Below are positions 1-64,000 of a stretch of 64,000 bases of DNA, one piece after another. The notes beneath the pieces were generated by a model that was not told where the DNA came from, did not search any database, and saw only the letters and a program-made list of their open reading frames with translations. The position numbers were made by a program, and so were the translations under genes. This DNA is from Chiloscyllium plagiosum (lineage: Eukaryota): the NCBI RefSeq assembly GCF_004010195.1, contig NC_057721.1, forward strand, positions 47,512,330 through 47,576,329, in the 5' to 3' direction. Positions within the stretch are counted from its first letter, which is position 1. Each line of letters begins with the position of its first letter.

Positions 1-1330
1 CCTCGTTCTCGTCATTCTCATGTTTCTCACATACGCATAAAATGCCTTTGGGTTATCCTTGATCCTATCCGCCAGAGATTTTTCATGCCCTCTCTTGGCT
101 CTCCTAATCCCTTTCTTCAGGTCCCTTCTGGCTATCCTGTATCCCTCCACTGCTCTGTCTGAACCTTGTTTCCTCAACCTTAAGTAAGCCTCCTTCCTCT
201 TTACAAGACATTCAACCTCCCTCGTCAACCAAGGTTCCCTTGGTCTTGAGTATATATAGTGACTGAGCAACCACAGACCTCTGGGGTACTGAATCCCAGA
301 GATTCACCATCGTCTGAATGAAGAGATTTCTTCCCATCTCAGTCCAAAATGGCATGCCCCTTATCCTAAGACAGTGTGCCCTTGTTATAAATCCCCCAGC
401 TTTTAGGGAAAATATCATTTTTTTGCATTTACCCTGCCGAGTCCTTTAAGAATTTTGAATGTTTCATAATATCATCTCTCTTTTTTCTTACCTTTAGAGA
501 ATACTTTGACCATAAGATACAGGAGCAGAATTAGGCCTTTTGGCCCATTAAGTCTGCTCCACATTTGATCATGGCTGATAGGTTTCAGAACCTTTCTCCC
601 TGTAACCTTTGATACCCTTACGAATCAAGAATTAGGCTCAATTTCTCCTCTTAACAATCCCACCATCTCCGGAATCAGTCTGGTGAAATTTTGTTGTTCT
701 ACAGGGTATGTAGGAAATCAAAAACGTACACAACACCCCAAATGCTGTCTCACCTACTTGTGATACAATTGCAACAAGGCAGTTTTACTCCTTTACTCAA
801 ATCCTCTTGGAATAAAGGCTAAACTACTATTTGCCTTCCTAATTACTCAATATACCAACACATTATCTTTCAGTTCATTGTGAACAAGGATACTCAGGTC
901 CCTTTGAACATGAACATTTCCTAATCTCTCCCTATTTAAAGAATGTACTGCATTTATGTTTTCCATCTGCCACATGCTTGACCATTCTATTAGTCTGTTC
1001 AAATCCCCCTGAAGCCACTTTTCATCATCCTAATAACTCACTTTTACCACTCAGTTTGCATCATGAGCAAAACTGAAAATATTACATTTGCTCCCCAATC
1101 CAAATCAATCCTATAAATTGTGAATAGCTCCGGCCCAAGCACTAAACATTGTGATACCCCATAGGTCACAGTTTGGCAACTTCAGAGTGAACCTATTTCT
1201 ACTCTGCTTCTGTCCTTGAATCAATCGTCAATCCATGCCAATATAATAACCAATATCCTATGTGCTTGAGTTTCATTTATTTACCTCTTGTGTGCACCAC
1301 CTTATCAAAACGTCAAATTAACCACATCCA
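1..1330 (-). mobile_element. Degraded CR1/L2-clade LINE fragments
   Basis: ORF 212..418 carries the CR1 ORF2 C-terminal pattern (LRIRG...EMxRNxF..V..W..P); RT-region remnants follow. Confidence 0.65.
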
Positions 1331-1334
1331 CTAG

Positions 1335-1862
1335 TGTGGTGTAAAATTATGTCCCAATACATGTGTGAATCATAATGTAACACATGTATTGGGCCAAGCA
1401 GTGGAATGTGGTGAAACGGTTAAAAATTATGTCCCAATACATGTGTGAATCTAACCGGAATGGAGGTGTTGCTTAGTCCCGTGTGAATCTTATTACACAC
1501 CTCCCCGTGTGAATCTTCTTATCTGTATGTAACCAGAATGGAATGTGTTTTTTAGCCTTGCTCTGCTGTTCACATGAATGTTTATATCTGGAAAAGAGTA
1601 TATCAGCTGGAAAAGTCTCCAGTTCGGTGAGTCTGCTCCGGGGTTACGTTTAACCGCCGAGCGTGGGTTGTTGGCAACCGCTCTACGAGAACTGACGGCT
1701 CCCAGTTCCGGTAACATGTAGAGTGAGTATAAGCCAGACCCGTTGGTTGTGGCGACGCTGCGGGGAATAAAATGCCCATATTCTAGCAGACTCGCCTCTT
1801 GGTCGTTTGTTCTGTGTCAGACTACTCTCCTACGAACCTGACCTTGAGAATTTTTTAAAACA
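1335..1862 (+). mobile_element. Solo LTR (528 bp), young
   Basis: TGT...ACA termini, perfect 5-bp TSD ACTAG (1330-1334, 1863-1867), TATAAG 1728, AATAAA 1766, many intact CpGs. Confidence 0.85.
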
Positions 1863-2051
1863 ACTAGGTACACCACAGAGAAGTTAGTGAACATTGACTT
1901 TTCCTGCTCCAAACAGTTCAACTTAACAATGGGAAGACAAATTTCCACTATTTCACTAACCTAGTTTGTGCTTCACGTTTAATTTGTTCTGTTTCTGTGT
2001 ATCCTTATTACGCATTCAGTATTTATCACCAATAATAAGACACCCATTTAC

Positions 2052-2176
2052 CTGCTGGGCAGCAAATAACTTGCCCTGGAACTTGCTGATGACAGTGAAT
2101 CCAGTCGGAACCTTTCGGTTCTCATACCATGCAACAGGAACCTTAAAATCCCTGGGATTGGCAAGACCATTGGCTC
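2052..2176 (-). CDS. HGD: HGD exon 10 ([41 protein letters not shown]); gene continues left of the window
   Basis: ttattag|...|gtaaat; 125 nt; [11 protein letters not shown] motif; exons 1-10 sum to 774 nt = 258 codons. Confidence 0.97.
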
Positions 2177-2454
2177 CTAATAAAGCAAATTAAATGAGTT
2201 TATAGGATTAATGTCATGGATCTTTGAGAATGTAGAAGAAAGTTATCTGACATGATGTAAGTATTTTCTTCTATTTTAAAGACAAATTCTATTTCCTCAA
2301 CTCATCAGAAAGAAGACATGTGATACCCCACTATAATTGGTGGAGGATGTACTTCAGGCAGATTAAATTCAAACTTTTTTTGTAATGTTGATGATATTAT
2401 TAGCACAGGATTTGTTTGTCTCAGGATTTGTTTGTCTCAAGATTCACTAAGGAT

Positions 2455-2690
2455 AGAGAAAATAGAAATTGCTGGAAAAGCTGAGCAGGTCTGGAAGCAT
2501 CTGTGGAGAGAAATCAGAGTTAACGTTTCGGGTCCAGTGACATTTCCTCAAAACCATTCTGAAGAAAGGTCATTGTACCTGAAACACTAACTCTGATTTC
2601 ATTCCACAGATACTGCCAGACTTGCTGAGCTTTGCCAGCAATTCTGTTTTTGTATTTGATTTCCAGCATCCACAGTACCTTCAATTTTTA
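2455..2690. mobile_element. Fold-back short element made of two opposed PLE-type 3' ends with degenerate hammerhead cores
   Basis: Left half (gaaattgctggaaaagctgagcaggtctgg...aacgtttcgggtccagtgac) is an imperfect reverse complement of the right half (ctgaagaaaggtcattgtacctgaaac...ccagcaattctg). Confidence 0.7.
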
Positions 2691-2937
2691 CTAAGGACAG
2701 GGAAAAATCTGGCTCCTGGCAGATAAGGAACAGTTAGAAACATTTTAACTAACCCACCACCATTGAAAAGTCCAGGAATAAACGATTGGAAATCTGTAAA
2801 AATCACTTATAAAGATTTCTAAAATTAATCAATGAAACCAATGAATTCTATCTAAACAAAAGTGTAATACTATGGATGCTGGCATTTGAAATAGAAACAG
2901 AAATGCTGGAAATACTCGGCAGCATCTGTGGAGAGAA

Positions 2938-3685
2938 GCAAAGAACAAAGAAAATTTACAGCCTAGGAACAGGCCTTCAGCCCTCCAAGCCTGAGCTGAT
3001 GCAAATCCACTGTCTAAACCTGTCGGCCAATTCCTAAGCATCTGTGTCCCTCTGCTCCCTGCCTACTCATGTATATGTCCAGACGTACCTTAAATGAATC
3101 TACCGTGTCTGCCTCTACTACGTCTGCTGGCAACGCGTTCCAGACACCTACCATCCTCTGTGTAAAGTACTTGCCACATGTATCCTCCTTAAACATTTCA
3201 CCTTACACCTTGAAAGTGTGACCTCTCGTCATTGAATCCTTCGCCCTGGGAAAAACCTTATCTCTATCCACCATGTCTATACCCTTAATGATTTTGTAGA
3301 CCTCAATCAGGTCCCCCCTCAATCTCCTTTTTTCCAATGAAAACAATTATAACCTACTCAACCTCTCTTCATAGCTAGCACCTTCCATACCAGGCAACAT
3401 CCTCGCAAACTTTCTCTGCACCCTCTCTAAAGCATCCACATCCTTTTGGTAATGTGGCGACCAGAAATACACAATATTCTAAATGCGGCTAAACCAATGT
3501 CTTGTACAATTTTAACATGACCTGCCAGCTCTTATACTCAATATCCCGTCCAATTAAGGTAAGCATACCATATGCCTTCTTGACCACTCTATTCACCTGT
3601 GCACCAACCTTCAGGGTACAATGGACCTGAACTCCCAGATCTCTCTGCTCATTAACTTTTCCCCAGGCTCTTCCATTTACTGTAG
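2938..3685 (-). mobile_element. CR1-like LINE 3' portion inserted into a fold-back element (halves about 2868-2940 and 3701-3810)
   Basis: ORF 3014..3196 YFTQRMVGVWNALP..VVEADT..SFK..LD; 3' tail at the left end; flanks rejoin into the 2455-type element. Confidence 0.8.
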
Positions 3686-3975
3686 ACTGTATAAAATTTA
3701 TAGCAGAGTTAACATTTCAGACCTGTTCTGAAGAAGGGTTTCAAACTCAAAATGTTAACTCTGTTTTCTCTACACAAATGCTGAGTTTCTCCAGTATTTC
3801 CAGTTTTTGATTAATATTTTAAGTCAATGGACTACCAGGTGATGCCTAATTTGCTGAGTATTTCCAATTCTTCTACCTACAACCCTGATATGTTTGCCCC
3901 ACATACATGTGCCACAATGTCACTGAGAATGGGTCTTGTTAAAGGCTAGGATATATTGCCAAGTAAAATCTTCAC

Positions 3976-4075
3976 CGATTGGTCCAAGATCAGGCAACTC
4001 AAAATGGCTTGCAAATATCTCCAAGATGTAACCTCGTGTCTCTTCAAAAACCTGCACACTGAAATGCATCCCTTG
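3976..4075 (-). CDS. HGD: HGD exon 9 ([34 protein letters not shown])
   Basis: tttctttcag|...|gtgaag; 100 nt; [10 protein letters not shown] motif. Confidence 0.97.
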
Positions 4076-5928
4076 CTGAAAGAAAAAAAATCAGAAATGT
4101 GTCACTATATTTTCTAGATGTTAGTGATTATTTTTCATACAAGCTATTATAATGTATGTCATGCAGATAAACTTCTCTAATTAAAAAAAAATCAATAATC
4201 TTTCTGAAAACAGAAAAGGTTACAAAAGGAGATTGTCATTGTGTGCAACTGAACTAATTGTATTAAAATTAGAATAGTGTGTGAAATGTGACCTTTTTAA
4301 CCTTTATGTTACTAACTAGTTTCTATATATAGGGTGAACAGCACCTGAAGCTAGCTCCATAATTTTAGAGATAAAAGCACCACATTCTTGAAGGATGCTA
4401 CTTCTCCTATTAGGTCTTTTAAATTATATTGGATTTAAATGCAACCATTTGTTGTCAATTCATATCTTTTAAAAATTAAATGTTCTTTCTCAGACTGGAG
4501 GATCATGGACAATGTTATTCCTGAAGATTCAATGGTACATCTGCTGTTTTTTTTATATATATAAAAATGACATGGACTTGAACATTTAAAAATTTGCCAA
4601 TGATACCAAACATGGAGGTGTGGCAATCAGTGAAGGTGATGTCAGTCAAGTGCAATAGGGTATTGATAGGCTAGAAAAATGGGCAATGTGGAATTTAATG
4701 GGAAGAAGTCGGAGGTGATGCATTTTGGCAAAAAGGTGGAGAAGTACAATACAAGCTAAATGACACAGAGACAGAGGGAGTGGGGATTCATGTACCTAGA
4801 CCTATGGGGTGACAGGACATGCTGAGAGAGCAGTTAGCAAGATAGGTGGAATCTTGGTATTCACAAGTAAAAGTACAGAATACAAAAGTACGCACGCTAT
4901 TCTGAGCCTTGAAAACATACGATTTGGCTACAACTGTACTTTTGGATTTAGTTAGTATCAACATATTTTAGGAAGCATATACAAGTTTTTGAGAAGGTGC
5001 ACAGAATGGTTCCAGTGATGAGATGTTTAACTATGAGGTAGGTTGGTGAAGGTATAGTTATTCCCCTTGGAACAAAGGGGAGCTCTGACAGAGATAAAAA
5101 AAGATTTTGACAGGATAAAGATCTAAGATTTTGGGTAAGAGGTGCAGGGACATGTGAGGAAGAATGTATTTTATGCAGAGATTGGTCACGACTTCAAACT
5201 TGTGCTTGTAAGACTAGTGGAAGCAGGGATGATCAGTGATTTCAAATAGAGATTGAAACAATATTTGAGGGAAATAACCTGCAGGGCTTTGGGAATATCA
5301 GGGAGAGTGGAACTGATGATCTTGATGAGCTGAATGCTGTCCTGGTGTGGAGTACCAATATGGAGTGGATTTTCAAATCCCAACTAAGTTGGGAGTAAGG
5401 GCATCTCAGAATTCCACGAATTTTAGAATGCAGTCTGATTTACAAAGGGCAGGAGATAGGGAATGAGAAACACATTCACCTGTATTAAATGGCCCTTTTA
5501 GCTCCTGTTGTTAATAAGTCTGGGAGCATAAGAGTGCAACTTTTAAAAGTGAACTCATACAGTTTGTGCTTAGCTGTTGGGTTCCAAACAGGGAAAAATT
5601 GAAGTGTTTTCAATGCAACGATTGCATTGGGACCTGGTGAATCTTGTGCTAGATTGTTTGAAGCACCTCTCACTTTGCCCTGCTTATCCACTTTTATGAG
5701 CATTGATTCTGCTGGGACTCCAAGGCACCACCTACTCTCACCATCACGGCTGGCTTTGCCAGTTACGTTCTGCAGGCAGTTCCTATCTCCTGGAGATTCT
5801 CAGCATCATGAAATGAGCTCTAGCCATTAAGGCATTTACATTTTAAAATGGTGTTGTCAGAGTGATAACAGCAGTGGCATGGGGTTGGGCTGAGAATCAT
5901 CCAGGTGTTAACTTCTGGTCTCTCTTAC

Positions 5929-6008
5929 CTGAATCACACAAATCTCATTAGGTTCAACCAGCATCTTTCCAAACTCTGTTGTAATCAGCAGGTTCCCTTT
6001 CTGGGGCA
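5929..6008 (-). CDS. HGD: HGD exon 8 ([27 protein letters not shown])
   Basis: ttgcag|...|gtaag; 80 nt. Confidence 0.97.
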
Positions 6009-6137
6009 CTGCAATCAAACAGGTATCTAATTAAAATCAACAGGCTTTAAAGAAAAAGCCTATGCTATATTTCCTATTGTCAGTTTTGGAGAACTATGAA
6101 CATATGAATTTAGGAGCAGACGTACATCAATCAGCGT

Positions 6138-6223
6138 TAAAAATCACACAACACCAGGTGACAGTCCAACAGGTTTATTTGGAAGCACTAGCTTTCGGAG
6201 CGCTGCTCCTTCATCAGGTGGTT
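6138..6223 (-). ncRNA. Short PLE-type repeat carrying an intact minimal hammerhead ribozyme motif (core 6186-6220)
   Basis: Minus strand CAC CUGAUGA A GGAGC AGC GCUCC GAAA GC UA GUG; related copies at about 19080-19155 (-) and 58390-58475 (+). Confidence 0.75.
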
Positions 6224-7504
6224 GTCACATCAATCAGTACCTCAATAAGTTCGTAGCTGGTCTATTTGTGTTCCAAATTCTATATTCACATTTACCTTTG
6301 ATAGCCCTCGAGTGCCCTGCTTGAACAGAATCTATCCACCTTTATCTTAAAAATATTTGATGACCCTGTCTCCACCATCCTCTGAAGGCACAGAGTTCTA
6401 AAGTTGTATAACCCTCAGGGTAAAGAATTCTCCTCATATCTGTCTTAAAGGGTGGTCCCTAATTTTAGAATCAGTATTATTTTACTCCTCAACTCTCCCA
6501 TTTTTCTTTTCCTGTGTATCATTCAGCAATCATCAAAAAATGAAAAATTGTTAAAAAAAAATCTGAAATCAGCAAGGTGGAATGGTAAGGCTTTCATATT
6601 TTCTTGTAATTGTCATTCTCTGTTATGCCATTCTGTCCAGTAAACACATAGATGATTAATATTCTGTGCCAGGGCGAAATGTGGGATTACACCTGGAAAA
6701 TGTTTACAAAAACTACTTTTGTTCTTTATTTTATTATGTAATGTAGGGAAAACTAGCAAGATCAGAATCTGCAGCCATCTTTATTTCCCCTTCAGTGGCT
6801 TATTCGACCATTTCTAGGAAGAGTCAACTACATTGCTGTGGATCTGCAGTGACATGTAGCCCAGACCAGATAAAGAAAGCAGATTTCTTCTAAAGATACT
6901 TAGTGAACCATATGGGTTTTTACAGTGGTAGCTGTCATGGTCATGAACACTAACTTTATATTCCCCAGAGGATTAGATTAGGCCTCTGGCTTATTAGTCT
7001 AGTGACATTACAACTTTGCTATAATTTCTCCCTTTTATCATTGTGTAGAGTCATCACAGACAAAAATAGACTGAACATTAGCTACATTCTTTGGGATGAA
7101 AAGGGATAAAGCTCATTGGGCTAAGTTAAACTAGCACAAGATTAACATGAGGGAAAGATGGGAAGAAAACATTAGGCTAGATGTGAAAATTATTTACATG
7201 CTGGGTTGATAAATTAGCAATTAAATATAAACTGACTTGGAATAAAAGAAAGTGTGAACACTGAGGTTCCATGGAATAACAGTCATGAGCTCAAAAAGGC
7301 ACTTAATAAAGATTGGAGATGATGAAATAAATTAATGAGAGGTGTAAAAGGTATTGTTCTTTGGTAGAACTTGTCATATAGGCAGTGCAGCAGAAGTTCA
7401 CCAGGCTGATACTGGTGGTAGCAGAACTATCTTATGATGATAAGTTGGTTTGACTTGGATCCATTTTTACTTGAGTTTGGAATGATAATCCTAAGATCTT
7501 AGGA

Positions 7505-7975
7505 TGCAGTCCATTAGGACCTGGGAAGCAGTTCAGAGAGTATTTACTGGTCTGAAACCTGGAATGGGCAAGTTGTCTTATGAGGAGAAGTTGGACAGGC
7601 TATAGGCCTGTATCCACTGGAGTTTAAAAGGGTAAGGGACAGCTTGACTAGAATATAGAAACTCCTGAGAGATTTTGACAGGGTCCATATGGAAAGAATG
7701 TTTCCTCTTGTAAGAGAATCTAGAACTGAGGACCACTACTTAAAAATAAGAGTGACAAGGAGAATTATTTTCTCAGAAAGATCATAGATGTTTGAAATTC
7801 ACTTCCTCTAAAGCAGTAGAAACAGAGACTTTGAATGTTGTTGGACAGACATAAAGTCTTGGTAAGCAAAGAGGTGAAAATTTATTGAGAGTAGGTAGGA
7901 ATGTGGAGTAATTGGATCAACCATGATCTTAGTGAGTGGAGAAAAAGGCTCAAGGGGTCCACTGGCTTACTTTTC
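7505..7975 (+). mobile_element. CR1-like LINE 3' fragment
   Basis: Degenerate ORF2 end (ttctcagaaagatc...gaaattcacttcct) and 3' UTR ccatgatcttagtgagtgg...ggcttact. Confidence 0.6.
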
Positions 7976-8004
7976 ATTTTACCTAGTCATGCAATATTGG
8001 CAGT

Positions 8005-9170
8005 CCTGGCTGGCCAGCATTTATTGCCCATCCCTAGTTGCCTTTGAGAAGATGGTGGTGAGCTGCATTCTTGTACTGCTGCAGTCTATGCGCTGTAGGT
8101 AAATCCACAATATTGTTTGTGAGGCAGTTCCAGGATTTGATGCAGTGGCACTGAAAGAACATCAATATATTTCCAAGGCTGAATGGTGAGTGGCTTGGAG
8201 GGGAACTTGCAGGTCTCCTTTATTTTCTGCCCTTGACCTTCTGGATGGTAGTGTACACGGGTTTGAAAGGTGCTATCTGAGGAGCCATGGTAAATTTCTG
8301 CAGTGCATCTTATGGGTAGTACACACTGCCACTACTGAGTGTCGGCGGTTGATGGAGTAAATGTTTGTGAACGTGATGCCAGTCAAGAGGACTGCTTTGT
8401 CCTGGATGCTGTCAAGCTCATTGTTGTTGGAGCTGCCCATCCAGGCAACCTAGCAGTATTCCATCACACTCCTGACTTGTGTCTTGTAGATGGTGAACAG
8501 ACTTTGAAGAGTCAGGAGGTGAGTTACTTGCCACGATATTCCTAACCTCTGACCTGCTCTTGTTGCCACTGAGTTTATATGGCCTTTATAATTAAGGCCA
8601 ACATTCAATTTGTCCTCCCTACTATCTGCTGAACTTGGATGCTAACTATTTTGTGATGCCATGGATAAGGACTCCCAAATTTTTCTGTTCCTTAGCTTGC
8701 TGCAGTCTTTCTCCATTCAAGTAATAGTCAGCTCCATAAGTCTCTCTGCCAAAGTGCAAAGCCTCACATGCTGGCCCACGAGGTTGCAAATTGTGCTGGA
8801 GTATGATTCTGCTGCTGATGATGACCAGAGCACTTCAGACGCCTAGTCTTGACTTGCTAGATTTGTTCAAAATTTATCCCATTTAACATGGTGATTGCAC
8901 CACAACACATTGGAGGGTTTTCTCAATGTGAAGACAGAACTTTGTCTCCACAAGGACTGTGCGATGATCACCCTCACTAACACTTTCATGGATGGAGGAT
9001 GGATGCATCTATGGCAGACAGATTGGTGAGGTTGAGATCAAATATGTTTCTCCCCTCTCAGTTCTCTCACCACGAGCCACAGACCCAATTTAACAGCAAT
9101 GTCCTTCACATCAGCTTGGCCAGCTTGATCTGTATTGGTGCTGCTGAGCCAGTCTTGGTGATGAACATTA
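8005..9170 (-). mobile_element. CR1/L2-clade LINE fragments
   Basis: Terminal motif tggccagcatttattgcccatccctagttgcc recurs at about 50410, 62265, 63285 and 63910, and in reverse at 42680, 51660, 61580. Confidence 0.55.
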
Positions 9171-9866
9171 AAGCTTTAATTTTATTGTATTGCGAATACA
9201 GGGATAGGATTTGGCTGTCTTTCGTTTTGTACCAATGGCCACTTTATTATCATCCTTTATACTTATTTGTTCAATTTTCCTTGATAAGAGTATTCTCACT
9301 CTCTTTATATGATTCTGCTGAGTTTTTAATCAATTCTTCAGATTGGGGGTGTTGGTTTGATTTCAAAATTGAAGGAACACTTCTCTGAAACATTGTACCA
9401 GCTTTGATCATTACTGAGAAATTTCCTTTCCCTTGTAGGCTAAATATGAATCCAAGTGTTAATGGTAAAGGGGGCAGAGCTAATTCTACAGTAATTTCTA
9501 CAGTGAATCCAGGATGGATGTTGGAGTCTGAAATTAGTTACTTGGTCCTCAACAAAATGGTACATGCATGCCCTGTTTGATTTATTTCTTAGATTCATAT
9601 TCCGCTACACATCAAAAGAAAAGCTGCCACTTAAATACATTCTGTGCACTCTCAAGCAACGCTGCTTTCTAACATTGATTTTGTTCTATGGTCCCACCAG
9701 TAGAAGGCGCAAATTCATGGAATGCGTACTGATCCTACCTTCTATGCGGATGCTTTAATATTAAGTTTCAGAGGCGGTGTCATTGGAATCCATGGCAAAA
9801 TCATTTCTTTCAAGTTAAGATAATTTGCAAAGTGTATGAACTGACTTTTCAAAGGGTCTTACCTAC

Positions 9867-9901
9867 CTAGAAGGAAATCTCCATCTGAATTATAAAAAGA
9901 C
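9867..9901 (-). CDS. HGD: HGD exon 7 (SFYNSDGDFLL/V)
   Basis: tttcag|...|gtaggt; 35 nt; FYNSDGDFL motif. Confidence 0.94.
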
Positions 9902-10236
9902 CTGAAATACAAAATGTAAACATTAGAGGACTTCAGAATTTCATCAATTTAAGTAGGAAATTACATTGAAATACAAGGGTTTAATAGCTTAAAATGAGAT
10001 TGGGACAAAAAAATTATATTCACTGGCAGACCAATTTTTTAGTCTGGTATTTTGGTGAGAAACTCTTAGTCAAAACAGGACCTAGGCCTCAGATGAAATC
10101 CACAAAGGTGGCATGGTAGCAAACAACAGTTAAACATGAGAAATAACAAAAACAAGGATTCATTTCCTTTAATATCACAGAAAAAGGTAGAAAACAAGGT
10201 ATATGACAGAAAATGTTCTTAAAGGTAGTAACATAC

Positions 10237-10328
10237 TTATTCTCCATTGATGTGTTGCAAGCATAGATGTGAATAGCTAACCCATTTCGGGATCTGACAT
10301 CTCCAGCTCCACATAATGTATGTAATCC
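10237..10328 (-). CDS. HGD: HGD exon 6 ([31 protein letters not shown])
   Basis: ttcaccag|...|gtatg; 92 nt; visible inside ORF 10089..10367. Confidence 0.97.
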
Positions 10329-10934
10329 CTGGTGAAAAAGAATATCATTCAATAGCTGTGCTGCCAAAAGGAAATAGATGGTACACTGGAATGGACAGTT
10401 TATTCCTGGTCTAAGGACAAACTCATAACTGACTGAATGATAAAATCAATGTGGAGGATTTGTTTGTGCTGAAATAAAATTAACAACTAGTAGTTTCCCA
10501 AAACATATTCACTTTAATTTGCTCCAAAGAACATAAATAAGAACTGCCATCACATGTATTCTTTAATTAAAGTGCATTGTCCTTAATAAATTGAGAGACA
10601 CGAGTGTGCAATAGTTAACAGGATTCTATTTACATACGATACTTATATTTGTCTGGTCTATACTCGAAGACCTATTTGACCACTGCTGTAGTAACCTTGC
10701 TGAAATCCGCCTGAAGTTACACAGCAGGCACCTGCAGCTCACGGTATGATTCAAATGAAGCTCAAGACCCAATTCTAACCAGAACTCAGCAACCTGAGTA
10801 GCATTTGCTCCATTCCCAGTCCATGTTGGCAGTCCAGCATGTTCCAGTTTCCAGTCTATTAATGATATTTCCCTCGACATTATGTAAATTTGCAGGTGGA
10901 GAGACAATCAAAAGCAAAATAAAAGCAGTCTTAC

Positions 10935-10994
10935 TGTTACAAAGTCAACCATCTTCTCTGATGCTTTGTGAATTTTAAATGGAAGCCATCTAAG
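10935..10994 (-). CDS. HGD: HGD exon 5 (LRWLPFKIHKASEKMVDFVT)
   Basis: ttctag|...|gtaag; 60 nt. Confidence 0.95.
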
Positions 10995-11614
10995 CTAGAA
11001 GCAAGATAAAAGAAATTGCATGAGACAGATTTTATTTCAAAGCTGAGGCTGTACACTACAGGTGACCTGCCACTTTTTCAGACATTTCTTAGAACACTTT
11101 GAAGTGCTGACAAGATCAAAAGAATCAAAAATGTGTTCTGCAAAATCAAATAAAATCTTCCAATTTATAGTTATTAAAAGCACGAGAAATTTCTGCGTTT
11201 AGTAAATACCAGGAGCTTCTATTTAACAAATCAGTTCCCCAATGTCGTATTAAACATATCAAGTGGAAAAATGAATTGGTTTTGGTGACATTAATCTAAA
11301 TGGCATTGCAATTACCTGTTATTAACTGGTCTGTCCTCAGCAAATTTGTCTCCCTTCATTAAGATATTAGTAACATAAAATGTTCAGCTCATAGCTGAGT
11401 TATCAGTACAAACAAACATGGTTTTAGTCCAAAGTTATGTTGAAAAGATTGAACATACATCTTTGCCAATATTTAGCTACGATGTGCAACGCCTAAGACT
11501 GTTTGATTTATAAGATAAATTGTGCCTTTTATAGAAAGGCTGAAATCTTTTAAAAATGTGGCCCAAATATTCTTATGAGTGGATTATTGAAACTTGATGA
11601 AGAAATATTGTTAC

Positions 11615-11720
11615 CTGGTTGGGATCAGGGTTGATTTCATCCCAATTGTAGGACAGATTTCCCTGGGGTATGGAAGTGAAGGGCTTGTGAAGAACTGAAG
11701 GTACAATGCGATAAAACCAA
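11615..11720 (-). CDS. HGD: HGD exon 4 ([35 protein letters not shown])
   Basis: ttgtag|...|gtaac; 106 nt; phase consistent with neighbours. Confidence 0.97.
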
Positions 11721-13693
11721 CTACAATGAAAAGAACAGAAAGAAACTAATTAAAGTTGAATCAATGCGCAGTTGATTAATACCCGTATTGCCAAATATGG
11801 TCAAAATAAAGTTAATGTGACCTATAGGTAGCTTCACCTAGATGGCAGGTAAGCCAAATTTGCAATGGGACTGTCTCTAGTTAATTTGAGTAAATGACTG
11901 GGACATGGAAGTACGTCAAGAAAATTTCATTTGTTCTGCACTATATGGAAGATTTTAAGCACCAGTGAAGAGCAGTGTTTAAAAGTCTCACATATTTCAC
12001 TCTACAGCAACTTCTACAGGTGGAGGAAAGGTTATTTAACTGTGCATAAAATCTGAGCAATAATACTTCAGCTCAAGGTAAACATTGAAAATCTCCCAAA
12101 GTGGGTACCAAAGAAATGCAGCCATATCTGCAGTTGAGGTCCTGTCTGCACTTAAAGCATAATTGCAAGCTGGGCACAGGCTAGTGCAGTCATCATGGCT
12201 CCCTGTAACTGACTTCAAATGATCAAAAGGCTTACTGGTGAAGGGACAGGAGAACATAAATTCTCCCCCTAATATACACATTTTTCCAGTTAAACCCACC
12301 AGAACTGACACACATCCGGAATGAAAGCTCCCATGTGTTTTGTGAGTTATTGTTAAAGTATCAAGTATGGATTAACACAGATCTTGTATTGTTTAAACTG
12401 GATAGTATCCTTTTCAGCCATTGGGAGTGGTGGCCATGGAATAAGTTTGAATCTCTTCTCTGAGATTAACAGGTTTCTCAATAGGGTCATTAGCCATTAA
12501 TGCAGAGAATAGTCAAAGATCTCCAAAGAGTCATCACCCTAAATTTTTTATTTTTAAAAATGCTGAAAAAGCTGTTAGATTAATTATAACATTACTTTAT
12601 TGCAGCCATTAAGTATTTGCCAAAACTCTATTTTGTTCCTTTTCATACTTAATTTCCTTTTGATAAATTTCATCAACATGTTTCCTAAATTAAATATTAA
12701 ATTAAATTAAAGTGATTAGGCATTAAGTTACCTTGCTGCCTTATTTTTGGCTCAGTTCCTGAACGTACTACCAAACTCCCACTCATTGGGAGTGAGGCAA
12801 TATTCTTAACACAACAAAGCACAAATATAATTTTGTAATTACAACGGATCATAAATTCATAATAATTTCTTTTACATCTTTCAGGTCTCTTGTGAGGATC
12901 TATTATTTGCTTTGGAAGCTTTACTAAATTGATGTGCTGAATTTGCATGATCAATGGAGTTTTTAACTATTTGAATAATTGGAATAGTAGAATCTGCTTA
13001 TTAAAACATTTGTAAAATCATAATAGACTTTTTGAAAAAAAAACACATCTTGTTGATTTTTTTTGTCTAGCACTAATCAGGACAATTCACAAGAATGCCA
13101 ACTTAAGGGAGAAAAACAACATTAATATGGTATGACAGGATAATGCTGATTGGTTGACTGGTGGGCTCTGCTTAATAGAGGTATTAACCATGGAGAATGC
13201 ACCAAATAATGACAATTGACAAAACAAAGAATTGAATGACATTCATCTAGTTTGTTGAGCTGAAACAGACACAAAACAGGTTTCAACTCAACAAAATAGA
13301 TGTCAATCTTACTCTGTTTCATTAATCAGGAAAGGACATTGACCAATCAGAGTCAACCTGCCTCATTTAAAATTTAAACAAGCCTAGCAGTTAACTCTCA
13401 ATCATCATTCACATTGTCAATACACTTATCAACCAGTGTCTACTGGCTGACTGATCAGCTGTCTTCACTCATATCTTATTAATGTTGTTTTTCCCTTAAA
13501 TTGGCATTTCTTGTAAACTGACTTGATGGGTGCATGATGAAAAGTTTCTACAACGTGTGTCTTTTTTGGCAGTACTTAAGTTCTATACTACTAAACAACT
13601 ATTTATAATAGTTTTATGAGATTACATAAGAAAATTCATGTCACCATATAACAAGTATGTAATATTCTTAACTATACCCTGAAATTAATGTTA

Positions 13694-13816
<123 letters not shown>

Positions 13817-15174
13817 TTAATTATTTACTTGAAAGATTATTCCCTTTGTGGCTGTTATTAACAATTGAAAATCTGCATCATTTCGTATACAAACCCTCAT
13901 TGTCAATAAATATAGAGAGCCTCCATCATTCACACCAGCACACTCCAGATTGTTCTGAATTTTAAAGGTACGTTTCATCAGTTTGGTTGGTTTCTGTTTG
14001 ATCTCAAAAGATTCCATTGAGGAGTAAAGGTTTAATTGTGTTGTAGTAAATGCTAAACAAATGCAAATGGTGTTGGTATTTGGGCATCAAAAGCGGAATC
14101 TTATGGGATAGGGGCTATGGAAAAAGTTGTGGCAGAATTACAAGCGAGGTCCTGCAATACCTAGCTTGACAATGGGACCAACATGCTGCACTTTTTAACT
14201 AAATTCTGGGTGTTGAGATATGATTCTCACGAGGAAGTGGTGATTTGCCTACTATGAGGGATTATTATTGAGAATCATAAAGTCATACAGTACAGAAGAG
14301 GCCCTATGGCCCATAGCATCTATATTGCCAACTTAATCATCTTATTAACTGCAGATCTCACCTCATTAACATGTAGTTTCCAATTTTGCCACCCCACCGT
14401 GAACAATCTAGACATCAAGTATTCTCAACATGAAAGTCAGAACAGGTAACTGGCAACCTCAGCTGCCTGCTGCTGTGTAGAGCCTCCATATTGGTCACCA
14501 GACAACAGCATCTCAGGGCATGATCCATGGACACCAGTCACATGCACCCCTCATCTATGCGCACTGGCATCCAATTTTTGCCAATGTTTCAGGATCCTCA
14601 TGGCACCTCTCTGACCAACTTGTAGGATAATTGGAAGTATCCTATTGCAAGGTACACCAATAACTAGTATTGAAAAGGTTGATGCAAGATAATTCTGTAT
14701 GCAGGGACATGGATCCAATCCAGCTCATAGATTGGATCAGGCTGCATCTCAGGGCTGCTCACTTGCTGTCTTAGCAGTCGTTCAGTTAGAGCTTACTGCA
14801 TGTTGATAGCATTGATGTCTTTGTTCTTTGTTATGTCTTGCCTTGCCGTGCTTATTAGTGCAGTCACATAACCGTGGTTCTCGCTTTGCAAGTCAACAAT
14901 CCTCAGTCACGGGAGTACACATCTTTCTGTAAGGCACCATGTTATGTCAATCTCACACCTGTACCGCGTGCCAGCACCTATGGAGTAAACACGTTCAGAA
15001 GTCTAGTTGGGGTGTTCTTGGTCAGGTAGTCTGTGCCTCTGCTGCCTAGGGAGTGAGCTGCAGTCAGTCCTGTGGCTCCATAATGCCCAGGCTAGGCAGT
15101 AGGGCTGATGCACTCAGGGAAATATACAGCCATCTGGAGTCTGGACACTTTCTGTCTGCAGCCGTCCTACTAGA

Positions 15175-15827
15175 TCAGGTAATCAGGTAGGCTAATGAAA
15201 TGTTTGCCCATATTTTCAAGGGAGTTGGAGTATAAGAGTGAGGAGGTCTTACCGTAACTGTACAAGGTGCTGGTGAGACCATATCTGGAATACTGTAAAT
15301 GGTTTTGGTCCCTTAAGGTAGAATATTATTTCATTGGAGTAAATTCAAAGAAGATTCACTAGGATAATCTGTTTGGAGGAAATGTATTAAGAGCAAAGAC
15401 TAAAAAGGTTGGGACCCTACTCATCGGAGTTTAGAAGAATGAGAGGTGATCTCATTGAAACATGAAGAATTTTTAAGGGACTTGACAGTCTACATGTTAA
15501 GAAGACATCTCCCCTCATGGGAGAATCTAAGACCTGAGGGCAGAGTCTCAGTATAAAGGGACACCAGTGTAAGACTGAGATAAGGAGGAATTTCTTTTCT
15601 CACAGGATTCTAAGTCTTTAGAATCTCTTGCCACAGAGAGCTATGGTGGCAGAGTCCTTGTGAGATAGATATATAGAATCTTACTCAGTTGGGATCTGAA
15701 GGATTATGAGGAAAAAGCAGGAAAGTGGAGTTGAGGCTGAGATGAGATCAGCCATGATTCTATTGAATGGTGGCGCATGCTTGAGGGGCCAAATGGCTTA
15801 AACCTGTTTCTAATTCTTATGGTCTTA
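15175..15827 (+). mobile_element. CR1-like LINE 3' portion nested in an older element
   Basis: LYKVLVRPYLEYC-like segment, RRNFFSxR motif, 3' UTR gatcagccatgat...ggccaaatggc. Confidence 0.75.
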
Positions 15828-16747
15828 CAAAACCAACCAATGATCAAATGCCTGGGATAGCTAGGTCCCCGCAACGTAGCTGCAGTTCCTGTAACCTCTG
15901 GCCTAAGATGGTAATTGTAACTCATGTACAATGCATCTAACATTCCTGTTCCTCCCTGTGCATGTGGGTAGAGTTCCTGATTGTCAACACCACAGTGCCG
16001 TCTCCTGTCTGAAGTGGAGCAGTCTAGTTTCCGACAGACCTCCAAGTGCCTGGGGGATTTTTTCCTTGTCTTATGCAGAGATGTCAGAGTGAGATGTTCA
16101 ACAAATTGTGCTCCCAATTTTTCCAAGTCTGACATTTGCACCGAGGGGTCACTATCTCAGCTGGTGGGGGTGCAGGAAGCAGGCTTGCTGATGCTGCCAT
16201 ACACTCATTCTCTGAGGTTGTGGAGGTAGCCTCTGGTGGAGCAGCCTGTTTCACCCCGAGGACCATGGACATCCTGCTGGTCCCTGCATGATACAAAAAG
16301 AGAGAGAAGGCATGATGGTCATTGTTTAGAAGATAAGTGCACTGAATGACACTGACAACTGGGTTACTGTGAGAATTACAGTGGAATGAAGAATGGTACT
16401 TACTCGGTTGGCAGAGCATGGATCACTCGGCAACCTCACAAGAGATTCTGGTGTCTCTTGTGGGTGAGAAGCATAATGTTGGCACCTGTCCATCTGATAT
16501 TGTGAGATATCTTGGCTACTAATGATAGTGCTGGTGCTCAGAAGGTAGTGAAGTGTTCTGTAGCAGTGAGTCAGCAGTACTGAGGTTATGTGGAGGTTAT
16601 TGGTATGGGAGGTGCATGACAATGAGTGAGAGCTGCTGATGCAGGCAATAGTGACATTGCCAGAGCATGGGCCTTAGTGGAAGATGGGTACAGTAACTGT
16701 GGTAGAGTGAGTATAAGGTAGCAGAGAAAGAAGAGTGTGGCACTTAC

Positions 16748-16953
16748 CCTGACAGAGTGGAATGCTCATTGACTTGTTTGTGGCATTGCTTGCCATTCCT
16801 CCAGATTGAGGCAGCCACATAGACCTAGGTGGCATCCTTGAACCTGGATGCCAGCTTGTAGTGGTGTGGCCTCCTCTGCCATTCCTTCTGGAAAAGAATG
16901 TTCCTCATTCACAACATTCTGTCCACCAGGACCTCTAGGTCACTGTTGAAGTA
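16748..16953 (-). pseudogene. Fossil Myb/SANT-like DNA-binding exon, probably from a PIF/Harbinger transposon (wider remnant about 14400-17260)
   Basis: Reads YFNSDLEVLVDRML*MRNILF...RRP...WRNGKQCHKQVNE then a gtaag donor; fits the F..DLEVLVD.V.....LF...R..QC.K.fNdl pattern; two stops. Confidence 0.55.
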
Positions 16954-18698
16954 CTGTATCTCCTTTTCCCTCTTCTCTGATATCTTCTGAATGATTGTTC
17001 ATCACTAAGCAGGGCAGCTTTGGAATGCCACTGCTAATTCTGGTGTGTAGCAGCCTTTTAAAGATGGTGCAATGGTCTTTCAGTCGATACCTGGTGAGCG
17101 GCAAGTCCTTCCAGGAATGGCACATGGGAAGATAGGGATAGAGTCAGATGAGAGAGACATTGTGGGTTGGGGATAGGCTGGATTGGGTGCAAAGACTCAA
17201 GTCTCCTTGAAGTAGTAGCCAGGGTGGCTCTGGGAATCAATCTCCTTTTGTGAATTAATGCCAGAAAATAAATTTAAACCCTAAAAACACTCTTGAAATT
17301 GGTTCCGGTCCATTTTCGGATCTTGACACAGCTCATGTGCTGTCAGGAAAATCTCTTGCTGCCTGGCGAAGTGAAGATAAGCTTGAAGATAACATCCTTG
17401 ATTGGCTTCCTGCTGCTTCCAAGCTGTTGGACCTGCTGGTGTACCACTGGGAAAAATACTTAGAGACATGGAAGTATTGGGCAGCTGATCTAGTGCTCAT
17501 TTTTCCAAATGACCTTGCACCCCACCTCCAAATCCACCTGTACAGCCCTGGGAATACCCAGACCCTTAACTCCACTGCTTTCTCAATAAACACTGCATAT
17601 TTAGGCCTGCTGAATATTTCAAGCATTTTTTTTTTGTGTTTCCTTTCATTTCAGATATCCACCCTTTTTTACTTTGACATTACCTGATTTCTGAAGACTA
17701 TCACGTATTTAAAAAGGCTATGTTAATCAGTGATGGTAGGCGTAAAATATGTTTGACATTAGCCATTTGGTTTGCAGCTTTTCTCACTTTCCTGAGGAAT
17801 AGAGATAATGATGACAGCATTTTCCCTGGCCCAGCAGGTCAGTTATTGCAAAGGGGATCTTAGGTTTGATGGAACATCTGTTGAAACACTTCTTCAATAT
17901 CTCGAAGCTAGTATTAACTTGCCTTTATCATCCAATGTGCACAATAATTTTTTTCAAATTGATTTCTGATTATTTTCTGAGTTTGATTTTATTGGAAAAA
18001 CATGAGAAGCATCTACTCAGTTTACAAAATGAAGTTCCCTATTGGAGATTCAAGTGTACAAAATATTGTGTATTGCCTGAATTGTTCCTAGTTCTTATTA
18101 TTTGCAGATCTAGTGAATGGGAAGGAATCTTGGAAAAAAAACATTCTGAAGTTAAAGAAAGCATTTATGGTCATCATTTATAGAATTCTATGATTAATAT
18201 GGACCAGTGATACACCATAATAAGGAGACAAAAGAGAACAACGACATAGCATTCTTACAAGGTAACAACATTAATCATCATCACTGCAGCAACAGCATTA
18301 TCACTTTCATTCCGAAGAGTATGGCAGTGAAAATAAAAATAAAAAACATTCAAATGTTAAAAATCTGAAATAAAAACAGAAAATGATACATGTTGTGGGT
18401 CATTCTGTGGACAGCTCAAATAAAAAGTCATGTTTCAAACATGTATACTTGTAGCACTATGAGATCATTTCGACCACTGAAAGATGGGTTGGTGCCTCAG
18501 CAGGGTCTTGCAAAATGCACTGAAGTGTTATTTTTAATAAGATTAAGCCTGCAGGTAGGGCTTGAATCATTGGACTGGCTGTGCAGATAACTGTCAGAAC
18601 TGAGTGAAAAATGCCAGTGAATCAGCAGGCCTGTGAGCTACACCTGCTCCCATTAAACTTACCACACGCACAAAACAAATGGGAGAGTTGTACACTAC

Positions 18699-18770
18699 CT
18701 GACCCTTTGGTAAGGACCCTGGGCAGCTTGGATCCTCTGAAGAAAATTCATTGCCAAATCCTGCCATATA
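18699..18770 (-). CDS. HGD: HGD exon 2 ([24 protein letters not shown])
   Basis: ttttccag|...|gtagtg; 72 nt; strong similarity to human [24 protein letters not shown]. Confidence 0.96.
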
Positions 18771-19231
18771 CTGGAAAAGAATAGACAGTGAGTAATTAAT
18801 GTGTTATTTCAGTACTTTTGTACACAACTGATGAAAATAGTTAACTTGCACCAAGTTGTATTTCTGATTAGAAAATATATTTATTTGTTGTTGGATATTT
18901 TTTGTGCAAACACCTGACTTAACAGTTACATTACTTAAAGTACATTTTAATATTTCATAATGTGCTTAATATTTATTTTTGGAAGGTGTGTATATTTATC
19001 TGGAAATACAGGCTTATGTCAATGGCAATTCAAAAGTATTTTTCCACAGATTCTGATTATTATCCTGCCTGAGTCAGAAGTCACACGTTACCAGGTTATA
19101 GTCCAACAGGTTTATTTGAAATCACAAGCTTTCAAAGCGCTGCTCCTTGTCATTCCTGAGTAAGGATAAGCTCAAAGTATGGACCTCCTCTCCTTTTCTA
19201 CCAAATAAAAGATGTACAATAATGATATCAG

Positions 19232-19513
19232 AAGTGAAAGGGGTAGGCCATTTAGGACAGAGATGAGGAGAAACTTCTTCACCCAGAGAGTGGTGGGTGT
19301 GTGGAATACTCTGCCCCAGAAGGCAGTGGAGGCCCAGTCTCTGGATTCATTTAAGAAAGAGTTGGATAGAGCTCTCAAAGATAGTGGAATCAAGGGTTAT
19401 GGAGATAAGGCAGGAACAGGATACTGATTAAGAATGATCAGCCATGATCATAATGAATGGTGGTGCAGGCTCGAAGGGCAGAATGGCCTACTCCTGCACT
19501 TATTGTCTATTGA
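19232..19513 (+). mobile_element. CR1-like LINE 3' end, well preserved
   Basis: ORF 19212..19427 GRPFRTEMRRNFFTQRVVGVWNTLPQKAVEA..LDSFKKELD; 3' UTR ending ctattg. Confidence 0.85.
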
Positions 19514-20604
19514 AAGTATTTACTAATCAAGGACAATTGAATAGGTGATTCTATTCTCGAAAAAAATTAAGGCAGAAGGTCTGAATAACTTTAAAATTAT
19601 TGATTGTATTTTTTAGGGCAAATGTAGAGAAGGTGTTTCCAATTCTGGAGTTGGGATGAGTCCAACTTTAAAAACCAAGAGTATGCGATAGTCATTAATA
19701 AATCCAATAAGGCATTCAGAAGAAATAGCTTGGCCCAGACAATCTTTAAAATGTGGGACTGCATTTAAGATGAGGCTACATCAACACACAAAGGAGAAAG
19801 GAAGAGACAGTTATGCTGGTGGTGTTGGGTCGGATGAGGCATGTGTGGAATATAAATATCTGCGTCACCCAGCTGGATTAAATGGCCTGTTTTTGGGAAC
19901 TAGTTCAATGTATACAGCTTAGGCTGTTTAAAGTGTTTTTTCACATTCTTATGAATAACTGTGAACGCTCAATTGAGCAGGATGTTCCCTCGGCTGGAAG
20001 AACTCAGCTACAAAGGGAGACTAGAATGGGTGGAGTTGTTTTCCCTAGAGCAGTGAAGGCTAAGGGGGGAATTTGATTGAAGTATACAAAACTATAAGGG
20101 GCAAAAAAACAGGGTAGATAGGGAAAAACTTTGCCTCTTAGTAAGGGGTCTACAACCAGGGGGTATGAGTTTAAGATAAACAGGAGGGTTAGAGGAGATT
20201 TGTAGAAATAATTTCACCCAGAAATATCTGGGTGTTTGGAACTTACAGCCTAAAGGGGTGGTAGAGGTAAGAACCCTCAAGACATTTAAGAATTATTTAG
20301 ATGAACACTTGAAATGCCACAGCATACAAAGTGCTGGAATATGGGATTAGATCGATGTTTACGACAATGGGCTGAAAAATCTCTATGACACTGTAACATA
20401 AGATTACTATGAAAACTACTCCGAACTATTCAAAGGACTAGAATTAAGCTAAGACAGAGTTTTGTCAAGTGACAGTCTGGCCTGCTAGTGTTTCATAGTG
20501 ACTTATCTGTTTTTCTGACTTGGCTCTTCACGTTATCAATTATACAGTGGAATAGGGCTCCTGGGCTTTTCTGCTGGCTTTGCACAGAAGGAGTGCAGAT
20601 GTAG

Positions 20605-21903
20605 TTGCCATTGGGACTTTACAATGTTCAAACTGCTGGTGCCATACTTAAAGCTTAGCTGCTTGCTATTTTAGAGGTTGAAAGTTCAGACTGGCCCAGT
20701 CTGGTGCTCAATCATTACTACCAAATACATGGGTCAGGGCAAAGGAAACCTCACCCCTCTTCTTCACAAACAGGGATCAGGAGATGCTGGCGGACGGGAT
20801 GGTGGAAAAAAAGGAAGATGGTCTTTTTTGAGCCAGTGCTCCACAGGGGTAAATGCCACCATCTTCTTTCTGCTAGCTCATACCCATAGGACCTGCGCAC
20901 ACTCTTACCCTGCCACTATGCACATGTCTGACCAAGGCTCATGGACTACAAATCTCAGAATTGCATGCAGACTGTTTCTATTATCCACCTCATCCTCCCA
21001 AACTACAAACCCTTCCTGCCTTCTGCACTTCCTACTTGTTCATCAGGAACCTCTTGTCACCTGCCCTGCTCCCACATCTCCAATAATTGCTTTTTCATCC
21101 ACTTCCACCTTTTCATTCTCTCAGTTTTCCCCAAGGCAGGAAAAATTGACCCACAGCCAGACTGAGAGATCCAAGACTGACAGGGAATGCTGGACATCAG
21201 GAGGAGGAAATAATCCAGGCAGCGAAGAGCATGACTGCATATGTGGGAATAGAGAGACATCAATTGCCAACCCACCCTGTAAGTCTCATTGTACCCAACT
21301 GTGCTGCTCTCCAATTCCCGTCAGCATCAACTCATTCTTAATCTGCAGAAGCCTTTCTGCATCTTCAACAATTCCTTCCTCTTAGCCGACAGTTGTGACA
21401 CTCAACAAATATTGGCCAGTAAGAAACCCAGACTCTCAGGTTCACCTCCATCTCTGTGGAGAGGAACCCTGACAGGGTGCATCATCAAGGCTTTCTCCTG
21501 CACCCTCCAGTGCACAGAGGCTGGCACCTTAGTGGGTACTTTTTCTAGATTAGACTCACAAAGATAAATTTAGTTGATAGACTTTGTGGAAACATATCCA
21601 AAGCCTTTGGGAGATTAAGTTATTGGGCATAACAGTCCACAAGGACCTGTTAAAAAATGCTCAGGCATTACCTCACCCTTCAATTCACAATGGCTGTAAT
21701 TAAATAAGCTATCATTCACAGTTTCTTCCTGGTAATCAATTCCAGGAAGAGGGGTGAGGTTTCTTTTGCCCTGACCCATGTATTTGGTAGTAATGATTGA
21801 GCACCAGACTGGGCCAATCTGAACTTTCAACCTCTAAAATAGCAAGCAGCTAAGCTTTAAGTATGGCACCAGCAGTTTGAACATTGCAAAGTCCCAATAG
21901 CAA
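20605..21903. repeat. 158-bp inverted repeats (20605-20762 / 21746-21903) around a 983-bp spacer
   Basis: Direct comparison shows 4 mismatches in 158 bp; mirrored ORF starts MKVQTGPVW.. (+) and MKVQIGPVW.. (-). Confidence 0.92.
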
Positions 21904-24237
21904 AGAATTAAAGTAAGAACACTGGGTCTTTTTTGCCTATTCTTTTTTTTGATATAGATACCGTATTGGCCTGTTTCAAAAATACTGCTGCCTTTTCATG
22001 TCCATATGATTGTTATTATATTACAAGTCTCCTTCCTATTCTCTTTTTATACTGCATACTATCATACACCTTTGTGATCTATTTGTTTTGAGGCCATTCA
22101 ACCTGTTTCTATCTAATTTACAATAAAATCATTGATTGTGATTATTCCTGTGAGGTACAAGCTCATTTGCATCATGTACAGTTTTCACTTCTTCCCTGAC
22201 TGCTTGTCCATAATTATAGTCTGAAAGAATTTCTACTGTTATTCTTAGCCTCAGCTATGATTCCCATTCCCAGGTTTTCCTATCCTCGCTGATCATCCTT
22301 TTGAAGTGTCTCTGACTCTATTATTCATCATATTGAGTCCTTCCCTGTTTGTCACTGCCAGATTCAGAAAAACCATATTTTCTGTCTCACCTTTGCTAAT
22401 CTACTTAGGTCAATATTTTATTAAATTGAGACTGTTGATTTTAACTTTCATCCATGTCCTTGTACTCTTAACAGTGTTCCATTTATCTTCCATTGAAGTA
22501 TTGCTATGATGTGTTTCATTTACATTGATCGGGTTATTAAGAAATGCCAGATCCTGTAGCTTTTTCACTGTATTCAGTCATGAAGCACATGCAAGATGTC
22601 TATATCACTTGATTTTTCTCAGTGTATTTATTTTTGCAAACATAAGGTTTTATTTCCAGATGATAGTTTTAAACTCAAATCAAAATTTGGATCTGCTGTA
22701 GTGAGATTTGAATTAAGTTCTTTTTAACATTGCCCTTAACCTCAGGTTTGTTAGCCCATAACATAACCACTAAGCAAATGCACAAGATAGTCACCCAACA
22801 GTATGATTCATTCTGAAGAAGGGTCACTGGACTTGAAACACGAACATTGCTTTCTCTGGACAGATGCTGCCAGATCTGCTGAGTTTCTCCAGCAGTTTCT
22901 GTTTTTGTTTCAGTTCTTCAACATCTGCAGTTCTTGGTTTTATTCTGGTTTATTCTGTAAGTTTCTACCTCCCACAAGATCAGTTATATCTCCTAGCCAG
23001 GTATCCCTGACATATAGGACTACATACATTTAATCTACTTTCTTTTTCCTAAAAGTTCTTCCACTCATGAATGTTTCATCCTCTGAAATTAGCCATGTTT
23101 CACGAACTTATACAACAGCCCCCAGTTCCAGCATTTCTAATGTTTCTGGTATTTATGTAAATACCTCCTTACAAAACTCGCTCTTCCTATAATCTCCATA
23201 ATTTGATTATTCCATGTCTCCAGTTCATAAGAATCTCTCAGGTTTTGAGTAAATATCAGCTCAGTGGCTATCTTCTACAATCTGTTTAATCCTTTGACAG
23301 TGTTTAATCCTTGGAAGTTTGTTGTTAATTATATAATTTAGATACTACCCATCTTTTCTGGAAGGATCCCCGATTACACGTGGAAGTAGGAATATTGTAC
23401 ATACAGCATGCTGCCATTAGTTATTCGCCTCTTCAATTCTTTTGGTAAATTATACTCCTTTGCTAAATATTTATATGGAAATTAAGATTTGATTAAGACA
23501 GAAATATTTATATAATTGAAAATGGCGTGTTTAAAAGTATGAAGTTTTAAACAGGCAGCACTACTGCTTAAGTAGGCCTCAATATATCCCATAATAATAA
23601 GACGTAGGATAATAACCCCATTACATCTGTGACCTTCTGTCAGTAGGCAGCTACATTCAATCTTCCGCTTATTGGCTCTTGTTCCTGCAACACCTAAATT
23701 TCAAAATATGTTTGTGATCAAAGTCTGCAAGTTGTGCAGTCGACAGTCACAGTCTGCTGATCCTTAACCAAAAACACACTGCTATGTATTTCTTCCCAAA
23801 AATGAGCAACTTTTCGCTAATGGAAACAATGTATACTGTGACAGACAGATTAGAGAAAAGTATGTATTTAAAAGAGAACAATAAAAATGTAGTAGAATTT
23901 CAACAATAAGATAATAACAATTGATAATAGCTCACATAAGTAAATATTGACTAAATAGATCGATCGAATGCTGACAGTGTTTAGAAGGATAGTACTTTTA
24001 TAGTTAATCAAACTGGCCAAAGAAAGTTAGAAATACAATTAATTGGGAGAGAATAGAAAGCAGAATATATATCATGAATTTGGTTTTACCTTTTAGTAAA
24101 GTGGAACCAAAAAATATATCAATAATTATTTCAATATTGATGAACAAAAAACTGTAAAGGATAATGCTTATGAAATTTTATTTCTGTAATGAATAAAATA
24201 CATGTATGTCGAATATAGATTTATTTCTCATTCTTAC

Positions 24238-24252
24238 CTTGAGTGACGCCAT
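24238..24252 (-). CDS. HGD: HGD coding exon 1 (MASLK)
   Basis: Minus strand ATG GCG TCA CTC AAG|gtaaga; 15 nt, matching the short first coding exon of vertebrate HGD (human MAELK); in frame with exon 2. Confidence 0.9.
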
Positions 24253-24578
24253 TTCTATGCTTCTTTTCTTTTGTTCAAAAAATGAACAGCAGATTTAAAC
24301 TGCAACTGAACCAAAGCAATTGAGCTCCTAAATGAAAGAGAACCTGTAGGTGGAGGGCAACAAACTTTAAACAGCAAGGGCTGCATTAGGCATGCTCCAG
24401 AACTGATGCAACACTTAGTTTTTTTTTAATCAAAGTCCCAGAATGCGAAGTGAAGACCGGAGGGAGAATTGAGGCTAAAAATTGATAAATATAAACCAAA
24501 AAAAGTAAGTAAACAAAAATAATATACAATAGAAATGAAAAGGAGTGGAAAAAGAGAAAAATGTTAGACTTGAGAGAG

Positions 24579-24591
24579 CTTAATTATTAAC
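24579..24591 (-). promoter_or_regulatory. Candidate HNF1 site in the HGD promoter
   Basis: GTTAATAATTAAG is a 12/13 match to the HNF1 consensus GTTAATNATTAAC, about 330 bp upstream of the HGD ATG; HNF4-like CAAAGTCCC at 24431-24439. Confidence 0.45.
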
Positions 24592-25397
24592 TTGTGTCCC
24601 TTCCATCTACCTTTCATAGTACATCATCCACCACAAACTCTGAACACTTAGCACTAATCTCATCACACTCCCTAACCACAATCTCTGACAAAATCACTGC
24701 CTCAGTATTCCATTTGATGCCAAACTGATCTTTAGGTGCATACATTGTCTTTACAGAAACTGTCTAAAACAAACCCTGTAAATTATTCTTCTATGAACCT
24801 ACCTTATACCATCTGCAGCTGAAATCTTTACCATGTCTTCTACATTCGCACATGGTCATTTCCTTGCTATATAGGATCTTATTTTTCACCCTCTGCAAAC
24901 TCATCCCTTGTACCCTTGTGTTCATAGACCTGCAATGGTTCAATTTTCCCAAGCTCCTCACATTTAAATTCTCAACCTTTTGTTTAAACCTTCTCCCTAC
25001 CCTCTATATCACCATTTCTATCCTCTGACTGGAGTTTTTTGTTTATTCCCTACCTTGCACACATTCAATTGGCATTATCCATCTAAGCTGTCTGTTCTGG
25101 TGTTATTGTTTCAATGGGACTGGAGAAGGTTATCTGAAATGAAACCTATGAAGCATCTTCAACCAGCAAATGGACAGACTGGAGGTAACCTCATCTGTTA
25201 GGGAACCACGCACACGTAGAAGTTGCAGATTGTGTCAAAACACTACAGATAAATGTCAAGGACATTGAGGATAGCAATAAGGACAAGTGGGGAGCTAGGG
25301 CCTGGATTGTCTATTTGTTGTAACCTGCACTTCCACTAATATCATTTATTGTAACCTGCACATCCACTAATATCATTTATTGTACATCAAAGTTTTA

Positions 25398-26070
25398 CCT
25401 GCACATCCACTAATATCATTTATTGTATCCGTTGCTCCCGATGCGGTCTCCTCTACATTGGGGAGACTGGGCGCCTCCTAGCAGAGTGCTTAAGGGAACA
25501 TCTCCGAGACACCCGCACCAATCAACCAAACCGCCCCGTGGCCCAACATTTCAACTCCCCCTCCCACTCTGCCAAGGATATGGAGATGCTGGGCCTCCTC
25601 CACCGCCGCTCCCTCACCACCAGACGCATGGAAGAAGAACGCCTCATCTTCCGCCTCGGAACACTTCAACCCCAGGGCATCAATGTGGATTTCAACAGTT
25701 TCCTCATTTCCCCTTCCCCCACCTCATCCTAGTTTCTAACCTCCAGCAACACGATCCCCTGACTTGTCCGGACTTGTCCGACCTGCCCAGCTCCTTTTCC
25801 ACCTATCCACTCCACCCTCTCCTCCCTGACCTATCACCTTCATCTCCTTCCCCACTGACCTATTGTACTCTATGCTACTCTATACCCACCCCCACCCTCC
25901 TCTAGCTTACCTCTCCACGCTTCAGGCTCTCTGCCTTTATTCCTGATGAAGGGCTTTTGCCCGAAACGTCGATTTTGCCTGTCCTCGGATGCTGCCTGAA
26001 TTGCTGTGCTCTTCCAGCACCACTGATCCAGAATCTGGTTTCCAGCATCTGCAGTCATTGTTTTTACCTT
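25398..26070 (+). mobile_element. Penelope-like element 3' fragment: GIY-YIG endonuclease plus 3' UTR with hammerhead motif
   Basis: IYCIRCSRCGLLYIGETGR...EH...PVAQHFNSPSHS...EERLIFRLGTLQPQGINVDFN; hammerhead core 25943-25970. Confidence 0.88.
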
Positions 26071-26479
26071 GTCTATTTGTGCACCTTATGAGAGTGATGA
26101 CTGAGTCTATCATGTGCTTATAGTATCCTAGAGGGAGATGTCTTTCCAAAGGTATTCAGACACAACCTGATTATTAAGGTGGACAGAGACCAACATGTTG
26201 TACTCATTCATATTAGGCAATGGACACCAACTGAGAAGTGGATGATCAATTATTTTTATCTACTTCCTTTACAAACAATAAATCCAGAATGAGTTCATGA
26301 AGACTATGTTTAGCAAGTGGCCAGTTTGTGAAGCAAGGTAATGAGACAGCAAGCTTATATGTTGTGTTATAAATCTGCTTTTCCAGAGCCAGAGGCAGAA
26401 AGAATGTGCAGGTGCCTGAGTGAGGAGAGGGCATATTCCTTGTTTCTCTCCAACAATTCTTTTACCTTGCCTGCACGAA

Positions 26480-26610
26480 CACTTGATGAAGGGCTCTTGG
26501 CCGAAACATCGTTTCTCCTGCTCCTCAGATGATGCCTGACGTGCTGTGCTTTTCCAGCACCACACTCTCGACTCTGATCTCCAGCATCTGCAATCCTCAC
26601 TTTTTCCTAG
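26480..26610 (+). mobile_element. Short PLE-derived 3' end (degenerate hammerhead)
   Basis: ttgatgaagggctcttggccgaaacatc...gatgcctgac..tgctgtgcttttccagcaccacac...catctgcaatcctcactt. Confidence 0.7.
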
Positions 26611-27169
26611 TTGATTCTAACCTTACTGCACAAACACCAGGCAGTGCCTTCAATATAAACCAAGCAGTTGCTGAAGCATAAAGTTACTGACATTTTAAAT
26701 TGTCTCAAGTCAGAATCTCGAAGAAACCAGCATGAAATTGTCCGAGTCATCAACTTTCAGGATCTGTTTATGATTCATGTTCTTTAGGGATGCTTAAATT
26801 ATTCTGTATTTGTGACTTTCTTCTGTGTTTTGGAACTGTTGAATACTGGTATGAGTTAGAGCAATTATTATATTTATTAATCAGGTGTTAACTACAATAA
26901 ATAATATTCCTTTTTATAAACATTAGAAGAAAACTTGTGTCATTTTCACAGCACTCAAGCATCCACTGAATTGATAATCAAATCCTTTAATTAGCAATCT
27001 CTTGTTTCAAAGAATGGGCAGAGAGAGGAACCATTGAGGAAAAACCAATGAGGTTCTGGGAACAACAGTGTCAGAGCAGGAAATAGCTCATTGTCGATAT
27101 TCTTATGCCAGAATTGAATAGCTAAGACTTGAACCATTCAGGGCAGTCTCAATCAGCTGGAGATCAATT

Positions 27170-30000
27170 GCATTATAGAAACATTGAAGTTAGGTACAGG
27201 ACAAGGCTATTCAACCCTTTGAACCTGCTCCATCATTCATTATGATCATGGCTGCTCATTGAGTGCAATACCCTAATCCTGCCCTCCCCCCTTCTCCCTG
27301 GAGCTGCAAGAGCTGTATCTGCCTCCTTCTTGAAAGTACATAGCGTTTTGGCCTCAGCCACTTTCTGTGGTGGCGAATCCCAAAAGCTCACCATTCTCTG
27401 GCTGAAGAAATTTCTCATGCCAATGCTAAAAGGTTGGCCCCTTATCCTTAAACTTTGACCCCCTAGTTCAGGACTCCCCCACCATTGGGAACATCCTTCC
27501 TGTTTTTAACCTGTCAAGTCCAATTCGGACTTTATAAGCTTCTATGCAAATTTCCCCCAAACTCAGGTGATTACAATCAAACTCTCCTCACAAGAATCAG
27601 TCCAGTAAACCTTCACTGTATTCACTCCAGCAAGAACATTCTTCCTCAGGTAAGGAGAGGCAATATTCCAGATGTGGCCTCAGCAATGCCCTGTATCATT
27701 GCAGCAATACATCCTTGTTCCTATACTCAGATTCTCTCATTATAAGAGCCAGCATACAATTTGCTTTCTTAACTGACTGCGGGACTTATGTGCTTACTTT
27801 CAGCGATTGGTACAGGAGGACATCCAGGTCTCATTAAACATTCCCCCTCTGAATTTACATTATTCAGATAATAATGTCTTCTTATTTTTGCTCACAAAAT
27901 GGATAGCTGCATATTCATCCACCCTATACTGCACATGCCATGCATTTGCCCACTCACTCAGCCTGTCCAAATCACATTGCAATATTTCTGCATCCTCCTC
28001 ATGACTCTCACTTCCACCCTGCTTTATGGCACATGCAAACTTTGAGATGTTCCATTCAGTTCCCTCATCCAAACTATTAACATATATTGTGAATAGCTGG
28101 GGTCCTAGTACTGATCTGTGCAGTACCCCAATTGTCACTGCTATTCAGAAAAAGACCCATCTATTGCTACTCTTTGCTTCCTGTTTGCTAACCAATTTTT
28201 ATCCATCTCAATGCATTGGTATGAATCATATACACTTTACATTTTACACTCTAATCTCTTATGCTGAAGTTTGTCAAAAAAACCTTCTGAAAGACCAAAT
28301 AAGCCACATCATCAACCAGCACCTCTGATCAACTCTACTAGGTATATCTTTGAAGAATTCCAGTAGATTTGTCAACATGATTTCCCTTTTAGAGTCATAG
28401 GGATGTACAGCATGAAAACAGACCCTTCGGTCCAACATGTCCATGCTGACCAGATATCCTAACCCAATCTAGTCCCACCTGCCAGCACCTGGACCATATC
28501 CCTCCAAACCCTTCCTATTCATATACCCATCCAAATGCCTCTTAAATGTTGCAATTGTATCAGCCTCCACCACATCCTCTGGCAGCTCATTCTATACACG
28601 TACCACCCTCTGCGTGAAAATGTTGCCCCTTAGGTCTCTTTTATATCTTTCCCCTCTCACCCTAAACCTATGCCCTCTAGTTCTGGACTCCCCAACCCCA
28701 GGGAATATTCCAACAGTGGCCTAACCAATATCCTGTCCAGCCGTAACATGACCTCCGAACTCCTGTACTCAATACTCTGACCAATAAAGGAAAGCATACC
28801 AAACGCTGCCTTCACTATCCTATCTAACTGCGACTCCACTTTCAAGGAGCTATAAACCTGCACTCCAAGGTCTCTTTGTTCAGCAACACTCCCTAGGGCC
28901 TTACCATTAAGTGTATAAGTCCTGCTAAGATTTGCTTTCCCAAAATGCAGCACCTCACATTTATCTGAATTAAACTCCATCTGCCACTTCTCAGCCCATT
29001 GGCCCATCTGGTCAAGATGCTGTTGTAATCTGAGGTACCCCTCTTCGCTGTCACCACACCTCCAATTTTGGTGTCATCTGCAAACTTACTAACTGTACCT
29101 CTTATGCTCGCATCCAAATCATTTATGTAAATGACAAAAAGTAAAGGGCCCAGCACCAATCCTTTTGGCAGTCCACTGGTCACAGGCCTCCAGTCTGAAA
29201 AACAACCCTCCACCACTACCCTCTATCTTCTACCTTTGAGCCTGTTCTGTATCCAAATGGCTAGTTCTTCCTGTATTCCATGAGACCTAAGCTTGCTAAT
29301 CAGTCTCCCACGGGGAACCTTGTCGAATGCCTTACTGAAGTCTATATAGATGACATCTACTGCTCTGCTCTCATCAATCTTCTTTGTTTTTGTAAATCCA
29401 TGCTGACTGTGTCTGATTCTACCACTGTTTTTGAAGTGCCATGCTAGAAAATCCTTGATAATGGACTCCAGCATTTTCTCCACCACTGATGTCAGACTCA
29501 TTGGTCGATAATTCTCCATTTTCTCTCTGTTTATTTAAATAGTGGGGTTACATTAGCTGTCCTCCAATCTGTAGGAACTGTTCTAAAGAACCTTGGATGG
29601 TTAGCACCACCACATCCACTATTTCTAGGGCCATTTGCTTAAGTAGTCTGATAGATTATCAGGACCTGGGGATTTGTCAGCTTTACAGTCAGTTCTTTCA
29701 TTCACTACAAGCTTACTCTCATACTCTATTTTCCCCTTCTCAATCAATTCCTTGGTTCTTCTTTGCTGATTTCTAAACTGTTCCCAATCCTTAGGCCTAT
29801 CCTGCCAATTTATATGCCTTTCTTTTGGATCTAACACTTCCCTCCTAAGCCATGGCTTGGCCATTGCTCCCTATGCACTTGCTCACTGGACAGGAATAAT
29901 CCATATAAGCTCACTCATTCACTGTTTGAATGCTGCCATTTACAACTACTGTCATTCCTTTCAGTAAACTTTAAATTATGTTATAAAAATAGAAAAATTA
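27170..30000 (-). mobile_element. Nested CR1 LINEs: younger copy (about 28391-29388) inserted in an older copy
   Basis: RT motifs YIDFSKAFDKVP, GSVLGPLLFVIYINDLD-like, KFADDTK, W..KWQMEFN.DKCEVLHFG; the older copy's gatttcccttt|tgtaaatccatgctgact is split by the insertion. Confidence 0.88.
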
Positions 30001-30400
30001 AGCCTTCATTCTCTAGATTTCAAAGATTAATGGATGATCTACTCAAGACCTTCAGGATATTAAGAGGGAAAGACAGGGTAGATAAAGACAAACTATTTCC
30101 ACTGGTTGTGGAACCAAGAGATACAGACTAAGAATTAGGGCCAGGCCATACAGGAAAGATGTTAGGAAGCAGTTCTGCATGTAAAGAATACTGGAGGTTT
30201 AGAACAGTCTTCCTTAAATGACAGTTGATGCAAATTCAATTGTTAGATTTAAATCTGAGATAGACAAATTTTTATTAAGCAAGGACATCAAGGTATATGG
30301 GCCCAAGGCAGCCATATGGAACTAGACCACAGATCAGCAATGATCTTAATGAATGGCATTGCAGGCTTGAGAGGCTAAATGGCCTACTCCTGTTCCTATT
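29985..30400 (+). mobile_element. CR1-like LINE 3' fragment
   Basis: Degenerate ORF2 end and aatggcctactcctgttcctat terminus. Confidence 0.65.
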
Positions 30401-32794
30401 TTCAAACACACTTCAGCCAACTCATTCCTCATACCATTGTTGTTTCCTGTATTAAGATTCATGTTCCTAGTTTCAGAATCAACGACCTCATTCTCCATCT
30501 TGATGAAGAATTCTATCATTTTATGGCCGCTCATCCACAAGGGGTCACTCACAACTATGTTACCAATTATTTCTTTCTCATTGCATATAATAACCAGAGA
30601 TGGACTGTTTTTGATACATTGGTCCAGAAAAGCATCCTAAATGCACTCTAGGAATTCCTCCTCTACCGTATTACGATTAATCTGATTCACCCAAGCTATA
30701 TGCAGATTAAAGTCTCACATAATTACAAACATTCTTTTACCTTATGCATCCAATTTCCCATTTAGTGCCATTCCCAACATCACCACTACAGTTTGGTTCT
30801 CTATATACTACCCCTACTAATTTTTTTTAAAACTCCTTAGCATATCTCAATTCTACATTGTCTGAGCGAATACCTCAATATTTATATTTTCTTTAGCCAA
30901 TAATGCAACTCCACCCCCTTTTCCTTTTTGTTTGTCCTTCCTTAATGTTGAATGTTCAGTTTCCATCCCTGGTCACTCTGCATTTCCATAATCCCAACTC
31001 ATACCTGTTTACATCTATTTAGAATAATTGAATCCCTACAATGCTGTAAGACACTATTCAGCCGATCAACTCTGCATCAACCCTGCAAAGAGCATCCCAC
31101 CCAAACCCAGCCCCCTACCCTACCTCTGTATAACCTGTATTTCCCAAGGCTAGTCCGCCTAGCCTGCACATTCCTACAGACAATTTATCATGGCCAATCC
31201 ACATAAGCTGCTCATGTTTGAACTGTGGGAAGACTCTTGACCACCCAGCAGAAACCTACATAGGCATGGGGAGAATGTGCAGAATCGACAAATGCACCCC
31301 AAGGCTGGAATTGAGCCAGAATCCTGACACGGTGAGCCTCCATGCATCCCCCTTGCGTGCTTGATTCATTCACTTTTTGTTGAACTCTTCATGTGTCAGC
31401 CACAAAGCCTAAAGGCTTACCTTTTTAATGTTCCCATCTCATGCGACCTTGTTCCCTAACTCCCTATATTGTGCTTTTCTAACCTCACTCCTGTTTTACC
31501 TATATCACTGGTACCAATGCGTACCATGGCTGCTGGCTGTTCACCAACCTCCTTCAAAATGTCCTGTAATCACTGGACCCTAGCACTAGAGAGGCAACAT
31601 ACCATCCTGGAGCCTCATCTGTTGCCACAGCACTACCACCAATGTGTTCCCCTAAAATTGAATTCCCTAAGACTACTGCATTCCCATATTTGTTGCTCCT
31701 CTATTGAGCAGCAGAGCCAGCCAATTTGGTTGTTGCTATTTTCCCCAAGAGACCATTCCCCTCAACAGTTTCCAAAGTGATAGATTGGTTTTTCAGGGGA
31801 ATGACCACAGGGAATTCTTGCAATGACTGTTTAATTCTCTTACTCTACCTGGTGGTCACCCATTCCCTTTCTGCCTGTGGAGTCTTTCCTTGAATTGTGA
31901 CCACCGCTGTATACATACTATCCATAATTCTTACAGCTTTGTGGATGTTCCAGTGATCCAGTTGCTGCTCCAGCTCTGAAACCTGGGCTTCCAGGACCTG
32001 CAACTGGCGACACTGGAAATATTTCTGGCTTCCCACATGGACCAGAAAGAGCATACCATGACTTTCAGCTCTCCTGCCATGACTTACCCCTTTAAATTAA
32101 CTATTTGAGAAGATGCTCAATATCAGTTTCTCAAGGGCCTTTCGATCCTGTTCTTCGTTACTACAGAATGTAACTCTTAGAAACTATAAACCCCAAAAAA
32201 GACCTTACAAACTAGAAGTGATAAAAGTTGCAAATATTTAGTTGACCTTATCTACTACTTACCGGTCAGCTCTCTCCCTTACAGCCTCTATTCCTGCAAC
32301 ACGGCAAGACCACTCTGGCTTTCCTTAAAAGGTTGGAAACAAGAGGAGGAGGAACATTGTACCAAGACTGCAGTCATTGTACGATGACATCGGTGACTGT
32401 CAATAAAGTTTGTGGATTTGGCAAGGAACAAAGGAAAAAGGTGGAGATGACACCTTAGGGTAAAGATGTTGATAGCAATATTCAAGAGTATGTGAGAAGC
32501 AAAAAGAGAATAGTTCACTCTTTACAGTGTAATCTATTATCAGCTCAAAGAATGGTTTGAATGGTTAGCAACTTAGTGATAGATTTAAGAGCAGGTGGTG
32601 TTTCTCAAGGAGGTGGGCCCAGACAGCAGAAGCAGATAGGGGGAAATGTGAAAAAGTAGGTTCACAGATGGGAGTGGATATTTTAACATGTCAGCAAGGG
32701 GAGGGGCTTAAAGAATGATCTCCATGTACATTGTTGTCATGATTGGAAGACACAGGGAAGAATTTTTCATTTTGTTAAGTTTATTTCAAGGGGC

Positions 32795-33052
32795 AAGCAC
32801 AGCAGTTCAGGTAGCATCCGAGGAGCAGTAAAATCAACGCTTCAGGCAAAAGCCCTTAATCAGGAATACAGGCAGAGTGCCTGAAGAGTGGAGAGATAAA
32901 TGAGAGGAGGGTGGGGATGGGGAGAAAGTAGCATAGAGTACAATAGGTGAACGGGGGAGGGGATGAAGGTGATAGGTCGGGGGGAGGGTGGAGTGGACAG
33001 GTGGAAAAGAAGATAGGCAGGTAGGACAGGTCATGGGGACAGTGCTGAGCTG
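32795..33052 (-). mobile_element. PLE 3' UTR fragment, same family as 25750-26010
   Basis: Reverse complement aligns to 25770-26010 including a decayed hammerhead (ctgattaagggcttttgcctgaagcgtt). Confidence 0.75.
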
Positions 33053-33488
33053 GCGAGTCTATTTCAGGACATGGTTGAAGATGTTTATTTCAAGATCATT
33101 CTTAGATATTAAATTGCCTTCAGGTTTTTAAATAGCTTTTTTTTCTTTATTTCCTTCCCAGTAGTTGAAATAGCTCTCTTATTTAAATCAGGATTTTTAT
33201 TAAGAAATCGGAAGAGGAGGACTTCATTCAGCCCATTTAGTCTGGTTGACCATTCGATAAGATTATGGCTGATCTGACTGTGGCCTAATCCCACTTTCCT
33301 ATCCCTTTAGCTCTGGGCTTCCTTGCAGATCTACCCCAAATGATATCTAGCCACCTTCGTCTTTTAGGTGATTTTGAAGTTCTCTCATATATTATTGGCA
33401 TCTCTAAATTTAACTATGATCTGTTTGTACACTGCTTTGGGAATTACCTGCTTCTGTTGCATGCAAACCTTTTAAGATTGGAGGAATT

Positions 33489-33695
33489 AGGAGAAAGTGA
33501 GGACTGCAGATGCTGGAGATCAGAGAGTCGGGTGTGGTGCTGGAAAAGCACATCAGGTCAGGCAGCATCCAAGGAGGAGAATTGACGTTTCAGGCATAAG
33601 CTGTTCAGAAATGATTATGAGCTTATGCTCGATTCTCATGCTCCTCGGATGCTGCCTGACATGCTGTGCTTTTCCAGCACCATACTCTCAACTCA
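33489..33695. mobile_element. Fold-back element of two opposed PLE-type 3' ends
   Basis: gtgtggtgctggaaaagcacatcaggtcaggcagcatccaagga vs tcctcggatgctgcctgacatgctgtgcttttccagcaccatac. Confidence 0.8.
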
Positions 33696-36391
33696 GACCA
33701 AATTAGTATGGCCCAAATCAGCTTCCAGTAGTCTTCATTCATTGTTTATCACTTTCTGTCAAATCAGATTTCAGAAAAGTGGCTAATCAATTTATCAATA
33801 CTGGTTTGCATCTAGTATATTAGAAATAATAAAATACAAATGACTTATCTAGATCATAGTTGAGGTTAGTAAGTTTAATTTTAATGTCGGTTCAGAAACC
33901 AACGAACTGGTGTTTTGCAGCTGCTTTGGTCTCATTCCTCTGAGAATACCAGGTTCAACAAAAATATAATGCTGTAAGAACAAAGCAGTCATTTCATGCT
34001 TCTGTTGTGCAATGCTCTCTCAACTGTTACCGTAGACATGATTAAAATTCACTTTCCAGTCTGGTCACAAGTAAAGCCGAGGGCATGAAGGAGAAACATG
34101 GGGAGCATCATATTAATATCTGATCATTCCTAAAGTATATTCAAAGCTGTATGGCAGTTGCTTTGTCCTGCTGGCTGACCTAGGAATGTTTGATACTAAT
34201 AACTGGGTAGCTGAAATGGAAAATGATTCATCCCCCAGTGTATAAATACACACAAACACTCTAGCTATTTGTTTGAGAAATGAACCGGATTTGTTTCAAA
34301 TGAGTATATTTTGCGGATTTAAAACCATATAAATTTCAAGTTAGCAACTTAGCTTTTCAAGAAGTTTAATTATAGAACTCCAGAATGTGCATTACCAAAC
34401 AATAGTTAATAAATAATTTTCTTACAATGTGCTGTTAGAAAACAGGCATCAAGTTTTAATTTTCTTTTCTATAAACCATAACTCAAAAATCATACTCCAG
34501 CTTTAGAAATAGAATAAATCTCAATTCCACATTGTGTGCATTCAAAGAGATTTCTAGAGGTATTATAAACAAATTTACAATATATATTTATGCCTGATTT
34601 TGTAAGAGAAAGGGAAAACTTTAGAAACCATACATAGTCAACAAAAAAAACTGCACCATCAGTTTATCCAATTACAACAAATACACAGGATCTCTTAAAT
34701 TTTGAATTGTTGGTACGAACTTCAAAACATAGGCATCCAAATATTACTTCTATACTTAAGCAGCCACTACAAGATGTTTAATATAACAAAGTAAAGGAGA
34801 ACCTGCAGAGACACAACAGGCCAGATGGAGTCCTTGTGTAGTATAACAATTCTATTGTCAAAATATTTCTCCACCAGTTTTAGTCACAGGAATAGATAGT
34901 TAAAATCAGTTTTGGGAAAGAAATAATGACAAGCATGGAGAAGATCCTTCAATAGTACCATACTAATAATTCAGTTCTGATGGGGATTGGGATAATATCC
35001 ATCCTCCAAATACCTTTAGGCAATGATGGAGGTACAGTAATTGGGAAAAGCAGCTGAAAATATACAATTACAAAGTTCAAAGAAATTCATTGGTTTTTCC
35101 TTTGTTTTTGAAATTTTCAAAATGCTAAATAATGGCTAAAGATACTAACCTACAGGCCATTTAATCACTGACAATTTGTAAACATAATATTGAAGACATT
35201 GTTACTCAGGAAGAGCAATTACTCCAGATGATGCTGTGCTCCATGTCTAAGAAGGTAGTTAGCTGATTAATTGATTGTCTATTGCCCAAGGCAAGATTTA
35301 AAACTATATTTGTGCACATGTTTACATACAGCATGCTTCAAATAATATTGAATCCACCACTCTAAAAAGCTTTGGTTGCTTATTAGAGATCTCTAATAAA
35401 TGTTTACCCCTTTTTTCAGCCTACAGACACCTGAGGAACATGTATTTTGAGTGCCACTGGTCCCTGGGAATTATGACTGAAGAGGTCTCAAGACAATTCT
35501 GGATAAATACAGAAACATGTTCAGGCAGATACTTCCATAACCGCATTAATTTTTGCAAATTTAACTGAAGGTAGCTATATGTGAAAAGGATCGGAACAAT
35601 TAACTTTGTGCTCTTCGCATTTGTGTAACTTCATAAAAGCTTCCAGAGCTCAATTTAACTTGAATAATTTGAATACGACCTTTATACTGCATATAATTTC
35701 ATACTGTTGTTCATTTGATTGTTAAAGTGTTCTCACCATATCAAAACATACAATATTTCAAGAACAAGTGTAATTTACAGATTGAAGGGGATACATGCAC
35801 CTTTTCAGCAATGTAATGAAGAATTCAAATAATGCAAGATAGTTTTGCTGAAAAACATAACATTTGTCAATGCTTTTCATCCTGCACTCATCAGAATATT
35901 CACAAGATCACCAATGTATGGGGGGGGGGGGGGGGGGGTGGGGGGGGAAGGGGATAACACATTATACTGAATTAGCAGAAACTACCAATTGGTTAGCAAA
36001 TGAATGACTCTGATTGGTAGAGGTTGTGCCATGGAGATGCACGCATTAGATGATGATTGACAGTTAACTGTCAAACCTTGTTTAAATTTAAATCAGGCAG
36101 TTTGATTCTGGTCAATGCATTGATGTCCCAGGGCAATGACAAAAAGCTTCAAAAATGCCTTCTTTCAGCAAGACCTGATTTCTGTGCCAACAAATGTATG
36201 AAAGCATACTTATGTTTCAACTATCCTCATATTGCTTAATTTTCATTGCCTTTTATAAAAAGCAAAAGTAGTAAACCATTCCTTAAAGAAAATTCTCCCC
36301 CCCAAATATTTAACTATATAATCAGTGTGAGATGTTAGGAGCTGAGCAGAAGGCATTTGCTGTTACACTTGCAAATTACTGACAATTCTGC

Positions 36392-36460
36392 TCAATCGTA
36401 ATGAAGAGTCTTCAATGTGCCTGATGTTCCAAATCGCTTTCTGTCTGCAAAACCAGGAAT
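36392..36460 (-). CDS. RABL3: RABL3 last coding exon (IPGFADRKRFGTSGTLKTLHYD*)
   Basis: tttttcag acceptor, TGA at 36394-36392; total CDS 714 nt = 237 aa + stop; no C-terminal prenylation motif, as expected for RABL3. Confidence 0.95.
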   Translation of the reverse strand: MPGFADRKRFGTSGTLKTLHYD

Positions 36461-37403
36461 CTGAAAAAATACATTTTTTAAAAAACAAATTACAATTGCA
36501 GTACTCTCCTGGTTTCTGTCCACTTTAAATTCAGTTGCCAATTTCAATCATTAAAACTGAACTTCCTCTGACATGACCAAGAAGAAACAAACATTCAGTG
36601 ATGCAGAGGCTTCTGTTTCATGCAATCTTATCTATTGGCAAAGAAAGATTTTCCTCTTTAAGTAACTTTGAGTTGAATAATTCAGCTCTGGTGAGGCACT
36701 GACACTGTTCGAGTGTGAACCACACCAGTGCAAGAATGAGCTGAACTTGTCTGATAAAGTCAAAACATTTTCATGAACACCAGCAGGATGGGAAGTGAAA
36801 CACAAAGGCTGATTTTTGAGTATTGTCTGCTTTTCCACTGAGGGAAGGTGTAGGAAGCATGAGTGGGAAGAAATCAACTGCATTAAAACACTGCCTTTAA
36901 TGATCTCAGGACATCTTGATGCACTTTACATGAAGTCACTGATGCAGAGAACGTAGCATCAATTTATATACGACAAGCTCCCATAATGCCCATCTTTGTT
37001 TAAATGATTATGATTGTGATGTAGACTAGGACATCAAACAGAACTCTCCTGCTTCTAAGGAAGATTATCACTACAGTACTATGGCAGCAAACAGGCAAAT
37101 TTCCTAGGCACAAATGTCAAAAAGAAAAACACAGTAATTAGAGTAAATAAAATAGAGCCCTGCTTATATCCATAATTAATATTCAACACACTTTCCTTCA
37201 TAGTTTAACCTTTGATCTGATAAAGTACTTCAATATTTTCTGCAGTCAGTACAGCATTCAGTAAGACAGAGCAACATGTCAAGGGTTTCCTGATAAATAC
37301 TTGCATCTTGATACATTCAGCAAGCTATTGGACATGTGAAAGTATATGCTGGTTCACAGGAGTGATCAATCAAATTAAATTCAAGCCAAATTCCTCAAAT
37401 CAT

Positions 37404-37558
37404 GAAGCAGCTTTCAATTAAGTTCAATGAACCTTGCCAGTGGTTTCTATGCAGATTCCCTGAGCTCTGGCTTCCTTCACTGGGAAGGAAGCCAGAGCTC
37501 AGGGAATCTGCATAGAAACCACTGGCAAGGTTCATTGAACTTAATTGAAAGCTGCTTC
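37404..37558. repeat. Perfect palindrome, 75-bp arms, 5-nt loop
   Basis: 37404-37478 is the exact reverse complement of 37484-37558. Confidence 0.97.
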
Positions 37559-37589
37559 TATCTGGACAGGCGAATAATGTGTTTTTTAC

Positions 37590-37593
<4 letters not shown>

Positions 37594-37621
<28 letters not shown>
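37594..37621. repeat. (TA)n microsatellite
   Basis: About 14 TA units. Confidence 0.9.
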
Positions 37622-37967
37622 CTGTCCTTGGGTGTATATATATAAAACACATTATTTGCCTAACCAGATAGAAGCAAAATCATTTGTAATAAAGTAAGTA
37701 ACGTTTTGCTGAATTAAAAGGGCCAAGATGCAGAAAACGCCATAGAAATAGGACAAAAAAACCAAATCACCATTGTTGAAAGTTAATAATTGTTTTATTA
37801 TGATCAAATCAATCACATACATAAGTAATATATTGATTTAGTTGCTGAGAAGGTTGGAGGGCTAATTTACTTAGGAAATTGTAGCTTTCCTGAGCTGTTG
37901 ATTAAACATATGTGATTACCACTCTTATCAAGTTAATGATCAACAAAAGCATTGTTGAGCTGCTCAT

Positions 37968-38184
37968 AGAGGAAAGTGAGGACTGCAGATGCTGGAGAGT
38001 CAGAGTCGAAAAGTGTGGTGCAGGAAAGACACAGCAGGTCAGGCAGCATCCAAGGAGCAGGAGAATTGACATTTCAGGCATAAGCCCTTCATTCTTGATC
38101 AAGGGCTTGTGCCCGAAACGTTGATTCTCCTGCTCCTCGGATGCTGTCTGACCTGTTGTGCTTTTCCAGCGCCACACTTTTCGG
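37968..38184. mobile_element. Fold-back element with two back-to-back hammerhead-like cores
   Basis: Arms 38008-38090 and 38097-38183 are imperfect reverse complements; centre gacatttcaggcataagcccttcattc|ttgatcaagggcttgtgcccgaaacgtt. Confidence 0.82.
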
Positions 38185-39393
38185 ACACTGCTCATGATTA
38201 CAGCAAAACTTAATTATATTAAGATAAGCTTATTATACAAAGTAGAAAAATCATAACGTGTTGCAAGAAAGAATATTCTGATACAGGAGTTTAGGAATAT
38301 TGCTGGGGCACAGCTGGCATAGGACTGTCTGCTTTGCATCTAACCTGTGAGTGCCGCACTAGCAGTAATGTACTATAGTTCTATAATGTTGCAATTTAAG
38401 ATTCAGGAATTTTCATCCAATAAACAATTTCATATTGGTTAGAAAGTAGGGAGAGAGATGGGGGAGGGGGATGAAGGTAAGAATGACAGGGAAAGAATGG
38501 TGCTCTATTGTTGACTTTAAAACAAAGAAAAACCTAAAATAAATTATTTTCGTTTAGATTCAAAATTTCTTTGCACAGTATTGCTTTCTGGCTCTTTGTT
38601 TTTCAGCCTTGCATTGATATCCAACCAGACGGACTGACAAATTGCAGGATTCCCCAAGTTACTGCTGGGCACAGGCAAAACTATTTACTGACTTTAATCA
38701 AGTAAATTACAGAAGAGCTGATAAAGTATCAGGAAATGTAGACAGAACCTGCATTTGTATAGCACCTTATCCTCATCAGGAGGTTCAAAAGTGCTTCACA
38801 AGTAAATTATTTGACAAGTACTATGGTGTATATAAAACCAGCTGCCAATCTGCATGTAAGATTCTGCAAATGGCAAATGAGAAGAGTGACCAATTACTTG
38901 AAAAAAATGGATGATAGCTAGTATACCTAAAACATAGATTTTATTTGAAAAGTGGCACAGTGTCTTTTCATGCACTTGAACAGGTAGACTTGGATTCATA
39001 CCTTAACTGACAGAGGTTACTGTAAGAGTGCAACCTTCATTAAGCACTGAAATGTAAGTAAGTGTAGATTATATGCTCAAAACCTGAATCATGCACTTAA
39101 TCAACAATATTCTAGCACGTAGTTAAATACATGACTGGGCATGCCAAAGCATAGAACGTGACCTAGCACTGGATGCTATTCAGAAACTGAGGTACACTGC
39201 TGAAGTTTGCTCTGAAAGACTATGCTGAGCAGATTGGTTTGATCCTGGGGTTGGTACTGATTGTTTTTCAAATTCCTGTATTTTATTTGCTAGAATTACT
39301 TATTTGGCTGAACCACTATACTGGGGAGAAAATAAAGCAGGTAGAGTCTGGCTTGGCAGAGAATACAGTATAAACCTTAAAAGGTGTACAAAC

Positions 39394-39432
39394 CTGGTTA
39401 CCGTCACGTGAAAAATATCTCCTTTCTATTAC
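39394..39432 (-). CDS. RABL3: RABL3 exon 7 (VIERRYFSRDGNQ)
   Basis: ttttcag|...|gtttgt; 39 nt. Confidence 0.93.
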
Positions 39433-40299
39433 CTGAAAATATGAAACACAGCAATTAAAATTACACATGACTATGATAAATGGAAATATGAAATGGAGGC
39501 AATAATGTTGTTCAATCACTTGAGAAAAGAGATGCAGCATTATGTGACAGCTTCAGAAAATTGTTTGCAGTGTGTGATTAAATTATTCATTACTAATATA
39601 GACACTTATCCTCATGATATTGTTTCTCCCAGAAAGAAACACATTTTTCATTACAGTGCATTGAACACCACAAATGATTTGATGCAGAATTACAAATTGT
39701 AACAAATCCTACAAATTTGCATATTCATTTTAACATTACATCATTGCGGCAGTGAAATTCAGAAACAGGATTAACAACAGATCACTTATCATAATGATTA
39801 ACATCCAGATTCTTAATACAAAATGGGGCATTTCCATAAATGTAATGAAAGGAATTTCATACAGCTATTAAAAAATCAAACTTTTACTTTTGAAAAATAT
39901 TTTACTTCCATCTTAACCTAATCAAATCATTTGTTTCACGAGCTGAAAACCTAAAATTAAATGAAATTGCTGCATGGTTAATCCAATGACACATCGCCCA
40001 TACTATGTATTTATTGAAACTGGCTGCAAGATAGATGTTCCCAGTCATACCACATGATCGCATGGCTACTGTAAGGCAGGAGGTACATTGGTATAGTATA
40101 TGCATCTATCCCAAACACCACCTTTTTCATATAACAAACCATTTGGATGTATTATCATTTGCATTTATAGTTATCCAAGTTACCAGCAAAGCACAGTGTT
40201 CTCATACAACAAAAAAGCTTTCAGAATGTTGTTGCCATTGGATCTGTTGTTGCATTACCTGTTGATGGGGTTATATGGACCTCAAGGACAAATATATGT

Positions 40300-42170
40300 T
40301 CCTGAATGATCACCTGCATTCAAGGTACAGCTGCTCAAGTTTTGCATATGTATCTGCAATTTCTAGTATACCTGGTCATTCACTTCCATCAAGTACAACT
40401 GTGGTGGCAATACTCTACACTGGCTCAAACTGCCACTAGAGCTGACTCTTGTTGACAGCATTGAAGGTTTGAACACTGGCTCCCTAATGCTCAAATCTGA
40501 TCATGATTTTGTCAAAATGAAATTTGGCTTTTTGCTGTTTCACCTTGATTTTGTCACTCACATTTGCTACTAATTCTGGTTCCAGTAGATTTAATGCTAT
40601 TGAAAGAGCAATTGAGATGCTATGTGACAATAATCTTTATACTGGATTACCTTACATGCTTTCAGTAGTTATGTTTTTCGACTTGAGGATTGCCTTGTAT
40701 ACATTTGTGCTGGATTTGCTCAATTTCCTTGATTCATTTGGTGGTTTCATTACTGCCTTTCCATTGACTTGGGATGGTGTGGAGATGAAATATCCTGTTG
40801 AATTTCCCAACCCATTATGAAGTGGTTGAATTCTTCATTTGTGAACTGAGGTCTACTGTTGTTCATCACAATGTTAGGAATGTTGCAGCAGCTAAAGATG
40901 CTTTCAGGTATTCTACAATCTTACCAATGGTTGTTAAAGTCAGGTGGCCCACCTCCCAGTTGTCAGAATAGCTGTATGAGATCATAGATAATCAGTCTCT
41001 GTAAGAGTAAACAAATCGACTTCCAGCTTCATCTATCATTTGTCTGAGATGTCCTATGGCATCAGCTGCTCTATACTATGTTTAGCTTGGTACTTAGTGC
41101 ATACAGTTCACTGGCTGATATGGTGCTGGATTTAATTGCTTATGTTTGGCTAGTAGTGTACATTTCTTGACTTAATTCCTTGGTGGCTTGCATGGATGCA
41201 CTTTATAATGTCTTCTTTCAACTCCTTAGGATTCCTTTATACACCGTTTTGAGTTATCAGTCATCGGTTTATGCCCAATGATATTCCTATCACCACAGGA
41301 GTATGCTGATGGTCACCATTTCATCATTATATCTAGTCGTACTTGGCGAATGGACAGTTCACAGTGTGTGGCTGCATCCTTTGCTTTTTCCGTACGAAGT
41401 GCTGCTCTTGGCAACATATCTTATTAACACAGCAATGTACAACTGTTTCCTTTGCTTATATGTAACATCGAGATGATATTTCTGAAATAGGAGTAGTATT
41501 CTTTGCAGATACTTTGCAGGCAGTAGCAACATGAGAAAAATGATTTGAAATAGCTTATGGTTGGGCTTAACTGTCATTCTGTCTCCCAAACAGGTTTTCA
41601 TGAAAATGTTCACAAACAAAAGACAATGACACTCTTAGCGTAGCACAGCGTAGTATTATTCCGTTTGTGTTAACATCCTCTAAGCAAATGCAACCAGTTG
41701 TTGCTGCTTTGGGACAATTCTACTCCTGTCTCACTGGCGCAACATTGCAGGATGACTTCTTCATTTAGATTATAGAATTTCAAGATTGGCACAGTCACCT
41801 TTAATTGTTTGAGATTAATGAAAACAACTTCTATGTCCTAATACTACTGGCAGTGAGTTTGCATGATGGTTCACACTCAGATGACAAATTAGGTAAGAGT
41901 ATTGGTAAATAGCTGATTAAGACAAACTGTCGCAGTGCTATAACATCTGTTGGTTGCAGCATCATTACTAGAGCTCTCACTGTTTTGGAATTTGAGTGAA
42001 GATCTTTCACTGTCAGTATATGAGCTATGTACTAGACTTCATTTGCAAATTTTTCTCGTTCAACTTCAGACTCACCTGGCACCTATGGCTAGCAGTCATG
42101 CTCGACTTTGGTTGTGGTCAGTGGCTCCACATCCATAAATTAGAACCTTATCAATTATAGTTTGCACAAT
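40300..42170 (-). mobile_element. Highly degraded Gypsy-type LTR retrotransposon pol remnant
   Basis: About 40905-40750 reads IFSCCNIPNIVMNNSRPQFTNEEFNHFIMGWEIQQDISSPHHPKS/NGKA, resembling the integrase core (GIP..SDNGPQF.S.EF..F...W...H..SSP.HPQSNG.AE). Confidence 0.65.
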
Positions 42171-42888
42171 GTGGGAAGCTCCCATAAGGTTATTTCAATC
42201 TTACAACAAGTAACTCACCTCATAAATTTCTAAAGCCTGTTCATCATTTACAAAGCACAAGTCAGGAGTGTGATGGAATACTCTGCAGTTACCTGATGTG
42301 TGCAGCTTCAACAATACTCAAGAATTTGACACCATCCAGGTCAAAACAGCCTGATTGATAGGTACCACATTCACATTTACTGTCTCCATCATTGACACTT
42401 AGTACTAGTGGTATGTGCTAACTGCAAGATGTACTGCAGAAATTCACAAAGAGTCCTTTGACAGCACTTTCCAAACTTACAACCACTACCACCTAGAAGC
42501 ACAAGAGCAGTAGATACATGGGAACACCATCACTGCAAGTACCCCTCCATGCCACTCACCATCTTGACTTGGAAATATATCTCTATTTGTCCATATCACT
42601 GAATCAGTCCTGGAAACCCCACCATCATAGCACCAAATGGTCTGCAGTAGTTCAAGGCAGTTTGTGACCATCTTCTCAAGAGCAACTAGGGATGGCTAAG
42701 AAATGTTTACTCTGACAGCAGCACCTACATCATGAAGGAAAAAAATGTGGTTCTTAGGGCTGAGACTTCCTAAAGAATATGAATGATTTCATTGGAATGT
42801 CCAGCAAATAACAACGGCTCAACAAGCATTGATGCGTTACATAGGAATTATAAAATTAGTTCCAGCAAAAACTGGGAAAGAAACCTAC

Positions 42889-42960
42889 TTTATCAAAAAA
42901 GCGGCTCAGTTTCACAGCATTAGAAGAACCTGCAGCCAAATACCGTGGATTGGTACAATC
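42889..42960 (-). CDS. RABL3: RABL3 exon 6 ([24 protein letters not shown])
   Basis: gttttag|...|gtaggt; 72 nt. Confidence 0.96.
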
Positions 42961-44010
42961 CTAAAACAAATAGTAGGAAATACATGAATAAAACAGCAGT
43001 TCAACAGTAATAATTTAAGTAAAACCAAAGTACTTTGGATGCTAGAAATTTAAAGTAAAAACAAAACAAAGTAAAATATCACAGGCTTAGCAACATCTGT
43101 GGAGAGAGAAACCATAATGTTTCAAGTCAGCGACCTTTAATCAAGCTTCTCATGCAAGATTAACAGACCCTTAGCATTAACTCTGTCTCTTTGTCTCCAC
43201 TGATTCTGCCAGCAATTAATTATCCAACTTTATACAAGTTAGTTTACATTATATTCTCACTTCTCACTTTAATAACACTTTTTTTTTCGGGAGCACTTAG
43301 AGAGTAGCTATAGTTCTTTACCACTTCTTTTTAAAAAAACTATTTTGATCATAGTATATTAATTCAACAGATGCAAAAACACATTTCTATATGAAATTGC
43401 TGACAACTACAATGTCCTGATGCAATCCAGCATGTGATACTGAGTTTTCTTGAATGACATAGGCCCACGGTTAGCTGATTTCAACTGGGACAACAGCAAG
43501 GTCTGTAAAGTTGGCCTCAGTCAGAGGAAGAGTAAACAAAATCAAGCAGGGTACCGAATACAAAACACAATGCTGGGAAATATATAGATGGCCAGGAGCA
43601 GGCAGGTGGGACTAGTTTAGTTTGGGATTATGTTTGGCATGAACCAGTTGGACCAAACTGTCTGTTTCTGTGCTGTATGAGCCTATGACACTTCCTTGAA
43701 ATGCATTTTTATTTTATTAGTGTTATAAATTTTAGATTTGAAATTATTTACTGTAATGAAAGCCATTATTAAGAAATCAAATGCAACTCTAATCTTTACA
43801 CCATATCAGAGCACTCTCATTCCAATTTCTTAACTGAAGACCTAACAAACTATTTACAGCTTTCTTGGACACAATGTCAGAGACCCAATTTAATCTAGCC
43901 CATCTGTTACTATATCATAATTACATGATTTTGTTAAACATAGAATCATGGAATACATTTTTATCTTCACTCCTATAAGCATCTGAATCAAAAGCATAAA
44001 AAGGACACAC

Positions 44011-44161
44011 CAGATTAATTTCTTCAGCATTGAAATCTTCTGCCAAGAATGCAGTCCTTGTCAAAACTTCATTCCTTTTAGTTTCATGAATTTGGTCCAA
44101 CTTAGTACCAATGACCAATAATGGAATCTGATTATCTGCAAACTGTTCACGATCATAGTCC
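44011..44161 (-). CDS. RABL3: RABL3 exon 5 ([50 protein letters not shown])
   Basis: ttcaaag|...|gtgtgt; 151 nt; TKLD G4 box. Confidence 0.97.
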
Positions 44162-44449
44162 CTTTGAAAACAAAAGGTTGAATTTTGACTTCTATATGAC
44201 TCATGTAAACTTGAAACTACAAAATTAAAAAACTAATTTGATGCTGAGTAAAAACTGTGAAAGGATTACATTCAGCTTTTCCCACATCCCACACTGGTTC
44301 AACTTTACTTTCATATATGACTGAGTGCACTTTATCTATCCAATGACTGCACTTCTTATTTTAATTCGCCAGCTGACGACAAGTCCCTTCTTCCAACACT
44401 CTGCACTGGCTGTAGTTTCCTCTGTAGTGTATGGCTGTAGTGTATGGTT

Positions 44450-44546
44450 GAGCTGAAAATGTGTTGCTGGAAAAGCGCAGCAGGTCAGGCAGCATCCAAG
44501 GAGCAGGAGAATCGATGTTTCGGGCATAAGCCCTTCTTCAGGAATG
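44450..44546 (-). mobile_element. Short PLE-derived 3' end with near-intact hammerhead (core 44514-44541)
   Basis: Minus strand CUGAAGA A GGGC UUAU GCCC GAAAC AUC. Confidence 0.75.
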
Positions 44547-45119
44547 GTTACTCACTTTATGTCCCCTTCAACACAAATCACCTTCCAATCTTGTCTCTTC
44601 CATCCACTCATTAGTATTTGCAATAATAAATAGTTTCCATGCCTCAACCTCCATAGCTCCACTGATCAGATTTCACTTCTGTCATCTTTTGCTCAGTTGT
44701 CTGAATTTTCTTATCATTGGCAATCCTCATCCTTTTACAGGATTTCCTAGGCAAGGGATGTAAATTCCCTTATTAACCCCTGCACTGTCCTCTCTCCATT
44801 CCATGTTTCCTCTTCCTACTCATGCTTCCCTTTTTCCCTAATTCCATATCCTCAATTCCATTCTGCCTTCCCAACCTCTCCCCTCAAACAGATTCCAGAT
44901 TCCCCCAAATCTAACTGACCTGAAAATAACTAATGTAATCGTGATTATCCATATGCAAAACAAGATCAACCTAGGATTTATTAGGTTACTCCGTATCAAG
45001 CTGTAGTTTAATTCAACAGTACACTTAAACTCTTAAAGTCATCAAAAAGAATTATTTCAGTAGATCTACTGATTTTGCTTGAAGAACAGAGAGAGGTTAT
45101 AACAGAAATAGCAACCTAC

Positions 45120-45234
45120 CCATTCGTCACTATAACTCCAGTAGGAGAGGAATCCTTATTTAAAGCTTCTAATGACCATCTGTAGAGATTTTGGGATGAC
45201 TTTTTGTTTGTACAGTCGTGCACTAATATTACAC
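45120..45234 (-). CDS. RABL3: RABL3 exon 4 ([38 protein letters not shown])
   Basis: tttgtag|...|gtaggt; 115 nt. Confidence 0.96.
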
Positions 45235-48115
45235 CTACAAAAACCAAAAAAGATAAAACATCAAAATCATAAGAAGGAGGACAAAACCTTGGACTGGTCC
45301 AATCTTCCAATTACAATAAATATACCGAGGGATGGGACTTTATTATATGAACCCATGTAGATCTCACCAATATTGCAACAGAAAAGTAAATACAAAAAAA
45401 AATTCCAAAAGCCTGTCTACCATCTATAAGGAAGAGATCAGGATTGTGATGGTGTACTCTTCACCAGCCTGGATATGTGTGGATCCAACAATACTCAAGC
45501 TCAACAGCACTAAGGACAAAGCAGCCTGCTTGTTCGACACCTTATCTACCTCCTTAAATAATAGTTGGCAGCTGCGTGTACCATATAAAGAACCAATTCA
45601 GCAAACTGCCAAGTTTTTTTAGATAGCATTTACAAACTGACAACCTTTACTAGCAGATGCATGGGCATACCATGACAAGTAAGTGCTTCAAGCCAAACAT
45701 CATCCTGACTTGGTTCCTTCAATGTCACTGGGCCAAAAACCTGGAATTTCTTTCCTAACAGCACTGAATTGAAGGTATGCCAGATAAAAAGCAACCTCAT
45801 CACTACCTTTACAATGCCAAATGGGGTGAACATCAAATTCCAAATCATTTAAAGCTGTTGCCAGTCTGACCTGGTATTAAACATCTTTGCATTGCCATTG
45901 CTGACTAAATAGATTACTGAAGATTTAAGGATGGTGAGTGCCTAGGACATGCTGCCAGAGATGCTGGGAGAAGCAGACAATAGCAGCATTCAAGAAGCTC
46001 TTGGATGAATACACAAATAGGAAGGGAATTGAGGGATATGGATCCTGTAAGTGAAGACAGTTTTACTATGGAAGGACACAATGGGTCAGCGCAGGCTTGG
46101 AGGGCTGAACAGCTGGTTCCTGCACTGTATTATTCTTTGATCTTAATATCTAATGCAAAAATTCTGTGGCTTTGAGAACAAGGTACTCAGTGATTGTCAG
46201 TCAAGGTTGTATTTCCTGATACTGGAGAGGGGCTCAAGCTCTCAGCCTGCTGCCTTAGAAATGAAAATGCCATTAATTGCACTAAGTTGTCAGTGTTTTT
46301 AAAGTTGTGTCAAAAACACCTAATTCAGTTGTTTGTTGGCAGTATAAAGTTTTTCAAAACCTTTTCCACATAATTTTATTACAAAACTTCATACAGCCCT
46401 TCATATGTAATAATCATATATACTCATGGTGAGTACAGTGCAACAATTAGTGCTCTATTAGGGAATACTTACACATTCCAAACAAATCATTTTTTTTGTC
46501 AAAAAACATCAATTGAATAACAGGAATGCAGTGAAACTGAATTTCAAAAAAAATTCAAATGTAAATAGATTTGGAGAGAACATTAATAATTTGACTAGAA
46601 TTCCTGTGGAATTGACACTGTTGGAAAATGTACTGTTTCAAGAGCATACAAGGTAATACATTGTGCATTGTACAACATGTGTAAGCTGTTCTGTTCTTTT
46701 GACATCACATTGTTTAATTGCTAAGCTGCCCCCAGGGAAAGTTGAGGTTAATTACAGTAACAGCAAATCAAAAGTTACACAGATGCAAAAACATTTTGGA
46801 AACCTAAGGAAAGCCTTAAATCAGTTGGCTTAATCAGAAAAAAACCTGTGGGAAATAGCTGTCATTCTTTCACTTTAAATCTCTAAAAAAAAGGTAATCT
46901 TTGATATATAATTTTACAACATGGCAGTAAACCCTTCTGCTAATTAAACCAAACACACTGAAAAACACACCTCACCTTGTAATCTGTTAAAGTATGACTA
47001 TTTAACAAAAAATATCAATTTATTCTTTAACTCTAAAAGTGAACATTAATTAACAAGTATTTACAACTCTAAGTGTTCTTTTTCTTAAAGGTTTATTATC
47101 CACCTCCCACTCTATAACAAGATCCTAATCCAATAAAACCCCTATTAAAATTTACAGCAACTTAGTTTTCAAAACCAGACAGCAGGTTTCAAAACCAGAC
47201 AGTGGCTGTCGTCTCTGGTGTCAATCTTCCTCTGTTTATAGATCTCCCTTTGGTCTTTTGCTGCAAAGATGTTTCATATGAGAAAGGTACCTTTGACAGA
47301 GTGTGGTGAATAGCAGTCTTTCAATGGCAATTGATGCTCTTTCTAGCTAACTGTCCAAAATGCCTGCTGTTGTTATACCCAAATATCAAATTATCTCATT
47401 CGCTCGACGTTGTCAAAACAGTAAAACTCAAATTCAACTGGGTTTTAGTATCTTGGGGCATAATTTAACTGATTGGTTAAATTCAAACTGCTGTGAAAAC
47501 AACTGAGGTATCTAGGTTACAGCGAAATATTACATCTTTCAATTATCCAGCATACTCTGTGACTGCTAGTTAGTCGTATGACAGATGCTTGCCAGCTTTC
47601 ACACTCTCACAGGTACAGTACATGCCTTCAACTTCATAACAATAAAAAAGGGCAAGGTTGGAGTTAGATGAAAATATTTCAAAACATTGCTATAACTGGT
47701 TCATAACATATTTCAGGACAAAAGAAAGCATTCCTAATTTGAACCAACATCTAAAACAGATTTGACTCTAAAATATATAGTAAAGGTCCATTTATAGCCA
47801 ATTTCAAAATAACAAAATAATTGCATCACTAAAGGATTTGTACAATAGGACTGAAATGTAACAAATTGGAGTTTCCATCTGGTATTGATGAAAACTTTTG
47901 GTCTAAAATACAATTGATCCAGCAGAATCCACATATTAATTTAAACATTTTCAGTTAAAGATAACATCAAGGATTTGATGGACAATATTGTTTCTTTGAT
48001 GAATATTCTATAATTTTAAGACAAACAGTTTATGCAACATAATGCAGATTAATAGAGGATTGAGGTTACACATAATTACAGACAAAAGTACAAAAAGCAA
48101 AAGTTGCTTCCATAC

Positions 48116-48245
48116 CATTCACAGAATTGTAAAACACAGCTCTAGTGCTTTTAATACTGCTGGCATTGCCCACAGATCCACCAACATCCCAAAGTTCAAT
48201 GTAATAGGTTTTCTCAGCTGGAGTGCCTTCTTTATAATCATGAAC
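48116..48245 (-). CDS. RABL3: RABL3 exon 3 ([44 protein letters not shown])
   Basis: actcag|...|gtatgg; 130 nt; WDVGG G3 box. Confidence 0.97.
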
Positions 48246-49150
48246 CTGAGTTAAAGAAAGAGAATAAAATGTATACAAACTCCATAAAAGTCACCAATTT
48301 CTAGATCTGAAAAGAATTCACTAAAATCAGCTAATATAACGAGCTTCATAACCACAAAATACTTTTTAATGAATATTCCATGAAAACATGATACAGTCCA
48401 GGTACAGTAACATTTGATATTCCGTCACCATTCTGAGGAAACAATTCTTAAAAAATGACAGTAAAATAATTATACAAAAATCTTAGTAGATTTTGAAAAA
48501 TTTGACAAACATCTGTCCTTAAATACAGAGCTGGCAAAGGATCGGAGGATTGCAAATGTTACATACACTTATTCAAAATAGGGGAGAAGAACAAACTTGG
48601 CTATTATGGGCCAGATTAACAATTGATGGTAGGGAAACTTTAAAAGTATTCAGGATTAAGTTAATTCCACCTGAACAAGCATGGATTAATGAAGGAGCTC
48701 CATCATAAAGGACAAGATATGTCTGACTGACTAAATTAGTATCCTTGTGAAGATAACAGAGAGGATAAATAAAGCAAGTGAAGTTAATATTGTACAAATG
48801 GGCTTTCAACAAATTTTTGTTGATAAATCAAAGATTAGCATACAAAAAGTCTGTCTTCACTTCTAATTCTGCAACTGACTTTCAAAATATGGGTTTCCCT
48901 GGAGATCCCTCCCTTTAGCCAAAGCTAAGCAAATCTTACAACTTTGTTTAAGCAGTCATGAGCGTGGTCTTCTCAATTTGAACATGAGCACCTTCTGCAT
49001 TTTGTGCGGTGAACAATAACAACATGCTGCCTCTCTTTTCTCTTTCTTGGATCTTTGCAGACTGACCTACTTTGAGGGGTTGAGTGATACTTAGGGAGAA
49101 TCTGCCACCCAATCCTACAATGGCTTCCAAAGGACTCTTCACCTCTCAGG

Positions 49151-49470
49151 AGGCAGCATGTGGCTCAGTGGTTAGCATTGCTGCTTCACAGTGCCAGGCA
49201 CCCCGGTTCGATTCAAGCCTCGGGAGACTATCTGTATGGAGTTTGCACATTCTCCCCGTGTCTGCGTGGGTTTCCTCTGGGTGCTCCAGTTTCCTCCCAC
49301 AATCCAAAGGTGAATCAGCTATGCTAAATTGCCCACTGTGTTAGGTGCATTAATCAGGGGCAAATATAGGATGGGGGAATTGGGTCTGGGTGGGTTACTC
49401 TTCGGAGGGTCGGTGTGGACCTGTTGAGCCGAAGAGCCTGTTTCCATACTGTAGGGGATCTAATCTAATC
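49151..49470 (+). mobile_element. tRNA-derived V-SINE (HE1-like)
   Basis: A box tggctcagtgg, B box ggttcgattc, V-domain ggagtttgcacattctccccgtgtctgcgtgggtttcct, CR1-derived tail ending (tctaa)n. Confidence 0.85.
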
Positions 49471-50907
49471 CTCTGAAGTCCATCTTCATGGGAAAGTGAA
49501 TCATATGGATCTTGTGTCGAAGTAGACATGCTAAGTAACTATCTTATGGACCTCAACTCTATTTGATCTTGGAATTAAATAGATAATTTAAAGTATAATC
49601 ACCTATGACACCTGACATTCGAAACAATACCCCTGTTTCCATGTATCTTAAAGACCAAAAATCTATCTGCCTTCAGCAAAACAGTTGAGGAGCTCAGGTC
49701 AGGTCATTGTATCTTCTTCCTAGTAAAACAACCTAGTCCCTCATTTAATCTTTAACAAATAAGCCACCAGGCTTCTCGTTAGCGGAGTTCAGAACAAGTT
49801 ACATGGCCTCTTTCATTCCTCCAATTTACCCTAAGTTAAAGACAGCCCCAAAACATTACAACAAAACATTAGAAAACTTTGAATTTGTAACAGCTCGCTT
49901 TGTTCTTTTAGTCCTTCTCTCCAAGTAATTCCTTGCTGAATGCTAGCTTTTGTATTGAGATGCTTCCAAGTTCAACAAACTGCTACTCAAACATTAACTA
50001 GTTTAAAAGGTATTTCTCTCTGTAGTATTCAGGTATGTATACATTCTGCATATGCCACATTTCATTGTTTCAATTATTTTTAGAAGAATGTGCTTCTTTA
50101 TCTTTCTAAACTAGTTTTGTATCTCAAGTCTAGCTTTTCTTCTATTGTTTTCTAGATAATTATATGTAAGCTGTTTTATGTGAGTAAGATTTGTTAGACC
50201 TTGACAGCAAACAAAATCCTTCACTTACATTTACTGCCCTCTAAACAATCTAATTTCTGAATGCAAACTGAGAATTAGTCATGTTAGGGAATATTTCCAA
50301 CATTTATCCACACTTTTACTCCAAGTCGGCAAATGAAACCTGAGCCAAGAACATTCCCACTATAAATGTTTTCTTTCTCTCTTTATTCACAGGATGAGAG
50401 GATCTCTGGTCAGGCCAGCATTTATTGCCCAGGGGTCTGGCTCCTGACAGAAAAGTCGATTTTTCTGCTCCTCGGATGCTGCTTGACCTTATTTTTCCTG
50501 CACCACTCTAATCTGCAGCATCTTTTGCTCAGTTGTGAGTCAACCTAAGGATGGCAGTTTCCTTCCTTAAAAGGACATTAGTGAACCAGATAGGTTTTTC
50601 CGATAATGGATTCATGGTCATCATTACACTTAATTCCAGATGTTTTAAAACAAACTCAAATTCAAATTCTACCAACTGGCATGGCAGGATTTAAACATTA
50701 TCTGAGTCTCTAGTTTAATAGTCCACTAGGCCACTGCCTCGTCTTATGCAATCAGTCAGTCAGTGAGAATGCACAGCTACATCCAGGACACGTGAATCAA
50801 GGCAGCTTTCTTTCTTAAAAAGAGTTAAGCCTGTGAACCAATAACTTACTTAAAAAAAAAATCAACTTTCAAATTTATGAGCAAACTCTGTCCTCTCTCA
50901 CACGTAC

Positions 50908-50999
50908 CCTCACATCAACTGAGCATCCAACTGTCCATGATGGATTTCCCAACACCTGGTTGTGGCACAATAAATGTACAAGAGATGACTTTCCAACTC
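50908..50999 (-). CDS. RABL3: RABL3 exon 2 ([30 protein letters not shown])
   Basis: ttttcag|...|gtacgt; 92 nt. Confidence 0.97.
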
Positions 51000-52072
51000 C
51001 TGAAAAATTAACAGAGTTAAAACTGAAATCAGAAGTCAAATAGTTCAGTCTATGGCAGTCAGAGTTGTATTTAACAATAGTGCTAGGTAATACTCTACCC
51101 ACACTTCAATCAATTGAAAACTTTTACTGACAAATGCAGTTAAAGGTGTAGAATAGACACTATCTCCAAATAAAACAATTACGAATACAGTTTTATTTCT
51201 TTAAAATAGGGGTAATTAACCAAGGATTCTTAGACAGCACATTCCAGGTTTATGACCACAACCATCTAGAAAGACTAGAACAGCAGATAGACAGGGAAAG
51301 ATAAAGTCAACATTGTCCTAATGGATCATAGGGTGCTCTCTTCTTTACAGATGGATGACTCGTGGTGAGTTTAACCTGGTGACACCATGCTTCAGGGGAG
51401 GTTGAGAAGATGAGATTTTCATGGTGACCTCAGCCAGTATGGGAATTAAACCTGTGCTGTTGGTGTCGCAAACCAGATGTCGAGCCAACTAAACCAATGG
51501 GAACACCATCACCATCTCTATGCCACTCACCATCCTGACGTGGAAATATATCGCTGATCCTGGAATTTACTCCCCAGTGGCATTATGGAGGTACCTATAC
51601 ACAAGGACTGCAGTAGTTCAGAAGGCAATTCACTACCACTTTCTCAAGGGCAACAAGACACGGGCAATAATTGCTGGCCCAGCCAGTGACATCAAATTCC
51701 TTGAATAAGGAAAAAATATCCTTTATCGTCTTTTAGAAAAAGCAATCAACGCTCCTTATTGTTTGCTTCACCTGCATGTTTACTTTCAATGTCTTGAGAA
51801 TAAGAACACCCTGGTCCCTTCAGATATCAGCACTCTCCAATCTCTTGCCATTTAAAAATATTCTGCATTTCTACTTTTCCCACAAAAATGAATAACTTCA
51901 CATTTTCCTGCACTATATTCAATTGGACATAGCTTGCCCACTCATTTAATGTTGAAATTAATTTTGCACCTCTTTGTATCCTGTCACATTCCATCTAGCT
52001 GTCTCATCACATTTGGAAATATTACATTCAAAATTATTGTATTGGATGGTGCACAGATCAGATCCAAGTGTT

Positions 52073-52393
52073 GATTAGATTAGATTAGATTACTTACAGT
52101 GTGGAAACAGGCCCTTCGGCCCAACAAGTCCACACCGACCCGCCGAAGCGCAACCCACCCATACCCCTACATTTACCCCTTTAACCTAACACTATGGGCA
52201 ATTTAGCATGGCCAATTCACCTGACCCGCACATCTTTTGGACTGTGGGAGGAAACCGGAGCACCCGGAGGAAACCCACGCAGACACGGGGAGAATGTGCA
52301 AACTCCACACAGTCAGTCGCCTGAGTCGGGAATTGAACCCGGGTCTCTGGCGCTGTGAGGCAGCAGTGCTAACCACTGTGCCACCGTGCCGCC
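52073..52393 (-). mobile_element. Young tRNA-derived V-SINE (HE1-like)
   Basis: Minus strand ggcggcacggtggcacagtggttagc...ggttcaattccc, V-domain, (ctaat)n tail, CpGs intact. Confidence 0.88.
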
Positions 52394-52789
52394 CACTGAT
52401 CTTGCTACCCCACCAGTCATAGAACGGGTATGTTTCTGGAGTTCCCCCACCCAAAACCCCATCTCGTTAGGTGCTTAATTGTTTACTAACATTTAAGGCT
52501 TGATGTGGGAGGGCTGCAGAGCTTAGATCAGATCTATTGATTGTGAGTTTGCAAAGCTCTGTTATTGCACGTTGCTTATGCTGTTTGGCACATAAGTAGT
52601 TCTATAACTTCACCAGGGTTGAAGTCTCACTTTTAGGTATACTTGAAGCTGTTCCTTGCACGTTATCTTCCATTATTTATTGAAGCAGGATTGACCCCTC
52701 TTAGCTTGACAATAATGGTAGAGGGGGGGGATATTCTAGGCCACTTCGCCACAGATTGTGGAGTTGCATACAGCCCTAATGCTGATAAC

Positions 52790-53777
52790 TCACATTCAAC
52801 AACCAGATATACGAACAAATCAACGGAACACCCATGGGCTCACTGGTCTCGGGACTCATAGCAGAAGCAGTAATGCAAAGGTTAGAACAAACAGTCCTAC
52901 CACAAATTCAACCCAAACTCTGGGTCAGATACGTTGATGACACCTTTGTAATCATTAAAAACACGGAAATAGAGAAAACACACCGGATCATCAACCCCAC
53001 ACTCACAGGAATCCGATTCACGAGAGANNNNNNNNNNNNNNNNNNNNNNNNNNNNNNNNNNNNNNNNNNNNNNNNNNNNNNNNNNNNNNNNNNNNNNNNN
53101 NNNNNNNNNNNNNNNNNNNNNNNNNNNNNNNNNNNNNNNNNNNNNNNNNNNNNNNNNNNNNNNNNNNNNNNNNNNNNNNNNNNNNNNNNNNNNNNNNNNN
53201 NNNNNNNNNNNNNNNNNNNNNNNNNNNNNNNNNNNNNNNNNNNNNNNNNNNNNNNNNNNNNNNNNNNNNNNNNNNNNNNNNNNNNNNNNNNNNNNNNNNN
53301 NNNNNNNNNNNNNNNNNNNNNNNNNNNNNNNNNNNNNNNNNNNNNNNNNNNNNNNNNNNNNNNNNNNNNNNNNNNNNNCTGTGGTGGCCGGTATATTGGG
53401 TCCAGGTCTATGTGTTTGTTGATGGAGTTTGTGGATGAGTGCCATGCTTCTAGGAATTCCCTGGCTGTTCTTTGTTTCGCTTGCCCTGTAATGGTAGTGT
53501 TGTCCCAGTCAAATTCATGTTGTTTGTCGTCTGCGTGTGTGGCTACTAGGATATACCGGCCACTACAGCGGACAGCTGAAACTGACAACCGGAAGCGGCA
53601 GGGACAGGCCACTATAAATGCCGGAGGAAACACCACAGAAGCGCTTCACAGGAGGCTCCCAAGCACTGAGGATGTCACCTAGACAGGGGACGAAACGTTT
53701 GCAACAAAAACTTCCAGCTCGGCGAACAGAACCACAGCAACGAGCACCCGAGCTACATATCTTCTCACAAACTTTGA
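52790..53777 (+). mobile_element. Penelope-like element: RT fragment (+), gap, inverted endonuclease segment (53379-53550, -), 3' end with hammerhead (+)
   Basis: TFNNQIYEQINGTPMGS..SGLIAEAVM...WVRYVDDTFVI; minus-strand H....HEFDWDNTTI.....R.FLEAWHS..NSINKH. Confidence 0.88.
53028..53378. other. Assembly gap (351 N)
   Basis: Run of n. Confidence 1.
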
Positions 53778-55545
53778 GCTGATAACTCAATTGGTTGCCC
53801 TGTTTTGTGTTGCGAGATCTGTTCAAAATCCATCCCACTTAACGTGCCAGTATTAAACAAAAGGTATTGTCAACGTAAAAGACTTCTGTCTTCTTTAGGA
53901 CTGTGTATTAGTTGCTCGTACCAAGACTGCCATGGAAAATACATCTGTGACAGGTAATTTAGTGCAGATGAGGTCAAGTAAGCTTTTCCCTCACCACCAG
54001 CTGCAGACCTAGTTTTGCAGTTATATCCTCTAGGATTTAACCAGATCACTTTGTAATGGTGCTGCTGAATCACTCTTGTTGACAGGCACGCGAAGTGCAA
54101 ATATTAAAACAAAAAAATGTAGATGATGGAAATCTGAAGCAAAAACAGAAATTGCTTGAGAAACTCAACACCATCAGGTAGCATCTGTGGAGAGAACGCA
54201 GTGTCAATGTTTCAAGTCCAGCAATCCTCCTTCAGAAGTCTATGCTTATGCCTACCACATGAAAGACTTAGATTGGCGGGGAAAGGTTTAATTGGCAGGA
54301 GGTTTCTTTCCCATGTTTGACCTGATGCCATAAGACTTCATAGGGGTCTGGTCTTGCTTTTGAGGATTCCCACAGCATCTCCCACCCATCACTGTGTTGC
54401 CACATGTAGGCCAGATCAGGGAAGGATGTCAGATTACATTAGCTCCAAAATCTCACTGTTCTAAAACTGGAATGTAGTTATTGTGCTCATGTTTCTCCTC
54501 AATTACATCAAAGCAAGGGCTCTCAAACATTATAATGGCCAAATAACATTTTTGGTGGTGTTTAAGAGGACTGGTTATCTCAGTGGACCAGGTATAGCAT
54601 GTTGTTCTGGACAGTGTCAACAGCACAATTTGATTTTCTTTTTGGCTGAAGTAGAGGTGGGAACTGTCTCAGGAGGCAGAGACAATCACTTACAAAAACT
54701 ACCAAGAAATCAGCTCAAAATGAACCAATAGGAGACACTGAACCATACACCTGCCTACTGGCTGAGCACACATGAATGAATGATATTGATTGAGCAATAA
54801 TTTTTGGCCACAGCACAAGGAGAAGCTCCTAATTCTTTTTTCAACAGTGGATTTTCCTATATTGATGTACAGCAGTAGAGAAGCGTGAAGGTTTCAATTG
54901 AAAGTCTAAAGTTCTATCAATACCACAATCTCGTCTAAGGTTTTCTACTCAAGTTTTTGAAGTTGGACTTGAATCTTTGATTTTCTATTCACGATGCGTG
55001 TGCCAGGATTTGGCCAAGACGGATATCAGGGTTTAGTTATTTTAGTTTGTTGAAAAGGTACTGAATTTGAATACCATAGAACACTACATTGGTGAGAGAT
55101 ACTGGATTTTACTGTTGTTTCAGAATACCTCAAGATTTATCAACTTCCATGGTGTTCAAGAATTCATAAATCCTTACTATTAGATTATCCAGTTGTAAAC
55201 AAATTAAACTCAGCTTCTCTTACATTATAGCACTGATCACAGTTCAGAATGCCACATGTTGTAAATGTTTTGGGATGTCAGGAGGTACATAAATGCAATT
55301 ATTTTCTCTTTGGTTCCAGATTAAGTTAATCAAATAAAAATCCGCTTCCATTGCATAACCCATTTAAGCAATTTGAAACATTGTACAACAATTCTTAACT
55401 GACTGTGCAGTACAAGTATGTAATTTAAGCAAATTAGAGAATGCTCGAAAGATGAACATTCCTGATGAAGGGCTTTTGCCCAAAGTGTTGATTTTCCTGC
55501 TCCTCGGATGCTACCCGACCTGCTGTGCCTTCTTGACTTGACTCA

Positions 55546-55734
55546 ATATACCGGCCACTACAGCGGACAGCTGAAACTGACAACCGGAAGCGGCAGGGAC
55601 AGGCCACTATAAATGCCGGAGGAAACACCACAGAAGCGCTTCACAGGAGGGTCCCAAGCACTGAGGATGTCACCTAGACAGGGGACGAAACGTTTGCAAC
55701 AAAAACTTCCAGCTCGGCGAACAGAACCACAGCA
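55546..55734 (+). repeat. Second copy of the PLE 3' end at 53551-53739
   Basis: 189 bp, one mismatch (ggaggctccc vs ggagggtccc). Confidence 0.93.
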
Positions 55735-56139
55735 GTGAAAGATGTATGGCCTACTCCTAATGTGTATATTCATTAGATTTAAATATTTCCATATCGGACA
55801 TAGAATTGCAGAAAATAGGTCAGGTTATAGAGCTAGTGTCATTAGAGTTGAACCTAATGTAGAAGATCTGAAACACAGAAAAGGATATGGTCAATCTTTG
55901 TGGATCATGAAGATCAGAAATTCATTTAAAAATGAAATTGCATTTATTGAAGAGTCAATTCTATTTCTAAAACAAAGTGAGAGAGCATGGCTCCTAAGAT
56001 ATATTTGAAAGACTTGTAAATGAGATATCATTCACAATATCAATATTCTAGCAATGGTACCAAGGGTTTAACAAGCAGTTCTGATATATCGATAACATAA
56101 GAGTCATTCTTGATAACTGGAAACACCACACTTTATTAA

Positions 56140-57150
56140 GAGTGCTTTTGACATTAGAGATTAGATAATAAAACAGAAAATATTGGAGAATCTTAGCTGG
56201 TCTGCCAGCATGTGTGAATAGAGGAAGAGTTAACATTTTGAGTCCAATGTATTGCTTCAGAATTGAAGGAAACTGGAAAAGAGTCAGGTGGTATGCTGCA
56301 GAAAAAAGGAGCAAGGAAGAGCCAGTGGAATAAATAGTAAAGGTGCCCCAGGGTAAAAGACAAAGGGACTGCTAATAGTAGAGAAAATTTATAGATGAAC
56401 AGTACGTATTGATGGTGGAAGGTTAATAGCAGAAAACAGGTCAGATCTACTTAGAGTAAATCCATGCCAGAGCAGACTTGGGAGTGGTAAATCAAAACGG
56501 AAGGTAAGGTTCATGGTCTGAAACTGTTGAATTCAATGTTGAGTCCTGAAGGCTCCAAAGTGCTCAAGTGGAAAATATAGTGCTATTCCTTCAACTTGTG
56601 TTAAGTCTTACCGGAACACTGCAGCAAATCTAGGACAGAAATTTTAGTTTGAGGGGGCAGTACTGCATTGAAAAACAAGCAACCAGAATGGTAGGACCAT
56701 TCTTGTTGAAAAGATGGAGGCGTTTTAAAAAGTTACCTGGTCCACTCTTGGTCTTACAATTGTAAAGGAGACAGCAATGTGAAAAGTCATTACAGTAAAC
56801 AGGTTCAAAGCAAGTACAAATAAATCACTGTTCCAGTGGGAAAGTGTGTTTCAGGACTTCGATAGTGAGGAAGGAAGAGGTAAAGGAATTAATGTTACAT
56901 CTGCAATTACATGCAAAAGGGGCCATTAAGAGTGTTCAGAGTGAATGCTGCAGAATGCTGACAAAAGAGGGGAAACAAAGATGTTTTTGGTAGAAGCATC
57001 TCATCAGAGGTGACGGATATAGCAGAGGATAATGCTTTTCATGCAGAAGTGATGGGTGGTAGGAAGTGGAAAGTTAGGACTAGGGAAATCTGTTTGTTTT
57101 GGGAGTGAGGGGGAGGGGTGGAAGCAAAACTGCGGGAGACAGATTGGACA
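56140..57150 (-). mobile_element. Old PLE remnant (endonuclease C-terminus and 3' UTR)
   Basis: Minus strand near 56585-56533 reads HYIFHLSTLEPSGLNIE, similar to LIFRLGTLQPQGINVD of the 25.4-kb PLE. Confidence 0.6.
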
Positions 57151-57475
57151 TGTATTCCTGATGAAGAGCTTTTGCCCGAAATGTCGATTTTACTGCTCCT
57201 CGGATGCTGCCTGAACTGCTGTGCTCTTCCAGCACCTCTAATCCAGAAACAGCTCAGGGCCTGTCACCCAGGAGCGAGGAATCTTTGATTAAGGAATAAG
57301 GAAAGCATTTTGAGTCACACTGGAGACATTTCTCTCTCCACAGTTGCTGCCAGATCGGAGTTTCTCCAGCACTTTTTGTTTTCATTAAACATGTTTATTG
57401 CTTTGTTTGAGAATGTGCCACGTTGAGTCCAGATCCAGGCCACTGTTAGAGAGTTAATGGAGTGTAAACCTTTAC

Positions 57476-57521
57476 CTGAATCCCCCAACACCAACACCTT
57501 CACCCGCTCCAAGGACGCCAT
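57476..57521 (-). CDS. RABL3: RABL3 coding exon 1 (MASLERVKVLVLGDS/G)
   Basis: ATG at 57521, donor gtaaag; 46 nt; start of the P-loop GDSGVGKS. Confidence 0.96.
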
Positions 57522-57860
57522 CGCACAAACACGTTCAACCTAGACCAACCCTCAGGTTACCGTTAAAAACTTTAACTAAATACTCGCTTGGGTATCTCTG
57601 GAGCAGAAGGTAATCGGTCAGCTTTCGCCAGCCGCCACCTGAACCTGACGACGGAGCTCCACCCGGAGCCAATCACCGACTGACCTCGGCCCACAACGAG
57701 CCCTGCGTACCGACGTCACCACGCACAGTGCCCTACGCGGTGACGTAACATCCGGGGCCGCGGTACGTGTTGACGCAGGCCCTTCCTGCAGCGCAGCGTG
57801 AGCCGGTTAGCGTGGTAATGTTAGTGCTCGAGAGTGTCTATTTGTAACCGGCAGTGAGTA
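57522..57860. promoter_or_regulatory. CpG-rich, probably bidirectional promoter (RABL3 on minus, presumably GTF2E1 on plus)
   Basis: CpG-dense patch immediately upstream of the RABL3 ATG; AGCCAATCA NF-Y box (CCAAT 57669-57673); CRE/ATF-like TGACG cores near 57646, 57711-57719, 57741 and 57771; ETS-like ACATCCGG 57748-57755. Confidence 0.8.
57780..57853 (+). other. GTF2E1: Putative non-coding first exon of GTF2E1 (start approximate)
   Basis: Plus-strand donor GCA|GTGAGT at 57854 at the edge of the CpG patch; identity inferred only from vertebrate HGD-RABL3-GTF2E1 synteny; no coding sequence seen. Confidence 0.5.
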
Positions 57861-58659
57861 TTTATTTAAATATTAAAATTATTTTAATAGTTACTGTCAT
57901 TAATATATTGTAATGTGATCGTCAGAATTGCTCGGCTTCGTTCACACCGCTATGAACGGTCAACGGTTCTTTAGTTGACCTGCATTATTGGTCATTAAGG
58001 TTTGTTGAAAGATACTGGTTTTATTTATTTCATAAATTTATTTTTTTTACGTGAGGGCACCGTACTAGAGACGATTCTGTAATGTGAGATACTGTTAAGG
58101 CATTGATATTTATACAAGTTTCAATTTGGACTTGGATGAGATGGCTGTGGTATACAGTAATTACTGGGGAGTAAACTATTTTTAAAGATTGGAACACTCG
58201 GGGGGGCTGGAAGATCTCCTAAACAACCACAGCAAATACCCAGTGGATTATACAGCTTTTGAATGAACCTTGAGTGCAACTCACCTGGAACTTAAAGTAA
58301 ATTTGAATGTCCCTATTTACTTTACTTTAAAGTAGACAAACACGGTAGGAATCACTTTGTAATCTTGTGTTTTACGATCTTATACTCCACAATCACCTGA
58401 TGAAGGAGCAGCACTCCAAAAGCGAATGCTTCCAAATAAACCTGTTGGGTTATAACCTGGTGTTGTGTGATTTTTAAGTCCCATACTGGCGCCTCCAAAT
58501 CATTTATAATCTTCATATACGTGCAGAGATCTGTTCTGATTGTGCCTGATTTAAATCGTCGGAAGGGAGTAAATTCTACCTTTATATTAACAAAGTTTTC
58601 AAAGTGTAGTTCTATGTTGTTCTGGAGTAGTATTAATTCTGATGTGAGGTGATCTAGGC

Positions 58660-59115
58660 CAACTTTCCATAAATACTTTGCATCAATCTTCACAGTACTA
58701 ATAGCATTCCAACATCATTAAATATTCAAGGGACAGAAGGAGGAGAGAGAATAAATACAATAACTACCACTAGAAGAAAAAGTGTTAGGAAAACTCATGG
58801 GACTAAAGAGTGATAAGCGTCCTGAACCTGACAGGATAGATCCTCAGATATTAAAGGAAATAACTACAGAGATAATGGATATATTTGATAGTAAATGTCC
58901 AGCAATCCTTACATACTGGAGAAGTCCCAGAGGATTAGGAAATTGCCAATGCAGCATCTTTATCTAGAAAGGGAAGGAGTCAAAACCAGGTAACTGTAGG
59001 CCAGTTAGCTTGATGTCTGTTATTGTGAAAATGTTAGAATTTATTATGAAGGATGTGGTAACAGAGCATTTAAAAATGCACAAGATGATCAAGCGGAGTC
59101 AGCATGGCTTCATGG
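58660..59115 (+). mobile_element. CR1 ORF2 internal fragment
   Basis: LK.DK.P.PD.I.P.ILKE, NxRPVSL.SV..K.LE, SQHGF motifs. Confidence 0.75.
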
Positions 59116-61029
59116 AGAAATAACTAGCTGCCTCTGTGGAGAAAAATAGATATTATTTCAAGTCAACATGGGTGGAAGATTCTGATTAAAGGCCACAAAT
59201 GGTAACTCAGTTTCTCTTCCACAGTTGATGTTTAACCTATTGAGAATTTCTGTTCTTTTCTCTTTTATTGGGACTTTATTAAATTTTAAGTTTTTTTTAA
59301 AGCATTTACCTTATATTTATGCTTCTTGATCTAATGACTTGTAGATCAGTTCTGATCAATCATATTCTAACAATTCATTCTATCTCTCTGATTCTCACTT
59401 ACACTTTTCCATTTCCACTGAAGTCTCAAATATAACCTCCACAATCCCTATTAACTTTTCATTGAACTGACGGTACATTTTTGGAACTGCTTTATTACTT
59501 TTCCTAAAGTAGGATGCTTGAAATTGCAACTGTCACAATTTTTGCGTAAAATGTCAAAATTTGTTTATACAATTTGAGAAAGAAATATTGAAATTGTCCA
59601 GTCATTTCAAGAGTAGGAGAAGACCATCTGCTTATTTAAGTTCAAAGCAATTTAAAGAGGCAATTAAGAGCATGAGAGCTGAGAATTTAATAAAAGCTGT
59701 AAAGTCCTTTTATAAAATCTTAAAAGTTAAAGTAGAATAAGAGTCCTATTGTAATTGAGCTTTCAAAGTTACCTCTGAAGGGAGACAGTTTTTGTGTATT
59801 TCCAAAGTGAGATGAGAGGAAAAAGAAGACAACTTACAAAATATTCTTATTTCACACACAGGTCCTAAAATATTAAAGCGTTACTTGACCTATGCAAATT
59901 TAATGCAACCACTTGAGTTTCTGAAAATGAATCAATTATGTAATGTTAAGTAGAAAAATACACATTTACATCAATTGTTAATTTGCTAAGCACTTAAATT
60001 CCACAGAGTCTGCAAGACTACTGCCAAGATGCTTTTGGCCTTTTAAGCCCCATAAAAGTAAATTTAACTAGTTCCAGTGCAATACTTGCATTTGGTTTAG
60101 TTTACTTGACAAAAAGAGATGGTAACTTCTTATTAGTGTGGCAAACCTCACATTTTATTATCTTGTGTTGTAGTTTAACTAAACATAAATGCTAACTTCT
60201 TTATTACTATACAAAATAATAATGGGTTCTAAAGTCATAAAACTCTATTAAGGTGGTCTTACATGTATAGAAATTAACAATTCTTCAATTATGTATTTTG
60301 TGCCTCTGCTTTTGTACTTTTTTAAGTATTTCTAAAATTTTTGCTCTTCAGTATTGTCAAAGGAACAATATTATCTTAATTTCCTCAGGTGAATTAACAT
60401 TGTGCTGGTCTGCTGGATCAATCCTTGATGCAACCTTTTGTCTGAAAATTGCACCAATCTGTGAAGCGGCACGACCCTAAAACAGGGGTGGGTTGAAGGA
60501 TAATTTCTTCCTTTAGTTATTTGTTGCATTCATTATATTAAAGATTGTCCGTTTGCTACACATAGGAAATAGACTTTGGGTTGAAAGAAGTCCTCCTATG
60601 TCCACATGTTGATAATGGGATGGATGAACCTTCATCTGTTGCCAAAGCCTTGCATGAACCTTCTCTGGAATATACATGAACCTTCTCTGCATTATCCGCA
60701 GTTTATCTTGTTATGGATTTTGTTGGACTGCATTTGACTTTGTACCATTTACAATTTTTTATGTATGTCTATTTAGATAAATACATTGTTATGATGCATT
60801 GAAAGCTTGTTGATTATATTTAGGGGGAGGTGAAGACCTTGCAATATTATCACGAGACTATTAACCCAAAGACCCCAGGTAATGTTTGGGATCCGGGCTT
60901 GACAGAAAATGGCATTTGAATTCAGTAAAAGTCTGGATTCAAGTGTCTAATGATGACCATGAAACATTGTTGATTGTCAGAAAGGCCATCTGGTTCACTG
61001 ATGTCCTTTAGGAAAGGAAACCACAATTT

Positions 61030-61512
61030 TAGACCATTAGACATAGGAGTGGAAGTAAGGCCATTGGGCCCATTGAGTCCACTATTCAGTCATGGCTGAT
61101 GGCATTTTAATGCCACTTACCCGCACTCTCCCCATAGCCCTTAATTCCTTGTGAGGTCAAGAATTTATTAATCTCTGTCTTGAAGACATTTAACATCCCG
61201 ACCTCTACTGCGCTCCGTGGTGATGAATTCCACAGGCCCACCACTCTCTAGTTAAAGAAGTGTCTTCTCATTTCCATTGTAAATTGACCCCCTCTAATTC
61301 TAAGGCTGTGCCCACAGTTCCTAGTATTCCCGCCTAATGGAAACAAATTCTCAGCGTCCATCCTTTCTAAGCCGTGCATTATCTTGTAAGTTTCTGTTAG
61401 ATCTCTCCTCAACCTTCCAAACTCTAATGATTGTAATCCCAGGATTCTCAGCCATTTATCGTATGTTAGGCCTACCATTCCAGGGATCATCTGTGTGAAT
61501 CTCCGCTGGACA
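61030..61512 (-). mobile_element. CR1-like LINE 3' portion
   Basis: ORF 61248..61553 VQRRFT.MIPGM.GL.Y..L..LGL.SLE..RLR.DL.E.YKI. Confidence 0.85.
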
Positions 61513-64000
61513 GTAATTTTACCTGGTCTGGTGTACATGTGACTCAATAGCAATTTGGTTGAATCTTAACTGCCCTCAGGGATGGGCTATAAATGCTGGC
61601 CTAGCCAGTGACACCCACATTTTATGAAATGATTCCAAACTAATACGGTATACATATGTAGAGGAAACCCTGTTACTAATGCACCCATATGGTGTATAAA
61701 CTCATTCAAAATTAATTATGCCACATTTTAATAATAATCAAAATTTAATTGTATTAATAAGAATTGTATTTTGTGGCTAAGTATTGATGAACTTTGTTTT
61801 TAAAATTTAGAATCTGTGGCATGCCTTGATTAGATCTGTGTAAAATTAGCTGTTATTCTGCATATTACTATCTGTATTGGCATTTGCTACATTGCTCCCC
61901 TGGAGATAATTTTATTGATGGCTGAGAAGTAAGGCATTTTTATCTTCTAATAATTATTTTTTGTGTTGAGTACTGAAGCAATGTCTGCCCAAGGATGTTC
62001 AATACTTATAGCTTTCAAACCAGTCTCTGTGATTTCTAGGGGTTTGTCTTCCCTGATGGCTTTGGCATTCTGATTTTAGTTTGTTTTTAGGTGGATTTTC
62101 TGCTCCTGATGGCATTGAGCTTGAAAATGAAAATTGCACTTAAGCACAGTGTTGGCATATCTCAAATCCTTTGACCAGAATTCAATTTTGGACAGGGGGT
62201 TCATGATCTAGCTCCTGCCTCACCATCAGTTGAGATGTTTAAGTGACCAAGTGATTTTGCTGGCTGGGCAAGCATTTGTTGCCCATCTCTGTCACCCCTG
62301 AGAACGTGTTGGTGAGCTGCTTCTTGAAACACTGCAGTTCATTTGGAATAAGTAGATCCACAATGCTGTTAGATAGGAAGTTCTGGGAGTTTGACCCAGC
62401 AACTCTGAAGGAAAGGCAATATATAATTCCAAATTAGGGTAGTGAGCAGTGTTCCCATGTATCTGCTGTCCTTGACCCTCTCGCTGGTGGTGGTTTGGGA
62501 GGTTACTGTCGAAGGACTTTTCATGAATTTCAACAGTACATCTTGAGGTTGATACACACTGCTGCTACTGTGTGTCGGTAGTGCATGAAATGAATGTTTG
62601 TGGATGTAATATCAACTGAATAGGTTGTCAAGAACGGTGTTGAGCTTCTTGAGAATTTTCAGAACAGTGCACATCCAAGCGAGTGGAGGTTATTATATCA
62701 TATTCCTGACTTGAACCTTGGAGATGGTGGTCAGATTGTGGGCCATCAGAGAGGAAGTTAGGCACCTCAGTATCCTGTTGTGATGCTGCTGGACTGAGAT
62801 GATTGGCCTCCGATATCCACAGACTGATATGGCTCCAACCAATGCAATGTTTTCCCCAATTCCCATTGAATTTTGTTCTCCTAAGACTCATGATACTCTT
62901 GGTCAAAAGTTGCCTTGATTTCAAAGGTAATCGCAGTTGTCTAAATGAAGTATGTAATAAGTTCTGCAATCAGGTTGTCCAGGCAGAACTCAAAATGAAC
63001 GTTGATGAGCAACTTGCTGCAGAAATGTGCTTGACAGCACTATCAATTTTAACATTTATTTCTTAACTGATAATTGAGAGTAATCTGATGTGTGATATTT
63101 GACTGGATTGGATTTGCGAAGCTTTTTATGGTCTGAGTGTGCATATGCAATTTACCACTTGTGTGGGTAGGTGCCATTGCTACAACTTGGCTAATAGTGA
63201 AAAAGGTTGTGGAGCTCAAGACTTCAGCTGTTGGTAGTGCAGATAACCTCATTATATTCATTCTTGGATGTGGGTGTTGCTGGCTCGGCTAGCATTTATT
63301 GCTCATCCTTAATTGCCCAGATGGTAGTTAAGAGTCAGATGTAGGCCACAACAGGTAAGGACAGCAGGTTCCTTCCCTAAAGGGCATTAATAAAACAAAT
63401 ACATTTTTCCAACAATCAGCAATAGGTTCTTAATCATTATTAGACTGTTAAATTCCAGATTTTCTTTTGTCAAATTCATATTCCATGATTTGCCAAATTG
63501 AGATTTGAACCTGAGTGTCCAGAGCATCACATGGATATGTGGATTAATAGACTAACAACAATAATACAACTGAGCAATCGTATGGTGTCAACATGTTGGA
63601 GGGTGTCCTCCATGTGAAGCTGGGACTATCCTCAAGGCCTGGTAATTATATTCCTTTGTTGTGTTTTTTTAACACAGAATTATCAGTGTCATGCTGGATT
63701 GCTAAGTAGTGTAAGTTTAATATATTTTGAAATCTTGAATAGTTTTGCTGAACTGACAAATTTATTTTGTGCAGTTGCAGAGAACCTTATGTACACAATC
63801 CAAGCAATAACGTGGCTGCTGTCATGTGGTATAATTCTGATGCTTCATTCATTAGTATAGTAGCTGTTAAGTTTTAAAAATCATTCATAAGACATGGATG
63901 TCACAATATTTATTGCCTATCCCTAAATGCCCAGAGGGCAGTTGAGACTCATCCACATTGTTGTGCTTCTGGTTGCGTGGTCACCATTAGACTCTTAATT

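What the first reader, a model, noticed from the sequence alone, without database searches (positions are those of the whole stretch)
2455..58475. Dispersed population of minimal hammerhead-ribozyme motifs in at least four Penelope-related short-repeat families
Seen: the pattern CTGA(T/A/G)GA + one extra base + short stem II + GAAA + a 4-6 nt palindrome ending in NUH recurs throughout. Family A (stem II GGGC-TTWT-GCCC): 25943 intact, 26483, 32840(-), 33590(-), 38075(-)/38095, 44514(-), 55462, 57158. Family B (GGAGC-AGC-GCTCC): 6186(-) intact, 19125(-), 58397. Family C (GGGTC-ACTG-GACCC-like): 2525(-)/2559, 3728, 22813, 54205(-). Family D (GTC..GAC long stem): 53666, 55661. The core is shared while stem II differs between families and still pairs, which is covariation-like support. 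Established: Penelope-like elements carry minimal type I hammerheads with palindromic stem III that are thought to cleave as dimers. Inference: most copies here have no ORF, so they may be non-autonomous ribozyme-bearing retroelements (retrozyme-like) mobilised by PLE proteins. I cannot tell whether these shark families are already described.
Basis: partly seen in the sequence, partly recalled or inferred. Interest (0 to 1): 0.8.

Follow-up and report, generated by a model that had tools for sequence, protein, structure and literature searches.

The report
Penelope retrotransposon end-pieces carrying minimal hammerheads
The repeated self-cutting-RNA motif is real but of a known kind: it sits in the end repeats of Penelope-like jumping genes, and the short copies look like by-products copied from the capped front end of those genes' own RNA rather than a separate family of elements.

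Summary
The motif is real: 4 of 22 window copies are intact (shuffles 0.005); a generic pattern hits 166,503 times genome-wide (control 324). It has every listed feature of the minimal hammerhead described in Penelope-like element (PLE) pseudo-LTRs in 2014, and this scan reported it before in this and other genomes. The retrozyme reading is not supported: no tandem arrays, and all four families have long members ending a GIY-YIG endonuclease ORF. What I add is the anatomy of the short copies. Their 5' ends pile up 4 nt (A) or 8 nt (B) before the core, at an initiator-like A, often after an extra G (79 of 100 against 59 of 100 one base away). 5'-complete elements start there too. 3' ends fall at two sites about 35 nt apart; 52 of 56 head-to-head pairs use one of each; target-site duplications flank many insertions. 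Best reading: internally primed cDNAs that ran off the capped, uncleaved 5' end of PLE RNA. Cleavage, transcription start and expression were not shown. New member of a known kind; the mechanistic reading is moderately interesting.

The parts
25319..26070 (+). Family A long copy: 5'-truncated PLE with GIY-YIG end (25355-25732), C/T-rich 3' region, pLTR and tail; 12-bp TSD at 25307-25318 and 26069-26080
   Evidence: (Pfam GIY-YIG E=0.0027, below curated cut-off)
25943..25970 (+). Intact family A minimal hammerhead; predicted cut after 25970; initiator-like A at 25939
   Evidence: loose ends and depth step at 25939 in public runs
26483..26635 (+). Family A copy, decayed core; runs about 25 nt past the tail into the element body
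32795..33055 (-). Family A copy with about 190 nt of upstream 3' region, decayed core at 32863
33481..33695 (.). Family A head-to-head pair (cores 33608-, 33603+), one arm with tail, decayed
37967..38183 (.). Family A head-to-head pair centred at 38095, one arm with tail, decayed; 8-bp TSD
44450..44545 (-). Family A short solo copy, no tail, palindrome broken; 6-bp TSD overlapping the 5' end
50438..50525 (+).
55458..55535 (+). Family A short copy, GAAA box broken, directly followed by a family D copy
57153..57249 (+). Family A short solo copy starting 5 nt before the core, no tail, decayed
6135..6226 (-). Family B short solo copy: intact hammerhead 6217-6189, 5' end at the A at 6225, one extra G at 6226, 11-bp TSD at 6124-6134 and 6227-6237
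19075..19154 (-). Family B decayed short copy; 7-bp TSD candidate
58365..58480 (+). Family B copy with about 30 nt of upstream sequence, GAAA box broken
2455..2680 (.). Family C head-to-head pair (cores 2551-, 2559+), decayed
3723..3812 (+). Family C decayed copy
22809..22945 (+). Family C short copy with tail, palindrome broken
54100..54238 (-). Family C short copy with tail, decayed
56170..56824 (-).
   Evidence: tblastn E=8e-7
52793..53777 (+). Family D PLE insertion: RT piece (52789-53028), assembly gap, inverted endonuclease piece, pLTR with tail; 12-bp TSD at 52781-52792 and 53778-53789
   Evidence: Pfam RVT_1 E=3.2e-7
53666..53699 (+). Intact family D minimal hammerhead with long, interrupted stem II; predicted cut after 53699
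55540..55734 (+). Family D copy without tail; intact hammerhead 55661-55694; 188 of 189 bases identical to the copy at 53551-53739

Best explanation
The motifs are minimal type I hammerheads in the pseudo-LTRs (pLTRs) of several endonuclease-bearing PLE families (shown). For A, B and probably C the PLE RNA starts, capped, at an initiator-like A only 4-8 nt before the core (inferred). The PLE protein nicks the target and primes reverse transcription inside the RNA at two sites about 35-40 nt apart, the 'tail' (two 3' ends shown here; internal priming shown in vitro for Anolis Poseidon). Priming in the 3' pLTR gives long 5'-truncated copies with endonuclease sequence; priming in the 5' pLTR gives a 90-135-nt cDNA that runs off the cap and inserts as a solo pLTR, often with a cap-derived G (inferred). 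Priming on both target strands, one site each, followed by microhomology joining gives head-to-head pairs (inferred). Templates were mostly uncleaved. The ribozyme most likely works as a dimer or with protein help, and would clip off the capped first 32 nt (A) or 37 nt (B) (inferred, untested). Most genomic copies are inert.
For: Long members with GIY-YIG in all four families; GIY-YIG first-look candidates 139,585 (A) and 11,130 (B). Downstream-anchored sample: of 108 solo A arms, 37 extend 43+ nt upstream, 0 end at -42..-22, 31 end at -7..0, 7 at +26..31; of 48 solo B arms, 20 long, 12 at -12..-8. Genome counts of purine-preceded starts: 5,675 at -4 against 1,403 at -5 and 1,233 at 0 (patterns differ slightly at the 3' side). 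Base before the start, by eye in 100 listed matches: G 79 (A, -4), 88 (B, -8), 59 (A, -5 control); after setting aside bases an inverted arm could have templated 51 G:9 A against 24 G:38 A, p=1e-7, control equal to the 40.5% background. Script count in held loci: 14 G of 18 at -4, 6 of 14 at -5. Extra G is the cap mark at full-length L1 5' junctions (PMC11702581). The 3 copies that have a core and continue past the tail into the element body start at -3, 0, +1; in two the ORF follows, ATG about 164 nt after the core start. Same two 3' ends in long, solo and paired copies. 52 of 56 pairs have exactly one tail, p=6e-12. TSD of 7+ nt: 29 of 65 solos (control 4.2), 35 of 56 pairs (control 2.6). 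Penelope has an internal promoter in its pLTR (PMC2377424). Anolis PLE primes at two internal sites, extends both strands, uses uncleaved RNA and needs RNA downstream of the priming sites (PMC11167929).
Against: No transcription start was measured: 1,801 RNA reads laid, no place where many molecules begin, both strands, 91% run on into unlike sequence; the second RNA run gave 0 reads. The control at position 0 is also G-rich unfiltered (71 of 100; 79 vs 71 p=0.25) and family C is weak (63 of 100), so end-tailing by RT may contribute. Filtering was by eye. Family D shows no pile-up at the core (5' ends -89, -115, -124, -290 in 4 core-bearing copies). No complete ORF with RT was seen for A, B or C (assembly gaps). 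Minimum-energy folds of monomers and dimers of A and B did not give the active fold. The sample favours young copies and one end of contig C1.
Confidence: 0.62

Rival explanations
1. Short copies are, at least in part, self-propagating non-autonomous elements: a solo pLTR is transcribed from its own internal promoter and re-mobilised by PLE protein (SINE-like).
For: A solo copy holds the initiator-like start and both 3' ends; Penelope's promoter is internal; short copies outnumber long ones; non-autonomous PLE partners exist in Chlamydomonas; one deleted pLTR-ORF-fragment-pLTR unit of 406 nt was seen (L198).
Against: 6 of 6 clusters (104 of 144 arms clustered) have long members, 1 of 7 to 5 of 9; Anolis protein needs RNA downstream of the priming sites, which solo copies lack; no flank carried along by several copies except the element body.
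Confidence: 0.17
2. The 5' boundary is not a transcription start but an arrest or processing point (protein-bound ribozyme region, or endonuclease trimming at ATT), with non-templated C tailing giving the G.
For: Anolis endonuclease prefers ATT and family A starts at ATT; G or GGG also precede junctions at position 0.
Against: B and C boundaries are not ATT; the G excess is absent one base upstream; RT meets stem I's 5' strand last, after the fold is already melted (inference); 5'-complete elements share the boundary.
Confidence: 0.13
3. Non-LTR retrozymes: ribozyme-cut, circularised monomers copied by rolling circle and dispersed.
For: Retrozymes derive from pLTRs and were found in one chondrichthyan (10.64898/2026.07.22.740005); a minority of 5' ends lie near the cut site (7 of 108 solo and 6 of 95 paired A arms at +26..31).
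Against: No tandem arrays in the window; copies keep the sequence 5' of the cut and are not circular permutations; several of the near-cut ends are internal deletions; canonical retrozyme hammerheads differ from the minimal type.
Confidence: 0.05
4. Head-to-head pairs come from one cDNA that folds back or from self-priming on an antisense template (proposed in PMC3846280), not from priming on both target strands. This concerns only the pairs.
For: Junction centres are often palindromic or microhomologous; the model is in print.
Against: An extra G before an initiator-like start points to a capped sense template; Anolis protein extends both strands in vitro. One-tail asymmetry alone does not separate the models.
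Confidence: 0.25

Closest known systems
[quoted passage not shown]
   Same: Core boxes, extra base between 9 and 10.1, G10.1-C11.1, palindromic 15.2-16.2 without loop 3, short helix I, several families per genome, mostly single dispersed motifs 'probably related to truncated PLEs', some opposite-strand pairs.
   Different: Stem II is 4-5 bp in A and B rather than 7-8 bp; number far higher (166,503 pattern matches; about 4,000 in coelacanth and 9,000 in Xenopus with another descriptor, so not directly comparable); sharp 5' boundary with extra G not described in the parts read.
Poseidon PLE of Anolis (PAc; Frangieh et al. 2024, PMC11167929)
   Same: Two internal priming sites giving the tail, hammerhead shortly upstream, uncleaved RNA used for insertion, both strands extended.
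   Different: In PAc the ORF starts inside the ribozyme; in family A the ATG is about 164 nt after the core start, beyond the tail. A and B have a zinc-finger-like linker (Neptune/Nematis type per PMC8557442).
Animal non-LTR retrozymes (PMC7229834; bioRxiv 10.64898/2026.07.22.740005)
   Same: Type I hammerhead, pLTR origin, dispersed monomers exist.
   Different: Defined as tandem repeats of 150-450-bp units expressed as circles; here no arrays, head-to-head rather than head-to-tail, minimal cores, long ORF-bearing members.
pLTR, inverted pLTR and tail structures of PLE insertions (PMC3846280, PMC8557442, PMC2377424)
   Same: Inverted 5' copy, 30-40-bp tail on one end only, TSDs, promoter inside the pLTR.
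   Different: Here the body is usually absent: the insertion is only one pLTR or two inverted pLTRs; no intron was seen between start and ribozyme.

Membership tests
PLE min-HHR | CUGANGA and GAAA boxes with paired stem II and NUH | tested here: met
   4 of 22 window copies; 169 distinct hits in held loci
PLE min-HHR | One base between positions 9 and 10.1, and G10.1-C11.1 | tested here: met
   Built into the descriptor, so not independent; base is A in 160 and T in 9 of 169; a looser scan allowing 0-2 bases chose 1 in 7 of 7
PLE min-HHR | Palindromic 15.2-16.2, no loop 3 | tested here: met
   ACGT 116, AGCT 37 of 169; among the 100 listed matches of a pattern allowing any SS, 98 are CG or GC (by eye)
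PLE min-HHR | Short helix I | tested here: met
   Not in descriptor: first two pairs form in 88% and 89% of 169; slid +1 5% and 14%, slid -1 second pair 67%; pairs differ between families; copies are not independent
PLE min-HHR | Located in the pLTR of a PLE | tested here: met
PLE min-HHR | Self-cleavage as dimer or with protein | not testable with these tools
   No assay; no RNA end peak in one RNA run
EN+ PLE | C-terminal GIY-YIG endonuclease | tested here: met
   A: Pfam E=0.0027, under cut-off; B: 34% to A, E=3e-15, no GIY-YIG Pfam hit; C: remnant E=8e-7; D: C-terminal piece recognised by eye, no Pfam GIY-YIG hit
EN+ PLE | PLE-type RT in the same ORF | tested here: inconclusive
   RT piece only for D; A, B, C RTs fall in assembly gaps or were not fetched
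EN+ PLE | 30-40-bp tail on one end, inverted 5' copy, TSD | tested here: met
Neptune/Nematis versus Penelope/Poseidon clade | RT phylogeny; zinc-finger-like linker | tested here: inconclusive
   Cys-rich linker seen in A and B; no tree built; Poseidon label for D is recalled
Non-LTR retrozyme | Tandem repeat with a hammerhead in consecutive units | tested here: not met
   No such array in the window; one 406-nt two-unit deleted element in held loci; whole genome not scanned
Non-LTR retrozyme | Abundant linear and circular monomer RNA | not testable with these tools
   Only a polyA single-cell run was informative at all
Separate non-autonomous PLE family | Subfamilies with private changes and no ORF-bearing members | tested here: not met
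   6 of 6 A clusters have long members; small sample, B-D not clustered

The most novel reading that the evidence does not exclude
Hundreds of thousands of these insertions are cap run-off cDNAs. They record that vertebrate PLE mRNA starts a few bases before its hammerhead, that a capped, uncleaved sense RNA is the template, and that one protein dimer primes both target strands at two different internal sites. The ribozyme would then be a decapping switch at the mRNA's front end rather than a circle-maker, and this genome would be among the densest in ribozyme motifs reported.
Probability: 0.5. Interest if true: 0.62.

Novelty: new member of a known kind. Interest (0 to 1): 0.38.

Why it matters
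The ribozyme class and its host elements are known, so the catch itself is ordinary. The junction anatomy bears on open points of the PLE cycle: sense or antisense template (left open in PMC3846280), whether cleavage precedes insertion, and how inverted pLTRs and tails form. It names exact nucleotides to test (start A, extra G, two priming sites, cut site). At roughly 77 intact motifs per Mb (29 in 377 kb) the repeats also matter for annotation: they should be classed as PLE ends, not as SINEs or host regulatory ribozymes.

Tried and rejected
Rfam scan: no hammerhead family matched; the miRNA-like hits at 2504-2606 and 33548-33670 are the head-to-head pairs. A peak of 5' ends at the cut site, suspected, did not hold in the anchored sample. 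Unconstrained folding did not give the active hammerhead for A or B and is uninformative for such short helices. PDB search with the A endonuclease: nothing significant. Pfam missed the B endonuclease and the A thumb-linker piece. Search for RNA runs: no RNA holder listed. Run X20 laid 0 reads, no test. Attempt to see full-length A elements: 13 loci chosen for long open frames were mostly assembly gaps; of 16 loci holding the ORF's N-terminal part only one kept the core. One search had duplicate and misaligned rows; I use it only for coordinates and family D, and took counts. There I dropped locus L170 (a 49-nt minisatellite holding the anchor) and 12 A arms next to gaps. Position-0 control for the extra G was confounded by duplications of the element's own GAAGGG, hence the -5 control. 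Lunse et al. 2016 is not held.
Full report
Observation. A strict descriptor finds 4 intact motifs among the 22 (25943+, 6217-, 53666+, 55661+), against a mean of 0.005 in 200 shuffles. The window is G000:C12:47512330-47576329 in a 3.56-Gb assembly. A generic exact pattern matches 166,503 times there, the reversed control 324 times. In 40 evenly placed 10-kb stretches (377 kb without gaps) the strict descriptor finds 29. Downstream anchors match 209,141 times for A and 43,142 for B.

What the motif is. Across 169 distinct strict hits in held loci the families read core, one extra base, G-C closed stem II, GAA, palindromic ACGU or AGCU, H. Stem I was not in the descriptor, yet its first two pairs form in 88% and 89% of hits, with different letters in each family (A: C-G, U-A; B: C-G, A-U; D: A-U, C-G); a +1 slide gives 5% and 14%, a -1 slide is less clean (67% for the second pair). 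These are the features listed for PLE min-HHRs in PMC4209133 (parts 1-2 of 4 read, supplements not seen), which also reports mostly single dispersed motifs and low activity even as dimers. Rfam does not detect them.

Where it comes from. The A copy at 25943 lies 210 nt after the stop of a GIY-YIG frame. All-against-all comparison of upstream flanks shows long shared extensions in every family. They translate to endonuclease C-termini for A, C and D; a C-type remnant lies in the window itself. For B, locus L228 has a 278-aa frame with a Cys-rich linker and GIY-YIG (34% to A, E=3e-15) ending 489 nt before a B hammerhead. The D copy at 53666 closes a TSD-flanked insertion that holds an RT piece. 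A and C align over their whole length. The linker suggests Neptune/Nematis for A and B (PMC8557442, passages); Poseidon for D is recalled; no tree was built. In family A, 6 of 6 clusters of five or more arms (104 of 144 arms) include long members. No tandem array of any family occurs in the window. The retrozyme definition (PMC7229834, passages; bioRxiv 10.64898/2026.07.22.740005, parts 1-3 of 5, supplements closed) is therefore not met.

Anatomy of the short copies. I sampled by an anchor 43-44 nt downstream of the core start, so that 5' ends are unbiased, dropping one minisatellite locus and 12 arms beside gaps. Of 108 solo A arms, 37 are long, none ends between -42 and -22, 31 end at -7..0 and 7 at +26..31, around the cut site at +28; of 48 solo B arms 20 are long and 12 end at -12..-8. 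Public contigs show the same step and heterogeneous loose ends at window 25939. The boundary base is an A in TCA-TTCC or TTA-TTCC (A), TCA-GTTC (C) and CCA-CAAT (B), which fits initiator consensuses (recalled: YYANWYY for A and C, BBCABW for B). 3' ends fall near +85-95 or +120-130 in long, solo and paired copies alike. 52 of 56 head-to-head pairs have exactly one tailed arm. TSDs of 7+ nt flank 29 of 65 short solos and 35 of 56 pairs, controls 4.2 and 2.6, so these are insertions, not recombination leftovers.

The extra G. Purine-preceded starts number 5,675 at -4, 1,403 at -5 and 1,233 at 0. By eye, in the first 100 listed each, G precedes 79 (A, -4), 88 (B, -8), 63 (C, -4), 59 (control -5) and 71 (control 0). 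After setting aside bases that an inverted arm could have templated, the counts are 51 G:9 A at -4, about 48:8 for B, and 24:38 for the -5 control, which equals background; raw 79 vs 59 p=0.003, filtered p=1e-7. The position-0 control is 24:24, or 49:24 if duplications of the element's own GAAGGG are kept, and unfiltered it does not differ from the test (p=0.25). A scripted count in held loci gives 14 of 18 at -4 and 6 of 14 at -5. In four TSD-defined junctions the gap is exactly one G, one being the window's B copy at 6226. An extra G marks reverse transcription of the cap at full-length L1 junctions (PMC11702581, one passage). The three copies that keep a core and continue into the element body start at -3, 0 and +1, and in two the ORF follows.

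Mechanism. Shown: PLE origin, two 3' ends, sharp 5' boundary, TSDs, one-tail pairs. From papers: internal promoter in the Penelope pLTR (PMC2377424, passages); two internal priming sites, extension of both strands, uncleaved RNA as substrate, protein-assisted cleavage in Anolis (PMC11167929, parts 1-2 of 4). Inferred: RNA starts capped at the boundary A; priming in the 5' pLTR runs off the cap; priming on both target strands gives the pairs; the ribozyme would remove the capped front 32-37 nt. The alternative of antisense self-priming for inverted ends is in PMC3846280 (passages and Discussion). Very short PLE insertions (median 128 bp) are known from Chlamydomonas and ascribed to 5' truncation (PMC9977147, passages).

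Against and unknown. One polyA single-cell run laid 1,801 reads on both strands, 91% running on into other sequence, with no start or end peak; the other laid none. This fits copies embedded in host transcripts and shows neither a start nor a cut. Family D shows no pile-up at the core. No complete RT-EN frame was seen for A-C. Unconstrained folds did not give the active structure for A or B.

Novelty. The class is in print, PLE expansion in whale shark introns is noted (10.1101/443036, passages), dimer cleavage is reviewed in PMC6765202 (passages; the primary paper is not held), and five earlier scan reports holding all my search words, four from this genome, reached the same filing. Searches (listings and abstracts) showed no description of these families or of the initiator and extra-G boundary, and a scan look-up for it was empty; subscription journals, Repbase, Dfam and the preprint's supplements were not available. 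Verdict: new member of a known kind, interest 0.38.

Noticed in passing
window 37404-37558: Perfect 75-bp inverted repeat with a 5-nt loop; Rfam mir-609-like at 64 bits, under the gathering score of 98. Probably a young MITE or palindromic insertion.
   Followed up: no
window 20605-21903: 158-bp inverted repeats, 97% complementary, around 983 bp with a 236-aa frame without Pfam match; may be a non-autonomous DNA transposon or an inversion.
   Followed up: partly
window 53551-53739 and 55546-55734: The two D copies are 188 of 189 identical, against 90-93% to other D copies, one with and one without tail, 2 kb apart; same event, local re-insertion or assembly effect.
   Followed up: partly
window 57500-57900: CpG-island-like stretch (GC up to 0.66, CpG observed/expected above 1), possibly a host promoter, about 350 nt from an A copy.
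   Followed up: no
window 25313-25430: The 5' junction of the long A copy repeats its first 31-34 nt three times, suggesting repeated template switches at the end of synthesis.
   Followed up: no
L198 minus strand, 373-880 from its 5' end (G000:C1:3863500-3869200): Deleted element: pLTR, tail, first 76 codons, then a second pLTR joined at the initiator-like start; 406-nt spacing. A possible seed for a retrozyme-like unit.
   Followed up: partly
L009:9547-9735 and L039:7225: A fifth family, D-related, with its own stem II and stem I pairs.
   Followed up: partly
L170:1875-2700: 49-nt minisatellite built from the pLTR segment downstream of the ribozyme, without the core.
   Followed up: no
window 49160-52384 and 28657-29073: Inverted pair of SINE-like repeats and a LINE RT fragment (Pfam RVT_1 E=0.0015).
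   Followed up: no
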